The position numbers and the translations under genes were made by a program. Source: Escherichia coli (GTDB lineage: Bacteria; Pseudomonadota; Gammaproteobacteria; Enterobacterales; Enterobacteriaceae). Taken from it: a DNA stretch of 64,000 bases. Location of the stretch: assembly GCA_025336725.1 (NCBI GenBank), contig GCA_025336725.1_3647.1, one strand, 5' to 3'. The notes beneath the pieces were generated by a model that worked only from the letters and a program-made list of their open reading frames with translations, was not told the DNA's origin and searched no databases. Positions within the stretch are counted from its first letter, which is position 1; each line of letters starts with the position of its first letter. Of the stretch, positions 1-64,000 are shown one piece after another.

Positions 1-1770
1 TTTTAGCAGGAAGCTTATGGTCAATCTTCAAACGTGGATGATTAAGAAGACCAGTATCAACCTTATCCTCCTTGATTGGATCAAGGACCGATCTGCGGTT
101 TCGCAAGGATAACCACAAGACGATGTCCTTAGCCATTTCTCCGTTCAATTTTTCAAGATTCGGGCACAGGTGCCCAAACGTATCTTTCAGTTGTGGAGAA
201 GTGATAAGTGCCCTGGCTTTTCTACGTATTTTCCCGAATACTTCTTTTTTAATCCTTTCGGAGTTAGGGAAGCTTCGGAACTTGTGCACAGTTGTCTGGA
301 ATTTAGCATCAGTTTTGTTCCAGAAGTTGATAATCAGGTCACAATACTCTGACTCTAAAAGCTCGTCCATATATGCATATACTCGTGCATCAACATCTGC
401 ATCAGGTAAAGCTTTCTTCTTGCTGTCTTTAGTTACATCTTTAGTTCTCCACATTGTTGGAAGCCAACCAGCACTGATCAGGTATCGCTTAATATCGTCC
501 TGATTGCTGATTTTCATGGGTATCTTGCATTCCGGCATTCGCTTCTGCTGCAGATCGCTTATTGCCTGATCCATCAGCTCTTTAGGTAAAGGGTGCGGTG
601 TAGAGGTGCCTTTAATATACCCCCTCAAGAAATCAGCCATCTTGTCTGGGTCTTTGCAGCCCATCTCTTCACACCATTTTATCCCCATTTTACTGACATC
701 CCCTGTGGAGGTAAATGCTCGTTTAGGCGGAGCTTTGAACTCTAAAGCGCTCATGTCCACAGGATAGCCAAGTTTATCTTTTAACCATTTCCAGCCATTA
801 TTAGAAATTGTCCCATCTTGGTTAAACGGCTTTTCAGGGAATTTAGGCCGCTGAGATATTGATAATTCTTTTAAAGGAAGTTGAGGTTCAACACGATCAG
901 CGATCTCTTTCATCCACGCATCACAGCGGTCACGTAAAGCAATAGCCCCGTCTATGTCAAAATACACACCTTGACGGGCCTGCAGCTCCATCAGGAAGTG
1001 CTGCAGCATGCCTCGACGCAATGCATTCTTCCAGGCGATCTTTTTGAACCCTTTCGGCTTCTCTTTGGCAGGATCGTACATAAAGTTCTGCATGTCAGAT
1101 TTGCCGTAGAATACACCTTTCGATTCCGCTACCAATTCTTTCCAGAGCAACTCCTGGATGATAACGTCCTCGAACACACGATCCACATACTTCCACAACG
1201 GAAGCTCGCGCCAGTCATCAATTTGAACTTTTTGGTTACCAAGGGCATAGCCCCATGCCATAAGACCGTGAGGTCCAACAGGCTGCATTTTCTTAGTAAC
1301 TGGGTTAAATACTGAGTCTGGACAACCTTTTGGCAAAGGTCGGTCAGGCCACAAGATTCGGCTCATAGCCAATGTATCAAACAGATTAACCTGGTGGTCG
1401 TTGATAGTTCCCATACACTTAGGATCACGGAACATATCAAAATGAATACCAGATAATCTCTCCATCAGCATAAAGTCGTAGCTGTAGCAGTTGTGGCAGT
1501 TCAAAGCCGTGGGTGACCAGTCAGAATTGCCTGTGAGCCAACCTTCCAACTCTGAAAAATCTGCTATGCGAACTTCAAAATCTTTATAAAGAGTTTTCTT
1601 TGCCAGAATAAAGTTCTTAGCCTTCTCTATATCCTCTTCAGAGTAGTGTGTGCGGTCATTTAGAGGAAGGAACAGCATAAAACGGTTCTTATTCAGCTCT
1701 TTAAACAAGCCGCAGTGATAATAAAGATCTAGGTCTTCTAGTAAACCAGAGGCCTCCAGGTCGAAAGACC
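1..1770 (-). CDS. DNA polymerase, family A (T7 gp5-like), N-terminal 3'-5' exonuclease part; partial, continues past window start
   Basis: Open minus-strand frame from ATG at 1768-1770 (AAGGAG RBS upstream) to the window edge; N-terminus MSMWSFDLEASGL.., ..HNCYSYDF.., ..LMAWGYALGN.. resemble T7 DNAP exo motifs. Confidence 0.8.
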
Positions 1771-1838
1771 ACATACTCATATACAGTTCTCCTTAAAGGG
1801 GAGGCGGTTGTACTACCCCTCCCACTCTTGGTTAAACA

Positions 1839-3920
1839 TTAAAAAGGTGTCTCATCGTCTTCAAAACCGGGAACAGGGTCAGAGGACGGATCATCATACG
1901 GAAGGTTTTCTTGTGTGTCAACAGGGTTAACAGCAGGGGTTATAACCTTATCAGCCACAACCTTGCCCACAGGTGTTTCTACAACTGCATGCTCCTGATC
2001 CTCAAACATAGCCTGAGGTCTCCAAACAACCTCCCCACCTTCCCCATCTGTAAACATCTGCATTTCTTTGTCCCAGTACCAGTTGCTGGCATCATGGAAC
2101 TTGCCTGTGTGGGGATCCATAACTAGAGTGTCTGCAATACCTAAGGTTTTTGCTGGGCGGTTTTTAAGACCTACCAGTCGGACACGTCCACGGGAACGAT
2201 CCACCATCTCCTCTGCCTCTACCCCGACAACCACCCAGCTAAGTTGCTCCAATCCGGCACTACCGCGAAGGTTCTCTTTTCGTACAGGGTACCAGAAAGG
2301 TAACGGATTTCCATCCTTATCCTTCGGAGGTACAATCTCTGTGCGCTTCAGGTGAGCAATCACCAAGATAAACACATTAAACTGCTTACAGAACGCGGCT
2401 AGTTGAGTCATAGCCATGTCAAGTTCTTTGCGCTCATCCTTAACATTAAGCCCTGAAATCACCATAGACAAGTGATCCAGCACAATGTAACGGCAGTGAT
2501 ACAGGCACACCATTTGTTTAAGCTTAGTGATCAGCTCATCTACAGGGATGGAGCCGAAATGCTTGAACACTTTGATTTTTCCGGCCTTGGCCCAAGATTG
2601 ATGAATCTCAGCGTGCTCCTGATCGGTCAGGAACTGACTGGGGTCTTCAACAAACTCTTTAACATCAAACCCCAGCTGGTTAGCGTACAGAGAGTTGATT
2701 GCTTCCTCAGGATCCTCTTCAAGGTGAATCAGGCACAGGCGATCATCCTCTTCATAATCATCAGCTTTAGGGCATGTTGGATCCATCAAGTATCTTGCAA
2801 TGCAATGTTCCAGCTTCTTGGCTACAGTTGTTTTACCACCGCCAGACGGGCCTGTCAGCATCATCAAGGTGCCTTTGTGGAGTCCTTTCAGCATCTTCTG
2901 CAGTTTAGGGAACTCTGCACTAATATCCACGCCATTGGAAGTCTTCTTACGAAGAGATTCAATGGAGAAGTCTTCTAAATCAGATACAGCATCAGGCACA
3001 TATTTGACTGGGTGACGGAACATGTTGACAATATCTTCCAGCTTTTTAGCCTTCAGCATGTCACGAATATCTTTTACACCATCAGGGTCGTTTACCTCAC
3101 CTGGGTATTCCACGTGGTAAACGTTGTCAGCCATCAAAAATGCTGCGATATTATGCGTAGCTTCAACACCTTTGATAACGTGTTTTTGCTTCTCTACCTC
3201 GTTAGCTGCATCGTTGTCCATTGCAAGGACTACTGTTCCGTAGCTACGGATAAATTTCTCATTGTTCGCAAAAGTGTCTACGGCGTTTGCACACCCGCAG
3301 TTAATTCCGACAAAAGGCAGGCATGGTTTTCCTGCCAGATCACCGCCGTTAATAACTGCATCAATCCCATCCTGGACTTCTTTAGCCCACTGCTTCACCT
3401 TCGCCGGGGCTTTAGCATTGGTGAGAATTCCTTTTACTTGTACCTGATATGCAGCCTGCCACGCTGCAATAACATCTCCTTCCCCCTCACAAACGTTAAT
3501 CTGCTTGCGGTTGTTGGAGGATGCACACAGCTTTTGACCAAACATCTGGGAGTTGGCCTTTACTATGCCGACAACCGAGAAATGGCCCCTTTGCTCTTTA
3601 GGGATTGTCCAGTCACGCTTTTTAAAGCCAGATAGATTACCGTAGCGGTCATAATACGGAAAGTAGGTGGCAGTAACAGTTACGCCATCCTCTTGGGATA
3701 GCGATGATCGTACACCAAAATATTGTGCAGCCATCAGTCCAATATTTTGTTGTGGAACAGGGACAATTTTAGTATTTTCTAAAACAGTCTCTACAGTTTC
3801 AACTTCTTTTTCATCACGATAGTCTCGTTTCACACTTCCCCCACTTTTATACTTAGTTGCTTTCGGGTTTGGCTCACCGAAACGGTTGTATGCAGATGCC
3901 ATGAATTTACTGCCCATCAA
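1839..3920 (-). CDS. bifunctional DNA primase/helicase (T7 gp4-like)
   Basis: 693 aa; TOPRIM-like segment (..VVLAMDNDAANE..) followed by RecA-type helicase core with Walker A LTGPSGGGKTT. Confidence 0.8.
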   Translation of the reverse strand: MMGSKFMASAYNRFGEPNPKATKYKSGGSVKRDYRDEKEVETVETVLENTKIVPVPQQNIGLMAAQYFGVRSSLSQEDGVTVTATYFPYYDRYGNLSGFKKRDWTIPKEQRGHFSVVGIVKANSQMFGQKLCASSNNRKQINVCEGEGDVIAAWQAAYQVQVKGILTNAKAPAKVKQWAKEVQDGIDAVINGGDLAGKPCLPFVGINCGCANAVDTFANNEKFIRSYGTVVLAMDNDAANEVEKQKHVIKGVEATHNIAAFLMADNVYHVEYPGEVNDPDGVKDIRDMLKAKKLEDIVNMFRHPVKYVPDAVSDLEDFSIESLRKKTSNGVDISAEFPKLQKMLKGLHKGTLMMLTGPSGGGKTTVAKKLEHCIARYLMDPTCPKADDYEEDDRLCLIHLEEDPEEAINSLYANQLGFDVKEFVEDPSQFLTDQEHAEIHQSWAKAGKIKVFKHFGSIPVDELITKLKQMVCLYHCRYIVLDHLSMVISGLNVKDERKELDMAMTQLAAFCKQFNVFILVIAHLKRTEIVPPKDKDGNPLPFWYPVRKENLRGSAGLEQLSWVVVGVEAEEMVDRSRGRVRLVGLKNRPAKTLGIADTLVMDPHTGKFHDASNWYWDKEMQMFTDGEGGEVVWRPQAMFEDQEHAVVETPVGKVVADKVITPAVNPVDTQENLPYDDPSSDPVPGFEDDETPF

Positions 3921-4671
3921 TTCTTCTCCTTACTGCAGGCTCGTTTGCTAAGAATACAGCTCTTGCCCAGCCACGTGGTGTAAGGCTTCGAATCATCTTC
4001 GTCCTTGCACTCTTTCCACCTAGCTTAGCGTGTTGCATGGAATACCCGCTAACCGCGTCAACTATTTGCGGGACAGGTTTTGTGACCAGGATTATAAATC
4101 CATTACCTATCCAGCCGCAAGTTATTTTTGGATAGGCATCACGTGGAGCTATAAATTCAGGAAACCAAGGGTTTACATCATCCTCCGGTAAATACCCGCC
4201 ATAGTCAGAAGGATGAAAACGGTAATCAGGTTTGCGCCACAGTGTGGACATAACACCAACAGGATTCTCTACATGCCACGGGCAATCGTAAATCTCTCCC
4301 AGCTCTTCCGCAACCCGAGCATCCTTTACAGCATTAATTTGGATCATGGGGTCCTTAGCCAGCTTTTTCTTAAAATGTGCAGCACCTGATACCGCTAAAT
4401 GCGTGCACGGAGGAAATGCAAGAATAAAGTCTGGAGCTGGGTACATGCAAAAAGTTTCCTGAGGGAACCATGGGTCAATCCAATAATCCACATAGTGAAT
4501 GTTGGGATGATCAGTTATCACCTCTGCATAACTGCCGTGATCAGCACCTTCTGCATTAAAGCACAGGCACAGGTACCCAGCTTTTGCCCAGTCAATGACT
4601 GCACCACCAGACCCGTCAAATAGACTCCACACAACACCTTTGTGGTAGTGTTCTTTGTAGATAAATTTCAA
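3907..4671 (-). CDS. SAM-dependent methyltransferase-like protein with DNA cytosine-5 MTase-like motifs
   Basis: FDGSGG (motif I-like), FPPCTHLAVSG (PC motif IV-like), HVENPVG (ENV motif VI-like); start moved to TTG at 4671 (AGGAGA RBS 7 nt upstream) because ORF-track GTG start 4701 lies inside a hairpin. Confidence 0.35.
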   Translation of the reverse strand: MKFIYKEHYHKGVVWSLFDGSGGAVIDWAKAGYLCLCFNAEGADHGSYAEVITDHPNIHYVDYWIDPWFPQETFCMYPAPDFILAFPPCTHLAVSGAAHFKKKLAKDPMIQINAVKDARVAEELGEIYDCPWHVENPVGVMSTLWRKPDYRFHPSDYGGYLPEDDVNPWFPEFIAPRDAYPKITCGWIGNGFIILVTKPVPQIVDAVSGYSMQHAKLGGKSARTKMIRSLTPRGWARAVFLANEPAVRRRIDGQ

Positions 4672-4682
4672 TTTGCTGTCTC

Positions 4683-5204
4683 CTAATGCAAAAAGCCCCA
4701 CCCTTTCGGGCAGGGCCTAGTGTTAAACCCGATACCTATTGTATACTCGGTGGATACCAATGTCAAATCTAAATTTAAAATTTCTTGCATCTCATAGTAT
4801 GCGTCCAGGGTGAGATACATTTCTCCATCCTTTTCTACATACTTGTCCAAGTGCTTGAGGCATTTCGGATAACTATCGAGTGCAGCTTTCAGACACTCAA
4901 ATTCTGTGCTGTTGATGAATCCTTCCATCTTAGCTACCCGTTCTGGAGTAACGATAGCGCTGTAGTGAGATTTAGCTTCCTGAATGCAATGGGTCCAAGC
5001 ATCAACTTTCTCTTCGAAAAGTCCGAAGAACTTCTTTTTAGTGAGCTTCAGATTCTTTAAGTGCTTAAGCACTCGGTTGCCGATCACAGACACATCACGA
5101 AACTTAAGGATCACTTTGTCGATATCCTCGCGACCTATTTTCACAAAGCAAGCCTCACACATTTCAGGAGCTGCGTAACCTACTTTCCACATAAAATCTG
5201 ACAT
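4683..5204 (-). CDS. hypothetical protein with N-terminal Cys-rich motif
   Basis: 173 aa ORF; N-terminus WKVGYAAPEMCEAC resembles motif in plus-strand ORF 22155..22355. Confidence 0.5.
   Translation of the reverse strand: MSDFMWKVGYAAPEMCEACFVKIGREDIDKVILKFRDVSVIGNRVLKHLKNLKLTKKKFFGLFEEKVDAWTHCIQEAKSHYSAIVTPERVAKMEGFINSTEFECLKAALDSYPKCLKHLDKYVEKDGEMYLTLDAYYEMQEILNLDLTLVSTEYTIGIGFNTRPCPKGWGFLH
4690..4716 (-). terminator. terminator-like GC hairpin plus T-run overlapping 3' end of upstream ORF
   Basis: Minus strand GCCCTGCCC-GAAA-GGGTGGGGC followed by TTTTT; overlaps last codons of ORF 4683..5204, so function uncertain. Confidence 0.3.
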
Positions 5205-5215
5205 ACTCCTTCTCC

Positions 5216-5611
5216 TTATTCCTGAAAAGCTATGATATCATATGAACTTGCAGATGATCCTGGTGAAGAATGACTCCAGTCTAGGTCATCAGAGTAGTCA
5301 GCGTACTGTGCACCACTACGTAGTTTGTATTTTACCCACTTACCTGGTGCAGGGTTTTCACCACCTTCCCACACTTCCCAGCCTTCTGGCAGGCCGCCCT
5401 GAGCGTAGTCATCCACCTCACTAATAATCTTAGGGTTTGGCACCAATATTCCTGCTGGTTCTTCCTTCTTAGCAAGTGTCCATACAGCGTAGGTGTCTGA
5501 GCAGGCGCATGATAGCAAAGTATATCCACTATTCAGAACTTCTGCAAGCTCTTTTTCAGCATCTTCCAATTTGGTTAAGTGGTATTGGATAATCTTTACA
5601 CCTGTAATCAT
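5216..5611 (-). CDS. hypothetical protein
   Basis: 131 aa ORF packed in same-strand operon. Confidence 0.5.
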   Translation of the reverse strand: MITGVKIIQYHLTKLEDAEKELAEVLNSGYTLLSCACSDTYAVWTLAKKEEPAGILVPNPKIISEVDDYAQGGLPEGWEVWEGGENPAPGKWVKYKLRSGAQYADYSDDLDWSHSSPGSSASSYDIIAFQE

Positions 5612-5913
5612 CAGAAACCTCCTGTCTCTTCAGCAAATGCAGCCGCTGTTGTTGCTGCATCCAGATAAGACTCTAGTTCACGTGCTGCCCGTTTGTAAAT
5701 CGAGTGGCGAATATCGTTCGGCAGTTGGTAAAAATCCACCTCTTCTCCGTTGTGGTAAACATGCACATCAGTAATCTGTCTAAATCCATAATAATCAACA
5801 TCAGAATCACGGCACTCTGGATCTGGCAACTGGACAACTGCCTGAGCCTCTACAGTGAGCATATTGTCAAGTTCGAAATCGATTTCAAAAGTGTATGGTT
5901 TATAACGCTTCAT
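5611..5913 (-). CDS. hypothetical small acidic protein
   Basis: 100 aa ORF, start/stop abutting neighbour. Confidence 0.5.
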   Translation of the reverse strand: MKRYKPYTFEIDFELDNMLTVEAQAVVQLPDPECRDSDVDYYGFRQITDVHVYHNGEEVDFYQLPNDIRHSIYKRAARELESYLDAATTAAAFAEETGGF

Positions 5914-5974
5914 CGTTTGGTGTTCTCCTTAGTTTTTGTGGGGAGGAGTGCCTCCCCTTTATACTCACATTTTA

Positions 5975-6316
5975 CTACTCAAGGTCTTCAGAGTCAAGCT
6001 CAAAAAGAATCAAACTGTGCATGCCTGCAGAGAGATCAACACACCCTGCAACAATAAGGGTTTGATAGTAAGGTTCAGCACCCTCAATATCTTCGTTAAA
6101 ATCCACAACAAGGTAGTCACCTTTGTTAAAGGTGTATTTGTCCGATGTAAACGCAAAACCTGCCCAGTCCCCTACTGCAGGATCTTTATCAGTCACCTTT
6201 GTTAGTAGTAGATCTTTTTCACGAGATCTTTTAGTAAAATCGTGAATCACAACATCCTTCTCTTCAGGAGTCGGATTGCCACACACGTAGTTAACGATAT
6301 TTCTCCACAAACTCAT
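5975..6316 (-). CDS. hypothetical protein
   Basis: 113 aa ORF, 4-nt overlap with downstream helicase gene. Confidence 0.5.
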   Translation of the reverse strand: MSLWRNIVNYVCGNPTPEEKDVVIHDFTKRSREKDLLLTKVTDKDPAVGDWAGFAFTSDKYTFNKGDYLVVDFNEDIEGAEPYYQTLIVAGCVDLSAGMHSLILFELDSEDLE

Positions 6317-7683
6317 ACGTCCCCCTTTTCTGCTCTAGTTTCAAAATCTTTCCTGACTTTCTCGTCTAAGCCAGGGAAAGTTGTATTATAAAACTCTACG
6401 ACTCTCGGGTCAACAATAATATCCACCTCTCTTAATGGACGCAATAAGTTTATTCCTTGTATCGTCTTAACCCGACTCAAGGCAACATACGTCATTCCGG
6501 GAGAGAAAGCTCCGTTCTTTCCGAGGTCTAGGTTGTAACAATCTAACGTAAGTCCTTGACTTTTATGCGATGTTACTGCGTACCCAGATTTCAAAGGAAG
6601 TTGCTCATAAGACCCGATCACAACCCTCTCTATGAACTTCTCCATCTTCCTTTCGGCAATATTGTACCTCTGGGAAGGTTTGTACTCGTTATTCTCCCAC
6701 AATCTCGGCTCAATTTCAACCTGTGTTCCGTCTTCTAGCTCAACTACTACGGATTTGGTCTTGAATTTTACCACTGTGGCACGTGTCCCGTTAACATAAT
6801 ACGGAACTTTGTGAGTAGGGTCAACATCGTTTGAGGTTATCATAACCTTCATCCCTATCTTCAGCCTCATTTCCTGCTCCACAGGTAGTGTGGAAGGGAA
6901 CTTACCTTTCATTTTACCAATGTAGGTCTTCTCTGGGGCCTTGATGGCATCATAGAAACGTCTGTTCACCTCCTCTGCTTGCTTATTGGTGGCACAGATG
7001 GTCAAGGCATCTGTTGGGACACCACCATGATAGCAACGAGTGTTAAGCTCTGCTACAACCTCTTTTATGCGACGACCTTCACGAACACAGTTCAACATTG
7101 TGGCGAAGCGAACAGATTCCTGACGGAACTGGTCTACCAAGGCTATGTTGTGAAGATTAAGATCCTCCCAAGATTCTGTATAGCAACACAGATCTGTGTG
7201 GTAGAAGTTGAAGTAGGCTTCTTTCTCCATAGAAGAGACAACTGGAGGTGCTTGGTAGAAATCTCCAAACAATAACACCTGAATGCCTCCGAAAGGTTTG
7301 TCATTTTTCCGAAGAAAGCGGAGTTTTCTATCCATCTCTATGAACTTGTCAGCACGGATCATAGAGATTTCATCGATAATCAGGATGGTAAATGCCTTGC
7401 TTTTCAGAGGCTTTGCTGTTTTTGCCCTTATTGCTGTCCAGTCTGACTCCATGCTCACACCTGCGGCAAGATCGAAAGTTCGGTGCGCTGTTGCTCCATT
7501 AACGTTTAAAGCGGCTACCCCTGTCGGGGCAACCGTTATGCAAGAGTCTCCATACATGGACTGGATCATGTTGATAAGATATGTCTTCCCGGTTCCACCA
7601 GGTCCACTTACGAAGACATTCTCACCGCTCATGATTGCAACAAGGGCAGCATCTGTGCCTACATCGTACTGCCCTTTTTCCAT
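6313..7683 (-). CDS. SF1B DNA helicase (PIF1/RecD/Dda-like)
   Basis: 456 aa; Walker A VSGPGGTGKTYL, Walker B IIDEISM, motif LLFGDFYQAPPV typical of PIF1/Dda-like helicases. Confidence 0.8.
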   Translation of the reverse strand: MEKGQYDVGTDAALVAIMSGENVFVSGPGGTGKTYLINMIQSMYGDSCITVAPTGVAALNVNGATAHRTFDLAAGVSMESDWTAIRAKTAKPLKSKAFTILIIDEISMIRADKFIEMDRKLRFLRKNDKPFGGIQVLLFGDFYQAPPVVSSMEKEAYFNFYHTDLCCYTESWEDLNLHNIALVDQFRQESVRFATMLNCVREGRRIKEVVAELNTRCYHGGVPTDALTICATNKQAEEVNRRFYDAIKAPEKTYIGKMKGKFPSTLPVEQEMRLKIGMKVMITSNDVDPTHKVPYYVNGTRATVVKFKTKSVVVELEDGTQVEIEPRLWENNEYKPSQRYNIAERKMEKFIERVVIGSYEQLPLKSGYAVTSHKSQGLTLDCYNLDLGKNGAFSPGMTYVALSRVKTIQGINLLRPLREVDIIVDPRVVEFYNTTFPGLDEKVRKDFETRAEKGDV

Positions 7684-8924
7684 TACGCCTCCTCGTAGAT
7701 AATGTCGATAGTATTACCGTCGCGGTCAACCACGTACTCAATTGGGTCGCCATCTTTGCGCGATTCTGGAGCTACTACGATTTCGTAGCGGCATGCACGG
7801 CACTTGGCGCTGTTGTGTTGGTAAGGTACACTAACTACATCGGCAGGGTCAACCATAACCGTCATCACAGTTCCGTAGCTCTTTGCATACTCTTTGCTGG
7901 CACAGTGCAGGCCATAAGAGCATGCAGCTTCCGGATCATCCTCTACAAAGTTACGAGGCATGGATACAAAAGCCCCCTGGTATTGTGGGACTTTACCACT
8001 GTGCCAATCCACCCACTTGTCGCCGTTAAACTGAACCCCTTTGTAGCAAATGATTCGACCATCTTCTGCAATCTGAATGTCGTTTGCCTGCATAAAATCG
8101 TAGAGCATGTTTACAGATTTTGCAGAAGGATTGCGTAGCAGGCGAACGAGGAATTTCACATAGCGGTCATCCAGTGTTCCGTCTGCATAATCTTTCTCAA
8201 TTTTCTTTGCAATGGTGGATCGCATCTCTACACCGTAGTAGTAGAGCTTACCATCTTTCATGATCAGGTTGTCTGCAAGTGTGGTGAACTCATTCTTTCG
8301 TTCCAGCCAGACAAGGATTTCACCAATTGCCTCGTCATATTCCTGAACAGAGATATGGTCGAAGACTTTCTGGTAAACTTCCTCACTTTCACTGCGGCGA
8401 ATTTCAAAAATACCTTCGTTGCAGGTGATCTGGAGGAGTTCCCCGCAAATAACCACCAAAGGCTCGATGCTTCGGGTCTGTTGCTGAGACACACTGCTCA
8501 CCACCTCCAGCACCGGGTCTTTTACTTCTACTAAAGGTTCTTCTGACTTGATTGCTACCCCAGTGAACCCTACACCGTGAACAACACACAGTGGATATAC
8601 CACACCCCAACGTTTAACGGAACCTTCTCCTAAATCTAAGATCATGGCGTACTTACCGTTATCTTCCAGCCCATATCGAAATAAACGGGCCTCTTCACGG
8701 GTTTCAAAATACTCACGGGTGTAGCAGACGCTGTCACGGTCAGGATCGAACAACTCTGGGGCACCTACTGCCAGTGTCCAGGTTGTGTTACCTTTCTCAA
8801 TAGCGCATGTGAAACCCTTCTTCTCAAGCTCTGCACGGCGGTCACGTGCTTCTTTACGAGTTTTGAAATGTTCGTAGATGAAAATCATCTTGGTCTCCTT
8901 ATTTGATGTTATTCTTTGTATCAA
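7683..8924 (-). CDS. rIIB: rIIB-like protein
   Basis: 413 aa directly downstream of rIIA-like gene; C-terminal region (..LYDFMQANDIQIAEDG.., ..VDPADVVSVPYQHN..) matches my recollection of T4 rIIB. Confidence 0.75.
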   Translation of the reverse strand: MIQRITSNKETKMIFIYEHFKTRKEARDRRAELEKKGFTCAIEKGNTTWTLAVGAPELFDPDRDSVCYTREYFETREEARLFRYGLEDNGKYAMILDLGEGSVKRWGVVYPLCVVHGVGFTGVAIKSEEPLVEVKDPVLEVVSSVSQQQTRSIEPLVVICGELLQITCNEGIFEIRRSESEEVYQKVFDHISVQEYDEAIGEILVWLERKNEFTTLADNLIMKDGKLYYYGVEMRSTIAKKIEKDYADGTLDDRYVKFLVRLLRNPSAKSVNMLYDFMQANDIQIAEDGRIICYKGVQFNGDKWVDWHSGKVPQYQGAFVSMPRNFVEDDPEAACSYGLHCASKEYAKSYGTVMTVMVDPADVVSVPYQHNSAKCRACRYEIVVAPESRKDGDPIEYVVDRDGNTIDIIYEEA

Positions 8925-10881
8925 TCAGTTCACGGTATTCAATCATAGCAGGAGTGTCCCAATATTTCAAGCCTACATGCTTCAAAAGTGGATATTTCTT
9001 TTCCAATCTTGCAATATAGGCCTTCCCGCACTTAACCCCGTTGGCGATTAAGATTTTGGCACGATGATTTAGCTCACCGTATCTCCACGTGGTGCTACCT
9101 TCCCACTTGTGGAAATGTGGCCGATAACTTCCAAAATCCTGCATGGGGATAATTTTACCTAACTGTCTGTACAGGCTGTCATATGAAGTTTCATTTGCTG
9201 CGCGAGTTAGTAAGAATTTCCAAGCATCCTCTTTCAACAAATGTTCCACATCCTTCTCTGTAACATATTGGCAATCAGGATCAGTCCAAAGCAGACGAGA
9301 TTCCGACACCAGGTACAGATCTTCCCCTTCAGGAATCTGGAGTGCCGCACGCACACGGTCATAATCTTGCTGGTAGATGTTGCTCATCTGCCCTAGCCAA
9401 CAACTTCCGCGTTGGATATCCCCCTCATACGGTATGCAGTGCTTAATCTTCCTGAACTCTGCCTTAGTAATACGCTCACGCCGGAAGTAACCATCCTTCT
9501 CAAGTTTTTTAACCCAATAGCCTGGTTCGTAACGGGTTTTGGTTTCACCTTTCTTCGTAGGTCGGCGTGGAAGCTCCGATAACAATTTGACCGTATCTGC
9601 AAAAAACGGATGGTGTGCCGCCTCTTTAAACTCTTTCACCAGATCCGTGTTACGGCAATAGAAAACGTTGCGTCCGGTAATCTCGCTTAAGTAGTTACAC
9701 TTATTCCGGTTATATTTGCCGTCTCCGTCGTTAAATACTAAATAAACTCCCCGTAAGAATTCTACCTTTCCGTAGCAGGCGTAACCTATGCGGCCTTTAT
9801 TTAAGCCGCCAGCGAAGATCTCGCAGTCCCCCAAATTTCCTAGCCCTGTTTCTTCCCAGCGGTCATACATAAAATTCTTACCGAAGATGTGCCCGAACAC
9901 TCCACTGTTCTTCATCATCTCGCGTGCTTCTGAGGATGTTTTTGCTGTCTCCAGTTCTGCAACAACTTCTGCTCCACGAAGGCGAATGCCTTCTTTGACA
10001 AAAGCTTCCAAACGCTCTTGGAATCCACCATCGTCGTGACCTTCTATGGTCCATTCACGCCCTGGGTTAATATTGCAATCTCCGATAGGGATCTCTACAC
10101 AAATTGCAGGATAATCTATTAGTGTCTCCAGGAACTTAGAACGGTAAGGTTGGTGACCCATTACCACACGACTCTCGTCAGAGCTGGTATAACCCTTCAG
10201 GATGGTCATCTTCCAACCATCTTTTTCATAATAATACTGCGCCTCTACTTTGTCTCCCTCCAGCATCTTGCTCGTCATCGGGTCGGTGACAGTGAACGGA
10301 AATTTTGCATAGCGCAGGCATGATGCAATAGCGGTGCGATATTTCAGAACATGCTCTTTCTTAACATGAAACTGAACTTTTACCCCGTTGTGCTCTTCAG
10401 TCTTCCGCTCACGGATCTTGGTGACATTTGGGATACCCTGGTCCAAGAACAATAGGTATGTGCTTTCCACACCGTTGTGCACACTGATTACATCGAAAGT
10501 GTCCACCATGCTGAACGGGGCCTTTGAACCAACACCCTTATTACCAACCAGAGCGTTGCTATTGCGCTTGGTTGACTCACCGAGGTTCATGAAAGTGTTG
10601 CGGACCATTTCTTCTGACATACCGAGGCCAACGTCCTGCACAAAGAAGTATGGTTCAAGATCTGTAGGAGAGTGAATGATGATCGGCATATCACCTCGTC
10701 CAGACTCAACATGGGAGTCCACAGCGTTGAAGATTGGTTCACGGCAGTTTGCCAGCACCTTATCTTCATAAATCCCTTTAATGATTAACCCAAAAGTCTC
10801 TTTGTTCAGAGAAATTGATCCCCTTGTGACCTCCAAATTCCCAGTTAGCACTGCTTTAGTTTCATTACTGTTTACAATCAT
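8899..10881 (-). CDS. rIIA: rIIA-like protein (GHKL/Bergerat ATPase fold)
   Basis: 660 aa; N-terminal GHKL motifs ..VQDVGLGMSEEM.. and ..GNKGVGSKAPFSMVDTFDVISVHNG.. closely resemble T4 rIIA (..RDFGPGMSDFD.., ..[25 protein letters not shown]..). Confidence 0.8.
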   Translation of the reverse strand: MIVNSNETKAVLTGNLEVTRGSISLNKETFGLIIKGIYEDKVLANCREPIFNAVDSHVESGRGDMPIIIHSPTDLEPYFFVQDVGLGMSEEMVRNTFMNLGESTKRNSNALVGNKGVGSKAPFSMVDTFDVISVHNGVESTYLLFLDQGIPNVTKIRERKTEEHNGVKVQFHVKKEHVLKYRTAIASCLRYAKFPFTVTDPMTSKMLEGDKVEAQYYYEKDGWKMTILKGYTSSDESRVVMGHQPYRSKFLETLIDYPAICVEIPIGDCNINPGREWTIEGHDDGGFQERLEAFVKEGIRLRGAEVVAELETAKTSSEAREMMKNSGVFGHIFGKNFMYDRWEETGLGNLGDCEIFAGGLNKGRIGYACYGKVEFLRGVYLVFNDGDGKYNRNKCNYLSEITGRNVFYCRNTDLVKEFKEAAHHPFFADTVKLLSELPRRPTKKGETKTRYEPGYWVKKLEKDGYFRRERITKAEFRKIKHCIPYEGDIQRGSCWLGQMSNIYQQDYDRVRAALQIPEGEDLYLVSESRLLWTDPDCQYVTEKDVEHLLKEDAWKFLLTRAANETSYDSLYRQLGKIIPMQDFGSYRPHFHKWEGSTTWRYGELNHRAKILIANGVKCGKAYIARLEKKYPLLKHVGLKYWDTPAMIEYRELIDTKNNIK

Positions 10882-11378
10882 TTATTGCGCTCCTTGTAGT
10901 AGATATGGTTCCCGAATTGAGCTGTCCTCTGCATCTTTTTTGCCCATTTCGGTCGTATTTTGGTTGTATGGTAGTGTGTTGCTCCACCTGTTATATCCAT
11001 AGCCATGTATGCAACATGGTTGTTATTATAGACCTTTAGAAGCATCTTTGCAAGACTTTTAGCGTGATCCCATGAATCTTTTTCTGTCACCTTAAAAGTT
11101 TTGCCGTGGTTTGTCCACGAAAACTGGTTAGGTTGGTAGACAATCTTTCTTATCGTGTCTGGGTATTTAGGGTGGGATTTCCTGTTTAGTGTGGCAAACC
11201 CAGATGCCAGCATACCCATCGTGCCATCCCCTCTAGCCTCCCTGTAGATATTGCATGCCAGAATGTTTTCCTTAGTATCCGATGGCTTGCAAGTATGATA
11301 TACTTTTTGTTTTGGTGCTGCAACAACAGGCAGCGATAAAAGTGCGCTCAAAATAATAGCAAAGATCTTAATTTTCAC
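10878..11378 (-). CDS. secreted cell-wall hydrolase, SleB family (endolysin candidate)
   Basis: 166 aa; N-terminal signal peptide MKIKIFAIILSALLSLPVVAAP; SleB-like motif NIYREARGDG...ATLNRK...YQPNQFSW. Confidence 0.6.
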   Translation of the reverse strand: MKIKIFAIILSALLSLPVVAAPKQKVYHTCKPSDTKENILACNIYREARGDGTMGMLASGFATLNRKSHPKYPDTIRKIVYQPNQFSWTNHGKTFKVTEKDSWDHAKSLAKMLLKVYNNNHVAYMAMDITGGATHYHTTKIRPKWAKKMQRTAQFGNHIYYKERNK

Positions 11379-11391
11379 AATAACTCCAAAT

Positions 11392-11417
11392 AGAAAATCC
11401 CCGCCGAAGCGGGGGTG
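11392..11417 (-). terminator. rho-independent terminator
   Basis: Minus strand CCCCCGC-TTCG-GCGGGG hairpin followed by TTTTCTATT, just downstream of stop of ORF 11427..11807. Confidence 0.6.
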
Positions 11418-11426
11418 TCTTAGAAA

Positions 11427-11807
11427 TTAATCGTAGTGTGCCAAAATCTCTCCATCGTTGCAAGTTCCTTCTACAAAGTTATGAAGATTCATGCACTCAT
11501 CTTGATAGAAGAATTTACCGCTTTTCAGCCGTAAGCCAAACAACTCCGCATCTCCACGATGGCAAGCCTCTACAAGTTCATAGATTTCATACGGCAACTC
11601 TCCGTCGTCATGGAAGAACCCAGCTTTATCGTTGACATAGATGAAGAAATAATCACTGCTGTCGCAAGCGTCCAATATTTCAAACCAGATTTCATCTACA
11701 TCTTTTTCTCGGATATCGATCACGCAAGTGGAGCTGCATTCGTACTCCTTCTCCGGCTCCTCGGTCAATACTACCAGGTAGTTTCCCCGCTTACCTACTT
11801 TAGCCAT
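11427..11807 (-). CDS. hypothetical acidic protein
   Basis: 126 aa, strongly D/E-rich. Confidence 0.5.
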   Translation of the reverse strand: MAKVGKRGNYLVVLTEEPEKEYECSSTCVIDIREKDVDEIWFEILDACDSSDYFFIYVNDKAGFFHDDGELPYEIYELVEACHRGDAELFGLRLKSGKFFYQDECMNLHNFVEGTCNDGEILAHYD

Positions 11808-11816
11808 ACAACCTCC

Positions 11817-13001
11817 TCAAGCTTTAGCCAAAATGGCGCTAAACTCTTCACCAAACTCTTTTACAATCTTCATCAGGTTTGGGTACGCTTTGATCAGTTG
11901 AGCAACGATCTTGTCACGACCTTTACCGATAAGCAAGGCATTTCCTAAGGCATTAGGTTTCATCATCGCCATAAAGACTGAGAATACAAAGTCTCGGTTC
12001 TCATCCTTGAAATTTTCCCAAAGGAAATCAAGGAAGTTTGCCACACAGCTGACGAGATCTTCGTCGGAGATACTTGCATTTTCCATCATGTTACGAATAG
12101 CGATACAACCTTCAGACCCCAGAATCCACAAGATGTCTGGCTGCTTAGGGCCTACATATTCTTTGCAGCCTCCTGCCATAATCCGACCGATTTCTGGCAA
12201 GTTTCGTTTCTTGGTGTGGTAGGTCCAAATTTCTACCGCTGCAGTGTGACCAATGGCACCTTGTAGAAGAACACGGGCCATAGCGTCAGAAATAATACCG
12301 CTGTCAAAATCGTGCAGGATGTCAGATGCAGCAACCCAAGAGCGCGGTGTAGCAAAAGATGGACAATTAATCTCAGCCATGGCCTCATAATTATCGATGG
12401 CTGATGGGACTCTTTTCAGATATCCAATTACCGAGGAGTGCACCCCATTAAGGAATGCATAGTCCTCAATAAACACCTCTGCACTGCTTGTAACTTCTAC
12501 AATGATAAAGCGGTTAGCTAGAGGAGCTTCGAGTGCCGAAAGAACAGCACCGTCTGTAGCACGGTTACCTGCAGCTACAAAAACAGAGCCTTTAGGAAAT
12601 GCATAGGTGCCGCACTTGTGGTCGAGCATAATTTGCATTGCAACCTTCTGCAGGTAGTTATCTGCATGAGTAAGCTCGTCTAGAAAGATAATTCCGCTCC
12701 AGTCCGGATCTGCAGGCCAAAATTCTGGAATTGCAAACACTGTACGTGTAGTTCCATCTGCCTCCACAGGGATAGGCAGTCCAGATAAGTCAGCAGGATC
12801 TTTATCTGACAACCGCACGTCAACCAGGTTGTCATCTCGCTCACCGAACATATTATCAGCAATCTGCTTCATCACCTGGCTCTTCCCCACGCCCATCGGT
12901 CCTAAAATCAGGACAGATCGGTTATGACGCTGGGCAAATTGAATAATAGCTGGCAACTCGCGGACAGTGATTTGACCACTTTCGAATACGTTTCTCGACA
13001 T
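11817..13001 (-). CDS. MoxR-like AAA+ ATPase (AAA_5 type)
   Basis: 394 aa; Walker A GPMGVGKS, Walker B IIFLDEL, sensor-like VAAGN. Confidence 0.7.
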   Translation of the reverse strand: MSRNVFESGQITVRELPAIIQFAQRHNRSVLILGPMGVGKSQVMKQIADNMFGERDDNLVDVRLSDKDPADLSGLPIPVEADGTTRTVFAIPEFWPADPDWSGIIFLDELTHADNYLQKVAMQIMLDHKCGTYAFPKGSVFVAAGNRATDGAVLSALEAPLANRFIIVEVTSSAEVFIEDYAFLNGVHSSVIGYLKRVPSAIDNYEAMAEINCPSFATPRSWVAASDILHDFDSGIISDAMARVLLQGAIGHTAAVEIWTYHTKKRNLPEIGRIMAGGCKEYVGPKQPDILWILGSEGCIAIRNMMENASISDEDLVSCVANFLDFLWENFKDENRDFVFSVFMAMMKPNALGNALLIGKGRDKIVAQLIKAYPNLMKIVKEFGEEFSAILAKA

Positions 13002-13270
13002 TAGTAAAAGTCCTCTACTTGTGTGTAAGTGTTTTCAAAGTTTTCCAAAACAGACATCACATCGGATCTGTCAATATCATACGCAACTCTCCAGACATAT
13101 GCAACCCTTTCTGCTGTTGCCTCTTCTGGCGCTAGTCGTCTGCTGGCATAAAAGAGTGTTGGAGTACACTTTCTTGCTTGCCCTCTAACTTTCCCATAAT
13201 AATATCTGTGAATATCTTTGTCAAAATTTAATTCTTTTTCTGCACGAAGTTCGTACTGCTGGTATAACAT
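13001..13270 (-). CDS. hypothetical protein
   Basis: 89 aa ORF abutting ATPase gene. Confidence 0.45.
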   Translation of the reverse strand: MLYQQYELRAEKELNFDKDIHRYYYGKVRGQARKCTPTLFYASRRLAPEEATAERVAYVWRVAYDIDRSDVMSVLENFENTYTQVEDFY

Positions 13271-13314
13271 CTCTACTGCTCCTTAAGCAGCATCCTTGCT
13301 GCCATCCATACCCA

Positions 13315-13695
13315 CTAAAATGCAGTCCGAATCCAGACAAGGTTCTTATCTGCCCAATCATAGAGGCAAGTCATTGCACTATTGAATTGCTCACACGGAG
13401 GATAATCTTCTTCCATCTTGCGCATAGCAGAGCCTTGTGGGTAAAGCTCCCGTGCTGCAAACCACGCGTCGTAGTCATCAACGGTATCGAAGTAGTATAC
13501 AACATCCTCCAACTCAGGATCGAACTTTGAACTATCAGGATCCAGCTGTTCAGGGAACTTGGAGCGTAACTTGCCAGCCACAATACTTGCCAACTCGCTA
13601 ACATGCTTGTTGTCCCACTCTACCAGTTTCCCGTCTTCAGTTATGCGTCCTAACCACTGATCATGAAGGTCAACTGTTGTCTTCCACTGGGCCAT
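13315..13695 (-). CDS. hypothetical acidic protein
   Basis: 126 aa ORF. Confidence 0.5.
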   Translation of the reverse strand: MAQWKTTVDLHDQWLGRITEDGKLVEWDNKHVSELASIVAGKLRSKFPEQLDPDSSKFDPELEDVVYYFDTVDDYDAWFAARELYPQGSAMRKMEEDYPPCEQFNSAMTCLYDWADKNLVWIRTAF

Positions 13696-13697
13696 TA

Positions 13698-13955
13698 TCA
13701 GTCTACCTCTTCTTCTCGTTGCAGTTCAAGATACCCATAGGTCTGGATATCTTCAAGGGTGTGGAACTCTCCATCTGCTGCTAAGGCACGGACAACCTGG
13801 CATAGAGTTTTATAAGGTACTTTCTCCAAACCCAGATTCAGCGCAGGAAAAACCTTATCTAAGTCAACAAAATATACAAACTGTAGCTCACCAGTTTCAA
13901 AAGGCGTATCTTCGATAAACATCTTCTCGGCATTAGTCAAGATCTGCACTTTCAT
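13698..13955 (-). CDS. hypothetical acidic protein
   Basis: 85 aa ORF; start overlaps stop of upstream ORF by 1 nt. Confidence 0.5.
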   Translation of the reverse strand: MKVQILTNAEKMFIEDTPFETGELQFVYFVDLDKVFPALNLGLEKVPYKTLCQVVRALAADGEFHTLEDIQTYGYLELQREEEVD

Positions 13956-14311
13956 TATTCTACCCCCTCTTCTTTTTCTTCAGCATTAGTTTCAGTGCTA
14001 CCCCACTCTGGATTTTCCACCTCGATAGTGAACTCACGCACTACACGGTAATTGCCCATGAAGCGCTCCACTTCTTCAAGGCTTATGGAGAGGCCATTGG
14101 CAACCAAATCTGCAGCACCCTTCTCTACCAGGTAGTCCAGATTGGCTTCCAAGGCTTCAGGCTCAAACCCTGTCAATGCAATCATATAACCTTCCCCTTC
14201 ATCAAGGAGGGCAATACAGCCCAACTGATTTTCTTTTAAAAAGCAGTGACCATCACTATTGATTGGTTGCTCATTGCAGTAAATAGCTGCACGATAAGTA
14301 ACTTTAGACAT
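13955..14311 (-). CDS. hypothetical acidic protein
   Basis: 118 aa ORF, acidic C-terminus. Confidence 0.5.
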   Translation of the reverse strand: MSKVTYRAAIYCNEQPINSDGHCFLKENQLGCIALLDEGEGYMIALTGFEPEALEANLDYLVEKGAADLVANGLSISLEEVERFMGNYRVVREFTIEVENPEWGSTETNAEEKEEGVE

Positions 14312-14323
14312 TGGTAGGCCTCC

Positions 14324-14602
14324 TTAGGCAACTGTCATTTTACATTCTTGAAATTTTAGCACAAGACGGTGATTGTGTCTAGTGTCTAAAAAGATTTTTT
14401 CAACCATCAGGCACACGGTGTAACCGTCCATCTTGTTGACAACAAAATCCCCAGGGTGAGGGAGAATGTCCCCAGGATTGGGGAAACATAACCCGCTCAA
14501 GAAGGCATCATCGGTGGTGGACCTGATGGATTTCCACACACTATCTGCCTGGACACTCTCACCAACATAATATACACTACCACATGCCTTCATCATAGTC
14601 AA
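14324..14602 (-). CDS. hypothetical protein
   Basis: 92 aa ORF; 4-nt overlap with upstream gene. Confidence 0.45.
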   Translation of the reverse strand: MTMMKACGSVYYVGESVQADSVWKSIRSTTDDAFLSGLCFPNPGDILPHPGDFVVNKMDGYTVCLMVEKIFLDTRHNHRLVLKFQECKMTVA

Positions 14603-15498
14603 ATCTCCGCGTAAATTAAACTGGAATCAGTATACTTCTTTAGTGGGTAAATATCCTGTCCATAGATGCCGTCATTAAACACCTCATCTACCCAAAGGCT
14701 ACACTTATATCCCATCATCTCTAAAACACCCATCTCTTCTTCGGTAAACTTATCACCGCTCTTGCAAGATGTCAACACCTCATTCTGTACTCTTGCTACC
14801 TCGAAGCGATTATTGGCAATATCGCTATTAGCGATCAAATACTCACCCAAAGGGTGTGCGGCATTAAAGATGCACAGTGGACGGTTGACGTAATAGTCTC
14901 CAGGTGTATAAAAATTATTGAGGTCTTTCACTAGAACATTCTTATCAGTCACTTCATTTATAACATCATGCATATCGCACATCTTTATATGTTTGAGGAT
15001 TCCATCCCCCATCACAAAATAAAAACTTGCTGAAACACTTTCGGCATAGATCTTACTAGATCCGTTGTAGTTGTATTTTACTCGGATGCTAACGGAGGTT
15101 TTTCCTGTCGCGTTAGCCATCATCCAAAGGAACGGAAGTTCAAACTTCTCCTCTGAGGAAACAAAAGGTGAAGTTGCCAGAGATCGGAAACCACCAGAGA
15201 AGTTGAAAGTTACAGAGCCGCTCCGGCGATATGATACCGCATATTCTACTTTTATATCGACATAGCCGTTGGAGTAAGTGTGGCCTCCATTATCCAGATA
15301 TGTCCACTTATCAGATCCGGATACCAGCCTACGCTCAATAACCTTCATTACTATAGGAATTAGCGGGTTGGTACAAACCGATTTTGAAGTAGCTTTATCA
15401 TCCAAAGCCTCGTAAATTGCAGAAAGGATATCACCTGCTGAGAGATTGGTTGTGATATCTTGTTTCCACCGAGTGCTAAAGCTGTTAAGATTTGCCAT
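14599..15498 (-). CDS. hypothetical protein, first gene of leftward early operon
   Basis: Start set to ATG 15498 (AGGAG RBS; MANLNSF..), because ORF-track GTG at 15540 lies upstream of the predicted -10 element. Confidence 0.5.
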   Translation of the reverse strand: MANLNSFSTRWKQDITTNLSAGDILSAIYEALDDKATSKSVCTNPLIPIVMKVIERRLVSGSDKWTYLDNGGHTYSNGYVDIKVEYAVSYRRSGSVTFNFSGGFRSLATSPFVSSEEKFELPFLWMMANATGKTSVSIRVKYNYNGSSKIYAESVSASFYFVMGDGILKHIKMCDMHDVINEVTDKNVLVKDLNNFYTPGDYYVNRPLCIFNAAHPLGEYLIANSDIANNRFEVARVQNEVLTSCKSGDKFTEEEMGVLEMMGYKCSLWVDEVFNDGIYGQDIYPLKKYTDSSLIYAEI

Positions 15499-15538
15499 GA
15501 TTAAGTGCTCCTGTGTTCGTTTTCTTTCGAATGGGTGC

Positions 15539-15567
15539 ACTATATCGTAGATTTATAGTAAAGTCAA
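15539..15567 (-). promoter_or_regulatory. sigma70-like promoter, leftward
   Basis: Minus strand TTGACT (15567-15562), 17-nt spacer, TATAGT (15544-15539). Confidence 0.55.
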
Positions 15568-15580
15568 TACGTTTTTGAGG

Positions 15581-15609
15581 TTGACATCTGTCGAGGCACT
15601 TGATAAGAT
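15581..15609 (+). promoter_or_regulatory. sigma70-like promoter, rightward
   Basis: TTGACA (15581-15586), 17-nt spacer, TAAGAT (15604-15609); back to back with the leftward promoter. Confidence 0.55.
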
Positions 15610-15640
15610 TTCTTCACCTACAAAGCACAAGAGACAACTC

Positions 15641-16630
15641 ATGAATCTTGAAAAATATTATACACCAGAAGAGTTAGAGCGCCTGCTCAAAAAATATAGA
15701 CGTAAACAGAATAATGCACGGAAACGAGATATAGAGTTCAACCTGTCATGGGAAGAATATCTCCTATTTGGTAAAAAACTTTTAGGAGAGGGAGTATGCG
15801 ACTATACCCTTATACCTTTCGACATGCACACAGATGAAAACGGACTGGGAAATCCTTTCTACCCATCTCTAGAGCGGATAGATGATGAAGGTCCTTATGC
15901 GGTTGATAACTGTTGTGTGGTAGGATTGAGATGCAACTCTCTAAAGGACTGTCTGGTAGATAAAAAGACCGCAGTCTTGATTAAAGACAAAACTGATCGA
16001 AAAATTGTCCAGCAGATGATGCTCCACCTGAGCGAAGAGCGTATGGAGAAATTGAAAGGTGATTACACTTTTGAAGATTTCATCTTGCAATATGGAACGG
16101 AAGAGGATAAACTAGCACTCTTTGACGAAGAATGGGAGGAAGATATGTCACCAATGCAGGATTTTAAAAACTTCATGGCTAATCGTGGAGCCAACAAGCA
16201 CATTTCTGACATTGTAAACGAGCCTGCAGTAGAGGAGATTGAAGAGATGACGCAACAGGCTTACGAAGAGGAAAAAGAGCCTCAAGGGGTCGAAGAAGAG
16301 CTTACAGAAGAGGTTCCTGCACTGCCTGACGATGTTGAGATTGCCAAAGCTTACACTTTCTATTGCCAGACGTTCTACGATGCAGGTATGAAAGTTGATC
16401 TGTCATTCAGCCAGTTTAAGAGCACATACATTCGAAAATGTTGTGCTTTAACTGGTGAACGTCTCGGTGCCGGACTTAAACCCCTATTAGTTACCGACTG
16501 GAACAAAGGTTTCACCAAAGGTAACTTCATGGTAGTATCTCCAATCATGGAGAAGGCTATGACAGACCTTATGAAGACCACTCGCATGACAATGACCGAG
16601 TTGGCTGGTATTTTCAAGCACGTTAAATAA
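15641..16630 (+). CDS. hypothetical acidic protein with two degenerate HNH-like halves
   Basis: Start moved to ATG 15641, downstream of promoter; central E/D-rich linker; ..SLERIDDEGPYAVDNCCVVGLRCNSLKD.. and ..CCALTGERLG..LVTDWNKGFTKGNFMVV.. Confidence 0.45.
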   Translation: MNLEKYYTPEELERLLKKYRRKQNNARKRDIEFNLSWEEYLLFGKKLLGEGVCDYTLIPFDMHTDENGLGNPFYPSLERIDDEGPYAVDNCCVVGLRCNSLKDCLVDKKTAVLIKDKTDRKIVQQMMLHLSEERMEKLKGDYTFEDFILQYGTEEDKLALFDEEWEEDMSPMQDFKNFMANRGANKHISDIVNEPAVEEIEEMTQQAYEEEKEPQGVEEELTEEVPALPDDVEIAKAYTFYCQTFYDAGMKVDLSFSQFKSTYIRKCCALTGERLGAGLKPLLVTDWNKGFTKGNFMVVSPIMEKAMTDLMKTTRMTMTELAGIFKHVK

Positions 16631-16642
16631 TGACAGGGGCCA

Positions 16643-18124
16643 ATGGCCCCTTCTGGAGTTTTAATGGATAGCAGAAGTTCAGAAATCATTACCGCACAAA
16701 AAGATGATGCCTTGCGAATGCTGCAGGCCGCTCGCATGTACCTTCTTGAAAAGCTGCCGTTTTATGGCACACTGTTGTCAGGGTTGCAGTTCGTAGAAAA
16801 CCACACATGGTGCTCCACTATGGCAACAGACCATAAACGCATCTACTACAGCCCTGAGTTCATTATGGGGTTGGCAGATGAGCGTAAAACCATTCTTAAA
16901 GCATCTCTGACTGACAAGCAGTTTGAGATGGCTGAGGTTTTCTATTCCCCAAAATCTGTGAAAGAGGTGGCCTTCCTTCTGTCACATGAGGTGGGGCATA
17001 TTATCTGTGATCATCTGGTCCGTGGTAAAAGCTTTGAGCCGGAACTGTTCAATATTGCTTGTGATCACGTTATCAACACAGGTCTTGTGGTTGACTTTAG
17101 CAAGCCTCCTTGTGTTTTCTTCCCGAAGGGGAAAAGCACTGAGTTCGTAAAAGGTAAGCCTTTTGGCTTCTTAGCTAATTGCTACTGCGACATGAAGTTT
17201 CATGGATGGATTGCTGAGAACGTCTATGCAGTTCTTGATAAACAAAGAGATCAGAATAGCGGTAAAAGTAAGAACGGTAAAGGCGAGAACTTCCAAGGAG
17301 ATAAACGACAAACCGATGATCACATGAGCGGGAACGGTGGCACCAGTGATGATCTTGGAAAGGCTATGGGGTATGATCAGCCGCAACCAGTAATCAGTCA
17401 ATCTGATAAAGATCAGGCCATGCAGGACTCTGGTGACATGTTGGAAGCAGCAATGCAAGCTTCAGGAGGTCGTTGCCCTGAGGCGGTGCGCGAGTTTGTC
17501 AAAAACAGAGGCAAGCCTGTAATCAACTATATAGATATTATTAAGCAACGTATGTTGTCTAAACGAAAGGCCGAGCTAACCTACAGAAAACCTGGTCGCC
17601 GATCTGGGTCTTTGACCACCACAATGCGAAAAGTTGGAGCTATAAACAAGAATCAACACATTATTGTTCCTGGTCGTAATCCGGAAAACACCATAGATAT
17701 TGTAGTGGCTTTGGACGTTTCTGGGTCGATCTCGCAAAGAACTTTAAAGAAAATGTTCAATGAGATCACCGGGTTGTGCAATTTGTATAAAGAGTTTAAG
17801 GTTACGATGTTCTGTTGGTCAACCGAGGTTGGAGAGGTTAAAGTATACACTCGCGGTAACATCGATGAGATGATTAACTATGAGGTCCACTCAACATGGG
17901 GCACAACAGCCGCCTGCGTGTTCGAGTATCTGGATGCTAACATACCGAATGCAAAAGATGTCATCGTCCTTACCGACCTCTACTTTGAGCACAACTTTGA
18001 ACAAAAGGCTGTTGACAACAAGTGGAAAAAGTACGATACTTTATGGGTTCTCACCGAAGGGTATAATAAAAATTATATCCCGAGCTTTGGGAAAACTGTG
18101 GAATTAATCGAGTATGCTAAGTAA
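16643..18124 (+). CDS. putative metallopeptidase / von Willebrand factor A domain protein
   Basis: 493 aa; HExxH motif (LLSHEVGHIICDH) in N-terminal half; VWA MIDAS-like DxSGS (IVVALDVSGSIS) in C-terminal half. Confidence 0.6.
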   Translation: MAPSGVLMDSRSSEIITAQKDDALRMLQAARMYLLEKLPFYGTLLSGLQFVENHTWCSTMATDHKRIYYSPEFIMGLADERKTILKASLTDKQFEMAEVFYSPKSVKEVAFLLSHEVGHIICDHLVRGKSFEPELFNIACDHVINTGLVVDFSKPPCVFFPKGKSTEFVKGKPFGFLANCYCDMKFHGWIAENVYAVLDKQRDQNSGKSKNGKGENFQGDKRQTDDHMSGNGGTSDDLGKAMGYDQPQPVISQSDKDQAMQDSGDMLEAAMQASGGRCPEAVREFVKNRGKPVINYIDIIKQRMLSKRKAELTYRKPGRRSGSLTTTMRKVGAINKNQHIIVPGRNPENTIDIVVALDVSGSISQRTLKKMFNEITGLCNLYKEFKVTMFCWSTEVGEVKVYTRGNIDEMINYEVHSTWGTTAACVFEYLDANIPNAKDVIVLTDLYFEHNFEQKAVDNKWKKYDTLWVLTEGYNKNYIPSFGKTVELIEYAK

Positions 18125-18130
18125 GAGAGG

Positions 18131-18397
18131 ATGGTATTTATGGCAACAGAGGTAGTAATTAAAGCTGAACGCCCAGTTAAAAAAGCTATCAACACGTTCC
18201 CTGTAGGAACCATTGTGAGCATGATTACAGAGTCAGGCCGTGTATCTACACTGCTAATCGTGAAATCTGCATGCTCATCTTGTGTGTGGGCATACGATCT
18301 TGACGAGAAAGAACTGAAAGATTTTGTCGGGGAGCTGAAAGCAACAGAGCTTGACGCTCGTATCGAAGTATTTGGTGAAACTATGGAGGAAGAGTAA
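18131..18397 (+). CDS. small hypothetical protein, paralogue 1 of 3
   Basis: 88 aa; shares F-x-x-G-[ET]-[IV]-[VL] and downstream Cys pattern with the next two ORFs. Confidence 0.45.
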   Translation: MVFMATEVVIKAERPVKKAINTFPVGTIVSMITESGRVSTLLIVKSACSSCVWAYDLDEKELKDFVGELKATELDARIEVFGETMEEE

Positions 18398-18660
18398 TGA
18401 CTACAAAAATCACCATTGCAGAACCAAAAGCTAACACGCAACCTATCGAAAAGTTTAAATGCGGTGAGGTGGTAACATTCACACCAGATAATGAAGATGC
18501 CAAGATTTTTGCCATGGTCACAGCCGAGTGGATGTGTGACAATACCACACAGGTGCTGCGTTTTGACACCTATCTTACAGATGAAATCAGGAACGACAAG
18601 ATCGTGACTGGTGTGGATACTGAGATTATTTTCTACAAGAGCTTTTTAGAGGGTTTCTGA
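18397..18660 (+). CDS. small hypothetical protein, paralogue 2 of 3
   Basis: 87 aa; start overlaps upstream stop. Confidence 0.45.
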   Translation: MTTKITIAEPKANTQPIEKFKCGEVVTFTPDNEDAKIFAMVTAEWMCDNTTQVLRFDTYLTDEIRNDKIVTGVDTEIIFYKSFLEGF

Positions 18661-18661
18661 T

Positions 18662-18895
18662 ATGGCAAAAATTCGTAAATTATCCAGCAATCAGGTTGTG
18701 AAAGACTTTGAATCTGGGGAGATCTTGTATGTCCGTGATGCAGATGATGAATGTGAAGATCTTGTTATGCTGGTAGGGCACGCTGAAGACGGATGCATCC
18801 AGGCTGTTTTTCTTGAAACAGCGATGGTGCACTGGATAGAGCTGGACCTGAAAGCACGAAAACCTAAAGCAGAAATCATTATTTACGAAGATTAA
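18662..18895 (+). CDS. small hypothetical protein, paralogue 3 of 3
   Basis: 77 aa; FESGEILYV... pattern. Confidence 0.45.
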   Translation: MAKIRKLSSNQVVKDFESGEILYVRDADDECEDLVMLVGHAEDGCIQAVFLETAMVHWIELDLKARKPKAEIIIYED

Positions 18896-18911
18896 CAAGA
18901 AGGAGAGAGCC

Positions 18912-19361
18912 GTGTTGAGCAAACGTGAATGCGACAGCATTAGCCTGAATTCTTATAAGAAACAATGGTTTGGTGTAGAAGTTTGCCGACTACGGCTGGG
19001 CTCCTACTTGAACTTCGTCCATTATGAGAGCGACAGTCGTATCGTTTCTTATGAAGTGTTCTACACTAAGAATACATTCGAGCTGAGACGTAAGGTGGAT
19101 GGCGGGAGATCTACCGCCCAGAATAATTGGGAAACTATTCTGCCTCCAGATGTTATAGGAAGTCCCCTGAATGTATCTGAAGATGAAAATCTTATGGTTC
19201 ATGCTATGATGGGACTTGACAGCTTAGAGCTGGCGATCTATGATATGTCCATCGAAGCAGTTAAGTTGGACTACATCGAAAACACTTTAGAGGAAGGTAT
19301 CAAGAAGTTTCTCGGTGAGAAATTGAAAGCCCACTTTCATAAGGAGCTATATCTGTTATGA
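18912..19361 (+). CDS. hypothetical protein
   Basis: 149 aa ORF. Confidence 0.45.
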   Translation: MLSKRECDSISLNSYKKQWFGVEVCRLRLGSYLNFVHYESDSRIVSYEVFYTKNTFELRRKVDGGRSTAQNNWETILPPDVIGSPLNVSEDENLMVHAMMGLDSLELAIYDMSIEAVKLDYIENTLEEGIKKFLGEKLKAHFHKELYLL

Positions 19362-19603
19362 AGACCCGTAAAGAACGTAACAAGATTTTACCTGGCGCTC
19401 TCGAACACATGATGAAGTGCAGATCTATCTGGCACTCTGCCAAGGAGGGCCAGCATGTGGTCGTGGTTAGTGATAATGTCAACCCGTTCGGTGATTATGT
19501 CACCATGATGACTCCATACATCCGCGACGGTGTTGTGGAAGTGGTTCCTTATAACGGTCTGCATGAGAGGCATTTTGAGAGCACTTTGCTAGTGGAGCTA
19601 TAA
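19358..19603 (+). CDS. hypothetical protein
   Basis: 81 aa ORF, 4-nt overlap with upstream ORF. Confidence 0.45.
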   Translation: MKTRKERNKILPGALEHMMKCRSIWHSAKEGQHVVVVSDNVNPFGDYVTMMTPYIRDGVVEVVPYNGLHERHFESTLLVEL

Positions 19604-19605
19604 TT

Positions 19606-20088
19606 ATGGCGGTCAATGTGGCTTACAACACAGGAAAGCTTGACAGAGACATTGGGTGTCTTGTCCTTTCAGATACAGAGGAGTATTGGGGTTATGGGTT
19701 GCTGTCAGACCCACACCCGAGCAACCTTGTATCAACGGTGCTCTATCGCTACGACCCTGTACCAACGGTGCACGACAAAGATATTCACGACCTTCGGATC
19801 AAGTGTCTGGAAGATCTTCTGAACAATGGCTGCAACGATCTGCGGGTAGCCAAGGAGAAGCTTACAAACATTCACAAAGAGGAAGTGATGAGCACCCTCA
19901 GTAAGAGGTCAGTGCACAAAAAGATGATGTTAAACTTTGCGATGGGTATCTACATGGATGGGTATAAGGGAGGGGATCCGATCCTCAAGCTTCGCTGCCC
20001 AACACTGTGGGAAAGAGTGGTTGACAGTAAAGACAGTACTGCCCTGCTAGAGAACTCCACACTGCAGGTTGGATTTGGCGGTATGTAG
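19606..20088 (+). CDS. hypothetical protein
   Basis: 160 aa ORF. Confidence 0.45.
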   Translation: MAVNVAYNTGKLDRDIGCLVLSDTEEYWGYGLLSDPHPSNLVSTVLYRYDPVPTVHDKDIHDLRIKCLEDLLNNGCNDLRVAKEKLTNIHKEEVMSTLSKRSVHKKMMLNFAMGIYMDGYKGGDPILKLRCPTLWERVVDSKDSTALLENSTLQVGFGGM

Positions 20089-20230
20089 ACGGATACCCTC
20101 TGTGGGCATGTGGGCCTGGGGAATTTGTTGACAGACCTAGCGCGGTAGTGGATTTGCTATTGCAGTTTGAATAAAAGGTGAGTTATAAAGCATTCATACA
20201 CCTATCAACAATACAACAAGAGAGACTGAG

Positions 20231-20506
20231 ATGACGAAAGAAGAAGCTGACGTATTAGACTTTGCGCTGGAGGCTACGCAAGAGGCCCTGGTGTTAGCTT
20301 GGAAAATGAATCAGCGTGCTGCAGAATGCAACCGCCGAATCAATGAGATCCTGGGTATGTCTATGTATGATTTCACCATGCATGCCGGAGAGATCCCTGA
20401 ATTAACTGCTGAGATGAATGATCTTGACGATAAAATTAATATCATTCTGAAGACAGCAGAAACAACTCATCAAACCGCCCGTAAATTTATCAACGAGAAG
20501 GTGTGA
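20231..20506 (+). CDS. hypothetical protein
   Basis: 91 aa ORF after 140-nt intergenic region. Confidence 0.45.
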   Translation: MTKEEADVLDFALEATQEALVLAWKMNQRAAECNRRINEILGMSMYDFTMHAGEIPELTAEMNDLDDKINIILKTAETTHQTARKFINEKV

Positions 20507-20982
20507 ATATGGACTACAGCTACTGCGGGGAAGAAGTCCCTTTTAACTACAGCAATCTCACCACGAGCAATCCATATGAGACTCGCCACGGCACACACAT
20601 CATTGCCATTGACTTTGATGGAACATTTAATGCGAGTCCTTTCATCTTCTCCCGCCTGATTAAGGACTTGAAAAAGGAAGGGTGGACAGTATACCTTGTG
20701 ACTTCTCGGTTCATCACTCAAGACAACGTGGACATTGAGTATTGGCGTAAGGAGTTGGATGTAGGTGTGTTCTACACAGGCGGTGTACAAAAGGCAGCCT
20801 ACTTGGCACAGTTCGATATCTACCCTGACATCTGGGTGGATGATTCTCCGGCTTGCATTCCTGCTAAAAATCAGTTAGAGTTCGCAATGAAGGAGATTAA
20901 GTATAAGTCTGACGCAAAGCGTAATGGATGGCCTTTTATTATTGAAGATTACCCAGATCCTGAACCGGAGAAAGAGCCATGA
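20503..20982 (+). CDS. HAD-superfamily phosphatase-like protein (nucleotidase-like)
   Basis: 159 aa; HAD motif I IIAIDFDGT followed by ..VYLVTSR.. (motif II-like). Confidence 0.4.
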   Translation: MNMDYSYCGEEVPFNYSNLTTSNPYETRHGTHIIAIDFDGTFNASPFIFSRLIKDLKKEGWTVYLVTSRFITQDNVDIEYWRKELDVGVFYTGGVQKAAYLAQFDIYPDIWVDDSPACIPAKNQLEFAMKEIKYKSDAKRNGWPFIIEDYPDPEPEKEP

Positions 20983-21148
20983 AACGAAGGTATCATTACT
21001 TAATGTGGAAGTTATATCATGGTGCTGCTAAAGCCTATCTCACCACGCTTGGTAATGACAATCACTACATCATGTTACACCTCGCCGCCATTAAGCATCA
21101 CAACGAGTGGATTCATGCAATCGTGGCAGGTGATAAAGACTTTAAGTA
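20978..21148 (+). CDS. small hypothetical protein (56 aa), translationally coupled
   Basis: ATG overlaps upstream TGA stop (ATGA); below ORF-track size cutoff. Confidence 0.35.
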
Positions 21149-21199
21149 AAATATACCTCAAAAACGTATAGTGCAGCTTTCTAGACGGAGACTGATTAA

Positions 21200-21580
21200 A
21201 TGTGCAAGTGTAAATCCTATAATTGGAAAATTAAAGGTGCCAAGCGCCCAAATGTTATCGTCGATGTGCCTAAAAATCTTCGTGACGGCAAAAAACGTGT
21301 GTGCCTTGATAAGTGTATGGCTAAGCCTATCATGAGCTTGTGGGCAGCAGGTTTGAAAACGCTAAACTGCTGCTGTGGTCATAACAAAGATGTTCCAAGC
21401 ATCATTATCCCAGAAGATGCAGATCCTAAAGCTTATGCCAAAATACTGACCCGCTATCCCAGCACCTTCCTGATCGGAAAATGGTGTCACGATGAACTTC
21501 AATGGTGGATAGCCTATGGTAGTATAGGCACCACTTTTGGCTTCCCAGCTTTGTCAGAGCGGTATGTCAAGGTGTCATAA
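21200..21580 (+). CDS. hypothetical Cys-rich protein
   Basis: 126 aa ORF with GGAG RBS; multiple Cys clusters. Confidence 0.45.
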   Translation: MCKCKSYNWKIKGAKRPNVIVDVPKNLRDGKKRVCLDKCMAKPIMSLWAAGLKTLNCCCGHNKDVPSIIIPEDADPKAYAKILTRYPSTFLIGKWCHDELQWWIAYGSIGTTFGFPALSERYVKVS

Positions 21581-21589
21581 TAGAATTTA

Positions 21590-21607
21590 AGGCCTCAAAC
21601 GAGGCCT
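21590..21607 (+). other. stem-loop immediately after stop codon
   Basis: AGGCCTC-AAAC-GAGGCCT perfect 7-bp stem; no T-run, so terminator function uncertain. Confidence 0.3.
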
Positions 21608-21684
21608 GTGCCTTCATAAATTGCCCCACCCTGTGCGATTGCCTTTCTGAATAAAATACCCTCTCAGATCTCTTAAAATTAAGC

Positions 21685-21713
21685 TTGACACCGACACCTG
21701 ATTTGTATATGAT
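21685..21713 (+). promoter_or_regulatory. sigma70-like promoter
   Basis: TTGACA (21685-21690), 17-nt spacer, TATGAT (21708-21713), about 30 nt upstream of ORF 21744. Confidence 0.55.
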
Positions 21714-21743
21714 TCTCTCACCAACCAAACAGAGGGGACTGTC

Positions 21744-22151
21744 ATGGATAATCTTACAAGTGTGAACGTCGAAATTGTTAAACTAAAATTTTTGGGATTT
21801 CGAGACCCTGATTCTTTAACAGCTATACTAATGGATACCCACTTCACGCCAGGGGAAGAGTACACTGCCTTCCGTTATATTCACGGAGATCACGAATCGG
21901 CCTATAGTGTGAATACAAACCTCGGCGAGGGATATTTCATCAAAGATATCACAGATCACTTGTGGGGTATGTGGGAATTGGTGGAAGAAGAGAATAAATC
22001 CCTTCCCAAAGAGATTTGGGTGCACACCTTCCACACAGGTAAGTTCGGAGGTACGGAACATAAGTCTATCCACTATGAAGAAGAAAGTGCCATCAAACAA
22101 CAAGCTGTGCTTGGTGGATCTGTAGAAAAATTTGTTAAATGCGGGGACTGA
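21744..22151 (+). CDS. hypothetical protein
   Basis: 135 aa ORF downstream of strong promoter-like element. Confidence 0.5.
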   Translation: MDNLTSVNVEIVKLKFLGFRDPDSLTAILMDTHFTPGEEYTAFRYIHGDHESAYSVNTNLGEGYFIKDITDHLWGMWELVEEENKSLPKEIWVHTFHTGKFGGTEHKSIHYEEESAIKQQAVLGGSVEKFVKCGD

Positions 22152-22154
22152 GAA

Positions 22155-22355
22155 ATGGCTGATTTTTGTAAAGATTGCTCTGAAGAGTTGTTTGGCTTTG
22201 ACTGCAAAGATTTGGAAGGTCTGATCACTGAGGATCAGTGGAAGGAAGGCTATGCAGCACCTGTTATTTGTGAAGGTTGTGGCTATACCTATGTTGACCA
22301 TAAAGGTAAGCGCGTCAAGCCGTCTGAAGATGGGGCATGTTGGGAGTATTACTAA
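22155..22355 (+). CDS. small Cys-rich (zinc-ribbon-like) protein
   Basis: 66 aa; CKDC...C..C and EGYAAPVICEGCG motifs. Confidence 0.45.
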   Translation: MADFCKDCSEELFGFDCKDLEGLITEDQWKEGYAAPVICEGCGYTYVDHKGKRVKPSEDGACWEYY

Positions 22356-22363
22356 CTATAAAA

Positions 22364-22390
22364 GAAAGGGGGCATTTCTCCCTTTTTTAT
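22364..22390. terminator. bidirectional terminator at convergence of plus and minus operons
   Basis: GGGGG-CATTT-CTCCC hairpin with T-rich flank on the plus strand (TTTTTTAT) and on the minus strand (TTTCTTTT). Confidence 0.5.
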
Positions 22391-22395
22391 CTTTA

Positions 22396-23043
22396 CTACT
22401 TGTTAAAGAGAGAAAGTCGCGTAGGCTCCAGACGATACTGCTGGTCACCAGGGAACATAACACCTATAGAGGCTGTCCCTAGAATCCTACCTTCCTTTCC
22501 AGACTCCATTCTGAACCCTACCCATCCTGAACTCCTTGCAGCCTCGATGTTGTCGCTATACCCGAAAGTGGCAAGATCGTCAACACCAGCCCCAAACAGC
22601 AACTGAAGCTGACTTCTCGGAAGCCCTATAATTTCAGGAATATATGCACCAAAGTACACCATCTGCCCTACCTTAGGACCACTGCCGTACTCCATCGGCT
22701 TGCTTGTAGGAAAAGTCTTCATACCAGAAGTCCCTGCCGGATTAGGGTATGCCCCGTTTGTTGCTGTGCCTATCCACATTCTCCACTGAGGTGCCATCTG
22801 TCTGACAGTGAAAGATGTTGAAGACGTTTTGCGGCCTGCATCATCCGTAACTACAAACTTTATAGTGACATTACCAGGGGCTTTAAATGTTACCAATCCT
22901 GTGGTAGCATCCACTGTTGCAATGCTAGTATTACTACTTTCCCAAGTCTTTCTAATCCCTGGCACATTGGAAGGGGTAATAGAAGGTTCCTGCATCTGCA
23001 GTTTACCGCCCACAATCCCTATGCCGTTACCTGGATTATACAA
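22396..23043 (-). CDS. Ig-like (Big_2-type) domain protein; possibly C-terminal extension of upstream large protein
   Basis: ..WESSNTSIATVDATTGLVTFKAPGNVTIKFVV.. Big_2-like; ORF-track start is TTG, frame open from 14 nt below the upstream stop. Confidence 0.4.
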   Translation of the reverse strand: MYNPGNGIGIVGGKLQMQEPSITPSNVPGIRKTWESSNTSIATVDATTGLVTFKAPGNVTIKFVVTDDAGRKTSSTSFTVRQMAPQWRMWIGTATNGAYPNPAGTSGMKTFPTSKPMEYGSGPKVGQMVYFGAYIPEIIGLPRSQLQLLFGAGVDDLATFGYSDNIEAARSSGWVGFRMESGKEGRILGTASIGVMFPGDQQYRLEPTRLSLFNK

Positions 23044-23057
23044 CGCACCAACTTCAT

Positions 23058-26000
23058 CTACAATGTTACCTGCCTTGAGGTCAGCTTTAGAGAAGCTGGG
23101 GTGCCGTTATATGTGTGTGTCCCTGAGAAGGTTACATCTGCCTTGCCGTTGGAGATGCAAACCAAAGCATACTTCCTGTCAGGTAACTGTGCCCCAGTTT
23201 CTGGGTGAGTTTTACCCACCTGGAACACGCTCGGGTCAGTAGAGTCGTGGCTATCACTAACAGAGCTTGGACCCCCCATCAACTGTGACAAGCAATTCCT
23301 TACCCATGTCCAGTTATTGTCACTAGAGAAGTCTACAGTCAAATCAAACACAACCCACTCATTTGGCTTCCACACAGGTGTTGTGATCAACTTACCAACA
23401 CCCCCACCCTGAAGGGTAGGAGATTGTTCAGTGATCAAGGCAGAGTATGCCAGAGTTCCCAACTGCATAGTCTGGCTTGCTGTCCTCACTACCTTAGAAT
23501 CAGCATCTGTGAAGTTGTTGATGATCTGGAATGTGCCATAAGTGTTTTTACAGGTAATTCTGGCATTCAGTGTATCAATCTTTCTCACATCTGCCATGGC
23601 AGTGTTAGACACAGAGAAGTCAGAAGCTTTAGCTGAGTTTGCTGCAACAGCCGGATCAACGTTGAGGGTTGCGTTGAACTGGCAGGCAGGAGTAACCAGT
23701 AGCTTGTTATCACCTATTTGCTTCCATGAAACACTTTGAACAGGGAGATTCCATTTAATACCTGAGAAAACTTTAGCAACCCTTGGTCCCAAAGCTCCAG
23801 TTCTATTGTCTTTACAGCACATAGACATAGTGATCGTTGACGGAGTTGCTTGACCAAACAATTGCTGTGCTTTTGCAGAGGACATAGTGTAGAAATTGTC
23901 CTTAACAAACTCATCAGCCGCTAACGATCCGTCAGACCTCCACCATTGTACCTGGTACCCTGTCTTATCCCAGCCACCAACCTGCTTCAAGTCCTCCCAA
24001 GAGATTTCTAGATCCCCAGTGGTAGGATTGATTGCAGCAGTTCCTGGTGTACCGGATGACCACAATGGGATATCGAACCACGCAGGTTTAACAGATTGCA
24101 CTGCGTTAGGACCTATTGCAGCAGCAAGTTGCCGGCCCATCAATACGCGAGCATCTTTCACCAGACCCCACTCGATCATAGATCCAGAGTAACCTTCTTT
24201 CTTGTAGGCTGAGGATCCGTTCAGATGGATGAGTCTGCTGCAGTCGAAGCCATACGCCCCGCCACCGTTAGGGTCTGCAAAGTTAGTTATGATTCTATCC
24301 CTAATATTTTTCCATGCCCTACCTCCAATCTCGTAGCCATGATCATAGCATCTTTGCAACGTTGTCCAGCAAATGATTGCCATTCTTCTGCCGCCCGTGA
24401 ACCCGAAAGCGCCGTCATTCAGCTCTTTCCACAGGTAACAGTTGGTTGTCCACATAGCCCTGTGGATATTGAACCAGTTTATAGATTTAGCGGAGTTGTT
24501 CCACCGAGTTCCGGGTAATTCAGGCCACACTGCATTTACTAGCATGTCCTCTGTACCAGCATCTATCAGGAAGCCTCTTACCTTCTTGCCCATACCTGCC
24601 CTGTCTTTAGCAATCCAATTGCCAAACAGTCTCAGTTTTGGACCGTAGACAACATCTTCTGGATGCTCAAAAGAAACATACTTTAGATATACTGTAGGGT
24701 CACCATAGGTGCCATCACAAACAGCTTTGTGCATGTTCTCGCCAAGATCTAAACGAAGTCCTGTTACAACTTTAGACGTGTCGGTGAATTTGTCTGTTAA
24801 ATCAAATTCATACCACCACCATCCACCGCCAAGCATGAATTTCTTGCATCGCACAGTGTCTGTATCGGATATTCTCTTATCCCCAGCAAAAGGTGAATCA
24901 GCAAACTGATAGTGCAGAGCAGTCTCGAACAGATGTGTTGATGTGCCGTTTTCTGCAAGAACTTGCTTGCCTATTAAGTCACACTTAATGATCATCACAA
25001 CACGCTTGTACCCGTTTGTTACCGGAACTTGCATAGATATAGATGTTCCGTCCATGTTCGATCTTAGTACGGTCATGATGATATAGGGGTCAACAGCGTT
25101 GCCTAAAGTTTCAGGCCCTGGGATTATCTTGTACTTCTTGACCTGCCCCATAAATCTATCACTGGCGTAAGTTGCAGCCTCTAAGCAAGAGCCTCCACCA
25201 GGTAACTCACCAGGTCCCCAGAAAAATGCGCCATAACAGTTATAAAACCACTTGTTAGGGTCGTATTTGTTCTTGAAGGTCTGAACCTCGTTGGCCTGTT
25301 TTGTCAAGAAAACCTGCGTATCTGTGAAGATTGCAGGGTTTACTCTTGACTGTCGATTAGCATACCCGGTTTGGTTAAACCATTGATTGCAAGAGTAGTC
25401 CCTCATATAGTCATAATCAGAGTATTTGTTGTTTGCATCCTCGTTCCAACACATATTGAGGTTGGTGCCGCCCATGCACACAATATATTCTTCAACGTAT
25501 TTATCACTTCTGGTAGGAACACCTATGAACCATCTGTTAACAGGCTCATCCCAAGCGGTGCGCTCATCTTTAACGCAGATCGCAATCCAGTTATGTGTCC
25601 CTGTTTTCTTGCACACATCTCGCTTCATACCGTAGTAGAATTCTTTAGTATTTGGCTCAGGTGCGCTTATTAGGTAGCTCCACGCCTGGTCCGCATAGGT
25701 TCCATTGGTACGAGGGTCATGATCAAAAGCATACATGATGATCCTTTCCCCACCAAGATGTTCGCCAAGAGTAACTTTGATATTCACATCGCCGTAACCG
25801 TTGCGAACAACATCCATATTGTCAATAGAGATGCCTCTAGGGGTGTAGGCAATTTTCAGTGAGTTATCCTCACTAGTGCCACCAAGGGTGATCCCTATGT
25901 TGTTTGTTGTCCCGTCGGCATATCTTACTGTGGCTTCCCAGCGTATTCCGAAATATCCTACATCATGGCTGACAATTTTCAGTGTACGAGCACCAGAGTT

Positions 26001-26369
26001 AGGTTTTCCAGGATCAGGCCAAGGGTTTGGGTGTTCGTGAACAGTTAACGATGTCCCGTTTTGTTCATTGACCTGCAACATTTTACCACCTCTGCCGTTT
26101 GGGTTGAACTCCCATAAGGCCTGTGTCTGCACCAAGTTATCATAGGTATTTCGTCGCTGATTATAAATCTCTTGGGTAACATCATAAGTTACTGATCCAG
26201 CATCCATTCTATGGAGTCTGACCATATACGATGTATCCCCTTCTACTGCAGGCTGAGCCGCATTCAGTCCAAAGTATATAGTATCATTAACATGGAACTG
26301 TTTGTTTCTACCGACAGTATGCCATTTACCATCAGACTGGTAAGCCGGGACAATGGTGTTCCAGTTCAA
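23058..26369 (-). CDS. large tail fiber / tailspike-like protein with putative carbohydrate-active domain
   Basis: 1103 aa; ORF-track start is TTG without good RBS; frame open upstream into 3' end of ORF 26423..28033. Confidence 0.45.
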   Translation of the reverse strand: MNWNTIVPAYQSDGKWHTVGRNKQFHVNDTIYFGLNAAQPAVEGDTSYMVRLHRMDAGSVTYDVTQEIYNQRRNTYDNLVQTQALWEFNPNGRGGKMLQVNEQNGTSLTVHEHPNPWPDPGKPNSGARTLKIVSHDVGYFGIRWEATVRYADGTTNNIGITLGGTSEDNSLKIAYTPRGISIDNMDVVRNGYGDVNIKVTLGEHLGGERIIMYAFDHDPRTNGTYADQAWSYLISAPEPNTKEFYYGMKRDVCKKTGTHNWIAICVKDERTAWDEPVNRWFIGVPTRSDKYVEEYIVCMGGTNLNMCWNEDANNKYSDYDYMRDYSCNQWFNQTGYANRQSRVNPAIFTDTQVFLTKQANEVQTFKNKYDPNKWFYNCYGAFFWGPGELPGGGSCLEAATYASDRFMGQVKKYKIIPGPETLGNAVDPYIIMTVLRSNMDGTSISMQVPVTNGYKRVVMIIKCDLIGKQVLAENGTSTHLFETALHYQFADSPFAGDKRISDTDTVRCKKFMLGGGWWWYEFDLTDKFTDTSKVVTGLRLDLGENMHKAVCDGTYGDPTVYLKYVSFEHPEDVVYGPKLRLFGNWIAKDRAGMGKKVRGFLIDAGTEDMLVNAVWPELPGTRWNNSAKSINWFNIHRAMWTTNCYLWKELNDGAFGFTGGRRMAIICWTTLQRCYDHGYEIGGRAWKNIRDRIITNFADPNGGGAYGFDCSRLIHLNGSSAYKKEGYSGSMIEWGLVKDARVLMGRQLAAAIGPNAVQSVKPAWFDIPLWSSGTPGTAAINPTTGDLEISWEDLKQVGGWDKTGYQVQWWRSDGSLAADEFVKDNFYTMSSAKAQQLFGQATPSTITMSMCCKDNRTGALGPRVAKVFSGIKWNLPVQSVSWKQIGDNKLLVTPACQFNATLNVDPAVAANSAKASDFSVSNTAMADVRKIDTLNARITCKNTYGTFQIINNFTDADSKVVRTASQTMQLGTLAYSALITEQSPTLQGGGVGKLITTPVWKPNEWVVFDLTVDFSSDNNWTWVRNCLSQLMGGPSSVSDSHDSTDPSVFQVGKTHPETGAQLPDRKYALVCISNGKADVTFSGTHTYNGTPASLKLTSRQVTL

Positions 26370-26422
26370 AGTCCTTGTTGTATGAGTCCTGCCTGTGCCA
26401 TGTTTGTCATGATAGGTTATTT

Positions 26423-28033
26423 TTACGGATACAGCCCACGTCTGTTAACATTCCTGTTATACTGGGTGACAATAACTTCGTTGGCCCCTCCGTGGTTCCA
26501 GTTGGTAGAGAATTGGTAATTTGCATCTGTAACAACCGTGCCTGCAGCATTTACCAGTTCAATCTTGTCAATAATGAACGTAGCCCCCTCTGGCTGAGGC
26601 TTCAATTTCATCTTGACTGTGTCGCCAATGTAGATATTGCTAACGCTGCTAACACCGTTAACGTCGAAAATATCATCAACTCCCCAACTGTCTACTGGGA
26701 CATTTTTATACCAATTCTCAGGAACCTCTGTGAACCCTTGACTATTAAGTCTGCCGCCAAACAGGTTATTAGAACCTGCAAAACTTCCCCTTGGAATGCC
26801 TGACCACCAAAGTTTACCATTAACAACAGTAAAAGTCCCTAAGAAACCTTCTCTGTGAATGCCTTGGAAATAAACACTTTCTGTCCAGCTAACTGGGAGG
26901 CGTTGCTCAACGTATTTGGCTGTGGCAAGAGCTTGATAGTGGATAAAATTGGCCCTGGGGCTATTGTTTGCAGACTGTGCACCAATATCATTACATAAGT
27001 TGCGAGAGAATCCGCGATACTGCTTAGTACCATTATTGAAGAAAATGCCACTTGTTCCGTACCCACGAGCCATTATTACTTCATGGGTGTAGGTAATATT
27101 TAAGGAACGCCATGTATCATCTCCCCAGACATCTTGCCCGTAGAATACGTTAACAAGCTGCTGATCATTAGGCTTGTGCATCCTCTGCGTTGCAATTATC
27201 GCCCCGTTAGGACCACACATGAATCCTTTCCACTCCTCATCTGCAGGAATGCCTTTCAAATCGTTGCGAGTAATCTGAGCAGGGGGCCAAACAAGGTCGT
27301 TTCTACTGTTGTTTCTCAGAAAGTCGTATCCAGCAATCCAAAAACCTCTAGGCCCACCGAAAATAACAGAGTTGTCATGCACCTCGCAGTTGATACTTGG
27401 GTTTTTCCAAGGGCCTGTTTCAGGATTTTCTGATGTTTCACCAATCTTTACAGGAGTTGCATGCTGGTTCTTATCTACATGTAAAGATCCGTAGGTGTTG
27501 TTACCAGACCCATACAGGTTCAGTATGCCAGTACCTTCTGCCTCTGCAATAACCCAGACAGTGTTGTTAATACCTCCCATTACCTCAATAAGGCGCTCTG
27601 GGTGGGTGTCAAGGTGCAATCCTTTAACAATCTGTTCCGGAAGAGGTGTCCACTCGTTGACGCAAACATCGTTACCACCTGCCGCAGTGGATCCGATAAG
27701 ACCTGCAGTGCAGCCGATGTAGAAAAACTGGTTATCAAAAGTCCGGATCACAAACGCACGGTCTGCTCTCCACACATGATCAACATTCCAGGCTGTCTCG
27801 CTCGGGTAGTTTATAGGGCTACGATCCCCAGTGCGACACTCCCCGAACTTGTTATAGCCAGTAATATTAAGCTGACCATCGTCAAAAAGTATAGCTAAGC
27901 TATTTACATAAGCTACTGTAGTGCTTGTACCGTCACTGTTGTCTATTGGATATGACAGAACAGCAAGTTCCTTAACTCCACTCCTCTTATCGAGGAAATG
28001 ACGACCAAGTTTTAGCAAAGGGATTGGAAGCAT
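26423..28033 (-). CDS. tail fiber/tailspike-like protein, possibly N-terminal part of the 23058..26369 protein
   Basis: 536 aa; ATG with GGAGA RBS; Gly/Asn-rich beta-rich repeats. Confidence 0.45.
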   Translation of the reverse strand: MLPIPLLKLGRHFLDKRSGVKELAVLSYPIDNSDGTSTTVAYVNSLAILFDDGQLNITGYNKFGECRTGDRSPINYPSETAWNVDHVWRADRAFVIRTFDNQFFYIGCTAGLIGSTAAGGNDVCVNEWTPLPEQIVKGLHLDTHPERLIEVMGGINNTVWVIAEAEGTGILNLYGSGNNTYGSLHVDKNQHATPVKIGETSENPETGPWKNPSINCEVHDNSVIFGGPRGFWIAGYDFLRNNSRNDLVWPPAQITRNDLKGIPADEEWKGFMCGPNGAIIATQRMHKPNDQQLVNVFYGQDVWGDDTWRSLNITYTHEVIMARGYGTSGIFFNNGTKQYRGFSRNLCNDIGAQSANNSPRANFIHYQALATAKYVEQRLPVSWTESVYFQGIHREGFLGTFTVVNGKLWWSGIPRGSFAGSNNLFGGRLNSQGFTEVPENWYKNVPVDSWGVDDIFDVNGVSSVSNIYIGDTVKMKLKPQPEGATFIIDKIELVNAAGTVVTDANYQFSTNWNHGGANEVIVTQYNRNVNRRGLYP

Positions 28034-28047
28034 TGTGTTCTCCAGAT

Positions 28048-28072
28048 AAGAAAACCGCCCCGTCAGGAGCGG
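28048..28072 (-). terminator. rho-independent terminator
   Basis: Minus strand CCGCTCC-TGAC-GGGGCGG followed by TTTTCTT, downstream of ORF 28082..29827. Confidence 0.5.
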
Positions 28073-28081
28073 TCAGATATA

Positions 28082-29827
28082 TTAACGTTGTGCAATAACC
28101 ACATCCACAATATCACCAACACCACAATATGTCAATTGTAGCAAGGTGACACTGTTGGCTTTGTTGTTAATAACAGGAGTAGCCGACAGTATGGCATATT
28201 TATCGTGTAAAGTCACGTTGTGGCCTACAGCATCCTGAATGACATAGATGATTGCAGTGAACGGGTAAGGTTTATCTTCAGCCGATGTTCCAGGCCATTG
28301 CCCTATTGTAAAATCCCCTTTCGCGTGGACAACATACATATTGGCCTGCCCGTTAGGTGTCCATGTCCCACTAGATGCGTCAGCCTCCTCTAAGTCAAAC
28401 TCCACCTTCCCTGCATGGAAAGCAGGGGCAGTAATAGTTTTACCAGCTTCAATTTCTTGAGAGGTGGTTATCTTGCCACTGGAGTTAATGCCATTACAGA
28501 CAAAGTTGACATTAGAGAAGTCTGGCAGCCACCCAGTCACTGTACCTGATATTTCAAGGTTGTGAAGGTAGGTGGTGCCCGTCCCTGCTGCGTTTAAACT
28601 AACATCTCCATTTACCTGCAAGTTTCTGGTAACGTTGCAGTTTTCAGAGTTTGCAGTTGTTGCAGTTAGAGTGGTGGTTGTCAGCTCGGTAATTACACCT
28701 TTGTTGGCTGTAAGCCCCTCTCCTTCAAAAGTGGCACGCTCATTCACCCTCAGAGTATTTAAAGATATGTTCTGGACAGATGCTGTGCCACGAATGACTA
28801 TAGATCCACCAACCTCTAAATCTCCATTGATCAGTGCATCTCCCGTGCTTTCAATATAGCTAGGGTAGATCATGGTGCCATCTACAGAGTAGGTTATCCC
28901 TGTAACGGTGCCTGTCACCTCAAGGTTCTTAACCCTAGTGGTCCCATCAACCTGCAATGTCGGTTCGGTGGCTGCCTTCATGGCATTACCACGAATGTAC
29001 ACGTAGTCAAAAAAGTTATTACCTAGACCATCAAAATGCACATCGTTGTTATTAGCCACTGGTTTCCCAGAAGTTATAGTGTCAGCTATAACTCTGTGAG
29101 TTGATACTTCATGAGGTTGCAGCTCTGTGCTTCTCCAGTCTGCATGCTTAGGATCGCTCCACGCAAAAGTTAGTGTAGAAGTATTTGCCGTAAGGATTAG
29201 GTTCCTGAAGCGTGCAGTAGAATCTGCTCCATTAACAGGCCCGTGTAAGGTAAGGGTGCCCCCAACTATGGTGTTAGCAAGTTCTGTAAGACCTTTTACC
29301 ACCAAAGATCCTACAGTAACTTTCATCCCCTCCATGGCTTTAAATATGCTATCCACATAGTCAACAACAAACTCTGTGTTTGCTATAGACTCTGACTTAT
29401 CATCCATCGGAGGTGTAGGTACTCTCGGGTCACCTTCGAACCTTGGGCTGTTAAGTTTTGCGTAGTATTTTGCCATTACTGCAGAATCGGTGTATAATCT
29501 CCAGTTCGGAGATTGTGAAGGATCTGCTGGCATCCTAACCGGGTTAGATTTTGATGCTGCTGGGGCGTACCACCACTGAGTGCCTGTATCCCCTTTAAAC
29601 TCATACAACTGGTTAAAAACTGTTGTGGATGCACCATACGCCCAAGGGATTGGTGGCGTTTTAAAATAAAGGGTGTCAAGCATGGCTTTTCGTACCGTAG
29701 GGATGGTGGTCCCATCCTCTACGACAACTTCATCCACAGCGTTACCGTTGACAATCAAGTGCAAACGTTCAGAATCAACAATTACTTGATCTACCGCCTG
29801 CTCGAAGCTTGTCATGTCTTGCGCCAT
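28082..29827 (-). CDS. tailspike/tail fiber protein (beta-helix-like repeats)
   Basis: 581 aa; AGGAGA RBS; repetitive ..NLEVTGTVTG.., ..NLEISGTVTG.. segments. Confidence 0.5.
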   Translation of the reverse strand: MAQDMTSFEQAVDQVIVDSERLHLIVNGNAVDEVVVEDGTTIPTVRKAMLDTLYFKTPPIPWAYGASTTVFNQLYEFKGDTGTQWWYAPAASKSNPVRMPADPSQSPNWRLYTDSAVMAKYYAKLNSPRFEGDPRVPTPPMDDKSESIANTEFVVDYVDSIFKAMEGMKVTVGSLVVKGLTELANTIVGGTLTLHGPVNGADSTARFRNLILTANTSTLTFAWSDPKHADWRSTELQPHEVSTHRVIADTITSGKPVANNNDVHFDGLGNNFFDYVYIRGNAMKAATEPTLQVDGTTRVKNLEVTGTVTGITYSVDGTMIYPSYIESTGDALINGDLEVGGSIVIRGTASVQNISLNTLRVNERATFEGEGLTANKGVITELTTTTLTATTANSENCNVTRNLQVNGDVSLNAAGTGTTYLHNLEISGTVTGWLPDFSNVNFVCNGINSSGKITTSQEIEAGKTITAPAFHAGKVEFDLEEADASSGTWTPNGQANMYVVHAKGDFTIGQWPGTSAEDKPYPFTAIIYVIQDAVGHNVTLHDKYAILSATPVINNKANSVTLLQLTYCGVGDIVDVVIAQR

Positions 29828-29836
29828 GATTTCTCC

Positions 29837-30103
29837 TTAAGCTTTTTGCTCTTCGTTTTTAACGTAGTCAGGGTGCTGGCAACCCCACCGGAGCGAGATG
29901 AATTTGCTAATAAGCTGGGGGCAAGCTACCGAAGGTGCGTATATCCACGCATACCATTCAGGAAGCGTATCATTATACCCCATATGAATAAACACCCCAG
30001 TCATCACTGCCATGCCTATGTTTGACCATAGCTTAGATTGGGACACTTTCGTAGGGTCATCAGATGCCGCAACCAACCCCCATAAAAACTGAGTTAATTT
30101 CAT
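29837..30103 (-). CDS. small membrane protein (holin-like topology?)
   Basis: 88 aa; 2-3 hydrophobic segments and charged C-terminus. Confidence 0.3.
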   Translation of the reverse strand: MKLTQFLWGLVAASDDPTKVSQSKLWSNIGMAVMTGVFIHMGYNDTLPEWYAWIYAPSVACPQLISKFISLRWGCQHPDYVKNEEQKA

Positions 30104-30112
30104 TTACCCTCT

Positions 30113-30850
30113 TTAAGCATAAGATATCGTGATCCATTGACCGTTTACAAATTTTTGAATAGCACCAGTCCAATAGTCACCTTGATACGGGTGTTTATAG
30201 GCGTAATTGCCGGAGCACATTACATGCCCAGGGTATACTCTTGATTCTCTGTAGGTGGTTCTGAAACGGTTTGCTATCCTTACATCTTCAACACCCCTAC
30301 TAGGCATAGGGATAGTAAGGTTACCACTGCTATCTGCGCTACTACCATTTACCCTGCGGACCACGTTTCTCCCACCAACTGTTGCATATTGACCTCTGGC
30401 GGTTTTATCGTTACAATCTACTCTTCCCCCTATTTGAGCGCTGCCGCAGGATTGTTGTCCATTAACAGTGGCTCTAGGTATCGTTACCGCATTAGCATTT
30501 GCAGAGGAGCTTTTTGCATCATTGCATTCAAGATTCCCTTGGATAGCCAGTCTTGCACGGTTGGCAGTTATAGCATTGAGCTTCATAGCCGAAAACACAG
30601 GTTGCCCACCAGAAGGTTGAAATCTCCAACGGAAACCGTCTATTTGGTGAGAGGGATCATCAAGGTCTGTGCCGTCAGCACCACCTATGTTGTCCATAAT
30701 CCAGAAATCCATCATCGTCTTGTCTGGAGTTATGGTGGTGTATATCGCCGCATTGTCTGTTGACGCGGATGCGAACTCGATTCTTTGAAGACCTAAAGTT
30801 TGAGTCTGGATCATTGTGTCTCCAGCCTTGTCAACATAAAGGTCATCCAT
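30113..30850 (-). CDS. tail fiber 1, C-terminal part (P2 gpH / Mu S-like); frame-split from N-domain ORF
   Basis: C-terminus ..AIQKFVNGQWITISYA resembles P2 gpH end (..IQKYINGTWYNVAQV); paralogue of 32171..32956. Confidence 0.6.
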   Translation of the reverse strand: MDDLYVDKAGDTMIQTQTLGLQRIEFASASTDNAAIYTTITPDKTMMDFWIMDNIGGADGTDLDDPSHQIDGFRWRFQPSGGQPVFSAMKLNAITANRARLAIQGNLECNDAKSSSANANAVTIPRATVNGQQSCGSAQIGGRVDCNDKTARGQYATVGGRNVVRRVNGSSADSSGNLTIPMPSRGVEDVRIANRFRTTYRESRVYPGHVMCSGNYAYKHPYQGDYWTGAIQKFVNGQWITISYA

Positions 30851-31161
30851 TTCTTCAGGCGAGTATACATTGAGAACTTGACGTGCGGCAGCTTTGTCTG
30901 GAACGTCTGCTGATTATTAGTGACCCTTAAGAATCTATTATCCCATCCTGGGACAACATCTTCTGTTAAATGCTTCAACATTTGGTGAGAGAGCATGTGA
31001 AGTTCAAAGTTATCAACCTCACATGCCACTCTTTGTGTCATATCCCAACCTTTCAATCTCTCTTCTTTTTTTGGCTGAGACTTATTCAACTCTCCCGTAT
31101 TTTCAAGCACAACATCCTGATTGGCCCAAATATCAAGAGGGATAACTGGTTTAGTCATCAC
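30811..31161 (-). CDS. tail fiber 1, N-terminal domain ORF (different frame)
   Basis: AGGAG RBS + ATG; MMTKPVIPLDIWANQDVVL..KGWD.. homologous to N-domain ORF 33019..33213; last ~45 codons look out of frame. Confidence 0.5.
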   Translation of the reverse strand: MMTKPVIPLDIWANQDVVLENTGELNKSQPKKEERLKGWDMTQRVACEVDNFELHMLSHQMLKHLTEDVVPGWDNRFLRVTNNQQTFQTKLPHVKFSMYTRLKKWMTFMLTRLETQ

Positions 31162-31209
31162 GTTCTCCTGAGAAAATTCCTTAGACTATTTTAACACTTT
31201 AGAGAACAA

Positions 31210-31240
31210 ATGCAAGAACGGAGTCCTTTCCGTTCTGACC
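31210..31240 (-). terminator. terminator-like hairpin
   Basis: Minus strand GAACGG-AAAGGACT-CCGTTC followed by T-rich tract, upstream of fiber-1 RBS. Confidence 0.3.
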
Positions 31241-31368
31241 TTTGTTTACCTTTTACTATGCTCTACGAGCATGTGCAAAATCTTTTGTATAGTCGGCTCG
31301 ATGTTTCGAGACATCTGTCCTGACATCCTGCTTAAGGTCGTTAATATCGGCCTCTAGCTTGCTTAACT

Positions 31369-31560
31369 CTAAGTCTCGATAACGGAATCGTTATCTTTTT
31401 GTAACCATGCTATTTTCGACACTAAAATGAGGTCTTTCTCCAGCTCATCTAGCCTCTTGGAAATTCCTTTCATTTGCACACTGGTTGAAAGCCCATACAC
31501 AGATCGGGACAACAGTAGCTTCCATGCAGATACCGTATAAAGCCGCCAAATCCAACCCAC
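31369..31560 (-). CDS. small hypothetical protein; coiled-coil continuation in -1 frame to 31256
   Basis: GTG start 5 nt after strong GAGGAGG RBS; -1 frame continues ..LSKLEADINDLKQDVRTDVSKHRADYTKDF.. with no start codon. Confidence 0.4.
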   Translation of the reverse strand: MGWIWRLYTVSAWKLLLSRSVYGLSTSVQMKGISKRLDELEKDLILVSKIAWLQKDNDSVIET

Positions 31561-31571
31561 AACACCTCCTC

Positions 31572-32156
31572 TTAGAGGGTAGGTCGTCTCCCGAAGAAAA
31601 TGTCAGGGGCTTTAGATGTATCTATTTCAAGCAGTTTTACCCTGTATATTTTCAAATCTCTGATGTTGCGTTTTTGGTCATCAGTAAGATCGTATTCAAG
31701 GTCAATCATGTCTTGATAGGCACCAATTCTAGCAGTAGCCCAAGCAAGTTCTGTCTCTATGACACCCTCTGCCTGTTGAACAAAGAATTCATTGTCTGTG
31801 ACAAATTCATCACCAACTAAACGCAAAGCGTCGTGGTGGAGCATAATGTTTTCTGGTACCTCTTCTTTTTTGGCGATAACCACACGAAGACCTGGAGCAG
31901 GCCACAAGGCATCAGGTTCTTCTGTAGATGTCTTAAGAATACCCTTCTCGTCAACAAGTAGGAAGATACAGCCCGGATTTTCTTGTCGTAGTGTTCGTGA
32001 TTGCACATACCAATCGCCATCATCATTACGTAAAAAATATCCGGTGTATGCCGTGTAATCCTCAACCTCCTGAGGAGTCAGCTCCTTGGTCTCCTTGTTG
32101 GTGTAGTATTCGCCAGATCCCGGTTGGTAAAGTTTAAACTCTTGAAGTATTTTCAT
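31572..32156 (-). CDS. tail fiber assembly protein (Tfa / gpG / Mu U family)
   Basis: 194 aa; C-terminus ..IRDLKIYRVKLLEIDTSKAPDIFF.. resembles lambda Tfa (..[22 protein letters not shown]..). Confidence 0.75.
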   Translation of the reverse strand: MKILQEFKLYQPGSGEYYTNKETKELTPQEVEDYTAYTGYFLRNDDGDWYVQSRTLRQENPGCIFLLVDEKGILKTSTEEPDALWPAPGLRVVIAKKEEVPENIMLHHDALRLVGDEFVTDNEFFVQQAEGVIETELAWATARIGAYQDMIDLEYDLTDDQKRNIRDLKIYRVKLLEIDTSKAPDIFFGRRPTL

Positions 32157-32170
32157 GCTAGTCCTCCGAT

Positions 32171-32956
32171 CTATGCATAATTAACAGTGATCCATTGACC
32201 ATTTACAAGTTTTTGTAAAGGTCCTGCCCAGTAGGTTGAACCACGCATCTCTTTTTTGTCACCGAAATGCCAGCCTGTGACAACGTAGCCGTTGCGGATT
32301 GGAGATTCAGAAACGCCGTCCACAAGTCTTGCACCGATTCTGATGTCTTGCACACCTGTCTGCGGGATAGTGATCGTTACATCACCGTTACCGTTAGCCG
32401 TCACTCCGTTCACAGAGCGAACCACATTTCTGTTACCTACAACACAGTGCTGGCTTCTTACAACCATACTGTCACAACTTGCACCACCATTAACATATAC
32501 TGACCCAGCCGTCAACTGACTGGCAACATTACAGTTGGTGAATGTTGCTGTATTGCTGATAGTAAGGTTATTGCACCTCATGTTATCGACAACTTCAACA
32601 TTGCCTACCACTTTCAACAGCGCACGGTTAGCCGTGATCGCGTTAAGGTACATCAAAGTGAACTCTGGATTAATATCCGGCTGAGTTGGCTGGAATCTCC
32701 AACGAAACGCATCTACTGTAGATGTGCCACCATCATCAAACGCCCCAGTGTTATCACTTAACCCAAAGTCGAGAGTTGTCTTATCTGGACCGATAGTTGT
32801 CTCTATCCAAGCCTTATCTGTCTCGGCAGCTTTAAAGTTGATACGCTGCAAACCTAAGGGGCCTGTCATTGTATCGCCTGTAACTTTTACATACCTGGCG
32901 TCTGCCTCTTCCTTAGTAATAATCCCAAGGTTTCTACGGGCAACAGGAATGTTCAA
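32171..32956 (-). CDS. tail fiber 2, C-terminal part (P2 gpH / Mu S-like); frame-split from N-domain ORF
   Basis: C-terminus ..PLQKLVNGQWITVNYA; ORF-track start is TTG preceded by TGA TAA TAA; followed by Tfa gene. Confidence 0.6.
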   Translation of the reverse strand: MNIPVARRNLGIITKEEADARYVKVTGDTMTGPLGLQRINFKAAETDKAWIETTIGPDKTTLDFGLSDNTGAFDDGGTSTVDAFRWRFQPTQPDINPEFTLMYLNAITANRALLKVVGNVEVVDNMRCNNLTISNTATFTNCNVASQLTAGSVYVNGGASCDSMVVRSQHCVVGNRNVVRSVNGVTANGNGDVTITIPQTGVQDIRIGARLVDGVSESPIRNGYVVTGWHFGDKKEMRGSTYWAGPLQKLVNGQWITVNYA

Positions 32957-33018
32957 AAATCGCTCAGGTTATTATCACGTATTGTGATAACGGCCCTCTG
33001 TAAGGTGGGATCTGCTCG

Positions 33019-33213
33019 TCAGCAATATATTTTGCCCAAGTCCCGGAGCATATTGAAAATATAGTTAAGTTCTTCACATGACGGCTTTTGACCAAGATCC
33101 CAACCTTTTCTCCACAAATCATCAATCGGGCGTAGCCTGTTCTGTCTGTGGGTGTTAGGCAGAACCTGATCCTCCTCTGCCCAAATCTCTAATGGAAAAC
33201 TAGGTTTTGACAT
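33019..33213 (-). CDS. tail fiber 2, N-terminal domain ORF
   Basis: 64 aa; MSKPSFPLEIWAEEDQVL..KGWD.. homologous to 30811..31161. Confidence 0.5.
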   Translation of the reverse strand: MSKPSFPLEIWAEEDQVLPNTHRQNRLRPIDDLWRKGWDLGQKPSCEELNYIFNMLRDLGKIYC

Positions 33214-33225
33214 TTTATCTCCTGA

Positions 33226-35298
33226 TTATGAGAAGTCTGGCGGGACAACATCTTCTACATACCCTTTCAGAGCAACCTGCCCCATATGAAGCACGGTAGA
33301 ATCTCTGGCGGTAACAGTGATGCTGTCAGACATTACTTGCGGGTATGCCCACACATACTGTTTTACCTCAGGGTATCTATACTCTATGGTTGCCATGTTC
33401 CCGCAGATACATCTCCATAAAAATTCTTGGTAATTCCTGGTTGGGTCGTAGCCATATACCGGAGCAAGCTCTTTGCTAGGAACGAACCCTGCAAGGTATT
33501 GTATTTCAGACGGTTGCCAACCTAACTTAACGATAGGTATGTTTACAGACTCTTTTGCCTTTTCAATACCACCCTGCATCACCCAATCGTAGCACTCAGT
33601 GCAGAAGAAATCAAGAGCACCTGCTTCCTTTTTATATTGGTCAGCAAGGTTCAGCTTTTGCGTAAGCTCGGTTTCCATAATGGTCGGAAAAAACAGCAAA
33701 GCTGTCATCTGAGCCGATGCAGCGTGTGCTTTTATTGCCTTTGAAATAGCTGCAATACGAGCGCCAAGCTTACCACGACAAAATGCTACATACTTGTCAT
33801 AAACACCACCAGTTTTAGGATCGTCAATAGTCCCAATATCTAATGCATACTCGCCTGTCTCATCATAAAACGCCTGTTTTGTAGGGTAATCATAAATACA
33901 AGGTCTACGAGTATCGGTATTGTACCACCACCATGGTTCACCAACCTGCATAATCACTGGCAGGTTGTTTCTCATAGCGGCTGATGCAAAATTCTTAAAT
34001 ACTGCAGTAAGGAAATTCATACCCTCTTCAATGGTTGGAGACAGGAGGTAGCTACAAGGTGTATACCCTGTTTTAGCGTAGTTATCGTTCCAGTCTCTTT
34101 GGGTCCATTCCAACGGACAGGCATCGCTGAAAAGCTCAAAACTTACAGATTGCATAACGTCGAAGTTATGTCGTTTGGCATTGTACATAAAATCATCATG
34201 CCATTTATAAGCTGCAGCGTTTAGAGCTCCTGTTTTGTTTATAGACCATTGGGTTCCTGACCATGTGTAGTCATAATAATGGCTCATACCAACATAATGG
34301 TTTATGGTTCCTGTATAGCCCAGACGCTTGATATTGCTCAACACCCTTAAAGGGGATACGTTCCACATATCGTCATATGCGGTGCAGATCCCAACGTCAT
34401 GCTCTTTCACTTGAATATTGTTAAGTTGCATCATTTTCCAACCTGTGTCTGGCTGAAGCAGATCTAGGCGCAACTCACACTCTACATTTTCCGTTCTTGG
34501 GTCTGTGCTATTGCTTACCCAATCTTTAGGCATAAGCGGTATTAAAATCCTTCTCACCTGTCGAGGATCAACACCCATCATGTTGTTGTTCTGGTCCATC
34601 CCGACGCAGTCCTCGAAATCAATATGAATTTCTGCAACATTCTTATCCTCTGAGATGCTGACAGCATATTGAGCTAAAGGAACATAGATGATTGTGCCAT
34701 CAACAAGGTCTACAGTCATAATCATCTTTTCAGGGGTGGAGAAGTTGCTGGCATTAGTTATTGACATTCTGAACCAAAGCTTGGTGTTTCTCATCTCATA
34801 GTGATCATCAAATCCAATGCCGAAATGGTCATACTTGTCAACTGTTTCCCAAATGCACCCAGCCATGCCTCCATATGTTCTTGACACTAAACGGTTAATA
34901 CAGCAGTTATTATCCGCAACAATACAGGTGCTTTCAGTCTGCTGTGTGTTTGTAACCCAATATCTTGGGTGAAACATTCTCTCCTCAACGGTATCCCAAG
35001 ATATTCTGTCAAGATTCTCATCTGAAACTATTGTACATTTTGCTCTTTGTGTTCCAATCATAACCCCTTGGGAGTTTGATGAAAACTCCATAAAGAAGCT
35101 TCTTGGCAACCTGTTTGGCAATTTGTCAACAATTTCTACAGGAATCTCAATACTGGTTGCCCCAACCGGGATAGTTACATCGCCCTCAACATGATCATAA
35201 TCCCTACCTGGAACGGCAGTATCTTGAACTGTGCGATAATGAAACCGTGCAGCCATTGTAGAGTAATCACGGTAAGGTTTAAAAACAGCTATTGCCAT
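33226..35298 (-). CDS. tail protein with Calx-beta-like N-terminal domain (receptor-binding / enzymatic candidate)
   Basis: 690 aa; Calx-beta-like ..QDTAVPGRDYDHVEGDVTIPVGATSIEIPVEIVDKLPN..EF.. Confidence 0.4.
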   Translation of the reverse strand: MAIAVFKPYRDYSTMAARFHYRTVQDTAVPGRDYDHVEGDVTIPVGATSIEIPVEIVDKLPNRLPRSFFMEFSSNSQGVMIGTQRAKCTIVSDENLDRISWDTVEERMFHPRYWVTNTQQTESTCIVADNNCCINRLVSRTYGGMAGCIWETVDKYDHFGIGFDDHYEMRNTKLWFRMSITNASNFSTPEKMIMTVDLVDGTIIYVPLAQYAVSISEDKNVAEIHIDFEDCVGMDQNNNMMGVDPRQVRRILIPLMPKDWVSNSTDPRTENVECELRLDLLQPDTGWKMMQLNNIQVKEHDVGICTAYDDMWNVSPLRVLSNIKRLGYTGTINHYVGMSHYYDYTWSGTQWSINKTGALNAAAYKWHDDFMYNAKRHNFDVMQSVSFELFSDACPLEWTQRDWNDNYAKTGYTPCSYLLSPTIEEGMNFLTAVFKNFASAAMRNNLPVIMQVGEPWWWYNTDTRRPCIYDYPTKQAFYDETGEYALDIGTIDDPKTGGVYDKYVAFCRGKLGARIAAISKAIKAHAASAQMTALLFFPTIMETELTQKLNLADQYKKEAGALDFFCTECYDWVMQGGIEKAKESVNIPIVKLGWQPSEIQYLAGFVPSKELAPVYGYDPTRNYQEFLWRCICGNMATIEYRYPEVKQYVWAYPQVMSDSITVTARDSTVLHMGQVALKGYVEDVVPPDFS

Positions 35299-35984
35299 TA
35301 ACCCTCCTGTCTAGTTGCGTTTACTGTAATACTTTCACAATAAATAGTTGTGGTGTCCCAATCAGGTCTTACGTCAGGAACATACAGCAAAGTAGCCAGC
35401 CCACCAACTCCGAACTGGTTTTCTTCCCATACTGATCCGAAGCCAAGAGCTGTGGAGTCTCCTTCAAAACCAAAAGCTTGCCCTTGCGATTCTGTAAGAC
35501 GCAAATGACAAGGCAATGGCAGCATATCTAAGATCTGATCGATGGACTGCAATATGTCAAAGCAGGTTTTTCTAATGTTTATGTCAAATCTAAAGTTGTC
35601 ACCTTTCCACGTATCGAAATTATCTCTTCCGAACAATTGTCGCAAGGTTGAGATGACATCTTCACGAGTCCCGCCCCTCGATGCTGCTGCCTGCTGAATA
35701 ATTAGGGTAGCACGAAAATCAGCATCTGAAAGCCCATTCCGAAGAATACCGAGTTGATTACCAACTTCGTCAAGGTATCTTCCGCTGGCATTGTTAAGCA
35801 ATCTTCCTTCAGCTAAGCCTACCAGCATCTTATCAACATTCTCCAACCTTTTAAGGTACACGGTTAAGAATGTGACTAAATTAACCTTCTCAGCCAGAAA
35901 ATCTCCAGGTAGGTAGTCAAGACCTCCCTGAACAAAATCTGGCAGAGTGTGGATGTGGTTGACATCCGACTTAATCTCTGCCAT
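35298..35984 (-). CDS. baseplate protein (P2 gpI-like, tentative)
   Basis: 228 aa immediately downstream of baseplate J-like gene; called by position. Confidence 0.4.
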   Translation of the reverse strand: MAEIKSDVNHIHTLPDFVQGGLDYLPGDFLAEKVNLVTFLTVYLKRLENVDKMLVGLAEGRLLNNASGRYLDEVGNQLGILRNGLSDADFRATLIIQQAAASRGGTREDVISTLRQLFGRDNFDTWKGDNFRFDINIRKTCFDILQSIDQILDMLPLPCHLRLTESQGQAFGFEGDSTALGFGSVWEENQFGVGGLATLLYVPDVRPDWDTTTIYCESITVNATRQEG

Positions 35985-35995
35985 ATCTCGCCGCC

Positions 35996-37516
35996 TTAAA
36001 TAGTTTGTTGGAAAGTTATATTACTTTCGTCGAGGTCAAACACTTCGGTCATGTTTGCAACAACATCGTTTGTAGTGTAAGCTTCGTCAGAGGCTCCCAC
36101 AGGTTTAACTTGAATTACAAGTCTGTTAAATCTGCCTATTGACACAGCAGCCGATGCAGCGCCAACTAATTGGATATTATACAACGTGTCTGCAACATCC
36201 AAGCCGTTAACAACCTGCAAAAGAGCCTCTGTAATGGCATCTTTTTCGGTAGTGGAAAGTGCAGCACCCGAGTAAGTAATTCTCATATCCAAGCGGTAAG
36301 TGTTTGCCTTAGAATAATAAATCCTTTCAGTCTGACCGTCTGATGTGGTAATATCGTAGAAGATATTCCCATAAGTTCTGTTTGTGCAAGCTATGGTTTG
36401 ATACAGCGCTTGACAAATATCCTCTGTTGCACCACCAAACACTACCACTTGAAATTTGTAAGGTGGTATACCTTTCGCATCCGTTTTATCGGTGTTGTTA
36501 GAGAACACTCTTACTTTCTCAACACCTTTCACTTCGCTTACAGCGCTAAGGATTGCAGGGCGGGTAGCTTTAGATGTCAACTGTTTAGTGCTGGAGGCTC
36601 TTAGGCGGTACTCTGAGTCTTTCTCAACATCTCTGCCCTCATTGAATCTTTCTCGGTTGGTAAGCTTGATAAATCCGCTGGGGGTAGGTGACATTGTTGT
36701 TACAGTTTCTGCCTCTCTTGACAGCTCGCCTGCCTCATTAGCAATAACATCCAAAGTGATAGTTCTTTCCCCTACAATCGGGGATACTCTGAAATCTACT
36801 CTACTATTAAGTCCAACTTGATCAAGATTTGAATTGTACCCTATCCACAACGTTCCTGTCAACATATCGATCTGAATCAAATCGTCGTTCAACAGGGTTG
36901 TATTATCGACAATGAATTGCTTAATCTCTCCGTAAAAGCTTGGCAAATCAGAAGAGTCCAGAGACTTATCTGTTAAAACCAGACTTTTTGTTTTGATACT
37001 TCCATCTGTCTGGTTGGTAATTTGAAAGTTGTATTTCCCAATTCTTAGATCTGGAGCATTTATTCTGTGAGCAATAAGATTCCCTGCTACTTGCACATCA
37101 TTGCTAAGAACAAAGTTGCCACTATCCAGCGTATAAGTTTTGGAATCGTAAATCATATTGTACGGCACAGTTGTGTTGATCGTCAACTGGCAGGTACCTG
37201 ATGATTTAGAACGGCCTCTTCGGTAAATACCCTGTCTTCCAAGAAGTTCGTCTAGGTAAATACCTTCTGCCCCATACAGCGTCTGTGATGCGTATACAGA
37301 TGCTGCCATAAGAATAAGTTGATACTCTCGCTCGTTGAAGATAGTGGTCAGCTTATCCGCAACGGAGTTACTCTGTACGTTGAAGTTTTCGCCAAAAGCA
37401 CGGATCAGGCTTTGCTTAGTTTCAACGATTAGGTCATTTAGGGTTGGTATAACGAAACCAGCCTCTGTCAATCCATACTTAGCCACGTCACTCCTCCGGT
37501 ATGAAAATCTATACAA
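35996..37516 (-). CDS. baseplate wedge protein (Baseplate_J / P2 gpJ / Mu gp47-like)
   Basis: 506 aa; N-terminal ..LIRAFGENFNVQSNSVADKLTTIFNEREYQL..ASQTLYGAEGIYLDELL.. typical of baseplate J family. Confidence 0.55.
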   Translation of the reverse strand: MYRFSYRRSDVAKYGLTEAGFVIPTLNDLIVETKQSLIRAFGENFNVQSNSVADKLTTIFNEREYQLILMAASVYASQTLYGAEGIYLDELLGRQGIYRRGRSKSSGTCQLTINTTVPYNMIYDSKTYTLDSGNFVLSNDVQVAGNLIAHRINAPDLRIGKYNFQITNQTDGSIKTKSLVLTDKSLDSSDLPSFYGEIKQFIVDNTTLLNDDLIQIDMLTGTLWIGYNSNLDQVGLNSRVDFRVSPIVGERTITLDVIANEAGELSREAETVTTMSPTPSGFIKLTNRERFNEGRDVEKDSEYRLRASSTKQLTSKATRPAILSAVSEVKGVEKVRVFSNNTDKTDAKGIPPYKFQVVVFGGATEDICQALYQTIACTNRTYGNIFYDITTSDGQTERIYYSKANTYRLDMRITYSGAALSTTEKDAITEALLQVVNGLDVADTLYNIQLVGAASAAVSIGRFNRLVIQVKPVGASDEAYTTNDVVANMTEVFDLDESNITFQQTI

Positions 37517-37551
37517 GGTATTTTACCAAATTTTGTAACAATAGTCAATCT

Positions 37552-37584
37552 GAGCATAAAAATAAACCCCGCCGAAGCGGGGCT
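37552..37584 (-). terminator. rho-independent terminator
   Basis: Minus strand GCCCCGC-TTCG-GCGGGG hairpin followed by TTTATTTTTAT. Confidence 0.6.
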
Positions 37585-37591
37585 TTAAAGG

Positions 37592-38144
37592 TTAGTCGTG
37601 AGACTCGTTCCAAGGTCCCTGGAAGCTTGAGTTAGAACGGCTTACCACAACAGTAGGACAGGATATTGCGACCCCTGTTACAGAAGACGTTGACCATGGT
37701 GTGTAGATTTCAACAACAATATCTATGGTTTGTTCACCAAGACCTGTTATCCCTACCGCACACATGCCGTTGTTGTCGTTTCCGTATTTCTTACCTGCAA
37801 GGATTTGATGTCCGGCTATCCAAACGTTGAGCTGGGGTTTCGGCAAGAGTAGCCATTCAGTTTAAAGAAGAATGTTACGTTCTTACCCTGACCTGAAACG
37901 TTATCTACGTATCTCCACCTCCAACGGCAAACCCTTTGCTTGGGAGTTATATACTGGAGCACAATCCCCGTAAGTCCCTGTGTGTGCAACAATTGCACCG
38001 AACTGGTTAGCACGGATAACAGAAGCTTCTACACGACCACGGAAGGTATCTCCGGTTGCATCTATGGTGCCTCTAAAGCTACCATTATTGGCATAAATAT
38101 CCCCACGGAAGGTACCACTAGTGGCGTTAACTGCCCCCGTGAAG
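37592..38144 (-). pseudogene. frameshifted 3' continuation of lambda J-like gene (receptor-binding region in three frames)
   Basis: After stop at 38145 a -1 frame encodes ..GNFTGAVNATSGTFRGDIYANNGSFRGTIDATGDTFRG.. (lambda J C-terminal-like), then two more frame changes (ORFs 37816..38013, 37592..37846). Confidence 0.5.
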
Positions 38145-41100
38145 TTACCAGAACTGGCGTTGAGCGTTGCCTTTCACCCACACATCCATAAATTGGGGCG
38201 TGCCCGTTCTTGTTAATATACCAACCGTATTTATGGTACTTCCGTTGCCATCGTAGTTGTTTGACGAAATCTCCTGTGCAATCTTGGCTGAAGAGATCGT
38301 GCCATTTTCTATGAAGGCATCTTTCAAGAACGCTTGGTTGTTCTTGATTGCGAAAGCAAGGGTTGCTGTTCCGTTTCCAGGGTTATATACCGCAAAATTG
38401 TTTGCACTAACCATAAAGTAGGATTGAACTTGGCCCCCAGACCCTTCCATCCCCAACTGGATACCTGCAACATATTTATTCCCTGCGGAGTCCACCTGTA
38501 TTTTTGTGCCCCACTGAGCGTTTACTTTACCCTCTAAGTCGGTTACAGCCTTAGATGTTGTAGCTACTGCAGCCCTGATCTCGGACACATCTCCAACATC
38601 ATCAATGATCTCCTGCTTAGCAACAGCAAGTTCTTGACGAATAGCTGACGCTGTTCCGTTAATCAGGTCAACAGTGGCCTGATTAGTTTCAGAAATATTT
38701 GCAGACAAATCTTTCTTAGCTTGGGTAAGCTTATTATCCAACCCCGTAATATTGTTGGTGTTGGTTGTAATCTGCCCTTTAGCAGAGGTTAATTGTTCAG
38801 ATAAGGCTGCAGTTTTCTGATTCAGCAGGTCCGTTGTGGCCTTGTTGGTGGTAGAGATCAATGTATTGAGATCAGATTTAGTGGTGTTGATCTTGCCATC
38901 TAGAGTGGTGTAGTTTTTAGATACCGTGGCGTTAGTCTGGCTAATCTTCTGGTCAAGAGTCTGAGAAGTTCTATTCAGCAAATCCACAGTGGCCTGATTG
39001 GTGCTCAGAATGCTTGCATCCAGCTCAGATCTCTGAGTATTCAACTTACCTTCCAGGCTCTTATCTCCAGCCAGATATCCTTTTTCAACATCACCGATCT
39101 GCTCGGTTAGCTCACCTTGTGCAGCAACCAGTTTTTCATCCAACGCATCTGTTTTCTTGTTAAGAAGATCAGTGGTGGATTTGTTGGTTGTCTCAATCAA
39201 CGACGACAGTTTGGCACTCTCATTATTCAAGTTGTTGGTCAACTCACCTTTCGTTGCCGTCAGCTTATTGTCCAGTGCCTCGGTTTTCCGATTAAGGAGA
39301 TCTGTAGTCGTCTTATTGGTTGATACAATCAGAGAGTTCAGCTCAGAGCTTTCCTGTGCTAAAGCATCTTCCAACTCCCCCCTTGTTGAAACAATCTTCT
39401 CGTCCAAAGCTTCAGTTTTCTGATTTAGCAGATCGGTTGTAGCTTTGTTAGTGGTCTGGATTAGAGAAGTCAGCTTGCCACTTTCTTTAGAAAGATCATC
39501 TGCAAACTTGTTCTGAGTGGCTACCAGTTTCTGGTCTAGAGTGGTAAGCGTTCCATTAACGTCCTGGAAGTTGTCGTGGGTTTCTTGGATGAATATTCCA
39601 ACCCTATCCCCCAACTGAGCATACAGCTTGTCTACTCTAGAGAACTCACCTTCCATGTGGTCAAAAGCCTCGTCAACTCTACCATCCATGTACCTGTTAA
39701 GTTCTGTGACACGATTTTCAACCTCTTCAATAGAGGAATCCAAAGTGCTCATCAACTCTTTATAAGTTTCTGTCTTTTTGAATTCAGCATCTATCTGAGG
39801 CATCAAATCCTCGATAGAGGTGTAGCAGCGTGCAGCGCATTCTACAAACTGAGAGCTACCAAAAGCGTTTGTGGTTCGAATATACCAATAATAAACCTTA
39901 TCGTTCTGCAGGCCTTCAGATGTCCAAGTTGAACCAACACCCATACGGGTGGCGTTTGAAGTAACGGTTGCATCGCTGGTGTCGGGCAACCTTGTCATAC
40001 CAGATGTCCAAAAGTCATACTGGGTGCTTACACTTGCTAAATCCCTGCTGTGTGGAATCAAGGTGATAGCAAAGTATCCCTGCTTAACCTCTACAGAAAC
40101 AGGAGCTTCAGGTGCCTGAATGTTAAACTCGCAGTACGCTTCTGGAGATACACCACCTTTATAAGATGTTGCAACCACGGTTGCTGTGTATGATCCTTTG
40201 GTCAAGCCTTCTACTCGGACAAACTGCTCAACTGTCTGTGCTGTCCAAACAATCTCTCCGTTCTTTCTTACCTGCACAATATTTTGAGCGTAAGTTCCAA
40301 CGTTGTCCCAAGCCAAAACACCGTGAGTTACTTCCCCGGCTTGGAGAACGGAATACCTGAAGTTTTGCGGTTGAGCTACACCAGATGGAGATATCGGAAT
40401 ATCTACATTACCAGAGTCCGGAAGTTGTCCTGTGGCATCATTCCACTCTTTAGCATCTTGACGGAGTTTTACCTTGACACCACCCTTTTTAGTAAACTCC
40501 CATTCAAGAACCCTCATTTCTTGGCCCACTATACCAATACTTGGGAGGTTCATTGTAACGTAACGACCAGGTTTAAATTTAAAACCTCGCATATTGCAGG
40601 TGACTTCAATAATCCTGCCAGCTCTAGCGCGTCTTAAGAAGATTGCAGAAACACGCTGGGCTTGATAAGGGCTGGTAACAAAGCGATAGTCTATATCGAT
40701 TATCTTTCTTTCTCCATCCTTCTCTATCCACTCTGGGACAAACACTGATGGAAAATCTGTTTCAGAATATCCTTTGGTCGGGCTAGTGAATCTGCCAGTT
40801 ATTGTGTTGGATCTTTTGTCAAACGAGGCTTCCGGATAGATCTTAACCTCACCACAGACACAGTCCTCACTCAGTGTCATTGTTGCAGGGCCATAGTATG
40901 CACCAACCAGCAAACCATACTTACCAGCAACATAACTAAGATCTGCACCACAGGCTTTCAGCATTTCTGCCATAATACTTGCTGGGGCCTCATCCATGTC
41001 GAACTCACCGTTAATTGTGTAACGTCGCTCACTGGTTCCGTCAGCGTTTTTTACCGCCTCGTCGCATATGTTGGCAGCCTCCTTGAAGGACTCCCAGTTG

Positions 41101-41744
41101 ATGGTCTCGTCAGGACATTTAAGGTACGTTCTTAAATAGTCTAGGATCACCAAGGCAGCGTTATTGGTATACACCTCTTTACTGATACGAGGATCATAGC
41201 ATTTTTTACCAACCTTGACGAGTGTGACGTTTGGCAACCCAAAAGGAAACTTGTTAGGGTCAAACTTGAAGCTGGCACGTAGCCAACTGATCCCTCTACC
41301 TATCATGTCTGGTGACCAAGATGGGCAGTGTGTCCCCATGAAAGGATCAGCTGTTTTTCTGTCGTTATGTAGCTCCCACGATACCAAATCTCCATACGAG
41401 GAAATAGGATTACCATCGATAAGTATATCTTCTATACCTTCCAGAGGGTGATTGGCAAGAACAATAGCACAATGAAGAGTTTTGTCTCTATCCTGCTCCA
41501 AAAACGCAAGCAATCCGGATGTGCGTGTCTTACCATACACTACAGAGCAAGGTGCAGCAGAAGATCTGAGAAGCTTTTGTCTATCTTGCTGACTTCTGTA
41601 AGATTTGTTGCCCTCAAAAATCTTATCCAGAGTTCTGGTGGTAACAGTGTTCAGGCTGTCAGCCAGAGCTGCCTTGGATGCGTTCCAGTCATAACTTGAA
41701 GATCTTGCAGAAGCAACGATGTTATCAATCATTGCAATTGGCAT
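38145..41744 (-). CDS. central tail fiber / host specificity protein, lambda gpJ-like
   Basis: 1199 aa; ..APEAPVSVEVKQGYFAITLIPH.. and ..NKYVAGIQLGMEGSGGQVQSYFMVSANNFAVYNPGNG.. match lambda J; internal coiled-coil repeats. Confidence 0.75.
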   Translation of the reverse strand: MPIAMIDNIVASARSSSYDWNASKAALADSLNTVTTRTLDKIFEGNKSYRSQQDRQKLLRSSAAPCSVVYGKTRTSGLLAFLEQDRDKTLHCAIVLANHPLEGIEDILIDGNPISSYGDLVSWELHNDRKTADPFMGTHCPSWSPDMIGRGISWLRASFKFDPNKFPFGLPNVTLVKVGKKCYDPRISKEVYTNNAALVILDYLRTYLKCPDETINWESFKEAANICDEAVKNADGTSERRYTINGEFDMDEAPASIMAEMLKACGADLSYVAGKYGLLVGAYYGPATMTLSEDCVCGEVKIYPEASFDKRSNTITGRFTSPTKGYSETDFPSVFVPEWIEKDGERKIIDIDYRFVTSPYQAQRVSAIFLRRARAGRIIEVTCNMRGFKFKPGRYVTMNLPSIGIVGQEMRVLEWEFTKKGGVKVKLRQDAKEWNDATGQLPDSGNVDIPISPSGVAQPQNFRYSVLQAGEVTHGVLAWDNVGTYAQNIVQVRKNGEIVWTAQTVEQFVRVEGLTKGSYTATVVATSYKGGVSPEAYCEFNIQAPEAPVSVEVKQGYFAITLIPHSRDLASVSTQYDFWTSGMTRLPDTSDATVTSNATRMGVGSTWTSEGLQNDKVYYWYIRTTNAFGSSQFVECAARCYTSIEDLMPQIDAEFKKTETYKELMSTLDSSIEEVENRVTELNRYMDGRVDEAFDHMEGEFSRVDKLYAQLGDRVGIFIQETHDNFQDVNGTLTTLDQKLVATQNKFADDLSKESGKLTSLIQTTNKATTDLLNQKTEALDEKIVSTRGELEDALAQESSELNSLIVSTNKTTTDLLNRKTEALDNKLTATKGELTNNLNNESAKLSSLIETTNKSTTDLLNKKTDALDEKLVAAQGELTEQIGDVEKGYLAGDKSLEGKLNTQRSELDASILSTNQATVDLLNRTSQTLDQKISQTNATVSKNYTTLDGKINTTKSDLNTLISTTNKATTDLLNQKTAALSEQLTSAKGQITTNTNNITGLDNKLTQAKKDLSANISETNQATVDLINGTASAIRQELAVAKQEIIDDVGDVSEIRAAVATTSKAVTDLEGKVNAQWGTKIQVDSAGNKYVAGIQLGMEGSGGQVQSYFMVSANNFAVYNPGNGTATLAFAIKNNQAFLKDAFIENGTISSAKIAQEISSNNYDGNGSTINTVGILTRTGTPQFMDVWVKGNAQRQFW
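38640..39500 (-). repeat. tandem ~130-nt coding repeats inside J-like gene
   Basis: About 6 repeats of ..SxLxSLIxTTNKxTTDLLNxKTxALDxKLxxxxGELT..; boundaries approximate. Confidence 0.5.
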
Positions 41745-42181
41745 TAATACCTCCAGACATCAACAACGATAGAATCTTTCATGTCGAACATAAAGACCCC
41801 TTTATCACCTTTCGCCCAAATCTGGTTGTTCCAGAACACACCAGCGGTGAGCCCGTTCAGACCTTCGAAAATAACAATATCTCCACGCTGAACCTGCTTA
41901 GGAGTGTCCAGTCGAGTCATAAAGAAATCAAAAATAGTAGGCAGGTGTGTAGTTTTGAAACGAAGCATGCACCATCTTTTGCTTTCCAACTCTGTTTTAT
42001 ACGTCCCTTCGAAGTTAGAAAGAAAATCTGTTCCGTATTGGGCATCAACACACTTAGCTGCAAAGGTGCAACAATCGTGGAATCCCCATTCAAAAGGTAT
42101 GGTGGCCTCCTCGTCAAACACTTTCCACAATCTTTCTTGCCAATCCACTAAACGAGGGTGTGTGCTCATTAAACCTCCCAA
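41744..42181 (-). CDS. tail tip assembly protein, NlpC/P60-like (lambda gpK-like)
   Basis: 145 aa; candidate catalytic Cys in ..HDCCTFAAKC..; immediately upstream of J-like gene. Confidence 0.5.
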   Translation of the reverse strand: MGGLMSTHPRLVDWQERLWKVFDEEATIPFEWGFHDCCTFAAKCVDAQYGTDFLSNFEGTYKTELESKRWCMLRFKTTHLPTIFDFFMTRLDTPKQVQRGDIVIFEGLNGLTAGVFWNNQIWAKGDKGVFMFDMKDSIVVDVWRY

Positions 42182-42735
42182 ATGATCGGGCGGCTCGCCA
42201 CCTGATCCACATATTTAAAAAATCTGTCGTTATCGTTTCTTGAGCTGTGGCTTTCCTCCGTGTACCGATAAGGAAAACCTCTTAACCAGCTGTTGAAGAT
42301 GGAAGAGATGGATATGGACAAAGCGCTATTCTCTCCTGTCTGAATAGCCATATCTGTTATAAGGCCGTCAAACAAGCCATTAGTTGTGACAGGCAGACCA
42401 TTCTCCATAGCGGTAATGTACAACGTGGCACGACAACCAGAATACTCCGTCTTCAGCAGATCACCCACATACTTAGGATCAAACCCGTTTAATGTTGCTA
42501 CCACAGATCCGAAGTTGGTGGCATCTTTCTCAGACACAGCAGTTAATGTTGCTGATCCACCTATCCCTATAAAATGTTGCCCCTCAATTACTACAACACC
42601 AGTGCCTGAGCACACCCTAACAGTTCCTGTCGGTAGCTCCAGCTTTGCAGCAATTAAGATCTCAACACCATCAAGCTCCAGCTTTTCAAGAAATAAATTA
42701 TCTAATGGCGCTCTGATCATCTTAGAAATCCTCAA
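42169..42735 (-). CDS. minor tail protein (lambda gpL-like, tentative)
   Basis: 188 aa; position between M-like and K-like genes. Confidence 0.35.
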   Translation of the reverse strand: MRISKMIRAPLDNLFLEKLELDGVEILIAAKLELPTGTVRVCSGTGVVVIEGQHFIGIGGSATLTAVSEKDATNFGSVVATLNGFDPKYVGDLLKTEYSGCRATLYITAMENGLPVTTNGLFDGLITDMAIQTGENSALSISISSIFNSWLRGFPYRYTEESHSSRNDNDRFFKYVDQVASRPIIWEV

Positions 42736-43312
42736 AGAAGTTGATAACTATATTATCACCTTTTTGCATAGCATCGACTTTTTGCTTAATTTTATAAATA
42801 TCTCTGATATGAAACCTACCCTTCGGGGATTGAGTTATTATCTTCATAGTGTCCCCTGCGGCAATAGGTTTTCTAAGTCTTGGAGATATGCTTATAACAG
42901 CAGACCCAACACCATCGCTACGCACTGGAGCTGTTACCACTTTCAATTCATCATTGACAGATATTTTATCCCCAGCTCTGGCTATGTCTCTGTTTGGCTC
43001 CCACCCAACCGTCCTCAAAAAATCATCGTTACCAGTAGGCCCAAGGGCGATTGGCTCATTAGCTGTTACTGAGTGACCGTAAGTTTTAATAAGAAAGATG
43101 TTTCCATCTTTATACACCTGATCAACAAAGCTCTTAAGCTCTAGCAACTGTGACTCGCTGATATTGGAAACCGTCAAAGTGCCTTTCCAGTTAGGTGTGG
43201 CATAGGTTACTTTTTGCGTTTTACCTGTAAACGGACTTTTAAACGTAACAATATCTGCCAGTAGCTCCAATCTAATATCTGGAAGGTATCTAGGCCTTTC
43301 CCATAAAAACAT
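42722..43312 (-). CDS. minor tail protein (lambda gpM-like N-terminal region, tentative)
   Basis: 196 aa; ..GTLTVSNISESQLLELKSFVDQ.. resembles lambda gpM ..YSVTLSVPREEATVLESFLEEHG.. Confidence 0.35.
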   Translation of the reverse strand: MFLWERPRYLPDIRLELLADIVTFKSPFTGKTQKVTYATPNWKGTLTVSNISESQLLELKSFVDQVYKDGNIFLIKTYGHSVTANEPIALGPTGNDDFLRTVGWEPNRDIARAGDKISVNDELKVVTAPVRSDGVGSAVISISPRLRKPIAAGDTMKIITQSPKGRFHIRDIYKIKQKVDAMQKGDNIVINFFEDF

Positions 43313-43373
43313 TGTGCCTCCAGGTTAAACAATCATGATAGTTATTTTACCAGATTTTGAGTTAATACGCAAT

Positions 43374-43403
43374 ACAAACAAAAAGCCCCCGCCGAAGCGA
43401 GGG
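43374..43403 (-). terminator. rho-independent terminator
   Basis: Minus strand GCCCTCGC-TTCG-GCGGGGGC followed by TTTTTGTTTG, just downstream of fiber gene stop. Confidence 0.6.
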
Positions 43404-43411
43404 CAAAACAG

Positions 43412-46400
43412 TTACTTCAGTTTCTCTTGCAACCCAGTAACAACCTCTGTCAATTTTTTAACCTGCTCCTCAAGGGCGGTTATTTTATCATCCTGTTCCC
43501 TGCAAACCTGGACAAGCAAGCCTGTAACAGCTGCGTAGTCAACGTTATAGAACCTTTCCTCGGTCATCAGAGGAATACCGTCTTGAGTAGGACCTTCTAT
43601 TTCCTTCCTTTTCACGAAAGACCCTACTGCCTCTGGCAATGCTTCCATAACCTCTTGAGCAATCACGCCTGCATAAGGCATACCATTCTCTTTCAAGGTG
43701 TAGGTATAGCCTTTCATCTTTCTAATTGCTTCCAGAGCGTTAGGTATGACCTCTATATTATCCTTCAGGTCACGGTCAGAACTTTGACTAACAGTGGTGC
43801 ACTCTACCGTGCCGTTGACAGCAAAATATCTTGATTTAGCCTCATCTGCCTTAGCTCCACAGTGGAATACCCAGCTGGCGGCTGTTGAGTTATCACTTAT
43901 CTGAAGCTCCAGCACACTCTTCCTATCCGCGCCATTACCCCAATAGAATAATCTAGCATTATCAGCAGGTAGGTTACCGTTGTTGCTGGGATCTTCAGAA
44001 CCACCAACATGAATGCATAGCTCTTTATCTGTTTCATCAACATTTCGATTCGGGCGTAACTGGATAGCTTTACCAGAATCATGCCGCCAAACTTCCCACA
44101 TATAAGTGGAGCCAGTTCTATCCATGTTACCAACACGCGTGTATCTGTCACCAAAACGTGTGATGTACTCCTGTACGCATCCTTTCGGATTGTTTGCATT
44201 GTTCTGGTAAACAATCAGAGTACCAGCGTACGGTGCTGGGTAATGTCTTTCAGATGTCGAGTTGGCATCAAGATGTTGGTGATAGATGCCCTCACAAGTA
44301 CCATCGTAAGTGTTTAGGTCTGTAGATTCAAGACCTGCACCTCTGTGTGAGAAGATCTTGTTCCACGGTCTGTGAGCACCACCCTCAATAGATCTGGTAT
44401 ACAACCTATCAAGGCGACCAGCTATCTGGAAAGCATAATTCCCAGAAAATGCCACAGACAGACCGCCAACAACCATCGAACCTTCCGGCCCGTTGACATT
44501 GCCAGCCATTATCTTGGAGGGGTTTGTATTACCAAACTGATTGTTCCAGTCAGCACCTGTCTGGCAAACATAGCCTCCCGGAGGGAAAAATGTGCCGTCT
44601 TTGTTGAAATTGTAGAACTTATGAGCTGTACCTACAACATCGCGAACGATAACTTGACCAGCTTCCGGAGTAGATCTGAACTCTGCCTGGCCTTGCAGTC
44701 TTGCACCATTACCACATTTAGAGGTAAAGGTGTTGTTGATCAGATCCTCTGTTCCTTCCGATGCAGCCTGGAACCCTGCATTAGAGAACAGTGCTTTTCG
44801 AGTAGTCTGACTACCTGGGCAGATGTAGTTAAGACCGTTGCACCATAACTCTGTCAGGCCAAACTCTGTTTTATTGGACAGGAAATATCTGTCAGAAGAC
44901 CCACGATACATCCACTGATTGGTGTAGAAACCTGTTACACCATTAAATTCAGCCAGAGGTCGAGTGTTTGTTACATTGTCACCTTTGATTGCTAGATTCA
45001 AGTCAGCAGATGCTAGAGGTGCACAGAATTTAACACCGTCTTGGTTGTTTGTTACATTGCCAACCTGCCAGTCTTCCTCTCTTGTTGACACCTCTATTAC
45101 GTCAGCGCTGGCATACACTGTTACAGGGAAGGCACGTGCCTCCACATAGAACGCAACATACTCTTGTTTACCCCTTGTTGGAGCAACGCACCCAAGTATC
45201 GCCTTCTCATTCTGGTAGAAATTTATCGACCCGGTAAAGAAGTCACCACGATCAGTCCAGCCACCAGTTCTGTAGTGGCACTGCAGTGTAGCACAGTTCA
45301 TAGGATCGTTGCCAGAAGAAGATCTGGTAACGATGGTTAAATCTGTCCCGATTGTTGGCGCATGGTTAGGATCGGTTCTGACAATAATCGGATAATACTT
45401 GCCATCCTGCATCGCTGCAGTTCTAGGCAGGTTTATATATGGTCTGACACCTGCTGCAAGAGGGATTCTGAATTGTGCCTGGGCATCTCCCACAGTCCTA
45501 GCACTGGTGCCACCGCAACCTATCGGCAAAGGTTCCCATTTAGCCTTGCGGTTGTTATAAACACCCCATTCCAGAGTACCATTACCGGATTCATCCATCC
45601 CTCCATCCCAGATTACCATTTTTGCGGCTTTCTTGGATCCCCAGAACCCTCTTTCTGCTCCTGAACTACGGATCCATTCTCCAAGACCCCAGTTTGTCAG
45701 CTGACCAGTAAGATCCCCAACCTGCATGTATTTAGGGCAGTCTAACACGCCATCTTCGCGGAAACCTAAATATCTATGAGTTTCAGATCCTTTTGCGCCT
45801 TTGTGCAGGTGGAGTGTCAACCAAGCCTTATTGTCGTTTCTTACCTCAGAGTAGATCCTATACCCATGCTCAAGGACACCGTCAGCGCTGTATTTGTCCC
45901 CGTTAACAATACCTGATGCTGACTTAACATCTCCAGAGTATTGAGCTAAGTAAAGGTGCCCGAAGGCTGGTGAGTTGTTTTTACCAAGGCCGATATGAGA
46001 TCTGAAGGTATCATCGTTACGAGGTCTGACCATCGGCTGCCATGCAGTCCACTGATTTGTGTTGGCCTGATAGGTTCTCAAATACCAAACATCTACGTTA
46101 GAGAATGGATAGTATTCCTGACGACAACCTGTACCGCCGTTAGCGTTGTTCTGCCAAACAATCAAGTGACCAGCACCAGAACCTGCAGGGTAACCATTTG
46201 CCTCAGTTGCATAAGCAGTCATCGGCTGGTAGTATATACCATCCTGATTACCAGTCAAGTTATTGATATTGAAATTTGGCTCAAGGGCTGCACGTTGCTT
46301 ATAGAAAGCACCGATATTGGTACGGATTCCAGCGGCATCTCTAGCCCCTGTGCCGCCCTGCTCTATAGCAAGAGGCTGCCAAGAAGCTGTTTGTTGGTTC

Positions 46401-47221
46401 CACATACCCCAACGGCCTGTTGCATCAAGCTGCAAGTACCCTGCCGTGTTTAAATCATCTCCAGCACGGATAACTGTTCTTGTTGGGTTGTTTGCCTCCA
46501 GGCGTTTAAATTCGTCACGAAGTGCTATTCTTTTTGTTGTTGCTACACCGTTGGTTACTGCAATGGTATACATGGCTCCAGAGGTAGCGCCACGGAAAAT
46601 GCCATCAACAGTTGTAGTATCACGACGAGATACCACACCGTTCAGAAATTTTTCACCAGCCGCTTCAGAAGGGTAATTAGTAGTTCTTCCCTCTTCAATA
46701 ACTGCAGGACCAACAAAGTTGACAAGGTGAATAACATCGCCTACAGTATGCACTGTGCCAAAATCTACCCGCTGTGCAAGTGCTTTAGCATCGTTGGCTG
46801 TCTGAACAGTAACATCCATTACATCCTGGACAGACTGCCCTTCGGCTGTCATGATCATAGATGCGCCAATGGTAGACTCCAGCTCCTCCCTTAAGGACGG
46901 ATCTGTATATACCATCCACGCAGCGTCAGTAATCCCACCGTCAGAATATGGTGAAGACAGTGCAGGGACAGTGTGTGGAAATTCGCCTTTCCAACGCAGG
47001 TATAGATCTTCCTCTTCGAAGTAGGCAAAATCCATTGGGCCGTTTAACTTACCACCTTCCTTAAAGGAGATTACATGAGAAACAGTCCCATCCACATGGA
47101 CAACATCGCCAATTTTTACACGACGGGTCAGGTCTGGTTGTTGAACAACCAGGTAATCATCCTCTGTCACTGCGGTAGTGGCAGGAAGAGATTCAATTCT
47201 GACAACTTTAATATCAGCCAT
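43412..47221 (-). CDS. long tail fiber with C-terminal intramolecular chaperone (peptidase S74-like) domain
   Basis: 1269 aa; C-terminus ..SDRDLKDNIEVIPNALEAIRKMKGYTYTLKENGMPYAGVIAQEV..; N-terminal domain shared with ORF 49856..50524. Confidence 0.7.
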   Translation of the reverse strand: MADIKVVRIESLPATTAVTEDDYLVVQQPDLTRRVKIGDVVHVDGTVSHVISFKEGGKLNGPMDFAYFEEEDLYLRWKGEFPHTVPALSSPYSDGGITDAAWMVYTDPSLREELESTIGASMIMTAEGQSVQDVMDVTVQTANDAKALAQRVDFGTVHTVGDVIHLVNFVGPAVIEEGRTTNYPSEAAGEKFLNGVVSRRDTTTVDGIFRGATSGAMYTIAVTNGVATTKRIALRDEFKRLEANNPTRTVIRAGDDLNTAGYLQLDATGRWGMWNQQTASWQPLAIEQGGTGARDAAGIRTNIGAFYKQRAALEPNFNINNLTGNQDGIYYQPMTAYATEANGYPAGSGAGHLIVWQNNANGGTGCRQEYYPFSNVDVWYLRTYQANTNQWTAWQPMVRPRNDDTFRSHIGLGKNNSPAFGHLYLAQYSGDVKSASGIVNGDKYSADGVLEHGYRIYSEVRNDNKAWLTLHLHKGAKGSETHRYLGFREDGVLDCPKYMQVGDLTGQLTNWGLGEWIRSSGAERGFWGSKKAAKMVIWDGGMDESGNGTLEWGVYNNRKAKWEPLPIGCGGTSARTVGDAQAQFRIPLAAGVRPYINLPRTAAMQDGKYYPIIVRTDPNHAPTIGTDLTIVTRSSSGNDPMNCATLQCHYRTGGWTDRGDFFTGSINFYQNEKAILGCVAPTRGKQEYVAFYVEARAFPVTVYASADVIEVSTREEDWQVGNVTNNQDGVKFCAPLASADLNLAIKGDNVTNTRPLAEFNGVTGFYTNQWMYRGSSDRYFLSNKTEFGLTELWCNGLNYICPGSQTTRKALFSNAGFQAASEGTEDLINNTFTSKCGNGARLQGQAEFRSTPEAGQVIVRDVVGTAHKFYNFNKDGTFFPPGGYVCQTGADWNNQFGNTNPSKIMAGNVNGPEGSMVVGGLSVAFSGNYAFQIAGRLDRLYTRSIEGGAHRPWNKIFSHRGAGLESTDLNTYDGTCEGIYHQHLDANSTSERHYPAPYAGTLIVYQNNANNPKGCVQEYITRFGDRYTRVGNMDRTGSTYMWEVWRHDSGKAIQLRPNRNVDETDKELCIHVGGSEDPSNNGNLPADNARLFYWGNGADRKSVLELQISDNSTAASWVFHCGAKADEAKSRYFAVNGTVECTTVSQSSDRDLKDNIEVIPNALEAIRKMKGYTYTLKENGMPYAGVIAQEVMEALPEAVGSFVKRKEIEGPTQDGIPLMTEERFYNVDYAAVTGLLVQVCREQDDKITALEEQVKKLTEVVTGLQEKLK

Positions 47222-47256
47222 TCTTTCTCCTGAAAGGGGGCAAACAGCCCCCTATG

Positions 47257-49854
47257 TTAAAGGTACAATCCACGGTATTGAGCATAAAGTCCCAGACCGC
47301 GAAGGATTTCGCCAGAGTGATAGCCTACCGGATCAGAAACTGCCCAGCAGCCGTTTAAAACATTATCCCCGTTAATGAAGTGGTGCTTTTGCAGTAACTT
47401 CACACAGGCTTCTACAACAATATCTATTTGGGGTATTGTCTCTGAATACCCGCACAGACCTAGCCAGCAGCAACCTGCAAGCCATTCACCAACCACCCAC
47501 ATCCTGTCTCCTCTGTCTTGATAAGAATATCCCCCAGAGGTGTTAAAGTCTGTAGGCAGATTTCCTGAATGAGATGACTGGAATCTGTTGAGGAACCATG
47601 CCCATTTCTGGCAGAACAGGAATAGTCTTTCATCAACAGGTTCTTTATGTTTCTTGAGCTCATATATTGTTCGGCACGCAGCAACAAAAGATCTTGACTG
47701 GAGTTTAGAGTTATCTACCATCTCCCACCAACCAGTCAATCCTTCATTACCTCTCTGCCATACATAACGTGAGGCAACTGGACCCTCTGTCTTAAATGTA
47801 TTATTATACCAGACTTGAGCGTCATACAGAAAGCCTATTGTATTTGACAATCTATGGCGATCTATGTTTTCTGCACCCATGCAGTAGACTGCTGGGTATT
47901 GCATACCAGGGTATGGCCAATTTGGCTTTTCCTCTAAGAGATAGTTTTCCTTATCTATCACCTTTCCGGCAGGGAACACACCCGGTGTGTGCCTGTATGC
48001 ACCTTGCTTGTAGTTTCTGACATAGCAATCACCAACCTTAGCGGTTGATTCTGTCTTGCTTGCCATCCACACGCTAAACCATATTAGATAAGCATCCCTA
48101 TCTGCAATATAGAACTGCGGCAGCGTGTTTACGCAGTACAGATCAAACAAGCCATTACCTATCTGCCTGTCGCTTAGACTGAAATCTACAGAGGTGAGCC
48201 CTTTAGGATTAGCAAAGAAAGGTTTAATCTCTTCTTCGGTGTGATGAGGTTGTGTCGGATCTAGTTTGAAATCTCCTAGAGTAAGAGTTTCTGTTATCCA
48301 TTGTCCATTAGTGGCATATAGATCAGCATACCATAACCACCTATCTTTGTCAAGAAATTTGACCCTTACCATCTCATCATCTGACCGATAAGTTACTGAA
48401 TTTAAAGAAATCTCTCTCCCAAAATTGAAAGTTACTTTACCTCTTGCTATATTACAACGGGTGAAGTTGTCAGAGTGGTTGTAAATGTCGGTATCATACT
48501 GCATACTAACACTAGCGCCACCGCTTACGACAATGTTTTCCTCTTTAGGTAAGAGATACGGATTACCGTCTTTACCAACTACCTCTACGAAATCAGTGAC
48601 CTTGGCAACTGTCTCTGTTACCTCTGACCCTCCAAAAGGGACCCCTATCCTATACTGTTTTTTGTTATTGTTGCCATCATTAAGGATGAAATGTGGCTGG
48701 AACAGAACTCCTTCTCCTCCGAAATTCATAACAATTTCAGCATCTCTGCCGATCTTGTATGTGGTCCCTTTTTGGATTATTTCACAAGGCTGGCGTGCGT
48801 TCATTCTAAAATTGATATACCCGTCGCTGTCCCTACTCATGACAGGAACTGTTCCTGCAACGAGACAGGCTCCATCTGTGAACGGTGCCTTAATCAACGT
48901 GGTCTTTCTAAACAACTTGTCGTAGGCATTTATATCACTGAAATTAAGCAACTTGTTGTAAGACTGTTTAAACGCGGTGTAATACTTTTCCTCACCTGTC
49001 AAGGTGTAGAGTTGATAACAAGCGTCGCACCACATTTCTTCCCCGTCCAACTCTGGGGCTTGATTATCTGCAACCACATTTATAGGATTTACAATTACAG
49101 GGGATCCAGCAGGTATCACCGATCCACCCTGCTCTTGTGGCAATCTCACACAGTAGGTTACCTTGTGGCTGCCTGTAACACCCTTATCCTGCAGTTGGAT
49201 TGTGCCGAACTCTGCAGACGTATGACCACTATCGGCTATGCTACCGTTGGCCCAATAGCGGTTACCGTCCCATGCTATATACCACTCAACCCACCAACTT
49301 AATCCAGATGTTGTCCAATTTGGGTTAGCATCTGTGCCGCCGTAAACATCAGAGTCTACAGTGTTTCTTCCTAACACACCGTTATACGCTTGGAATGCCT
49401 TGTCCAGGTATTCCCCCCATGTTGGAGATCCAGCTGGGATTTTTCCTCTACCGTTGGTAAAAGACACCACCACATCTTTAAACCCACCGTGTGATGGGAC
49501 CCCATCTGTGGATAGAGGGTAGTGGGACAATCTTTGCATTTTACTTTCTACGGCATATGCACCCAGAAGATGACTATTGTACGCTTCCCAAGCATCTTTT
49601 GCCCTATCCAGATAGAAATAGCTTTTCGATGCCCTGTATGCTTCAATGTATCCCAGAATCAACACAGCTTGGGACTCATGCATTGCCCAATCATTATTTA
49701 TCTTACTCCCTGACCAACCTGACGCTATAAGTCCATCTTGGTTTACCAGCTTGTTCTGCGTAGGAAGATTGGTAATACCTGTGTTGTTATCGAGGCACTT
49801 CCTGTGCCCCTCAATCATCTGGAATACGTTATCAATGTTGTGTTGAATACGCAT
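47257..49854 (-). CDS. tailspike-like protein, possible polysaccharide-degrading domain
   Basis: 865 aa; weak resemblance to (alpha/alpha)6-barrel glycoside hydrolases; call is tentative. Confidence 0.35.
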   Translation of the reverse strand: MRIQHNIDNVFQMIEGHRKCLDNNTGITNLPTQNKLVNQDGLIASGWSGSKINNDWAMHESQAVLILGYIEAYRASKSYFYLDRAKDAWEAYNSHLLGAYAVESKMQRLSHYPLSTDGVPSHGGFKDVVVSFTNGRGKIPAGSPTWGEYLDKAFQAYNGVLGRNTVDSDVYGGTDANPNWTTSGLSWWVEWYIAWDGNRYWANGSIADSGHTSAEFGTIQLQDKGVTGSHKVTYCVRLPQEQGGSVIPAGSPVIVNPINVVADNQAPELDGEEMWCDACYQLYTLTGEEKYYTAFKQSYNKLLNFSDINAYDKLFRKTTLIKAPFTDGACLVAGTVPVMSRDSDGYINFRMNARQPCEIIQKGTTYKIGRDAEIVMNFGGEGVLFQPHFILNDGNNNKKQYRIGVPFGGSEVTETVAKVTDFVEVVGKDGNPYLLPKEENIVVSGGASVSMQYDTDIYNHSDNFTRCNIARGKVTFNFGREISLNSVTYRSDDEMVRVKFLDKDRWLWYADLYATNGQWITETLTLGDFKLDPTQPHHTEEEIKPFFANPKGLTSVDFSLSDRQIGNGLFDLYCVNTLPQFYIADRDAYLIWFSVWMASKTESTAKVGDCYVRNYKQGAYRHTPGVFPAGKVIDKENYLLEEKPNWPYPGMQYPAVYCMGAENIDRHRLSNTIGFLYDAQVWYNNTFKTEGPVASRYVWQRGNEGLTGWWEMVDNSKLQSRSFVAACRTIYELKKHKEPVDERLFLFCQKWAWFLNRFQSSHSGNLPTDFNTSGGYSYQDRGDRMWVVGEWLAGCCWLGLCGYSETIPQIDIVVEACVKLLQKHHFINGDNVLNGCWAVSDPVGYHSGEILRGLGLYAQYRGLYL

Positions 49855-49855
49855 C

Positions 49856-50524
49856 TTAGATAGCTCCTGCGATAATCAGTGCTCCGTACCAAGTTAACCC
49901 GTTGTCGTAGGTTTCCAACTTGAAAATGTCTGTTGCACCAGCTGTAAATGTCAGGATAGGATCTCTTCCGTATGCCCATTTAACATTATCAGGCCAATAG
50001 ACTTTGTTACCGCCAGAGGTCTGAGTAATGCATACGGTTATAGTTCTCGCCACACCTTCAAGACCTTCTGTTTGATTTTCAAAAGAGATTGTGGTGTTTG
50101 AAGTTAGTCGAACTTTAAAAGTGTCAGCAACTTCAAGATCCATATCAAGCTGACCACCAATAGATCCGTAATCAACTATTCTGCCAGAAGAAGTTGCAGC
50201 AAGCTCACCAAAAACAGACCAGGCTTTTGCAGACACACCCCCAGCACCCTCTACAGTGGAGTCTGGGAGGATTATTTTAGGATAATCCCCGTTCCACGTG
50301 TAGTAGCGCTTAGTTTCTGGGTCATAAGCAAAGTCCTTCTTGCTCTTAAGATAACCACCCTCTGTGAAATAGACTATCTTAGTAATGCTAAGATCGTTGA
50401 CAACATCGTCAATCTTAGCCTTTCTTGTCCCATCAGTCTGGTTGACAACCAAGAAGTCATCACTCAGGACTGTTTCTGCATCTTCAAGATCTGGAATTGG
50501 TATTGTAGGATAAGCTACAGCCAT
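49856..50524 (-). CDS. tail fiber anchor-domain protein
   Basis: 222 aa; N-terminus ..DDFLVVNQTDGTRKAKIDDVV..FTEGGYL..DFAY.. homologous to N-terminus of the 1269-aa fiber. Confidence 0.45.
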   Translation of the reverse strand: MAVAYPTIPIPDLEDAETVLSDDFLVVNQTDGTRKAKIDDVVNDLSITKIVYFTEGGYLKSKKDFAYDPETKRYYTWNGDYPKIILPDSTVEGAGGVSAKAWSVFGELAATSSGRIVDYGSIGGQLDMDLEVADTFKVRLTSNTTISFENQTEGLEGVARTITVCITQTSGGNKVYWPDNVKWAYGRDPILTFTAGATDIFKLETYDNGLTWYGALIIAGAI

Positions 50525-50533
50525 GATTTCTCC

Positions 50534-51118
50534 TTAGTTAACATCAATAGCACGACCAGACTGGTTGGCAATAGCCTCATCATTGGAGGTAGCAATAACA
50601 CCAGAGTATTCGCGCTCATCTGGAGCAAGCGTCCAGGTATTGCGGTTAATGGTTTGTTCTGCCTCAGTCATCAGCAGATCTTTATCCTGAGTCAACAGAG
50701 AGCCTACAGGGATCGGGTTTTCCATCTCAGGACCAGCATACTGGTTCCACCATGTGGCATCTCCGGTTCTAGGCAATCTGAAGTTGATCAGGTAGTACAG
50801 TTTATTAGCCCACTTAATCCAACCCTCATCATCACAGAGAGAGGTTGTCCCAGAATCAGGCTGTGGGTAGGTGAACTGATCAAGACCTACGAAAGCCAGC
50901 CTTACAATCTCGTTCTCTTTGGTAACAACCTCAAAGAACGCTTGGTATGTTCTAGATCTTCGATCCATGGTAGACTGGAAGTTTATGATGTTTAGCACAT
51001 CCGGCTCTTGTCTTGCCACTTCCATAATCTTGTTATCAAGAACAGTCTTCATGACCTTCTTGCTGAGAAAGTCCATATAAGGGAGCAAACAGCTCGTCAG
51101 CAGCCAGCTCCCTTCCAC
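50534..51118 (-). CDS. baseplate wedge protein gp25/W-like, C-terminal part (frame-split)
   Basis: ORF-track GTG start without RBS; ..KIMEVARQEPDVLNIINF.. downstream of N-part in another frame. Confidence 0.4.
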   Translation of the reverse strand: MEGSWLLTSCLLPYMDFLSKKVMKTVLDNKIMEVARQEPDVLNIINFQSTMDRRSRTYQAFFEVVTKENEIVRLAFVGLDQFTYPQPDSGTTSLCDDEGWIKWANKLYYLINFRLPRTGDATWWNQYAGPEMENPIPVGSLLTQDKDLLMTEAEQTINRNTWTLAPDEREYSGVIATSNDEAIANQSGRAIDVN

Positions 51119-51246
51119 GTATTAAACCTCATCCACAAGCGCTGGCGCAGACTTACCTGGTTTGAATCTATCAACTCAAGACCTTTGTCTATCGCCAAAT
51201 CGCCTGTCTGCGGGTCCATCAATATGTCACTATAAAGCGTAGCCAT
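51097..51246 (-). CDS. baseplate wedge protein gp25/W-like, N-terminal part (49 aa ORF)
   Basis: ATG at 51246 with AGGG RBS right after gpV-like stop; MATLYSDILMDPQTGDLAIDKGLELIDSNQVSLRQRLWMRFNTWKG matches gp25/W N-terminal pattern. Confidence 0.4.
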   Translation of the reverse strand: MATLYSDILMDPQTGDLAIDKGLELIDSNQVSLRQRLWMRFNTWKGAGC

Positions 51247-51258
51247 GAAAGCCCTCTA

Positions 51259-51936
51259 TTAGTGCGGTCCACTTGTCTCGCCATCAGGGCAAGAGTGGGT
51301 ATGACCTTTATATTCTGCATAGAATGAATCCAAATCCACACCTGCAGCAGTTATAATTCTACCAGACGGGTCTATTGTGGCACCATTCATTCTGATATTT
51401 CCATCCACAGCAGCTCGCAAATTGGCAGCCCCGTTAGTAAAAGAGAACTCCCCGCTGCTGTCGCACCGTAGTGTCCCACCAGGTGTTTGAAGCTCAAAAT
51501 CTCCAGAAGGTGTCAGTTTAAAATAAACCCTATCATTCCATAACTCTACGTTATCAGGATCGATCTGTAAAGCGTTTGAGTCTGAATGAACAGAGGTTAT
51601 TGCCCACCCAGGAAACAGACCGTGAGTTTGTTGATCGTCGTTATTGTTTTCATTTCTCTCTGAAAACTGCAATCCTACAACATCTCCAGCCTTAATAGGG
51701 AGTGTTAACCTTGCCTTTCCGCTGTTTGCAGACATCACCTGAATTGGAACATCATAGATAAGGGGATACCTCTCTACATCCCCGTCATCAAACATGGTTT
51801 CGGCTATTGGTTGCACGGCTGCAGAGGGGATACTATAATCTACACTGACAACTCTGGCCCTAATACTGGTGTGGTAGTCCCTCATTATTTTTTCTATAAA
51901 GGATCTTACAGCAGCATCTTTCCTGTTTATTGCCAT
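51259..51936 (-). CDS. baseplate central spike protein (P2 gpV / Mu gp45-like)
   Basis: 225 aa; C-terminal ..HTHSCPDGETSGPH resembles P2 gpV apex motif. Confidence 0.7.
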   Translation of the reverse strand: MAINRKDAAVRSFIEKIMRDYHTSIRARVVSVDYSIPSAAVQPIAETMFDDGDVERYPLIYDVPIQVMSANSGKARLTLPIKAGDVVGLQFSERNENNNDDQQTHGLFPGWAITSVHSDSNALQIDPDNVELWNDRVYFKLTPSGDFELQTPGGTLRCDSSGEFSFTNGAANLRAAVDGNIRMNGATIDPSGRIITAAGVDLDSFYAEYKGHTHSCPDGETSGPH

Positions 51937-52940
51937 TATACCTCCTCAGTTTTGTCAACAACTCCACCCACTGCTTCTCCAAGTCCAAGCTCTGTAATGT
52001 AATCACCACCTTCGATGGTGCCTTTGTGGTGCACCGTGATCACCTTGTAGAAGCCTGTGTATTGTCTACTCTTAAGATAGATGGTGGACTCTGGAAGGAT
52101 AGCCCCGTTAAGGCATGTGGTCACGGTAAGACCAACGTCCTCTTTCGGGTTTTTCTTTTTCTTTTTAGATGTTGAACCGCCTTTTGCAGCAGCTTTAGCT
52201 TTTCGTTTTCTAGCAGGCTCTGGGTTTTTAGGGGTGGGCGATCCATGCATCCCAGACTCTACACTGATTTCAAATACAGAGTCCTTGAACCTTTTTCCAA
52301 CTTTGGTCCAATACAAAGCCCCGTCCTGAACGCTAAATGTTGAGTTGGTCAGTCTTGCAAACCTGCGGAGGTTCTCTGCAGTGTTTCCAGAGAAAGCCAT
52401 AGAGTATTGCAAAGTCTGGTTTCCAAAACCCACAACCCTACCTTTTGGCAAGTTCATATCCTTCAGTAGGTCATTAAGCACAGAGTTCAGAGGTGTGCCT
52501 TTCTGATAAGATCTTGTGCTTTGGCACTTAATGATGTTCTCAGTACCATCCCCAAAGATGAACTTAGTTTTTCTGGTAGGACCTTCCCATCTGTCTTCAA
52601 CAAACTCCACAGTTCCGGAGAATATCAACTGGTTCTCATTATCATAGCCAGCCTCAAACATCACTGCAAGAGCATCAGCTTGGTGCATGTCCAGATAGTT
52701 AACCGTATCGTCAGACAGGTTGTAAACTATCACATAGCCTTTGTTTGGCTCTTTGGTATTGTCCTTTTGTATGTCAAACTCTATATTGGCAGCACCTGTG
52801 TCTGAGCTAACCTCATAAACGCCAGAATCACTTTCTCCTTTCTTTTCAACAGATTTTGGGATATTGGTTTTTGATTTTCCGCCATGTTCTACAGGGCGAC
52901 CAAACAATAATCGCCATGTTCTACGTCTATACTCTGCCAT
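51936..52940 (-). CDS. tail/baseplate protein (hub-like, tentative)
   Basis: 334 aa; upstream of spike gene; Lys-rich internal linker. Confidence 0.35.
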   Translation of the reverse strand: MAEYRRRTWRLLFGRPVEHGGKSKTNIPKSVEKKGESDSGVYEVSSDTGAANIEFDIQKDNTKEPNKGYVIVYNLSDDTVNYLDMHQADALAVMFEAGYDNENQLIFSGTVEFVEDRWEGPTRKTKFIFGDGTENIIKCQSTRSYQKGTPLNSVLNDLLKDMNLPKGRVVGFGNQTLQYSMAFSGNTAENLRRFARLTNSTFSVQDGALYWTKVGKRFKDSVFEISVESGMHGSPTPKNPEPARKRKAKAAAKGGSTSKKKKKNPKEDVGLTVTTCLNGAILPESTIYLKSRQYTGFYKVITVHHKGTIEGGDYITELGLGEAVGGVVDKTEEV

Positions 52941-53320
52941 TATGCTAACCCTTGCTGTTCCTTGTAAAGATCAACTGGGGTGCCGTATACAAGTTGTAGC
53001 TCAGATCTGGCCCCAAGGTTGTATCTTCCAACCCTGCCCCAATATTGATCGTCTTTAAACGACAGAGCCATCAGCCTACCCTTCGGTAAATCGTCTCTGT
53101 AATGCAGCCCGTCTAAAATGTCTTGACAAGCTGTTACTTTTCTGGTTACTAAAGGACTGTCGCCTACTGGACCAAGGGATAACCACCAGGACTCATCCCT
53201 CTCGTTCCATTGCATACGCATTTCATAGGTTTCATTATCTAAAACCACACGCATGGTCTGATCAGGAAAGCCGTCAATGTCCCACACAAAGGTGATTATG
53301 CACCAATCTTTAAGCTCCAT
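52940..53320 (-). CDS. hypothetical tail protein
   Basis: 126 aa ORF in tail operon. Confidence 0.4.
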   Translation of the reverse strand: MELKDWCIITFVWDIDGFPDQTMRVVLDNETYEMRMQWNERDESWWLSLGPVGDSPLVTRKVTACQDILDGLHYRDDLPKGRLMALSFKDDQYWGRVGRYNLGARSELQLVYGTPVDLYKEQQGLA

Positions 53321-53332
53321 TACACGCTCCCC

Positions 53333-53878
53333 TTATTTTCCGTTAACTTTGTTGTAGTTCCCCTGCTCAGATGGGACTATGGTGGAAGGTCTTCCATATT
53401 CCTGATAATACCAATCTGCAGCCGATTGGGTAACACCGTTTTCATCTGTCCACATCATGGATTTGTATGGCTGCCACTCTTCTGCAGCATTTGTGGACGC
53501 GGTGTCTGCAAATGCCCCTGTGTCTCTCTTGTTACCTACGTTACTACCATTCTTGCAATCGTTGACAGCCCCTTTTTGCTGGGTCTTGCCGACCTTCTTG
53601 GGGTTGCTGTATACAGTTGCATTAACAACCTTGTTCAAGTAGAATGTGCGGAATTCTGTAAGTTCCACATCAAACACCATTGCAGCACCCTCACCAACAG
53701 ACTTGTTGGCAGAAAGACTGGTTATAATGTAGTTTTCAAGGAGTCTCTCTTCAGTAACTAAAGAAACCAACTGCCGCTTATTAATGATCTCGTCAAAGTT
53801 TCCAGTGCAGCGCCGCAAGTCGCATAGACGCTGCAGGGTTTTTAGAGTCAGTATTCCTGTCAATGTAGTTTTGCTCAT
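53333..53878 (-). CDS. hypothetical tail protein
   Basis: 181 aa; ATG at 53878 directly after in-frame TAA; overlaps upstream ORF by 86 nt. Confidence 0.4.
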   Translation of the reverse strand: MSKTTLTGILTLKTLQRLCDLRRCTGNFDEIINKRQLVSLVTEERLLENYIITSLSANKSVGEGAAMVFDVELTEFRTFYLNKVVNATVYSNPKKVGKTQQKGAVNDCKNGSNVGNKRDTGAFADTASTNAAEEWQPYKSMMWTDENGVTQSAADWYYQEYGRPSTIVPSEQGNYNKVNGK

Positions 53879-54218
53879 AGATTATATGTGGTGATGTATT
53901 TACCCTACCAGTAAAAGAAAATACACCATCTTTAATTACAGCGTGGTCTGACAGGGTAGATTTATCTTCCACCGCAAACCCAGTCTTATCAACAGAATGT
54001 TTGAAAGAATAGTTCTCAACCTGGTCGAAGATAATGGCAAGATCGTTAGTAAAGTTTTTACCCTTCATCTCCGTATTGCGACCACCATAGTTAAGACCGC
54101 TGACAAACATAGTATACTTTACATCGCTTTCAGTTTGCTGCTCTGCCTTTTCAGCCTTTGGAGATTTAACCTCTTGAGGCTTGTACAGGTCTTTTTCATC
54201 AACTATATTGCTTGGCAT
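53793..54218 (-). CDS. hypothetical tail protein
   Basis: 141 aa ORF; 3' end overlaps next gene in a different frame. Confidence 0.4.
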   Translation of the reverse strand: MPSNIVDEKDLYKPQEVKSPKAEKAEQQTESDVKYTMFVSGLNYGGRNTEMKGKNFTNDLAIIFDQVENYSFKHSVDKTGFAVEDKSTLSDHAVIKDGVFSFTGRVNTSPHIIYEQNYIDRNTDSKNPAASMRLAALHWKL

Positions 54219-54282
54219 AACCTCTCCAGGACACTCCTATACCATCTAGATATTGTATCATAAACAGCTACGTTTTTACAAC

Positions 54283-54312
54283 ACCGATAAAATAAAGGGG
54301 GCCGGAGCCCCC
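54283..54312 (-). terminator. rho-independent terminator
   Basis: Minus strand GGGGGC-TCCG-GCCCCC followed by TTATTTTAT. Confidence 0.5.
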
Positions 54313-54323
54313 TGCACAGTTTA

Positions 54324-54464
54324 TTACCAAAGGTCGGTAGACATGAAGTTGATATCTTTATTGTTCTCCCACTCAAGTTTTGCATCAAATATTTTGTTAA
54401 ACTCGCCCTCATCTATTGAAATCGTGATTTTCCCATCACTGATCTCTAAAGGTAGCATTTCCAT
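54324..54464 (-). CDS. small hypothetical ORF (46 aa)
   Basis: MEMLPLEISDGKITISIDEGEF.., below ORF-track cutoff; sits just upstream of terminator; weak RBS. Confidence 0.25.
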   Translation of the reverse strand: MEMLPLEISDGKITISIDEGEFNKIFDAKLEWENNKDINFMSTDLW

Positions 54465-54637
54465 AGTTCTTAATTGAGAAGCAAAACCGAGGCCACCCCG
54501 GCAACGGAAAATCCCGCCCCATTAAGGTGTCCAAAGGATTAACAAACCCGTTACCTCAAATGAAAGTATCTTTGCGAATCATATCGCTGATAGCATCCAG
54601 CTGCTGATTTCTTTCACTTAGTGGGTTGTAACGGTCA

Positions 54638-56662
54638 TTAAATAATTCCGGCGCTTAGTATTATACCGATAATGCCCAGCTTACCGAGCAGACCAACTTT
54701 GCCACCAGGTGTCTTGAGGCCACCCCCACCTTTTCCTGCCGGAGCTCCACCACCAGATCCTTCTGTAGTAGCGGCACCAGCTGCTGCTGCTGCTCCAGCT
54801 GCACCCCTTAGAGAGTTAAGGAATTTAAAGGTTTTTACAAGCATGGATGCCATGACAAAACCTTTTGTTAGGGCGTTGACTACCAGCATGATGGCAGCAG
54901 CAAACCCTGCCCATTTAGCATAGCTAAAGGTGTCATGAAGCTCTTCAGAATATTCCTTCGTCTTAGCTGTTATGAATCCCCATTTAATCCCCCATTCAAG
55001 GAAAAACATGCGGATCTTGACTATAGTGTTGTTTAGTTCACCAACTACCCAGTTAAGGCCTCTCACAAACCCGCTAACAAAATCACCAGAGGCATCCACA
55101 CAAATTACGGGGAGTCTCGCCAGTGCGAATCAGTGTATAATGAACTCTGTTAATTCATCGCTTAACGGGTGAACAGCTTCTGACAGGATAATTCGATGAA
55201 GGTTTTCAGTCTGTTTTCTGCCAATGCGTTAGACTTCTGCATTCTTTCATAACCGGCTGCAGATGCCTCGTTCATATACTTAGCCACATACTTCATGATC
55301 TTGGCTGTCTTAACCTCACCTTTCTTCATCATGTCCATGAACTGATCCATGGACAGTTCAGAAAAGACCAAAAGCCTCTTTGGTGGCTTTGATAAAGGTT
55401 ATGCGGGCAATGCTTCAGCAAGTTGTTGCTTCAGTTCTTCGGACATTACCTGTCCTTTCCCGAGCAATTTGCTGGATTGCCATGATACCACGCTGGTATT
55501 TTACCTCATCGGCACCATAAGCAGCAGCATACTGTGAGTATGCAGAAAACAGCTCATGCACTTCCTGATTTGTCATCTGGTTTTTGGCGTTTACCGACAT
55601 CTGGGCGTAACCTTGAAGACCAGATTTGAGATCAAAACCAAGACGCATAGCCTCTTGCTGGACAAACGCAACCTCACTGTTGGCTTTGTTTGGATCTCCA
55701 GTAACAGCAGTAAGAGCAGCACTTGCCCCCTCCATCATGTGACCAGATCTGTTCACAGCAGTAAATCCAGAGAAAGCCGTATACGCAGCTGTTGCATTAA
55801 TAACAGACCTACGTAAGTCTCTCATGGCATCACCAAGTGTAAGCGTTTGGCTGGTGGCGCTTTTAAATCCAGACTGCAGAGCTGACAGGTGGGCGTTAAA
55901 GGTTGACTTTTTCATCTCCCCGCGAGCAAACCTGGACTCTAACTCTGAGTATCCAGGCAAGCTTCCACGGAATCCGGCTCCATACTTGGCAGAAAGTCTT
56001 ATCGCAGAGTTGTAGAGGTGGGTTCTCCTTGCCTCACGATCCGACATAAGCCTATTATCCATGCCAGCTTTACTGTCCCTTCTTAGCTGTCTATGATAAC
56101 GATTCATAGCAGCTGTCTGAGCTTTCACAAGGTTAGGGTCGGAAGCCACACCACCCATATTAGGGTTACCAGGGATATACTTGAAAGATTTGGCATTAGC
56201 CAAAACTCTTGCCTTAGGTGCCTTATAACCGCCGTAAGACACTGGTGTAGATTTGGCAGCCTTTTTGGCCTCTTTAGCTTGCTGCTGGTAGAACTTACGC
56301 ATCCTAGCCATTTCTGGATTTTTAGCGGTAAGATTGCCTACAGCTTGTTTACGTCTCGCGTTCTCCCTACGTTCTATTGCGGCCCTTACTGCAGCCTCTT
56401 TCTTGGCTTGTGCTACGCTCTCCCTGTGCAGTTTAGCATTTGCCTGAGATTGCTGTCTGGCAACCCGCTGCATTGTTTGCTGGGTTTTAACAGCCACTGC
56501 CTGCCATCTACTCATCGGGTTGGCTGAGTTAAAATCCTCGCCAAGTTTCCTGAACTCCCTCCCAATACTGCGAATTTTCTCTACAGCTTTTTTGTAGGAG
56601 GAGTTCTCTATCTCAAAGCCAATCTTGTTGACTGTTGTGGCAACTATTTTGTTTGTAGCCAT
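54638..56662 (-). pseudogene. tail tape measure protein gene, apparently disrupted
   Basis: Three consecutive same-strand ORFs in three frames (55415..56662, 55162..55371, 54638..55099) downstream of G/GT chaperone; the two distal ORFs lack RBS and ATG; additional in-frame TAA. Confidence 0.5.
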
Positions 56663-56674
56663 GCTTTCCTCATA

Positions 56675-56711
56675 ATAAAAAGGGCCAGATCCCAGAAAAG
56701 GAATCCGGCCC
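56675..56711 (-). terminator. hairpin plus T-run between chaperone and tape measure genes (terminator or attenuator)
   Basis: Minus strand GGGCCGGAT-(12-nt loop)-ATCTGGCCC followed by TTTTTAT. Confidence 0.35.
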
Positions 56712-56716
56712 TTAGA

Positions 56717-57450
56717 TTATCCTCTCCTGCGCTTAGCTTTCGCAGCAGCTGCGGCAGCCTTCTGCTCCCGCTCCATTTCCCTGTTTTGGACGGTATCTAG
56801 GAATTCTTCGATATCAAGATACTCACAGAGCTTCAGGAAATACGCCATATCTGCAAGATTTAGCGATTCAAAATTTTCCCCTTTGAAATTCTTGAGCACC
56901 CTGCACCAAAGAAAGTCGAACCAGTTAAGTGAACTGTTCTTGGCTGCCCACTCACTGGCCCTCACAACAACCTTGCTTATTCCTGCTCTTCCGGAGTCTG
57001 ATCCAGATTGTTCACCTGCTGGATCATACCCATCTGCTGTAACATCTCCAGAAGGCTTCCTAAACCGTCTTGTGTGAAAAAACAGCCGTAGTTAACCTCC
57101 AGAACCTTACCTGCCAGCTTAATCATCTCCAGCAGATGCCCTGCAAACACAACATCAGGGTTAAGCTTATCCACACCATCCACGGTAATATCTTCGAACA
57201 AGATTTTAAATAACTCTTCAATAGAGTTATCATCAAGTTCCTGGAACAGGTAAGCTAGGGCTGTAGGAAGGACCTCTGCCATATTCTGACCGCCTGAGAG
57301 AATAGATCCACCGATAGCACCTAGCGGGACAGCCACAATCTTACCGATTTTAGGCATGTTTTTCATTGCTTTCATCGGCCCCCAGTGAGTGATCACAAAG
57401 TTGTGCCCTGCTAAATCAATCTCTGTTGTAGGTCTAAAGTTTATAGCCAT
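56717..57450 (-). CDS. tail assembly chaperone frameshift product (gpGT-like) via -1 ribosomal frameshift
   Basis: -1 frame is open from near the slippery site through ORF 56717..56965 (82 aa, no own RBS). Confidence 0.55.
56977..57450 (-). CDS. tail assembly chaperone (gpG-like)
   Basis: 157 aa upstream of tape measure; slippery heptamer near 3' end. Confidence 0.65.
   Translation of the reverse strand: MAINFRPTTEIDLAGHNFVITHWGPMKAMKNMPKIGKIVAVPLGAIGGSILSGGQNMAEVLPTALAYLFQELDDNSIEELFKILFEDITVDGVDKLNPDVVFAGHLLEMIKLAGKVLEVNYGCFFTQDGLGSLLEMLQQMGMIQQVNNLDQTPEEQE
57076..57082 (-). other. -1 slippery heptamer T TTT TTC
   Basis: Minus strand ..GGC TGT TTT TTC ACA..; forward strand A6 run 57077-57082. 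Confidence 0.55.
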
Positions 57451-57493
57451 TTTATAGCATCCTTATTAGTCATGTTGTGCACCATATTTGTGT

Positions 57494-57522
57494 ATTTTAC
57501 CATGATTATAGCGCATTGTCAA
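57494..57522 (-). promoter_or_regulatory. sigma70-like promoter upstream of chaperone gene
   Basis: Minus strand TTGACA (57522-57517), 17-nt spacer, TAAAAT (57499-57494). Confidence 0.4.
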
Positions 57523-57523
57523 T

Positions 57524-58762
57524 TTAACCTTTCAACCAATCCAAGTATGCAGGATCATTTTTACCTTCATCGCTGTGCCATTCGAAGCGAGAGTTGCCGC
57601 TGTTTTCAAGGATATAGCAGCCTGCATTTTTAGCATTCCACTCTTGTGTTTTCTCAGGATCGTATAAGGACTCGTCCAACCCTAAATGCTTCAGTGTCTC
57701 TTGGATGTTTGACTTCCACCAAGCCTGTCTTGGCATTCTGCCACCACGGTAGCTCCAGAAGCTGGTAGATACCTGATCGTCCTCTGCCAAAATCCAGCCA
57801 TCCTCCTCCTTATAGGACACACCTGTGAAGTAATCCCTGTCAAGGAAGGATTGAACATGATCCATCTTAAACTCTTTTTGGATATGCTTAAACAGCTTAC
57901 TACGCCCACCAGGAACGTTACAGCTTGTTGCATACCTTACCATGTCCCACATAACGAAAGGGGTTACCTTTTGATCTCTGTTTTTCAATACCTTAAAACT
58001 CATACAAGCTACCAGCTCACCGTCAGATGTAAACAGACCCTTCTTCACTTCCTTGGCGGGAGCATACCCTTGAATGTGGTTTTTCTCCATAAAGTCACGG
58101 TAAGTTTTATTGTCCACATCCCTAACTGTGCACTTTCTGGCATAGACGGTCTTCTCGTCTTTGACTCCTAAAGCATTCTTAAGATATCTCTCAATGATAG
58201 GTCTTTTCCGAGCATCCTGCCAATCACAATCCCATATAGACAACATGCGAATACCTTGTTTTTCACAGGCCTTCCTTTTCAGGATGTGGTACCATTTCCC
58301 CTTACTATCCACGGAGTGCCAATAGGCACCATTATATTCCACAGCAAGCTTAAGCTCCGGGATATAAATGTCCAGCTCCATCTTTTTCTTGGAAGGATCT
58401 TTAAAGTTGTCCAGAATCCGCACGTTCTCTTCAATATCTCCGCTATAGACACTTTTAATGAACGTCAGGATCTCTTTTTCACCATTAGACTGATTGCGAC
58501 AGCAACGAGGGCATCCTTGTCCTTTCCCGTAATGGAATTCAGGACGCTGCATGAAGATATTCCCACACTCTTTGTGGCGCATCATCATAGGCGTTGAGGC
58601 GTTCACATAAGAGTCTTCAAAATACTCATAATCCCCACCATGAACTTCTACACATCTCTCAACTATTTCTTGGAAGCTAGGAACTTTTTTCACAGAAACA
58701 GACCTTGCTGCGCAAGTCTTGCACCCTTGCCCAGATAAATGCTTGCTGGGTTTCTGATACAT
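57524..58762 (-). CDS. homing endonuclease-like protein (zinc ribbon plus nuclease-like domain)
   Basis: 412 aa between tube and chaperone genes; N-terminal HGGDYEY..C..CG..F.Q.P..H..G.GCP.C zinc-ribbon; central ..LDIYIPELKLAVEYNGAYWH.. Confidence 0.45.
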   Translation of the reverse strand: MYQKPSKHLSGQGCKTCAARSVSVKKVPSFQEIVERCVEVHGGDYEYFEDSYVNASTPMMMRHKECGNIFMQRPEFHYGKGQGCPRCCRNQSNGEKEILTFIKSVYSGDIEENVRILDNFKDPSKKKMELDIYIPELKLAVEYNGAYWHSVDSKGKWYHILKRKACEKQGIRMLSIWDCDWQDARKRPIIERYLKNALGVKDEKTVYARKCTVRDVDNKTYRDFMEKNHIQGYAPAKEVKKGLFTSDGELVACMSFKVLKNRDQKVTPFVMWDMVRYATSCNVPGGRSKLFKHIQKEFKMDHVQSFLDRDYFTGVSYKEEDGWILAEDDQVSTSFWSYRGGRMPRQAWWKSNIQETLKHLGLDESLYDPEKTQEWNAKNAGCYILENSGNSRFEWHSDEGKNDPAYLDWLKG

Positions 58763-58849
58763 TATTCTTCCGCACGTTTTGCAATGAATCTCAACCTTAT
58801 CCCAGAGGTCTTGCTTACTACATGGCTATGACCATACTTTTCAGCATTT

Positions 58850-59149
58850 TCAAGGATATCTTTTTAATACCTTTTTGATCCACTCCTCGGTAGTGCACCT
58901 GTTACCACGCTCATGTGGGAATTTCTTACCCTTTCTTGATTTTGCAGATCTCTCAGCTCCACAAACAGGGCATCCTCTTTTTAGATTTATATGGTTATCA
59001 GGTGTCTGGTTGAAGTGGTTACCGCAGGTATTGCAGACTATTTCTACCTTATCTTTGCATGTTTTGTATTCTATAAGAGAATAATCGTACTTATCTCCGT
59101 GAACCCTACGAGCTTTTTCGATAAACCTTTCTGCACTCAATTTAGCCAT
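58850..59149 (-). CDS. small zinc-ribbon protein related to N-terminus of adjacent endonuclease-like gene
   Basis: 99 aa; HGDKYDYS..CNTCGNHFNQTPDNHINLKRGCPVCG parallels N-terminus of ORF 57524..58762. Confidence 0.45.
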   Translation of the reverse strand: MAKLSAERFIEKARRVHGDKYDYSLIEYKTCKDKVEIVCNTCGNHFNQTPDNHINLKRGCPVCGAERSAKSRKGKKFPHERGNRCTTEEWIKKVLKRYP

Positions 59150-59209
59150 AACTGTCTCCTCCTTTATTGTAGGATACTAAAAACAAACAAATATGTCAAA
59201 ACCCTAAAA

Positions 59210-59237
59210 GCAAAAAAGCCCCACCCGAAGGTGAGGC
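59210..59237 (-). terminator. rho-independent terminator
   Basis: Minus strand GCCTCACC-TTCG-GGTGGGGC followed by TTTTTTGC, downstream of tube-like gene. Confidence 0.55.
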
Positions 59238-59255
59238 TTATACTAAAGTGTGCCC

Positions 59256-59729
59256 TTAGATAATACCTGCAAGACCTGCGAGGCCAGTGAGAGCACCAGT
59301 GATGTTGTCACGGTTGAGCCATGCATCCAGAATACCGATATCCCAGTCCAGTTGACCTACTTCGGTTCCGTAAGTCAGGTCAGGCTGTTTCTGGATCCAA
59401 CCGATTGTAGAAATACCAGGGCCTTGGCTACCTTCCAGCAGAACCGGGAAGAATACCAGACCAGTAATCGATGCCTGTTTCTGCCAGTCGGAAAGGTAGG
59501 CGTTCCATACAGAAGTGTTCTGCAAAGATACAGTCATAACACCGGATTGGTTACGAGACAGAGCCGCAGACATTTCGCCATCCACACCAACGTGAGGGTA
59601 GATGTTGTCTTCATTTCTTGAAACAACGATCTTGGTGTCAGCAGCGAAGCCAGTGACACGCTGCTGCATCAGATACAGTTTGACCTTTTTAGGGTCATAC
59701 GCATAAGGAGTTAAAATTTGAGTTTCCAT
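59256..59729 (-). CDS. tail tube-like protein (tentative)
   Basis: 157 aa directly after 458-aa gene and before chaperone/TMP genes; called by size and position. Confidence 0.45.
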   Translation of the reverse strand: METQILTPYAYDPKKVKLYLMQQRVTGFAADTKIVVSRNEDNIYPHVGVDGEMSAALSRNQSGVMTVSLQNTSVWNAYLSDWQKQASITGLVFFPVLLEGSQGPGISTIGWIQKQPDLTYGTEVGQLDWDIGILDAWLNRDNITGALTGLAGLAGII

Positions 59730-59739
59730 CTAGTATTCC

Positions 59740-61116
59740 TTATTCAGTCATTGCAACAGCATTGGTGGATTTAGAACCAACTTTGTCCAGAAGAACGTTG
59801 ATCCGGATACGAACGAAGTGCAGAGCGTTGTTATACACCAGTTCTACTTTCACACCTTCCAGAACACGAGCAGCCAACTGGTTGGTCGGGATTTCTGCAC
59901 GTTTTGGAACTGTAATGATCGGGTCGTAGAATACATTGTTGTCTTCGTCAAAACCTGTCAGGATAGCACCGTTCTTAATGCCCGTATTGATCGGGTTGTT
60001 CATCAGAACAGACTTGATAACTGGCAGATCATCATCAGACATCTTCATGCTCAGGCCCATATTAGAGCGGCGGTGCATATATCCGAACATGGACTCTTCA
60101 GATCTAAACTTAATCCAGTGAGCGAAGCGGATAGCATCTGCATACTGACCAGAGGCACATTTACCTTCCCAGAAAGCACCAACACCGTTGATTGTTCTGT
60201 AGAAGTTAATGTTGTTCTCCCAAATCGCCATGCGCTGGGTCAATGTCAGTGATGGTGCAAGCACACCAGGCATCTGTTTTAAGTGTAAGCTGTCTCCGTA
60301 AGATGGATCGTTGGATGCCATAGCACCGATAATACCGCCCTCTGGGAAGTCTTTGTCGGCGCGAGGGTCGTACATACCAACACTGTCATATTTTGCAGCT
60401 TTCAGTTTAGCGGCGATGTTGCTGTCTTTACCAGTTACATCTTCTGAAGTAGAGTAGACATGTAACTTGTAGTTAGCCTGAGCCCACTTAGCACACGCCT
60501 CAATGTCTGTGTGGTCTTCATGACACAGGAAGTACCAATTGTCCCGCTCAGCATTGATCTTGTCAATTACTGTAGAAGGTTTTTCAGCATTGGCGATATT
60601 TTTGATTGTATAGTTACCAGTATGATAACCAACAGTGCAGTCACCAGTGATGGTGAGAACACCTTCAGAAGCCTCTACAGTGATATCGTTCAAGCTATCA
60701 TCTGCTTCAATTTTAGTCTTCATTGACTCTGCAATCTGAGTTGCACCTGTTCCACCAGAAACAGGGACTATCAAGGCAGTATTGTAGTCACCTTTTGCAA
60801 TAGTCATTACGACATCGGTATCAGCTGCAGCAGCAATGCCTTTGAAATCTACAGTGGTTTTTTCTTTGGCTTGTCTGCCGATCATAACATATTGTGGAGG
60901 GAATACACCACCAAAAGCTTTTGCTGCAAACTCATATGCTGCAGAGCCTTGTGCGAAACCATCTTCCACCATCTGGTCCAGCTCAGCATATACGCGAGCT
61001 CGCTCAGTAAAGTTATTGTGGATAGCGATGAACAGGGGAGTTTCGAAACCTACAGTGTCAATAGGCTGGGTTCCGAGGTTAACTGTAACATCTACCACTT
61101 TATCTAAATATGGCAT
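59740..61116 (-). CDS. tail sheath-like protein (tentative)
   Basis: 458 aa; GAGGA RBS; position immediately upstream of tube-like gene. Confidence 0.45.
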   Translation of the reverse strand: MPYLDKVVDVTVNLGTQPIDTVGFETPLFIAIHNNFTERARVYAELDQMVEDGFAQGSAAYEFAAKAFGGVFPPQYVMIGRQAKEKTTVDFKGIAAAADTDVVMTIAKGDYNTALIVPVSGGTGATQIAESMKTKIEADDSLNDITVEASEGVLTITGDCTVGYHTGNYTIKNIANAEKPSTVIDKINAERDNWYFLCHEDHTDIEACAKWAQANYKLHVYSTSEDVTGKDSNIAAKLKAAKYDSVGMYDPRADKDFPEGGIIGAMASNDPSYGDSLHLKQMPGVLAPSLTLTQRMAIWENNINFYRTINGVGAFWEGKCASGQYADAIRFAHWIKFRSEESMFGYMHRRSNMGLSMKMSDDDLPVIKSVLMNNPINTGIKNGAILTGFDEDNNVFYDPIITVPKRAEIPTNQLAARVLEGVKVELVYNNALHFVRIRINVLLDKVGSKSTNAVAMTE

Positions 61117-61188
61117 TTGTTTCCTCTTAATATCTGTGCACGGATATCAAACACGCAGTGTAATCATTACACTACACAATTATAACGA

Positions 61189-61740
61189 TTACTGACCGCT
61201 GTCTGTAACCGCTTGACCAGCATCGGGTGAAGGGAAATGTGTGGTTACTTCAGCCTTTATTCCCTGGAGATCTTCAAAAGCCCCAATGTCTGTCTCAACA
61301 AACCTTACGTTAAATGTCAACATTACAGTGGCTCTATTTTCATACGTCTGCTTATTCAACGGCACCCTTTGAGGTGAGATTGTTGAATTGTTAGAGTAGG
61401 CAAAGCACGATCCCAGAGGGAAATACTTGTCATAAAACATTGGGAGATTTATTGCTTGCAGCACTCTACTCAGTGCAGCATATGCCCTGCCACGATAAGC
61501 TGTTAACAGATAAGTAACAGTGTAACTATGGGTGACGTAAGCATTACCCTCCGCATCTTGAAACTCATTGTCTTCCCAAGTGGTAGGATTGATCGCCAAT
61601 GTTTGTAAAAGTACAAACTCACCTTCCGGCTTCGGTATGGTAGAACTTTCTGCCAGAACCACAGTTCTTCCTGTAGCAACCTTGACGAGTTTAGCAATAG
61701 TGGTTTCAAGATCAGAAAAAACTTTTTCGAAAGCTTCCAT
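61189..61740 (-). CDS. virion neck/tail completion protein (hypothetical)
   Basis: 183 aa, translationally coupled with upstream ORF. Confidence 0.4.
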   Translation of the reverse strand: MEAFEKVFSDLETTIAKLVKVATGRTVVLAESSTIPKPEGEFVLLQTLAINPTTWEDNEFQDAEGNAYVTHSYTVTYLLTAYRGRAYAALSRVLQAINLPMFYDKYFPLGSCFAYSNNSTISPQRVPLNKQTYENRATVMLTFNVRFVETDIGAFEDLQGIKAEVTTHFPSPDAGQAVTDSGQ

Positions 61741-62165
61741 TAGTTTTCTCCTTCAGGCTCTTCTACCACAAAAAATCTATATCTTCCCCCACCAGACGTG
61801 ATATATGCATCACACTTTAAAACGGTAAACCATTTCAAGTCACCGCGGATGTCAGGCAGTTGAATTTGATCAGCCATTGCATACGTTCCTTCATCCGGAC
61901 TATACAACTTGGTTGATGAGTAAACTGTAAAAGCCTCATACTGTCTGTCACCCTCAGGGTTTATTTGAGAGGAGTAATCTTTAGCTGCCCTTCCTGTCAA
62001 CGGCTGCACAACACACTCTAAGACATCAAACTCTTCATATTCAAGTTCTAACCCCTCGTTAGCAAAAGGCCCACCAATTGTTTTGTTATACACTCTGTGG
62101 CGACCTTTGAATGTTTTACGAGGTATTAGCCTGTTCTTTCCTATCAGCCTATAACCTGCTGCCAC
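61740..62165 (-). CDS. virion neck protein (hypothetical)
   Basis: 141 aa ORF. Confidence 0.4.
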   Translation of the reverse strand: MAAGYRLIGKNRLIPRKTFKGRHRVYNKTIGGPFANEGLELEYEEFDVLECVVQPLTGRAAKDYSSQINPEGDRQYEAFTVYSSTKLYSPDEGTYAMADQIQLPDIRGDLKWFTVLKCDAYITSGGGRYRFFVVEEPEGEN

Positions 62166-62174
62166 TCAACCCCC

Positions 62175-62651
62175 TTATTTTTGCTGTCCAATTTTAAAGG
62201 TTGCAGATTCAAGCAGCACATCGTAATGCCGCATAGCTTCGTTGAAGCCCTTCTCTTGTGCCCACTGCTCACTAACCGTAGGATTACTAAACTGCCCCGC
62301 CTCAATAACAAACTGGATAGCTTTAGCCCCTGTATCCCCCATCTGCTTAAGAATAGCCTCTGCACTTGATCCTCTAGCCATAGCTCTCAACAATTTTTCT
62401 GTCAAGGTCTGCAGTTGCGTGCTGTGAAATGCAAAGGCCGTCTCCATGAAATTGCGAACAGGCAGCCCGTTCCAACCGAAGTTGTGAATAGCTGCCAATG
62501 TTGCCATATTTAAGCCTGACGGGTGAGGTTCATCATAAAAGCCGTAGGTTATTGTTTTGCTTTCTAGTTTCACAAGGTCTTTGTAAAAGCGATCTAAACG
62601 CTTTAGGTTGAACCTGGTTTGACATCTAACCTTTAGCATTATATTCCTCAC
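62175..62651 (-). CDS. virion morphogenesis protein (hypothetical)
   Basis: 158 aa ORF. Confidence 0.4.
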   Translation of the reverse strand: MRNIMLKVRCQTRFNLKRLDRFYKDLVKLESKTITYGFYDEPHPSGLNMATLAAIHNFGWNGLPVRNFMETAFAFHSTQLQTLTEKLLRAMARGSSAEAILKQMGDTGAKAIQFVIEAGQFSNPTVSEQWAQEKGFNEAMRHYDVLLESATFKIGQQK

Positions 62652-62692
62652 TAATGTATTTTACCACAAAGATACATCAAAAGCAACAATTT

Positions 62693-63313
62693 TTAAAAAC
62701 TGCGTTTGCGTCTTGGGTGGCGAGGAGGTTGGTTATTTAGACCACTGATAGGTGTAATCCCCTGGACATCGAACGGTCCGTTGCTGTTTTCATTAAATTT
62801 AACCCGAATTCCTTCATCTACACGAACACCCCCAATGATAATCATTCTGCTGTAAGCATCTAGCTCAGAATCTACATAGTCTGGGTTTGCCAGCAACCAA
62901 TCAAGGAAATCTTTCCATTGGGCGTAGGAAGATCCACCACGAATCTCTATGGTCTCATCACCTATTTTTTCCAGACGGGAAGTTATACTTGCATTACCGC
63001 TGGACACTTCCTGCATCATCAGCCACCGCACAAGCTGCACAAGCACATTGTACTTAAGTAGGGGAAGCTTATCAGGGTCTGCCGGATAATTTAATTTCAA
63101 CTTTTCCATGTCAAGGAATGTTTTAATTACCTCATCAGGGAGGGTTTCCTCATCAACATTGCCAAGCAACAACCTCATAATATTAATAAGAGGTTGGTCT
63201 GGATCAGGTTCCGGAGGTACAGGATCTTCTTTTGGTGGTTCTTCTGGGGTATCGACTACACCATCATGGTTAGGCGGGGACGGGATAATCTCTTCATCTT
63301 CATACCATGCCAT
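62693..63313 (-). CDS. hypothetical virion protein with Pro/Glu-rich N-terminus
   Basis: Start set to ATG 63313 (MAWYEDEE.., GAGGT RBS) rather than ORF-track 63370. Confidence 0.4.
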   Translation of the reverse strand: MAWYEDEEIIPSPPNHDGVVDTPEEPPKEDPVPPEPDPDQPLINIMRLLLGNVDEETLPDEVIKTFLDMEKLKLNYPADPDKLPLLKYNVLVQLVRWLMMQEVSSGNASITSRLEKIGDETIEIRGGSSYAQWKDFLDWLLANPDYVDSELDAYSRMIIIGGVRVDEGIRVKFNENSNGPFDVQGITPISGLNNQPPRHPRRKRSF

Positions 63314-63372
63314 TTGAAAATACCTCGTAAAAATAAAGCCCCATTCCTGATTTGGAAGGGGCCTTAACAAAA

Positions 63373-63942
63373 TTATGCCAGTGCAGCCTCAAAATCTTTC
63401 ATCATATTTTGGAAAGTTTTTGCCTTACTTAAGGTAACACCGTGCTCTTTAGCGAAGGTTTGGAGTGCATCTTTTGAACCACTTTTGTCATCTTCGTTGT
63501 TAAGAGCTGCGGCCTGTTTAAGGATTTCATCCTTATTCTCAACAGCTGCAGATGCGAAAGAGGCTACAGTCACATCTTGTGGATCTGCTACAGGACCTTC
63601 ACCGTCACCCTCAAGAGGTGGTTCCGGAACTTCAGGTTCAGGCTCTGGGGCCACTGTAGAGGTCAGCCCAAGATTTACAACCTGAGAGCGTTTCTTAGGC
63701 CATTCGATGGTGAAAGTTTGGGTATCTTCTTCATAAACAATGTTGCATTGCTCATCGTTTATGGTCACTTTCTTAGGCATACCTTCAGGGTCCCACAGAT
63801 GGCCCTCTGCAACGGAAACTTGGAAAGCAGCATCTACTTCTTTAAATACTGACGGGGTGAGTGTGATATTGACATCCCCACTTTGCAGTGTTAAAGTGCT
63901 TTCATCAAGGTTTTCTGTGAAGAACAGAAGAATAACACCCAT
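63373..63942 (-). CDS. hypothetical virion protein with PEPEPE linker; 5' end may lie further upstream
   Basis: 189 aa from ATG 63942; frame may continue toward window end. Confidence 0.4.
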   Translation of the reverse strand: MGVILLFFTENLDESTLTLQSGDVNITLTPSVFKEVDAAFQVSVAEGHLWDPEGMPKKVTINDEQCNIVYEEDTQTFTIEWPKKRSQVVNLGLTSTVAPEPEPEVPEPPLEGDGEGPVADPQDVTVASFASAAVENKDEILKQAAALNNEDDKSGSKDALQTFAKEHGVTLSKAKTFQNMMKDFEAALA

Positions 63943-64000
63943 ACGGATAGTTGAAATACCAGTATCAATTGGCAGGCCTGTGTGTTTTGCAATCTTCTGG

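Follow-up and report, generated by a model that had tools for sequence, protein, structure and literature searches.

The rV5-like multi-fibre host-recognition locus of a Vequintavirus and its siphovirus-type tail-tip module

The locus described here raises the question of whether a phage tail region of about 28 kb can encode an exceptional set of receptor-binding proteins, or whether most of its products are structural parts of the baseplate. The region lies at positions 22396-50524 of the window, i.e. the whole analysed stretch of 64,000 nucleotides from an Escherichia coli assembly (GCA_025336725.1). The original prediction named at least eight candidate fibres or tailspikes in this region. 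The listed open reading frames are indeed present on the minus strand, and all have strong phage-tail homologues and are thus not chance frames, but the correct count is nine fibre-type genes, accompanied by a chaperone and baseplate parts.

The window belongs to a Vequintavirus, an rV5-like myophage, and its DNA is about 93 % identical to that of dozens of deposited phages. When every protein of EduardKellenberger (EK, Bas59) and ECP32 was compared with the window by tblastn, a collinear map was obtained, and blastn against ECP32 gave one 47-kb HSP. Each gene of the region has its counterpart in rV5, from gp43 to gp27 (Table 1). Based on tblastn, blastn and the rV5 annotation, these collinear orthologues are located between the baseplate core genes and divergently transcribed early genes. 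Gene set, order and orientation are identical to those of rV5 and of BASEL relatives such as EK, and most window proteins are 93-100 % identical to their counterparts in the relatives compared. The set of fibre genes had been called unusually large, which holds for phages in general but not within the Vequintavirus lineage, where such a locus is the norm. The large set is therefore real but ordinary: the multi-fibre locus of rV5-like phages is an already known, repeatedly published and defining trait, with nine annotated fibre proteins in the literature on Vequintavirinae and, in the BASEL work, three co-expressed sets of lateral fibres described as a "nanosized Swiss army knife". As the copy in the window equals published loci gene for gene, it has little weight as a discovery. 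We consider it very probable that the window carries the canonical Vequintavirus host-recognition locus, encoding a multivalent adsorption apparatus on a P2/Mu-type baseplate, and that its frame breaks are sequencing or assembly errors. What the present analysis itself established is the orthology of the genes, their domain content and, for the 865-aa protein, a glycosidase-like fold.

Table 1 Features of the host-recognition locus and the flanking baseplate core
Feature	rV5 homologue	Position	Strand	Basis or remark
222-aa protein, candidate adaptor or anchor	gp43	49856..50524	-	Pfam, phrog_7760, ECP32
865-aa lateral fibre component	gp42	47257..49854	-	(alpha/alpha)6-barrel, glycoside-hydrolase-like fold
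1269-aa long fibre	gp41	43412..47221	-	Tail_spike_N docking domain, long shaft, C-terminal S74 intramolecular chaperone
Dit-like (196 aa), 188-aa and DUF6950 (145 aa) proteins	gp40-gp38	41744..43312	-	Front of siphovirus-type tail-tip module
J-like protein (1381 aa in ECP32)	gp37	37592..41744	-	ORF 38145-41744, 1199 aa
Baseplate_J-like wedge (496-aa homologue)	gp36	35996-37516	-	PF04865
228-aa baseplate protein	gp35	35298-35984	-	Structural
690-aa fibre, N4 Gp64/Gp65-related	gp34	33226..35298	-	Pfam, PDB, PHROG
Short tail fibre paralogue 1 (346 aa)	gp33	32171..33213	-	phrog_4465 positions 87-342
Tail fibre assembly chaperone Tfa (194 aa)	gp32	31572..32156	-	PF02413 Caudo_TAP, phrog_136
Short tail fibre paralogue 2 (347 aa)	gp30	30113..31158	-	phrog_4465 positions 1-87 and 103-342, in two ORFs
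581-aa fibre	gp28	28082..29827	-	phiTE-like N-terminus, shaft, C-terminal head
Giant Ig-like fibre (~1875 aa)	gp27	22396..28033	-	phrog_15684
Baseplate core outside the locus: sheath initiator (gp44-like), spike, hub, plug, tube initiator, tape measure		50534..56662	-	tblastn, ORF list

Two proteins of the locus have a docking domain of the TSP1/Gp66 type, PF18668 Tail_spike_N, scoring above the Pfam gathering score. In the 222-aa protein it covers residues 51-104 (E 3e-10) and in the 1269-aa fibre residues 46-103, and the N-termini of the two proteins are 38 % identical. The 222-aa protein matches phrog_7760 over its full length and is 99 % identical to its ECP32 counterpart; rV5 gp43 has been found in virions, and the role of adaptor or anchor is that of a candidate. 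The 1269-aa fibre ends in a Peptidase_S74 chaperone domain (PF13884, residues 1148-1199, E 8e-15), and its PDB matches are to N-domains of CBA120/G7C-type tailspikes, namely the N-terminal parts of CBA120 tailspikes 3 and 4, together with other tailspike and fibre chains. The branched tailspikes of CBA120 (Kuttervirus) and G7C use the same docking domain, which in the window is present in two proteins. The bodies differ, as no candidate gave a Pfam match to a pectate-lyase or right-handed beta-helix depolymerase domain: the 1269-aa protein is a long fibre with an S74 chaperone, and the 865-aa protein, which had been described as spike-like, was modelled as an (alpha/alpha)6 barrel interrupted by beta-sandwich domains. 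The barrel may serve binding instead of hydrolysis. The 865-aa protein itself gave nothing usable at relaxed Pfam thresholds and no match in the PDB sequence search. Among its homologues one has a strong GH8 match, but that protein is 480 residues longer and the match may fall outside the shared part; GH76 matches in the set were marginal.

The J-like gene is the last of four genes that together make up a complete tail-tip module of the siphovirus type. It was correctly recognised as J-like, having the Ig_J_second, Ig_J and Phage_Tail_Tip domains in Pfam and matches to lambda J in the PDB, whereas the 1199-aa frame assigned to it misses the last ~195 residues. The three small proteins encoded in front of it match phrog_1302 ("distal tail protein"), phrog_2048 and PF22262, respectively, and the Dit-like protein had no match in the PDB sequence search. 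The closest module found was that of Queuovirinae such as the siphovirus SHIN8, in which genes for Dit, a tail protein, a DUF6950 protein (144 aa) and J follow each other as in the lambda M/L/K/I/J type. All four consecutive homologues are in the same order, the first three with 33 %, 40 % and 45 % identity and similar gene sizes, and J with 50 % identity over residues 48-867. The J protein is longer in the window lineage (1381 compared to 1077 aa) and has the lambda J domains. In siphoviruses such a module forms the end of a non-contractile tail and its genes directly follow the tape measure gene. In the window it is located ~11 kb downstream of the tape measure gene, with baseplate-core and fibre genes in between, and the genome is that of a myovirus encoding its own sheath, P2-like spike, hub and wedges elsewhere. 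It is possible, although we regard this as rather doubtful, that the gp40-gp37-like block (37592-43312), probably acquired horizontally, is a complete siphovirus-type tail tip which may act as a self-contained side organelle, i.e. a lateral fibre, on a contractile-tail baseplate. The J protein of the block does include the hub-forming N-terminus. If this were true, the hypervariable J allele would be a host-range determinant on borrowed architecture. The two genes that follow the module, at 35298..37516, match phrog_6 and phrog_4056 and are 99 % identical to relatives at the amino acid level; the gp36 and gp35 homologues are structural and not receptor-binding.

The 690-aa protein had been taken for a Calx-beta protein, but the Calx-beta match is below the Pfam gathering score (25.6 bits compared to the cut-off of 27) and stems from an N-terminal beta-sandwich that N4 Gp64/Gp65 do not share. 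Instead, the protein has the TIM barrel (PF23845 TIM-barrel_NCTSP, E 4e-80) and the N-domain (PF23844, E 9e-14) of non-contractile tail sheath proteins, and matches N4 Gp64 in the PDB (9lc0_M, E 2e-24). A segment at residues 285-344 has its match in phrog_15324 ("tail sheath and receptor binding protein") and corresponds to the ~60-aa Gp65-like segment which, according to the literature, marks proteins that bind the N4 glycan receptor (NGR). From its sequence, the 690-aa protein is probably the NGR receptor protein of this phage; in relatives, NGR binding has been deduced from dependence on wecB/NGR. Domains in common with the Gp64/Gp65 appendage of N4 and the receptor proteins of non-contractile sheaths are here combined in a single protein on a contractile-tail baseplate.

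Two paralogous short fibre genes (phrog_4465 found twice), ~44 % identical, flank a single Caudo_TAP chaperone gene, whose product is 98 % identical to that of ECP32. As in the Mu S/U and P2 H/G systems, the chaperone gene adjoins the fibre genes; the two paralogues sharing one chaperone are a difference from those systems. The short fibres had been labelled P2 H-like, but the literature links those of this lineage to Mu GpS/GpU and the Mu fibre fold, rather than to P2 gpH, and no match was obtained for them in the PDB sequence search. Both genes are broken by frameshifts, and the 261-aa and 245-aa proteins originally counted as two short fibres are the larger fragments of genes for 346-347 aa. 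In paralogue 1 the break is near 33046, with indels at 32959-33046, and the 261-aa ORF (32171-32956) is a C-terminal fragment; in paralogue 2 a single-base deletion at ~30911-30912 leaves ORFs of 116 and 245 aa (the latter at 30113-30850). In both cases tblastn placed the HSPs in frames -2 and -1.

The intact 581-aa fibre matches phrog_4549 and is 100 % identical to that of ECP32. Its residues 8-325 match a baseplate-attached fibre of phage phiTE in the PDB (9cuy_g/9mjn, E 3e-78), and its layout fits RBPseg class TC8. The AF2 monomer model was poor (pLDDT 57), with confidence only in the head (residues 480-581), so that the 'glycosidase domain' annotation of this fibre is a putative one, and relaxed Pfam thresholds gave nothing usable for this fibre. 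The 536-, 1103- and 215-aa proteins that had been read as a three-protein complex are consecutive pieces of one giant gene. They occupy 26423-28033, 23058-26369 and 22396-23043, in frames -1, -3 and -2, with breaks at ~26429 and ~23097, and correspond to positions 1-535, 556-1646 and 1666-1871 of the same PHROG family. They are 96-98 % identical to the ECP32 protein by tblastn, and the gene is a single CDS of 1875-1877 aa in EK, ECP32 and rV5. A Big_2 domain was found by Pfam in the last part of the giant fibre, the sole match in the PDB sequence search was a marginal one to an intimin Ig domain, and the fragments gave nothing usable at relaxed Pfam thresholds.

Three of the nine fibre-type genes are large and allelically variable, and they are the same three that vary in rV5 and the BASEL relatives. 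The 1269-aa fibre is 88 % identical to its ECP32 and EK counterparts, the J-like protein 76 % to that of EK and 97 % to that of ECP32, and the giant fibre's C-terminus 75 % to that of EK. The J allele is of the longer ECP32 type. Among phage records, the sequence at 43412-45600, which encodes the distal half of the 1269-aa fibre, was matched over nearly its full length at ~82 % nucleotide identity at best, and by this comparison it is a new allele. This previously unseen distal gp41-type allele is of practical value, as it may shift the host range.

Roughly twelve or more frame breaks in the window have no counterpart in the relatives compared. Indels are located at ~20055, 23097, 26429, 30911, 31185-31560, 32959-33046, 37841-38240, 51085-51110, 53792-53814 and 54466-55470. 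Four of the nine fibre-type genes are affected, i.e. both short fibre genes and those of the J-like and giant proteins. In the J-like gene the reading frame changes at ~38166-38194 and the C-terminus continues in other frames to 37595 (tblastn); the alignment of this break region has eight gap openings and only 13 mismatches in 503 columns. Several essential tail genes in the adjacent baseplate core are also broken: the homologue of the sheath-initiator-like gp44 at ~51106, the tube initiator at ~53800, and the tape measure gene, which has about four frame changes and is split into at least five ORF pieces. The roles in the core are named after the phi92 baseplate; for the spike the match was to the family of N-terminal domains of the phi92-type central spike, and for the plug to Pam3_gp18. 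We infer that the breaks are most likely sequencing or assembly errors and not biology, and genes called from this sequence need resequencing before they can be relied on.

If the breaks were genuine, the phage would be defective or laboratory-adapted, with several fibres lost and a functional arsenal smaller than the number of ORFs. Several bona fide fibre genes of Bas54 do tolerate disruption on E. coli K-12, although equating them with the giant and J-like genes relies on gene order, and the giant gene is annotated as two CDSs in some deposited relatives. However, the breaks extend to essential tail genes, and a genuinely degraded fibre set is rejected on this ground: a particle with broken tape measure, tube initiator, sheath initiator and short fibres could not assemble or infect, and the short fibres, proposed to bind the terminal receptor in relatives, would be lost. 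The indels are also clustered in short patches within otherwise near-identical sequence. Vequintaviruses are described as lytic, and decay of the prophage type is not expected. We therefore regard genuine breaks as quite unlikely. Programmed frameshifting or phase-variable switching, which would diversify the receptor-binding proteins, has in its favour only that several breaks are in fibre genes. It was rejected, and its probability is close to negligible, as the indel sites inspected had neither homopolymer runs nor repeat tracts nor any obvious slippery sequence. The three references with a gene-by-gene comparison (EK, ECP32 and rV5) all have intact orthologues, most other records have one product name per orthologue, and genes other than fibre genes are hit equally.

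Domain analysis might have shown the listed proteins to be mostly structural components of the baseplate, neither receptor-binding nor enzymatic. The range does hold such proteins: the Baseplate_J-like and 228-aa wedge proteins, the Dit-like, gp39-like and DUF6950 proteins, the Tfa chaperone, and small proteins of 88 and ~104 aa. In addition, domain searches with the 222-aa protein revealed neither an enzymatic domain nor a distal binding domain that could be recognised, and the first 870 residues of the J-like protein correspond to the hub-forming part in siphoviruses. However, the true baseplate parts are ORFs outside the list of candidates, whereas the nine named candidates have fibre, docking, chaperone, glycosidase-like or receptor-binding features. 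Three of them (the 1269-aa, J-like and giant proteins) are encoded by the allelically variable genes of the lineage, and homologues are conditionally essential depending on the host: in transposon mapping of the Vequintavirus Bas54, different lateral fibre genes were conditionally essential on different E. coli strains. A mostly structural set is thus largely refuted and highly improbable.

The branched multi-receptor adsorption apparatus that had been proposed agrees with the published view of the lineage (BASEL, phi92 cryo-EM and the Bas54 mapping) and is not new. Receptor assignments, co-expression, branching and conditional essentiality are carried over from the literature on relatives, and by analogy with these a working order can be suggested. 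Primary adsorption would occur through the 690-aa protein binding to the conserved NGR surface glycan. Strain-specific surface structures would then be handled by the variable 1269-aa fibre, the J-like protein and the giant fibre, with assistance from the glycosidase-like 865-aa protein and from the 581-aa fibre. Finally, the two Mu-S-like short fibres, folded by Tfa, would bind the outer core of LPS and lead to contraction. The presence of Tail_spike_N docking domains in both the 222-aa and the 1269-aa protein points to docking between fibres, i.e. a branched arrangement.

By published description (Schwarzer 2012; Chen 2026), phi92 (Justusliebigvirus) resembles the window phage in that co-expressed fibres of several types are mounted on a P2/Mu-like baseplate core, with a short fibre resembling that of Mu (fibre III, gp147) and a protein, gp142, that binds NGR. 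Cryo-EM of phi92 revealed three fibre types of six trimers each, with fibre II attached at the base of fibre I, so that one fibre branches from another as proposed here. In contrast to the window phage, phi92 has gp143, an endosialidase, and gp150, which degrades colanic acid, and a single short fibre instead of two paralogues.

The large set of tail fibres proposed in the original prediction is real once the gene models are corrected. When the annotated proteins of EduardKellenberger (Bas59), ECP32 and rV5, reference phages of the genus Vequintavirus, were mapped onto the window, the genes corresponded one-to-one, nine of them being of the fibre type and each paired with an rV5 homolog, with none extra or missing relative to EduardKellenberger and ECP32. 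Nine annotated tail fibre proteins have likewise been reported for the related Vequintavirinae Bas49 and Bas54, and gp30, 32, 33, 37, 41, 42 and 43 have been detected in rV5 virions (gp numbers follow rV5). All the predicted ORFs were present on the minus strand at the predicted coordinates, and they were not mostly structural baseplate components. A multi-fibre host-recognition locus is already known for the rV5-like lineage, and the branched multi-receptor apparatus was read correctly, being the textbook description of this lineage.

Features of the fibre locus and its surroundings
Feature	Position	Strand	rV5 homolog or remark
222 aa	49856-50524	minus	gp43
865 aa	47257-49854	minus	gp42
1269 aa	43412-47221	minus	gp41
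Distal half of 1269-aa fibre	43412-45600
196 / 188 / 145 aa		minus	gp40 / gp39 / gp38
J-like	37592-41744	minus	gp37
gp40-gp37 block	37592-43312
J-like, duplicated region	38166-39380
J C-terminal region	37780-38279
Baseplate_J-like and 228 aa, wedge proteins			gp36 / gp35
690 aa	33226-35298	minus	gp34
Short fibre	32171-33213		gp33
Tfa, chaperone	31572-32156	minus	gp32
Small protein			gp31
Short fibre	30113-31158		gp30
88 aa			gp29; PHROGs label: membrane protein
581 aa	28082-29827	minus	gp28
Giant Ig-like protein	22396-28033		gp27
Endonuclease insert	57460-59250
Frame-breaking indels	20055, 23097, 26429, 30911, 31185-31560, 32959-33046, 37841-38240, 51085-51110, 53792-53814, 54466-55470		versus intact orthologs

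The region 22396-46000 matched 131 phage records in megablast, of which 96 had at least 80 % query coverage, nearly all with 90-95 % identity. The matching records belonged to Escherichia phages classified as Vequintavirus (among them rV5, Murica, ECP32 and BASEL phages) and to a series deposited under 'Campylobacter phage'. ECP32 aligned with the window as a single collinear HSP of 47 kb with 93.9 % identity. Because no phage record exceeded about 94 % identity across the length of the giant fibre gene, and two proteins of the window had no entry in the public protein index, the phage is an undeposited member of a group that has been sampled very well. The distal half of the S74-chaperoned 1269-aa fibre had no near-full-length match above about 82 % nucleotide identity among 50,697 phage records; this receptor-binding allele is new, and its gene is known to be hypervariable. 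The unannotated 'Campylobacter phage' deposits (MG0656xx series, 15-18 records) are ~92-93 % identical to the Vequintavirus locus of the window, and their host label looks doubtful.

Several gene models were disturbed by small frame-breaking indels, about a dozen or more, which were grouped in short patches and also affected essential genes. Four fibre genes (the giant gene, both short fibres and the J-like gene) and the gp31 homolog were broken. Breaks also lay at ~51106 in the sheath-initiator-like gp44 homolog, at ~53800 in the tube initiator and at ~20055 in a small early gene, and the tape measure had about four frame changes and at least five ORF pieces. The supposed 536/1103/215 complex is one gene: its ORFs, in frames -1, -3 and -2, fall on positions 1-535, 556-1646 and 1666-1871 of one PHROG and on one CDS of 1875-1877 aa in EduardKellenberger, ECP32 and rV5 (96-98 % amino acid identity to ECP32), the breaks being near 26429 and 23097. 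The two short fibres do exist, the predicted 261 and 245 aa being the larger fragments of genes of 346 and 347 aa, broken near 33046 and 30911, respectively. The J-like protein was also present, its listed ORF ending early at 38145 and the final ~195 residues running in another frame down to 37595.

The frame breaks are very probably sequencing or assembly errors, as judged from the sequence. No phage could be viable with its tape measure, tube initiator, sheath initiator and both short fibres interrupted, and the breaks are therefore read as errors. Pseudogenes were considered and rejected, since essential tail genes were hit too, as were phase variation and programmed frameshifts, since the inspected sites lacked homopolymer runs, repeats and any obvious slippery sequence. 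The indels inspected were of single or double bases and outside homopolymer runs. The C-terminal region of J, whose DNA shares ~95 % identity with that of many relatives, had 8 gap openings and only 13 mismatches in 503 columns against EduardKellenberger. The window appears to be of poor sequence quality, and gene calls based on its ORFs are unreliable.

In its core the baseplate follows the P2/Mu/phi92 type, comprising the tape measure C-terminus, tube initiator, Pam3-gp18-like plug, hub, central spike of phi92 type, sheath initiator and two wedge proteins. Within this myovirus cluster the gp40-gp37 block (Dit-like, 188 aa, DUF6950 and J-like) is a complete tail-tip module of the siphovirus type, a trait that has received less discussion. 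Homologs of the 188-aa protein with ~40 % identity occur in Queuovirinae siphoviruses of 58-64 kb, and in one of these, SHIN8 (tape measure, Dit, tail protein, 144-aa protein, J), four proteins are homologous to those of the window in the same order, with 33, 40, 45 and 50 % identity; the J match spans residues 48-867, including the hub-forming part. Similarity to the siphovirus PY54 was already recorded in the rV5 annotation, and in RBPseg the N-terminal region of one Vequintavirinae fibre is described as 'central-fibre-like'. A reading of modest probability is that this tip module forms a side organelle on the contractile-tail baseplate, a siphovirus tail tip serving as a lateral fibre. The J allele is of the long, ECP32-type form, ~100 aa longer in the window and ECP32 than in rV5 and EduardKellenberger. 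Its Ig-like/tip region contains an internal duplication, to which EduardKellenberger residues 688-1090 align twice.

The 690-aa protein had been labelled a Calx-beta protein, a domain for which its score was under the threshold. It strongly matched N4 Gp64 and, through the N-domain and TIM barrel, the N4 'non-contractile tail sheath protein' family, and residues 285-344 matched an N4 Gp65-type receptor-binding PHROG. Such a short Gp65-type segment was used in a 2026 preprint to identify the protein of Vequintavirus and phi92-like phages that binds NGR, the N4 glycan receptor. By homology to these relatives, the 690-aa protein would mediate primary, host-independent adsorption to the conserved NGR glycan, a receptor earlier taken to be ECA. 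The two conserved, Tfa-folded short fibres, whose literature relatives are Mu GpS/GpU rather than P2 H specifically, have been proposed to act at the terminal receptor (LPS outer core, contraction trigger). Capsules, O-antigens and other strain-specific layers are thought to be handled by the products of three large and variable genes (the 1269-aa, J-like and giant proteins), and the conserved, putatively glycan-active 865-aa and 581-aa proteins may share this role. Direct support comes from Bas54, which can do without several of its fibre genes on K-12, whereas on clinical strains different ones become essential from one strain to another.

The 222-aa and 1269-aa proteins have a Tail_spike_N docking domain in common (38 % identity over ~100 residues), which suggests branching; in phi92, the base of fibre I carries the attached fibre II. 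The N-terminal 325 residues of the 581-aa protein show homology (E 3e-78) to a fibre chain of the phiTE baseplate model, and in its poor monomer model only the C-terminal head domain was confident. Its layout fits RBPseg class TC8, in which the head may carry a further fibre, and the giant gene directly downstream is an obvious candidate for it. All homologs of the 581-aa fibre carry precomputed assignments to the Pfam families PF26208 and PF26209.

Outside the fibre locus, the tail tube gene and the gp51-like gene are separated by an extra stretch of about 1.8 kb that carries a gene for an HNH/homing endonuclease (phrog_559), itself split into ORFs of 99 and 412 aa. As only 4 of the 118 related phage records (HMD-6, JEP1, A147 and A135) hold this insert at 80 % coverage or more, it is a mobile insertion.

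Follow-up and report, generated by a model that had tools for sequence, protein, structure and literature searches.

The split of a short tail fibre gene into two overlapping reading frames, seen in an Escherichia coli-labelled draft contig, most probably reflects a base-calling, consensus or assembly error; we put the probability of such a technical origin at roughly 0.86. Almost certainly, no biological feature underlies the split. We infer a sequence error because the lesion is private to one record, the relatives carry a contiguous gene, frameshift signals are missing at the junction and many other genes nearby are broken as well. Three marks of a sequence error are present: a private lesion, essential genes that are likewise broken and both halves of the fibre gene with the signature of purifying selection. 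The underlying gene is already well known: it is the conserved Vequintavirus short tail fibre.

The analysed stretch of 64 kb (64,000 nucleotides; hereafter the window) belongs to an rV5-like phage (Vequintavirus). A megablast search with positions 30000-33300 matched 117 phage records, 114 of them over the full length at 90-96% identity, and all 117 are rV5-like myoviruses (Vequintavirus), some of them mislabelled as 'Campylobacter phage'. Proteins of the window have exact NCBI matches in MCT7477408.1, MCT7477411.1, MCT7477412.1, MCT7477414.1 and MCT7477435.1; each of these five is encoded on one 122,420-bp E. coli-labelled contig, and the four listed locus tags span N5V81_21645 to N5V81_21780. 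The source is a virulent rV5-like phage genome that was co-assembled into the draft genome of an E. coli isolate. Intact copies of such phages are found in many other E. coli WGS records.

The gene in question, short tail fibre paralogue 1 (fibre 1; 30113..31158, minus strand), was assigned by alignment, by the annotation of its relatives and by a match to the family profile phrog_4465. Its orthologues are RudolfGeigy bas52_0037, JES2013 gp029 and the rV5 'tail fiber protein'. The counterpart in phages RudolfGeigy, JES2013 and HMD-6 is a single unbroken 1044-nt CDS annotated as short tail fibre or tail fibre protein, and the gene order in these three genomes is an 88-aa membrane protein, the fibre, a 104-aa ORF, a chaperone, a 1041-nt paralogous short fibre and a 690-aa lateral fibre. 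The neighbourhood that characterises the Vequintavirus short tail fibre, i.e. a Caudo_TAP chaperone together with a second fibre paralogue, is present in the window, all on the minus strand. Next to fibre 1 lies a 104-codon hypothetical gene (hyp36, the bas52_0036 orthologue; 31249..31562) that is itself frame-broken, as seen from its two tblastn frames; five private indels at 31292-31587 leave a 63-aa ORF as all that remains. It is followed by the intact tail fibre assembly chaperone (Caudo_TAP, Mu GpU-like; 31572..32156; phrog_136, E=3.7e-34; PF02413 on its orthologues), which is identical to MCT7477411.1, and then by short tail fibre paralogue 2 (fibre 2, the bas52_0034 orthologue; 32171..33213). 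The two short fibre paralogues show almost no allelic variation between genomes (BASEL paper, PMC8594841); they are homologous to Mu GpS, the chaperone is homologous to GpU, and the system has been tied to LPS-core dependence (PMC8594841).

Both reading frames of fibre 1 are readily recognised, and sequence inspection and tblastn confirm them as the earlier note had described them. Frame 0 starts at ATG 31158 (GTG 31161), reads MTKPVIPLDIWANQD...FLRVTNNQQTFQTKLPHVKF... and runs to a stop at 30811 on the minus strand. The -1 frame opens past a TAATAA (30919-30914), reads SADVPDKAAARQVLNVYSPEEMDDLYVDKAGDTM... and stops at 30113 on the same strand. When the intact RudolfGeigy orthologue was used as the tblastn query, residues 1-81 matched 31158-30913 (93.9%) and residues 83-347 matched 30910-30116 (95.5%) in a different frame; these matches are real homology, not a chance likeness. 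Fibre 1 can accordingly be divided into an N-terminal part in the original frame (codons 1-81; 30913..31158, minus strand, tblastn frame -2) and a C-terminal shaft and receptor-binding part in the -1 frame (codons 83-347; 30113..30910, minus strand, tblastn frame -1). The ORFs that are left, because of a 1-nt deletion, are one of 116 aa and one of 245 aa (from ATG 30850), in separate frames, so the single ORF of ~347 codons that is typical of the family is absent here. The last 34 residues of the 116-aa ORF are out-of-frame. The 245-aa fragment is missing from the protein collection, and we assume that it was annotated as a pseudogene.

The length of fibre 1 in the window, 1046 nt vs 1044, is accounted for by a 1-nt deletion and a 3-nt insertion. 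Nucleotide alignments with three and then with 13 relatives place the deletion in codon Leu82, where a T is missing between plus-strand positions 30911 and 30912 (30911..30912, the gene being on the minus strand): all relatives have CTA or CTG, and the window has C-A. At the junction the relatives read ACT AAT AAT CTA/CTG GCA GAC GTT CCA (T N N L A D V P) and the window reads ACTAATAATC-AGCAGACGTTCCA, the change at Leu82 being AAT CTA GCA to AATC-AGCA. The Leu82 deletion is the true cause of the frame break in fibre 1. The 3-nt insertion belongs to an in-frame garbled patch at codons 58-59 (30979..30987, minus strand), where GCGTGG (Ala-Trp) has become CACCAAATG (His-Gln-Met) through five substitutions and three inserted nucleotides. 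Neither the Leu82 deletion nor the codon 58-59 patch occurs in any of the 13 aligned relatives. Private alignment columns number 13 in fibre 1. Ten of them fall between reference positions 146 and 245 and affect every codon position, and the remaining three, at 84, 270 and 729, alter the third base of a codon; within the C-terminal part, 30113..30910, the only private differences are those at 270 and 729, both synonymous.

These alignments uphold the view, advanced in the earlier note, that fibre 1 is one fibre, paralogous to fibre 2, which is interrupted by a -1 frame change and restored by one added base. The note had placed the switch after a Phe codon (TTC), which is incorrect: the missing T of Leu82 lies 9 nt upstream of the TTCC (30903-30900), and the TTCC itself (30900..30903, minus strand; alignment columns 268-271) is invariant in all relatives. 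The proposed repair by an extra C (TTCC to TTCCC) does restore the frame, but at the cost of replacing the ancestral LADV by QQTF. It is also true, as noted there, that each paralogue has a TAATAA ahead of its -1 frame. In fibre 1 this hexamer (30914..30919, minus strand) is made up of the conserved codons for Asn80 and Asn81 (AAT AAT) in a shifted register, and the fibre 2 counterpart of the fibre 1 ACT AAT AAT is GAT AAT AAC, with the NN(L) motif in both; TAATAA is thus a by-product of conserved Asn-Asn codons and not a signal. Finally, the two genes had been said to be split at the equivalent position, which holds roughly (codon 82 vs 85, and the patch at 58-59 vs an insertion at 56), except that fibre 2 has four indels.

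In fibre 2, these four private indels crowd into ~90 nt. Codons 56, 71 and 76 have each gained one nucleotide and codon 85 has lost one; the corresponding sites are 33046, 33000, 32985 and 32958, with private substitutions adjoining them. Fibre 2 is thus beyond rescue by any single recoding event. Its 261-aa C-terminal fragment is NCBI MCT7477412.1, and the other, full-length members of that cluster have 346 aa. The lesions affect near-equivalent codons of the two paralogues (56-59 and 82-85), and no common nucleotide repeat is present there. Cross-talk between the paralogues, or gene conversion, at the junction was considered and rejected, the only repeat that the two genes share being 48 nt at the C-terminal end.

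We then turn to the relatives. In 117 close relatives, tblastn recovers the protein obtained by the one-base repair unbroken and over its entire length (100% coverage), and its identity to 104 phage records amounts to 95-99%; the protein also runs in a single piece across the junction in the 35-43%-identical proteins of PVP-SE1, SSE121, 4MG and Av-05. The repaired 348-aa protein aligns with phrog_4465 (tail fibre protein) over profile positions 1-342 of 342 (E=1.9e-158), and a Pfam search of the fibre returned no significant domain. Among 184 matching phage records no split fibre was found, bar one unrelated two-piece match. All 10 independent contigs from Logan, ENA and NCBI that encode an identical copy of the neighbouring 581-aa protein carry 347-aa and 346-aa fibre genes, the closest of their fibre 1 genes being 98.2% identical to that of the window. 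At the nucleotide level, a 181-nt query spanning the fibre 1 junction corresponded to a span of 179 nt in 40 of the 40 matches listed (out of 117 records), at no more than 92% identity, and the fibre 2 junction query behaved in the same way in phage records. A 22-mer specific to the deleted variant had no exact match in IMG/VR, the JGI metagenomes or the GTDB genomes, the intact 23-mer control does have matches, and complete E. coli genomes contained nothing that matched the deleted variant. The broken-fragment proteins are likewise absent from the gene-position index. Because the ORF is contiguous in every relative examined, the split is private to one draft contig and not a feature of the gene family. 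A contiguous ORF is what the earlier note had itself named as grounds for refuting its reading. Aligning both junctions with related phages, as it had proposed, revealed private indels and no conserved split, and the N-domain was not found as an independent protein in any relative, close or distant.

Damage is not confined to the two short fibres. A tblastn search with all RudolfGeigy proteins, complemented by a cluster comparison for a Hef-like gene, identified 10 frame-broken genes in the window. The tail tape measure gene (54327-56662, minus strand) is dispersed over at least five frame segments, with ORFs of 415, 69, 153 and 69 aa vs 778 aa for the intact protein; there are 18 private indels between 54261 and 55466. 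Judged against RudolfGeigy and JES2013, frames are also broken in the tail-tube initiator (53336-54218, minus strand), baseplate protein 23 (50537-51246, minus strand), the C-terminal end of an FN3 lateral fibre (37595-38240, minus strand), an Ig/intimin-like lateral fibre that is spread over three frames (22426-28033, minus strand) and hyp48 (19606-20171, plus strand); the split lateral fibres correspond to RudolfGeigy numbers 30 and 40 by tblastn. A Hef-like homing endonuclease gene (57524-59149, minus strand), which constitutes an insertion of ~1.65 kb relative to RudolfGeigy between the tail tube and tail assembly chaperone genes, encodes 540/541 aa in JEP1 and other relatives and is represented here by ORFs of 99 aa and 412 aa.

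Two further features set the window apart from RudolfGeigy. The 1326-nt gene bas52_0070, a putative N6-adenine methyltransferase gene, is missing at ~5910-5931, where its flanking genes abut. The large lateral tail fibre genes at 43415-47221 and 38166-41744 (both on the minus strand) are strongly divergent, with 82% and 77% protein identity to RudolfGeigy, and are mostly in frame; both belong to the lateral-fibre alleles for whose hypervariability Vequintavirus is already known.

When the window was set beside both RudolfGeigy and JES2013, 2451 substitutions and 56 indel events (83 positions) over 50.7 kb proved to be private to it in this three-way comparison. The indels occur in patches, at 22363-23087, 25154-25431, 26429, 30911, 31292-31587, 32958-33046, 37841-38240, 44853-45226, 51084-51109, 53791-53814 and 54261-55466. 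Private coding substitutions fall on the third codon position in 78% of cases away from indels. For those no more than 12 nt from a private indel the share drops to 55% (p=1.4e-7), and substitutions are denser there as well, at 8.4% vs 4.7% elsewhere. The neighbouring 581-aa gene differs from its relatives at 14-23 positions, all of them synonymous. The window is thus that of a genuine phage lineage which evolves normally under intact purifying selection, overlain by noise in local patches. The patches are not readily explained: homopolymers were involved in 20 of the 56 indels vs a background of 30%, i.e. there is no association, and k-mer motifs (e.g. methylation sites), GC content, divergence among the relatives and intragenomic repeats offered no explanation for them. 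Enrichment of GGTAC and GTAC was borderline after correction for multiple testing.

Taken at face value, two overlapping ORFs of which the downstream one lies in the -1 frame, together with the breakage of both paralogues in the same region, could be read as programmed -1 ribosomal frameshifting or transcriptional slippage that joins the two ORFs, in the manner of the tail-chaperone G/GT genes. We regard this as very improbable. All frames of the overlap (gene positions 200-360) lack an X_XXY_YYZ slippery heptamer, and no stable structure follows the overlap: the 106 nt of downstream RNA have an MFE of -16.6 kcal/mol vs a shuffle mean of -21.6 (z=+1.57), making the RNA less stable than its shuffles. 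The two-frame layout is not conserved either, being missing from all relatives examined, which are single-frame and keep the extra base. A shift anywhere downstream of the deletion would replace the conserved LADV, and in fibre 2 the frame would have to change four times, in both directions, over 90 nt. A literature search on frameshifts in Vequintavirus fibres found nothing relevant. Alternatively, given that each piece is an open ORF and has a start codon, the fibre could be built from two distinct gene products, a 116-aa adaptor at the N-terminus and a 245-aa distal fibre with a start of its own at ATG 30850. We hold this reading to be next to impossible. The N-domain is never separate in close or distant relatives, and the solved phiTE short fibre carries a homologous N-terminus on the same chain. 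Moreover, ATG 30850 falls 20 codons deep within conserved sequence. No AGGAG-like ribosome-binding site accompanies it; the true start, which is preceded by CAGGAGAACGTG, has the ribosome-binding site CAGGAGAACGTGATG. The 116-aa ORF would finish with its 34 out-of-frame residues and, residues 1-75 being the baseplate joint, the distal fragment alone would be without its attachment domain. Both programmed frameshifting and the two-protein fibre are effectively refuted.

A different possibility is that the deletion is real, and that a defective phage variant whose tail genes have been genuinely inactivated persists in, or contaminates, the E. coli isolate. The lesion is, after all, in the deposited sequence and is not linked to a homopolymer, the contig is shorter (122 kb) than its relatives (~137 kb), and the lesions concentrate in genes of the tail module. 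We nevertheless consider a real deletion unlikely. Since the tape measure, the tube initiator, the baseplate protein and both short fibres are broken, with the tape measure in five pieces, tails could not be built; purifying selection is otherwise undisturbed, and many of the encoded proteins recur unchanged in viable phages. Dense clusters of indels and substitutions within tens of bases are unlike natural decay, and the variant is seen nowhere else, be it in phage records, IMG/VR, the JGI metagenomes or the GTDB genomes. Were the deletion true, it would mean that the genome of a tail-defective virulent phage persists in a bacterial isolate, a reading that is disfavoured because essential genes are broken alongside otherwise intact signatures of selection. 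More improbable still would be a tail-defective rV5-like element in a carrier or pseudolysogenic state, or an unconventional recoding at NNQQTF, with the near-equivalent lesions of the two paralogues as the outcome of a site-specific process.

A sequence error therefore remains our preferred reading, and as to its source our guess is a low-coverage long-read consensus. What speaks against it is that the indels show no link with homopolymers, motifs, GC content or repeats, and that the lesions of the two paralogues coincide at near-equivalent codons. Under this explanation, fibre 1 of the working phage would be translated as one protein of ~347 residues, in which an N-terminal joint of ~80 residues would fix the fibre trimer to the baseplate wedge, followed by the 'NNLADVPDKAAAR' collar motif and then by the C-terminal shaft and receptor-binding part. 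Loss of one base from the record, the T of Leu82, makes this gene show as two overlapping ORFs, and patches of private indels and substitutions in the low-quality 122-kb contig break ~10 genes in all, several of which are indispensable. The case calls for caution: a fibre split in this way would be annotated as two ORFs or as a pseudogene, and could be mistaken for an instance of programmed frameshifting.

The closest known systems are the Vequintavirus short fibres themselves (rV5, JES2013 gp029/gp032, RudolfGeigy bas52_0037/0034), with which the window shares the gene order and, after one added base, 95-99% identity; they differ in that none has the missing T, the codon 58-59 patch or the paralogue 2 indels of the window. 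Further afield, the short tail fibre of phiTE, a myophage of Pectobacterium (PDB 9CUY/9MJN), has an N-terminus that matches residues 1-75 of the window protein (E=5e-5), and this region of the phiTE fibre forms the joint between the trimer and the baseplate wedge (PMC11972413). In the fibre 1 family the baseplate joint at the N-terminus and the shaft are parts of one chain, the junction being covered by the family profile and by all relatives. The repeats of 'short tail fiber gp92' (PDB 9ZD7) align with the FLR..NLADVP.KA.AR motif at the break. For both the phiTE and the gp92 fibres the likeness is limited to short segments, the shafts and tips being different and the proteins ~500-554 residues long. 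With the frameshift of the lambda G/GT-type tail assembly chaperones, fibre 1 shares its place as a tail-module gene with overlapping 0 and -1 ORFs. What marks G/GT sites is a conserved slippery heptamer, together with a two-frame layout that relatives share. Unlike these sites, fibre 1 of the window has neither the heptamer nor a conserved two-frame layout. Its likeness is rather to the consensus-error pseudo-genes of draft assemblies: in contrast to the classic cases, the window indels are not of the homopolymer type and cluster in patches, but private lesions, hits in essential genes, the signature of selection and repair by a single base are common to both.

Follow-up and report, generated by a model that had tools for sequence, protein, structure and literature searches.

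A frame-scrambled, most likely mis-sequenced copy of the rV5-type membrane protein gene gp31 in a Vequintavirus tail-fibre module

The closest known gene to the locus described here is gp31 of phage rV5 (PHROG 5345), with the orthologs bas50_0037 of Bas50 (DrSchubert) and VUF53583.1 of rV5_ev147. In Table S3 of the rV5 paper, gp31 is listed as a "membrane protein" of 104 aa with one transmembrane domain (TMD), and it is not flagged there as a virion protein (PMC3606486). The locus analyzed here belongs to a window, i.e. the whole stretch of DNA under study, of 64,000 nucleotides; it shares with gp31 the position, the Shine-Dalgarno sequence, the GTG start, the stop codon and the terminator, but its reading frame is broken six times and no single ORF encodes the protein. 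Two further systems are relevant for comparison. Tail assembly chaperones of the lambda G/GT type are produced by a programmed -1 frameshift, and both the slippery heptamer and the two-frame layout are conserved among relatives. Like them, the gp31 locus belongs to the tail module and continues downstream in the -1 frame, where it has no separate start codon; however, it contains no slippery heptamer, and its relatives do not share the two-frame layout (both properties were tested). Errors of assembly or sequencing, in turn, give rise to genes which annotation pipelines flag as "frameshifted" pseudogenes. With such genes the window copy has in common that its indels are private, that near-perfect homology continues in the other frame, and that many unrelated genes are hit; unlike them, it shows an unusually high density of private changes in gp31 (~15%) and several complex patches.

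Matches to the region, at ~92% identity, come from 117 phage records, practically all of them Vequintavirus (rV5-like coliphages). For the 16-kb stretch around the locus the nearest record is at most ~94% identical, and no phage exceeds ~94-95% when regions of 3.5-16 kb are compared. No match was obtained among E. coli complete genomes, and among plasmids only one plasmid-labelled phage was found, at 94.6%; for Tfa and a 690-aa protein of the window, look-ups of the exact protein sequence gave no match either. When 48 genes were aligned to those of phage VB-EcoM-WM, the substitutions at codon positions 1, 2 and 3 numbered 388, 211 and 2188, respectively. A fibre protein of 581 aa is identical to one in many public assemblies, from which its gene differs by 15-19 nt, all synonymous and mostly transitions; in six assemblies with this identical protein, the neighbours of 104, 346, 347 and ~1877 aa are all intact. 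Judged by these comparisons, the window is a naturally diverged rV5-like Vequintavirus.

As to gene content, the window differs from most Vequintaviruses by an insertion of ~1.65 kb (57450-59259), located between the genes of the tail assembly chaperone and the tail tube region. It includes an ORF of 412 aa with no Pfam match (57524-58762, minus strand) and one of 99 aa with a DUF723 / treble-clef zinc-finger match (58850-59149, minus strand). The full insertion is common to HMD-6 and JEP1 at ~96%, three other records being distant (82-86%) or partial, and it may represent a mobile or accessory cassette. At ~5913-5931, a 1.3-kb gene of VB-EcoM-WM (PQ014731 45344-46672) is missing from the window.

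The first-pass annotation had described a small gene with a very strong ribosome-binding site directly after Tfa, continued by a coiled coil in the -1 frame. Its coordinates and the -1-frame peptide that it quoted (..LSKLEADINDLKQDVRTDVSKHRADYTKDFAHARRA) match the sequence of the minus strand exactly. The elements of the locus are as follows.

31572-32156, minus strand: Tfa gene (tail-fibre assembly chaperone), intact, immediately upstream of the gp31 locus (PHROG 136, E 3.7e-34)
31565-31571, minus strand: Shine-Dalgarno sequence GAGGAGG, identical in loci L004-L007 and GGAGG in the 50%-identity lineage
31558-31560, minus strand: GTG, conserved start codon of the gp31-family gene according to alignments with relatives
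31369-31560, minus strand: 63-codon ORF from the ORF list, with GTG start and a TAG stop at 31369-31371
31445-31555, minus strand, -1 frame: 36-codon TTG ORF with the ancestral transmembrane segment LDLAALYGICM..TVVPICVWAFNQ (PHROG 5345 positions 3-28, E 0.0078), family blocks at 31523-31555 and 31481-31516
31256-31390, minus strand: -1-frame open stretch including its stop (31256-31258), contains LSKLEADINDLKQDVRTDVS
31215-31236, minus strand: intrinsic-terminator-like hairpin AGAACGGA-AAGGAC-TCCGTTCT with a T-rich tail, just past the ancestral stop and kept in relatives

Tfa keeps a single frame over 194 aa, with 96.9% amino-acid identity to the relative, and ends with TAA at 31572-31574 (minus strand); its last codons bear a private 6-nt scramble, which reads GRR in place of PER in the alignment with relatives. 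The spacer between GAGGAGG and GTG measures 4 nt. Both signals are kept in relatives, and the proposal of a small gene with a strong ribosome-binding site thus holds to the extent that a real gene begins here, with a genuine and conserved start. Immediately after the GTG, however, one nucleotide is privately deleted (an A missing at 31557/31556).

In the -1 frame, 44 codons (31390-31259) are open without a start codon and read RFRYRDLELSKLEADINDLKQDVRTDVSKHRADYTKDFAHARRA. Open stretches of at least this length make up 6% of the stop-to-stop stretches on this strand, i.e. the length is not rare, and the stretch is significant because of its homology to PHROG 5345. The peptide aligns with profile positions 64-95 (E 7.8e-6) and contains an unbroken run of 20 residues that agree exactly with rV5-type gp31 (residues 66-85). 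The startless coiled-coil stretch pointed out earlier is therefore confirmed, as part of the same gene. Its tail KHRADYTKDFAHARRA is off-frame again after an indel patch at 31292-31307. In the 63-codon ORF, only codons 29-62 match the family (profile 29-63, E 2.1e-4, the profile match itself beginning at residue 28), and even these include one short shifted stretch; the first 28 residues of the product (GWIWRLYTVSAWKLLLSRSVYGLSTSVQ) are out-of-frame sequence. The 63-aa protein is a chimera of out-of-frame and family sequence. Taken together, the three fragments of the window account for positions 3-28, 29-63 and 64-95 of the PHROG 5345 profile. Of the proposed 63-aa gene with a single -1 continuation, the ORFs themselves are present, but the ancestral frame switches six times and codons 1-28 are nonsense.

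The frame map of the window copy consists of six frame-changing indel patches and one in-frame 3-nt insertion, which are private with respect to all relatives and leave the net length unchanged. Because the indels sum to zero, the GTG and the ancestral TAA stop share one frame, and the sequence in between zigzags. Of the 104 residues, 85 lie in seven peptide blocks that are 100% identical to the rV5-type protein and switch between frame 0 and frame -1.

31557: patch, -1
31555-31523, minus strand, frame -1: block, family residues 3-13
31518-31521: patch, +3, in frame
31516-31481, minus strand, frame -1: block, family residues 15-26
31471-31479: patch, -5
31470-31420, minus strand, frame 0: block KGISKRLDELEKDLILV, family residues 32-48
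31418-31419: patch, +2
31414-31397, minus strand, frame -1: block NSMVTK, family residues 50-55
31389-31396: patch, -2
31389-31372, minus strand, frame 0: block DSVIET, family residues 59-64, followed by the private TAG stop at 31369-31371
31368-31372: patch, +2
31366-31307, minus strand, frame -1: block LSKLEADINDLKQDVRTDVS, family residues 66-85
31292-31307: patch, +1
31287-31249, minus strand, frame 0: block QKILHMLVEHSKR, family residues 92-104, followed by the ancestral TAA stop at 31246-31248
31588-31592, 31210 and 31183: further indel patches that flank gp31 within the zone of private changes

Within the blocks, ten substitutions separate the window from rV5_ev147, all synonymous. Measured against five closer loci, the private differences number 11 in 255 nt of block sequence and 38 in 60 nt between blocks; they amount to ~15% over gp31, and several of the patches are complex changes, not slips of a single base. 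Family-invariant residues are overwritten, e.g. the G-I of the DVSGIR motif. The zone that is dense in window-private changes extends over ~410 nt (31183-31592), the scramble running from the last Tfa codons on into the intergenic spacer. More than half of the window-private differences within 3.3 kb (57 of 103) fall in 31200-31599, and 374 nt (31183-31556) contain 8 of the 30 net frame-changing events recorded in the 48.6 kb compared.

A perfect 7-bp inverted repeat, GATAACG-ATTC-CGTTATC in the minus-strand reading, occupies 31378-31395 and is flagged on the plus strand by a terminator scan. It was made by window-private indels, relatives having the imperfect sequence GATAGACTTGATTCCRTTATY, and is probably due to chance, although a templated quasi-palindrome mutation would give the same result.

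The gene is intact elsewhere. In rV5_ev147 and Bas50 (DrSchubert), a single 315-nt ORF annotated as "hypothetical protein" lies between Tfa and the next short tail-fibre gene; from the 117 matching records, the statement of a single ORF covers the annotated phage records inspected and the loci translated. The intact translation reads VELDLAALYGICMGTVVPICVWAFNQWHTKWKGISKRLDELEKDLILVKNSMVTKDRLDSVIETRLSKLEADINDLKQDVRTDVSGIRADVQKILHMLVEHSKR, and at full length it matches PHROG 5345 with an E-value of 1.5e-48. Ten loci from IMG/VR and ten from metagenomes encode intact homologues of 103-104 residues, with identities of 98%, ~50% and 31%, and the protein database adds a lineage at 85%. When the DNA of four lineages with protein identities down to 50% is aligned, no indels separate these lineages over the ORF; gaps occur only in the window. 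The gene order (fibre, Tfa, gp31-like gene, further genes, 88-aa membrane protein, fibre) is preserved even in the 31% lineage. The 88-aa membrane protein (PHROG 1322; 29837-30103, minus strand, in the window) is conserved in every lineage at a site downstream of the gp31-like gene, and in the 31% lineage (L012 3318-4075) three consecutive membrane-protein genes occur in the fibre cluster, i.e. the gp31-like gene, one of 155 aa (PHROG 7451, strongly hydrophobic by eye) and the one of 88 aa.

These comparisons with related genomes, which had been suggested as a check, identify the split as a defect of the window sequence and not as a designed two-frame gene. The idea of a two-frame gene as a biological feature has to be given up, since the relatives possess one ORF of 103-104 codons, which is the single ORF expected after correction. 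Searches with window-specific junction 25-34-mers in IMG/VR, JGI metagenomes and GTDB genomes yielded no match. The P0003 type, a gp31 lineage at 85% identity, was considered as the partner in a possible chimera and rejected, as the patches do not match it. On the evidence of homology, the window copy can be regarded as a gp31 / PHROG 5345 ortholog by descent, but not as an intact member.

The damage is not confined to gp31. According to tblastn searches with the proteins of relatives, the same kind of indel disrupts no fewer than nine further conserved genes of the window; the pieces are mostly 94-100% identical in amino acids to relatives, and 67-87% where they span indel clusters.

54327-56662: tape measure (778 aa in phage ECP32), divided among five or more frame pieces
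~53800: gene of a 294-aa protein that adjoins the tape measure, split in two
51084-51109: 238-aa baseplate protein, N-terminus broken
37841-38241: C-terminal part of a 1381-aa tail fibre, with a cluster of +1/+2 insertions
22403-28033: 1878-aa Ig-like protein in 3 pieces, with breaks at 26429, 23080-23099 and 22429
20054 and 4731: private frame-breaking indels in the genes of a 188-aa and a 160-aa protein, respectively, the latter a 1-nt deletion close to the 3' end
32171-33213 and 30113-31161, minus strand: paralogous short tail-fibre genes of 346 and 347 aa, intact in relatives

Each of the two short tail-fibre genes is broken by a private 1-nt deletion (at 32958 and 30911; GAT[C]TTTTG and AATAATC[T]AGC) at the homologous NNL(S/A)D motif, and the gene at 32171-33213 has three +1 insertions in addition (33046, 33000, 32985). 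The matching deletion site may be due to chance or to mis-mapping between the paralogs in polishing. A lytic myovirus could not carry all these gene defects together.

We consider it likely, with good confidence, that the locus is an indel-corrupted and most probably mis-sequenced copy of the known gp31 gene, and that programmed frameshifting plays no part in it. The ortholog of the 104-residue rV5 gp31 is scrambled by patches of -1, -5, +2, -2, +2 and +1 together with the in-frame 3-nt insertion, and a poorly supported or unpolished assembly stretch would be one example of the source. The homology, the frame map, the private nature of the indels and the damage to other genes are demonstrated by the comparisons, and the technical cause is inferred from them. 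A technical origin of the indels appears most likely because the patches are private, because they are concentrated in a ~410-nt zone of high divergence, and because similar indels occur in many essential structural genes. Three observations point in the other direction. Simple homopolymer slips are the typical error of some sequencing platforms, whereas several patches are multi-base rewrites. The frame path never enters the third frame and ends in the frame in which it started, which is expected in about 1 of 32 cases for random frame-changing indels and could hint at something non-random. Furthermore, the public collections scanned contain no independent copy of the window junction by which it could be confirmed or refuted.

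One alternative is a genuine pseudogene, in which case the mutations would really exist in the source phage or in some defective genome of its population, and gp31 would be dispensable and decaying. The indels are, after all, present in the sequence as given; gp31 has no assigned function and, given its entry in the rV5 table, could be dispensable; and the change of an imperfect repeat into the perfect one at 31378-31395 is of a kind that templated (quasi-palindrome) mutation can bring about. We nevertheless hold this explanation to be unlikely: neutral decay of sufficient age to collect 6-8 indels should also scatter non-synonymous changes, of which there are none in 85 block codons, the length of the gene is invariant in lineages down to 50% identity, and essential genes (tape measure, baseplate, fibres) are broken in the same window.

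An alteration or generation of the sequence in silico, for example as a simulated or model-generated Vequintavirus variant, in which case the patches would have neither a biological nor a sequencing origin, is quite improbable. It would account for the window-specific junction that occurs in no public collection scanned, for the fact that no record exceeds ~95% identity over regions of 3.5-16 kb, and for the complex local rewrites in some patches. The pattern of substitutions is, however, a natural one (mostly third-position, mostly transitions, preserving the amino acids), and the mosaic gene content, with the insertion common to HMD-6 and JEP1 and a missing methyltransferase gene, resembles that of a real isolate.

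There is a slimmer chance still that the patches are real and result from a localised mutational process, such as templated or quasi-palindrome complex indels in the Vequintavirus tail module, with frame-scrambled gp31 alleles existing in nature. If this were true, gp31 would be shown to be dispensable, and other tail genes would be transiently frame-scrambled as well.

Programmed -1 frameshifting or another form of recoding that joins the 63-codon ORF to the coiled-coil segment, for which the strong Shine-Dalgarno sequence with its start codon upstream and the 44 open, startless codons of family sequence in the -1 frame could be cited, can be dismissed with near certainty: no X_XXY_YYZ heptamer occurs in any frame of the 192-nt ORF, including the 25-nt zone in which the shift would have to take place (TAACGATTCCGTTATCGAGACTTAG); the 91-nt junction folds with an MFE of -16.2 kcal/mol (z -1.36), 16 of 200 shuffles folding at least as well, and the only hairpin of this fold sits inside or upstream of the shift zone; a single shift would leave the N-terminal 28 and the C-terminal ~17 residues out of frame; and the two-frame layout exists in none of the relatives examined, each of which has a single ORF. 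The absent slippery site, the non-significant structure and the non-conserved arrangement thus exclude this candidate.

Since the window copy is corrupted, the properties of the protein are best considered in the intact relatives. Intact gp31 has one N-terminal TMD (residues 5-23) with an acidic N-terminal flank (-2, no K/R) and a C-terminal flank of +4; an N-out/C-in orientation is predicted from these flank charges by the positive-inside rule. The remaining ~80 residues show heptad-like hydrophobic spacing and are helical and coiled-coil-like. An AlphaFold2 model (pLDDT 88) proposes two long helices, 5-50 and 55-103, with a break at the conserved MVTKDRLD motif. With this model, Foldseek found no match below E 0.3 in PDB or BFVD, Pfam returned only sub-threshold coiled-coil matches, and a literature search for the function of gp31 found none described.

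Based on topology rules, synteny and the predicted structure, we tentatively propose that gp31 may serve the tail-fibre module as an accessory protein that is not part of the virion but sits in the inner membrane, with a predicted N-out/C-in topology and a cytoplasmic helical hairpin. The strict linkage to the fibre chaperone suggests, as speculation, a membrane-anchored accessory role in this module, in fibre maturation or in exclusion. An i-spanin (Rz-like) was considered and rejected: the predicted N-out/C-in topology is opposite to the N-in/C-out one needed, no ORF with a lipobox, i.e. no gene for a partner lipoprotein, adjoins the gene, and in the related phage LL12 the spanins have been assigned to gp65 and gp66 (PMC6658697). 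A lysis-related or holin role is likewise speculation; gp31 has no match among the Pfam and PHROG holin families, and no holin is positively identified in the papers on rV5 (PMC3606486) and LL12 (PMC6658697).

The feature is hence a known and ordinary gene in corrupted form; it is neither a recoding device nor a new small gene. Its main value is one of quality control, as clusters of private frame-breaking indels occur in the window, and any call of a split gene, a frameshift or a missing start within it must be compared with relatives before it is interpreted. The intervals of special concern are 54300-56700, 51080-51110, 37840-38240, 32950-33050, 31180-31600, 30910-30990 and 22400-26430. For the family itself, the intact relatives reveal a strictly length-conserved, membrane-anchored helical protein that is always found with the tail-fibre chaperone.

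Follow-up and report, generated by a model that had tools for sequence, protein, structure and literature searches.

The 64,000-nt stretch of Escherichia coli DNA analysed here (the window) belongs to an rV5-like Vequintavirus and shares 92-94% nucleotide identity with more than 100 genomes. Its baseplate operon contains a cassette of four genes that encode homologues of siphovirus tail tip components: a distal tail protein (Dit), an L-like hub piece, a K-like protein and a J-like hub-fibre. The best explanation for the cassette, to which we assign a probability of about 0.6, is that the module was acquired from a 9g/Queuovirinae-like siphovirus and now builds an extra receptor-binding fibre complex on the baseplate. 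This reading builds on the demonstrated homology, synteny and restricted distribution of the four genes, on the regulatory units that flank them, on purifying selection and on the few J peptides recovered from virions.

The rV5-like phages, which feature in therapy cocktails, rank among the E. coli phages isolated most often, and according to the literature the assignment of genes to their several fibres is unclear (PMC8594841; PMC11510089). The explanation offered here is a concrete, testable structural hypothesis for one such gene set. The block appears to be a siphovirus tip module in its entirety, whose donor lineage can be traced, with its own candidate late promoter and under selection equal to that on the core baseplate, and would represent a rare instance of a complete tail substructure of several proteins passing from one tail architecture to another. 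The junction in which it lies would also be a natural spot for new receptor-binding modules in phage engineering. The cassette genes are already annotated in GenBank, and a literature search yielded no paper in which they are interpreted as an exapted siphovirus tip.

The contractile tail and its baseplate operon

The tail is contractile, as an earlier reading made from the sequence alone had assumed. The window contains a sheath gene (59740-61116) with a DUF3383 domain and a tube gene (59256-59729), the two genes are annotated as sheath and tube in relatives, and a contracted sheath was seen by electron microscopy of rV5 (PMC3606486). Every gene of the baseplate locus is on the minus strand. 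In the direction of transcription the order is spike, sheath initiator, fibre adaptor, an 865-aa tail protein, a 1269-aa fibre, the Dit, L-like, K-like and J-like genes, a wedge gene and its wedge partner; open reading frame (ORF) positions and profile matches bear out the gene order given in the sequence-only reading.

The central spike (51259-51936), of the phi92 gp138/P2 gpV type, carries the Pfam PF18352 spike N-domain (E-value 2e-9) and is 48-61% identical to the products of the spike genes of GAP31, Iguana and phiTE, whose position is conserved. The gp25/W-like sheath initiator (ORF 50534-51118, full extent 50534-51247) matches phrog_4233 (1.4e-68) and phrog_120, and PF10934 (Sheath_initiator) was found on its 238-aa orthologues; it has a 33-aa C-terminal extension that occurs only in cassette-bearing lineages. 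The wedge protein beyond the cassette (ORF 35996-37516, annotated 35996-37486) is of the P2 gpJ/T4 gp6 class (Pfam Baseplate_J, 2.3e-9), and its matches in the PDB are the phiTE Wedge 2 protein (1.9e-158) and phi92 gp145 (3e-55). A second wedge protein of 228 aa occupies the gpI position (35298-35984; phrog_4056 baseplate protein, 1.8e-103), is 50-64% identical to the product of the gene after the wedge gene in GAP31, Iguana and phiTE, and likewise carries a lineage-specific C-terminal extension.

The phage also has a complete central set of its own, consisting of a Dit_like tube initiator, a Pam3_gp18 plug, a hub (phrog_196) and the PF18352 spike, which is 48-61% identical to the sets of cassette-free relatives. 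With initiators, plug, hub, spike, two wedge proteins, sheath and tube all present, the structure belongs to the simple contractile baseplates (P2/Mu/Pam3/phiTE class). Homologues of the tube initiator, plug, hub, spike, sheath initiator and two wedges occur in phiTE (PDB 9cuy), phi92 (21vq) and Pam3. The phiTE baseplate model, however, comprises nine proteins with no J complex, and, unlike the window, the phiTE tail region and the phi92-like phage alia lack the Dit-L-K-J set. The proposal of a mosaic tail tip thus stands in that a simple contractile baseplate is mixed with a siphovirus-type tip set, but its placing of the set at the tail tip finds no support; the phage's own hub and spike are complete.

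The baseplate cluster is truly interrupted. The sheath-initiator gene of phiTE directly adjoins the wedge gene, which identifies their junction as an insertion site, and this junction is variable in every genus examined. The interruption is not the single inserted block that had been proposed; it has two layers. The 222-aa fibre adaptor (49856-50524; Pfam Tail_spike_N, 3e-10; phrog_7760 tail fiber protein) and the phi92 gp141-like 865-aa protein (47257-49854; phrog_2871, E-value 0) have homologues at the junction in Seunavirus and Justusliebigvirus; adaptor homologues occur at the matching place in GAP31 and alia, where the proteins at the position of the 865-aa protein are 34-35% identical to it. 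The Dit-L-K-J set, by contrast, is wholly Vequintavirus-specific. Between these layers lies the 1269-aa fibre (43412-47221), with a Tail_spike_N domain and a self-cleaving chaperone domain (Peptidase_S74). This fibre is a variable allele, sharing 88% amino-acid identity with its counterpart in the comparison genome L001 versus at least 98% for neighbouring proteins, and it resembles sister-genus proteins only over the N-terminal ~100-200 aa. The tape measure gene, part of the myovirus set, lies ~11 kb upstream of the cassette, which follows the fibre gene and a terminator rather than coming directly after the tape measure gene.

Proteins of the four-gene cassette

The M-like, L-like, K-like and J-like calls of the sequence-only reading all hold at family or fold level in profile searches and in structure prediction combined with Foldseek. 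The M-like gene (42722-43312) encodes a 196-aa protein that matches phrog_1302 (distal tail protein, 5e-50). A family profile built from 125 sequences matched the DT57C Dit (8hqz_H, 2.4e-6) and T5 pb9 (1e-3) over ~170-185 of its 200 positions, and the protein is 31% identical to that encoded by the 196-aa gene after the tape measure gene in 9g. These profile matches identify it as a T5 pb9-type distal tail protein. It is not of the gpM type: lambda gpM has 109 aa, and hhalign returned a probability of 0.5% for the pair, with no detectable similarity.

The L-like gene (188-aa ORF, 42169-42735; 183 aa, 42169-42720) matches phrog_2048 (9e-68) and encodes a tube-like hub N-terminal protein that is 37-39% identical to the 9g and ChristophMerian proteins. 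Its AF2 model (pLDDT 77) retrieved T5 pb3 (1e-6), a JBD30 baseplate chain (1.4e-5), lambda gpL (8iyk_L; 7e-5, TM 0.53), a T1 tip chain (2e-4) and 6tba_7A (2e-4), a 292-aa chain of the gene transfer agent (GTA) virion that we take to be GTA g13. A Pfam search of the window's own protein gave no match, and 21 of 91 family members matched PF09931, the baseplate hub N-terminal attachment domain. Sequence and profile comparison with gpL likewise revealed no similarity; the modelled structure indicates that the relationship to lambda gpL, the T5 pb3 N-terminus and GTA g13 holds at fold level.

The K-like protein (145-aa ORF, 41744-42181; 141 aa, 41744-42169) consists of a single DUF6950 domain (Pfam, 3.9e-33) with an NlpC/P60 fold, and is 45-47% identical to 9g-type proteins. 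Foldseek placed its AF2 model (pLDDT 80) in the papain-like fold, with matches to MepS and other bacterial peptidases (1.3e-4 to 2.4e-4, TM 0.58) and weaker ones to LytE (1.5e-2) and PlyPy. The cysteine of its D-C motif is invariant across 10 aligned homologues. The position expected for the catalytic histidine, after the RGD-hydrophobic strand, is T, A, V, L or M when the alignment is inspected by eye, with no conserved histidine, and the protein probably has a role in assembly rather than as a peptidase. Lambda gpK is a two-domain protein (MPN plus NlpC/P60). The K-like protein lacks a second domain and matches gpK only at motif level, through alignment of the D-C motifs. No ORF lies between the K-like and J-like genes, and gpI is absent.

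The J-like gene has an intact ORF of 1199 aa (38145-41744), with homology continuing to ~37595. Its product matches the Pfam families Phage_Tail_Tip (8e-36), Ig_J_second (4e-31) and Ig_J (2.5e-5), phrog_31 (central tail fiber J, 1.6e-158) and, in the PDB, lambda J (8iyk, 2.7e-28), while its N-terminus matches T5-like pb3 (8hqz, 2.5e-4). Database comparison thereby identifies the protein as a true lambda-J/T5-pb3 homologue. The J hub is 52-57% identical to Queuovirinae J (52-55% over residues 48-713 for 9g and ChristophMerian), a similarity about equal to that between Vequintavirus core proteins and their sister-genus counterparts. A proline-free repeat stalk of ~400 aa occupies residues 650-1055. 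The distal two-thirds of J vary among genomes, identity falling to 76% over residues 1-1059 versus 98.8% over residues 1-650; in the BASEL paper the variable genes are the large fibre genes.

Origin, borders and conservation of the cassette

The term lambda-like, used in the sequence-only reading, is imprecise for the cassette. Although the order of Dit, hub piece, NlpC/P60-type protein and J and the J domains Ig_J, Ig_J_second and Phage_Tail_Tip are common to both, the window lacks gpI, has a single-domain, 141-aa K and a pb9-like Dit, shows no sequence similarity to lambda M or L, and has no counterpart to the adjacency of the lambda module to the tape measure gene. Its real kin are modules of the 9g/Queuovirinae, T5 and GTA types. 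The Dit profile resembles T5/DT57C pb9, the best match of the L-like model is pb3 and the J N-terminus also resembles pb3; in T5, however, the 949-aa pb3 is matched by both the L-like and the J-like protein and so appears to combine the two, the set has no DUF6950 gene, and the tip is central and axial. The likeness to the Rhodobacter GTA is limited to fold-level or weak profile similarity, and the GTA complex caps a siphovirus-type tail. We presume the order of GTA g12-g15 to be Dit, hub, peptidase and a large J-like protein.

The closest correspondence is with the tip module of Queuovirinae siphoviruses (9g/Nonagvirus and Seuratvirus), which also occurs in PY54, Lokivirus and siphoviruses of Vibrio and Roseobacter. 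It comprises the four genes in identical order and at nearly the same sizes (196, ~190, ~135-145 aa and J), and its J hub region aligns end to end with that of the window. Collinear homologues in 9g and ChristophMerian show tblastn identities of 31, 38, 46 and 53% for Dit, L, K and J (overall range 31-55%). In 9g, ChristophMerian, PY54, Roseobacter CRP-701 and Vibrio phage 1268 the module comes immediately after the tape measure gene; Acinetobacter IMEAB3 keeps the order, with one large gene separating the Dit gene from the L-like gene. The window thus contains the four collinear homologous genes of a 9g/Queuovirinae-type module in a different setting: in Queuovirinae the module follows the tape measure gene and serves a non-contractile tail tip, whereas here it stands behind a fibre gene in the baseplate operon of a myovirus, and J has gained a coiled-coil stalk of ~300-400 aa between its Ig domains and the tip domain.

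Matches in the phage collection were either at least 95% identical (rV5-like phages, some under other host names) or less than 60% identical, with none between. Those below 60% that were sampled were all in genomes of 26-129 kb, which were siphoviruses wherever classified. The cassette was not found in the tail regions of GAP31, Iguana, alia and phiTE (Seunavirus, Iguana-like, Justusliebigvirus and Certrevirus).

Both borders carry regulatory elements. At the upstream border (43343-43404, minus strand) a GC hairpin with a TTCG loop and a T-run, the best terminator-like match in the region, precedes a promoter-like motif, TGGTAAAATA; at the downstream border (37519-37585, minus strand), just before the wedge gene, there is a second hairpin terminator and TGGTAAAATA unit. 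The motif occurs four times in the window versus 0.12 expected, and the upstream unit aligns with the unit 5' of the wedge gene in the window, GAP31 and Iguana. The cassette is therefore flanked by two copies of the phage's own terminator/candidate late-promoter unit.

All four cassette genes are intact in more than 100 relatives and in divergent Vequintavirus-like contigs with saturated synonymous sites. In comparison with L001, dN/dS is 0.000-0.025 for the cassette (Dit 0.024, L-like 0.000) and 0.010-0.029 for hub, spike and wedge. These ratios indicate that the cassette is conserved like an essential part, under constraint equal to that on the core baseplate genes.

Possible roles of the cassette

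The cassette most likely builds an extra receptor-binding fibre complex. According to this reading the tip module would have been acquired horizontally from a 9g/Queuovirinae-like siphovirus, inserting between the sheath-initiator and wedge genes of the Vequintavirus baseplate operon, where related phages carry fibre genes, and would be transcribed late from its own copy of the terminator/promoter unit. J would form a trimeric hub, with the L-like protein and a ring of Dit as its probable cap, and this hub would be lengthened by the ~300-400-aa coiled-coil stalk and end in a variable receptor-binding domain. It would be sited as an additional fibre on the baseplate periphery and not as the DNA-conducting tip, because the phage's own tube initiator, plug, hub and spike are complete. 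More tentatively, the complete tip complex (Dit ring, gpL-like cap and J hub trimer) might assemble without a tube and be mounted outside the contractile baseplate as a receptor-binding organelle, in which case docking may involve the C-terminal extensions seen in the sheath initiator and the second wedge protein, and J, on binding a receptor, could act directly on the sheath trigger. Counting against the proposed fibre complex in either form, a Dit ring and closed hub normally assemble on the tape measure and tube. In cryo-EM of two Vequintavirus phages only three proximal fibres were resolved, and the J-like fibre is not mentioned in the account of them (PMC12143355). Virion mass spectrometry of rV5 favours the presence of J in the particle, but thinly: its homologue gp37 gave 4 peptides and 5 spectra, with 4.2% coverage (PMC3606486).

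A rather doubtful alternative is that J, forming a simple trimeric fibre, is the only one of the four proteins in the virion, and that the other three are assembly or folding helpers outside the particle. A hexameric Dit ring has no obvious role in the absence of a tube, and the lack of a conserved histidine at the expected catalytic position of the K-like family would fit a non-enzymatic helper. In addition, J is the only cassette protein named among virion proteins in the text of the rV5 paper; the mass spectrometry there, however, identified only 19 proteins in all, so that a failure to detect small, low-copy proteins would be uninformative (PMC3606486). Against this alternative, Dit and the L-like protein are constrained as strongly as J and the core baseplate, and are homologous over their full length to structural proteins of T5, lambda and the GTA. 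Placing the J complex at the centre, as a real tail tip below or replacing the spike in a hybrid injection apparatus, is very improbable. The J/pb3 hub is axial wherever homologues have been solved structurally, including the N4-like podovirus DEV, where the J-like gp56, a precedent for a lambda-J-like protein functioning outside siphoviruses, carries a receptor-binding protein, seals the tail and has as partners two unrelated genes rather than Dit, L and K (PMC12892993). The window nevertheless retains the complete tube initiator, plug, hub and spike, 48-61% identical to their counterparts in cassette-free relatives, homologous proteins form a spike-tipped hub in the phiTE structure, and no tape measure gene belongs to the cassette.

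It is also improbable, if a little less so than a central tip, that the whole rV5-like group inherited the cassette from its ancestor and the other genera have since lost it, with no gain by Vequintavirus from a siphovirus. The variability of the junction in every genus examined makes losses plausible, but at least four independent losses (Seunavirus, Iguana-like, Justusliebigvirus and Certrevirus) would be required versus one gain, the module follows the tape measure gene in the siphoviruses examined, and the J hub retains 52-57% identity to Queuovirinae J. The least credible proposal, that the cassette is decaying or is carried along without a function, is already close to refuted. It could appeal to the frame-shifted C-terminus of J in the window, where ~6 frame-shifting insertions shorten the ORF and the C-terminal ~190 aa continue to ~37595. 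The four genes are, however, intact in more than 100 relatives with dN/dS of at most 0.025, and the cassette has a dedicated late promoter motif. Sequence error is favoured for the J frameshift because three essential tail genes, those for the tape measure, tube initiator and sheath initiator, are also frame-shifted in the window; the sheath-initiator ORF, for example, has lost its N-terminus to indels at 51084-51109 relative to L001. The window frameshifts are more likely to reflect sequence error than biology.

The contractile baseplate and its variable junction

Phage records matching the region 35298-51936 number 126, and in 110 of them the match spans 80% of the region or more. Nucleotide identity is mostly 90-95% (92-94% for the top matches), and the majority of the records are Escherichia Vequintavirus (rV5-like) myoviruses. 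Eighteen matching GenBank records (MG0656xx) are named 'Campylobacter phage' and are ~94% identical to the E. coli Vequintavirus region; the host is given as C. jejuni in 16 of the 18, a label that looks doubtful. Every tail gene of the window lies on the minus strand. The order in annotated relatives is sheath, tube, chaperone, tape measure, tube initiator, a small protein, hub, spike and a 238-aa baseplate protein, followed by several 'lateral tail fiber' genes and then by a 'cell wall hydrolase', two baseplate proteins and further fibres.

The spike (51259-51936, minus strand) carries the Pfam spike N-domain, the sheath initiator (50534-51118, minus strand) matches phrog_4233 and phrog_120, with PF10934 detected on full-length orthologues, and the Baseplate_J wedge protein (35996-37516, minus strand) matches the 'Wedge 2 protein' of phiTE (1.9e-158) and gp145 of phi92 (3e-55). 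The central set of the phage itself is complete, comprising a Dit_like tube initiator, a Pam3_gp18 plug, hub and spike, while the sheath belongs to DUF3383 and the tube to KPP10_Orf10. These components identify the baseplate as a simple contractile structure of the P2/Mu/Pam3/phiTE class. Among the PDB entries searched are baseplate chains of phiTE and phi92, and none from Vequintavirus. The sequence-only reading, in which a block of fibre and tail-tip genes is inserted between the spike and sheath-initiator genes and the wedge genes, gave the gene order correctly, and the presence of sheath and tube proteins upholds its view that the tail is contractile, as electron microscopy of rV5 had shown (PMC3606486).

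The interval between the sheath initiator and the wedge gene varies in content among five related phages. It contains a terminator and no genes in phiTE (Certrevirus), an adaptor and two large fibre/tail proteins in GAP31 (Seunavirus), a separate fibre and tail gene set in the Klebsiella phage Iguana, and an adaptor with three large fibre/tail proteins in alia (Justusliebigvirus, phi92-like), all four lacking the cassette. In the Vequintavirus window an adaptor and two large fibre/tail proteins are followed by the cassette, four genes encoding Dit-, L-, K- and J-like proteins. These differences mark the sheath-initiator/wedge junction as a site of modular insertion, at which the four-gene cassette alone is specific to Vequintavirus; its lack in other myoviruses is based on the four relatives and on sampled matches from two tblastn searches. 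In divergent Vequintavirus-like contigs, in which the K-like protein is 57-60% identical and synonymous sites are saturated, all four genes are in place.

The cassette proteins and their relatives

The J-like ORF (38145-41744) matches the Pfam families Phage_Tail_Tip (8e-36), Ig_J_second (4e-31) and Ig_J, the PHROG 'central tail fiber J' (1.6e-158) and, in the PDB, lambda J (2.7e-28), its N-terminus also matching the T5-like hub pb3. It differs from the J protein of the Queuovirinae siphovirus 9g mainly in having a Pro-free stalk of repeats that separates the Ig domains from the tip domain. The stalk (residues ~650-1055; 38580-39795) is rich in T/L/D/K/E/N and is ~290 aa longer than the matching part of 9g J. 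It also exceeds by ~100 aa the stalk of phage EduardKellenberger, indicating that its length varies between alleles. Approximately six copies of the repeat 'SLIxTTNKATTDLLNxKTxALDEKL' were counted, four under a strict pattern; Tandem Repeats Finder detected no DNA repeats in the stalk, the repetition being visible at the protein level only. Residues 1-650 of J are 98.8% identical between genomes and the distal two-thirds are variable, the pattern expected for a receptor-binding protein and in agreement with the BASEL paper, which remarks that variation is confined to the largest fibre genes.

The 196-aa protein matches the PHROG 'distal tail protein' (5e-50), and an exhaustive-search profile of its family (125 sequences) aligns nearly full length with the distal tail protein pb9 of DT57C and T5 (2.4e-6 and 1e-3), identifying it at the profile level as a T5 pb9-type distal tail protein (Dit). 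Neither this protein nor the L-like protein of the window has a Pfam match. In the 183-aa L-like family, however, 21 of 91 members match PF09931, 'baseplate hub protein, N-terminal attachment domain', and the AlphaFold model (pLDDT 77, moderate confidence) matches T5 pb3, a JBD30 baseplate chain, lambda gpL, a GTA virion chain and a T1 tail-tip chain (1e-6 to 2e-4). The 141-aa K-like protein belongs to DUF6950 (Pfam 3.9e-33), and its AlphaFold model (pLDDT 80, moderate confidence) matches the NlpC/P60 peptidases MepS and LytE. The D-C motif is invariant in the 141-aa family, but the alignment appears to have no conserved His at the expected catalytic position, making enzymatic activity doubtful.

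Single-sequence phmmer searches of the PDB with the three small proteins returned no matches, and profiles built from seven sequences produced no more than a marginal match for Dit (E = 0.26). Using hhalign, comparisons with lambda gpM and gpL were negative even with a 91-sequence profile, and that of the K-like protein with lambda gpK aligned no more than a motif of 25 residues (probability 13%). The cassette Dit likewise gave no hhalign match to the Dit_like tube initiator of the phage itself. Of the M-, L-, K- and J-like assignments in the sequence-only reading, profiles and models thus support J, Dit, the L fold and the NlpC/P60 fold, while at the sequence level the lambda M and L relationships are negative and that of K is confined to a motif.

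Single-sequence homologue searches found near-identical matches only, and a search of viral contigs for related loci recovered rV5-like and Queuovirinae loci only. Outside Vequintavirus, the 183-aa protein (~40% identity) and the J hub region (50-57%) have their closest relatives among Queuovirinae siphoviruses such as 9g, slur01, SE1Kor and ChristophMerian. More remote relatives occur in PY54 and in Vibrio, Pseudomonas, Acinetobacter and Roseobacter phages, and the genomes behind the sampled records below 60% identity measure 26-84 kb, except for the T5-like phages that the J hub query matched, which measure 105-129 kb. The genes that come after the tape measure gene in 9g and ChristophMerian encode proteins of 196, 194 and 130-138 aa, with J next; all four are homologous to the window genes, with identities of 31% (Dit), 37-39% (L), 45-47% (K) and 52-55% (J). 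PY54, Roseobacter CRP-701, Vibrio phage 1268 and Acinetobacter IMEAB3 also have the module after the tape measure gene, and in PY54 and IMEAB3 it includes one additional gene. The set is 9g/T5/GTA-like rather than lambda-like. The mosaic, interrupted baseplate cluster described from sequence alone stands, the lambda-like label does not, and placement at the tail tip is unproven. The cassette represents a modular exchange of receptor-binding tail parts, a known kind of event.

Constraint, regulation and disrupted frames

In comparisons with EduardKellenberger, dN/dS is 0.024 for Dit, 0.000 for L, 0.020 for K and 0.025 for the J hub, values that compare with 0.010-0.029 for the genes of the hub, spike and wedge. 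Exactly at each cassette border lies one of the two best terminator-like hairpins of the region, followed by the motif TGGTAAAATA. A motif search located four copies in the window, against 0.12 expected (37519-37528, 43343-43352, 57493-57502 and 62657-62666, all minus strand), each on the coding strand and just upstream of a tail or neck gene, and two of them follow TTCG-loop GC hairpins. The combination of hairpin and motif is likely to be the late promoter/terminator unit of these phages. GAP31 and Iguana have a near-identical unit ahead of the wedge gene, and the cassette therefore has its own copy of this putative late regulatory unit.

Relative to close relatives, indels in the window break the frames of the J C-terminus (37595-38240, with frameshifts at 37841-38240), the sheath initiator (51084-51109), the tube initiator (53791-53817) and the tape measure (54265-55466). 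The tube initiator is thereby split into two ORFs (53793-54218 and 53333-53878), as is the tape measure (55415-56662 and 54638-55099). As the four genes are essential in relatives, these indels are probably sequencing or assembly errors and not marks of pseudogenes. The J protein, which reads as 1199 aa, is actually ~1380 aa and ends near 37595. Decay of the cassette, which the frameshift in J might imply, was rejected, as three essential tail genes in the window are equally disrupted.

A proposed placement of the J complex

Origin, integration, expression signals and constraint are demonstrated for the cassette; for the presence of J in the virion the evidence is weak. Mass spectrometry of rV5 virions identified 19 proteins in all, and gp37, the J homologue, gave four peptides, one of which maps to the hub part of the window protein; the same study noted a tail-component COG domain in gp37 (PMC3606486). 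The four cassette proteins probably correspond to rV5 gp37-gp40. In GenBank the cassette genes already bear the labels 'tip attachment protein J', 'distal tail protein' and 'tail tip assembly protein'. No paper in the literature searched identifies the full module as a siphovirus tip, traces it to Queuovirinae or places it on the virion, and the O177 phage 'proteomics' paper contains no mass-spectrometry data.

A ring-and-hub complex normally nucleates a tube. A central position for the J complex is unlikely because the phage retains all its hub and spike proteins, and in phiTE this set builds a hub with the spike at its tip. We propose instead that a J-hub trimer, capped by the L-like protein and possibly joined by a Dit ring, acquired a long stalk and would be used as an extra receptor-binding fibre at the baseplate periphery. 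All cassette-bearing lineages have 33 extra residues at the C-terminus of the sheath initiator (50534-50635) and ~17-20 extra aa at that of the second wedge protein (35298-35360), extensions that GAP31, Iguana and alia lack. Both are possible docking sites for the additional fibre complex; in phiTE the sheath-initiator C-terminus grips a fibre. A further candidate docking partner is the C-terminal head of TC8, a fibre class without assignment. For Vequintavirus baseplates, the cryo-EM maps EMD-51868 and EMD-51869 are available, from Bas49 and Bas54. The cryo-EM account of two Vequintavirus phages describes three resolved proximal fibres and one density left without assignment, and presents a modelled Vequintavirinae fibre with a 'central-fibre-like' N-terminus without describing its fit into the maps (PMC12143355). 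The modelled fibre is probably the J-like protein. For a phage group in wide use, the cassette poses a structural question that is both sharp and cheap to address.

Three further features of the window lie outside the cassette. Just downstream of the region, a 690-aa fibre (33226-35298, minus strand) contains Calx-beta, NCTSP_N and TIM-barrel_NCTSP domains (3.8e-80), the NCTSP families being named after the non-contractile tail sheath protein. Published work connects this Vequintavirus fibre with N4 gp65 and with the recognition of ECA/NGR glycans. Between the genes for tail tube and tail chaperone, a 1.65-kb insertion (57545-59193) that EduardKellenberger lacks carries an ORF (57524-58762, minus strand) encoding an HNH/homing endonuclease of 412 aa (phrog_559, 1.3e-88). 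GC skew is positive at 16001-22000 (+0.06 to +0.16) and negative in the rest of the window, which suggests a gene block on the opposite strand.
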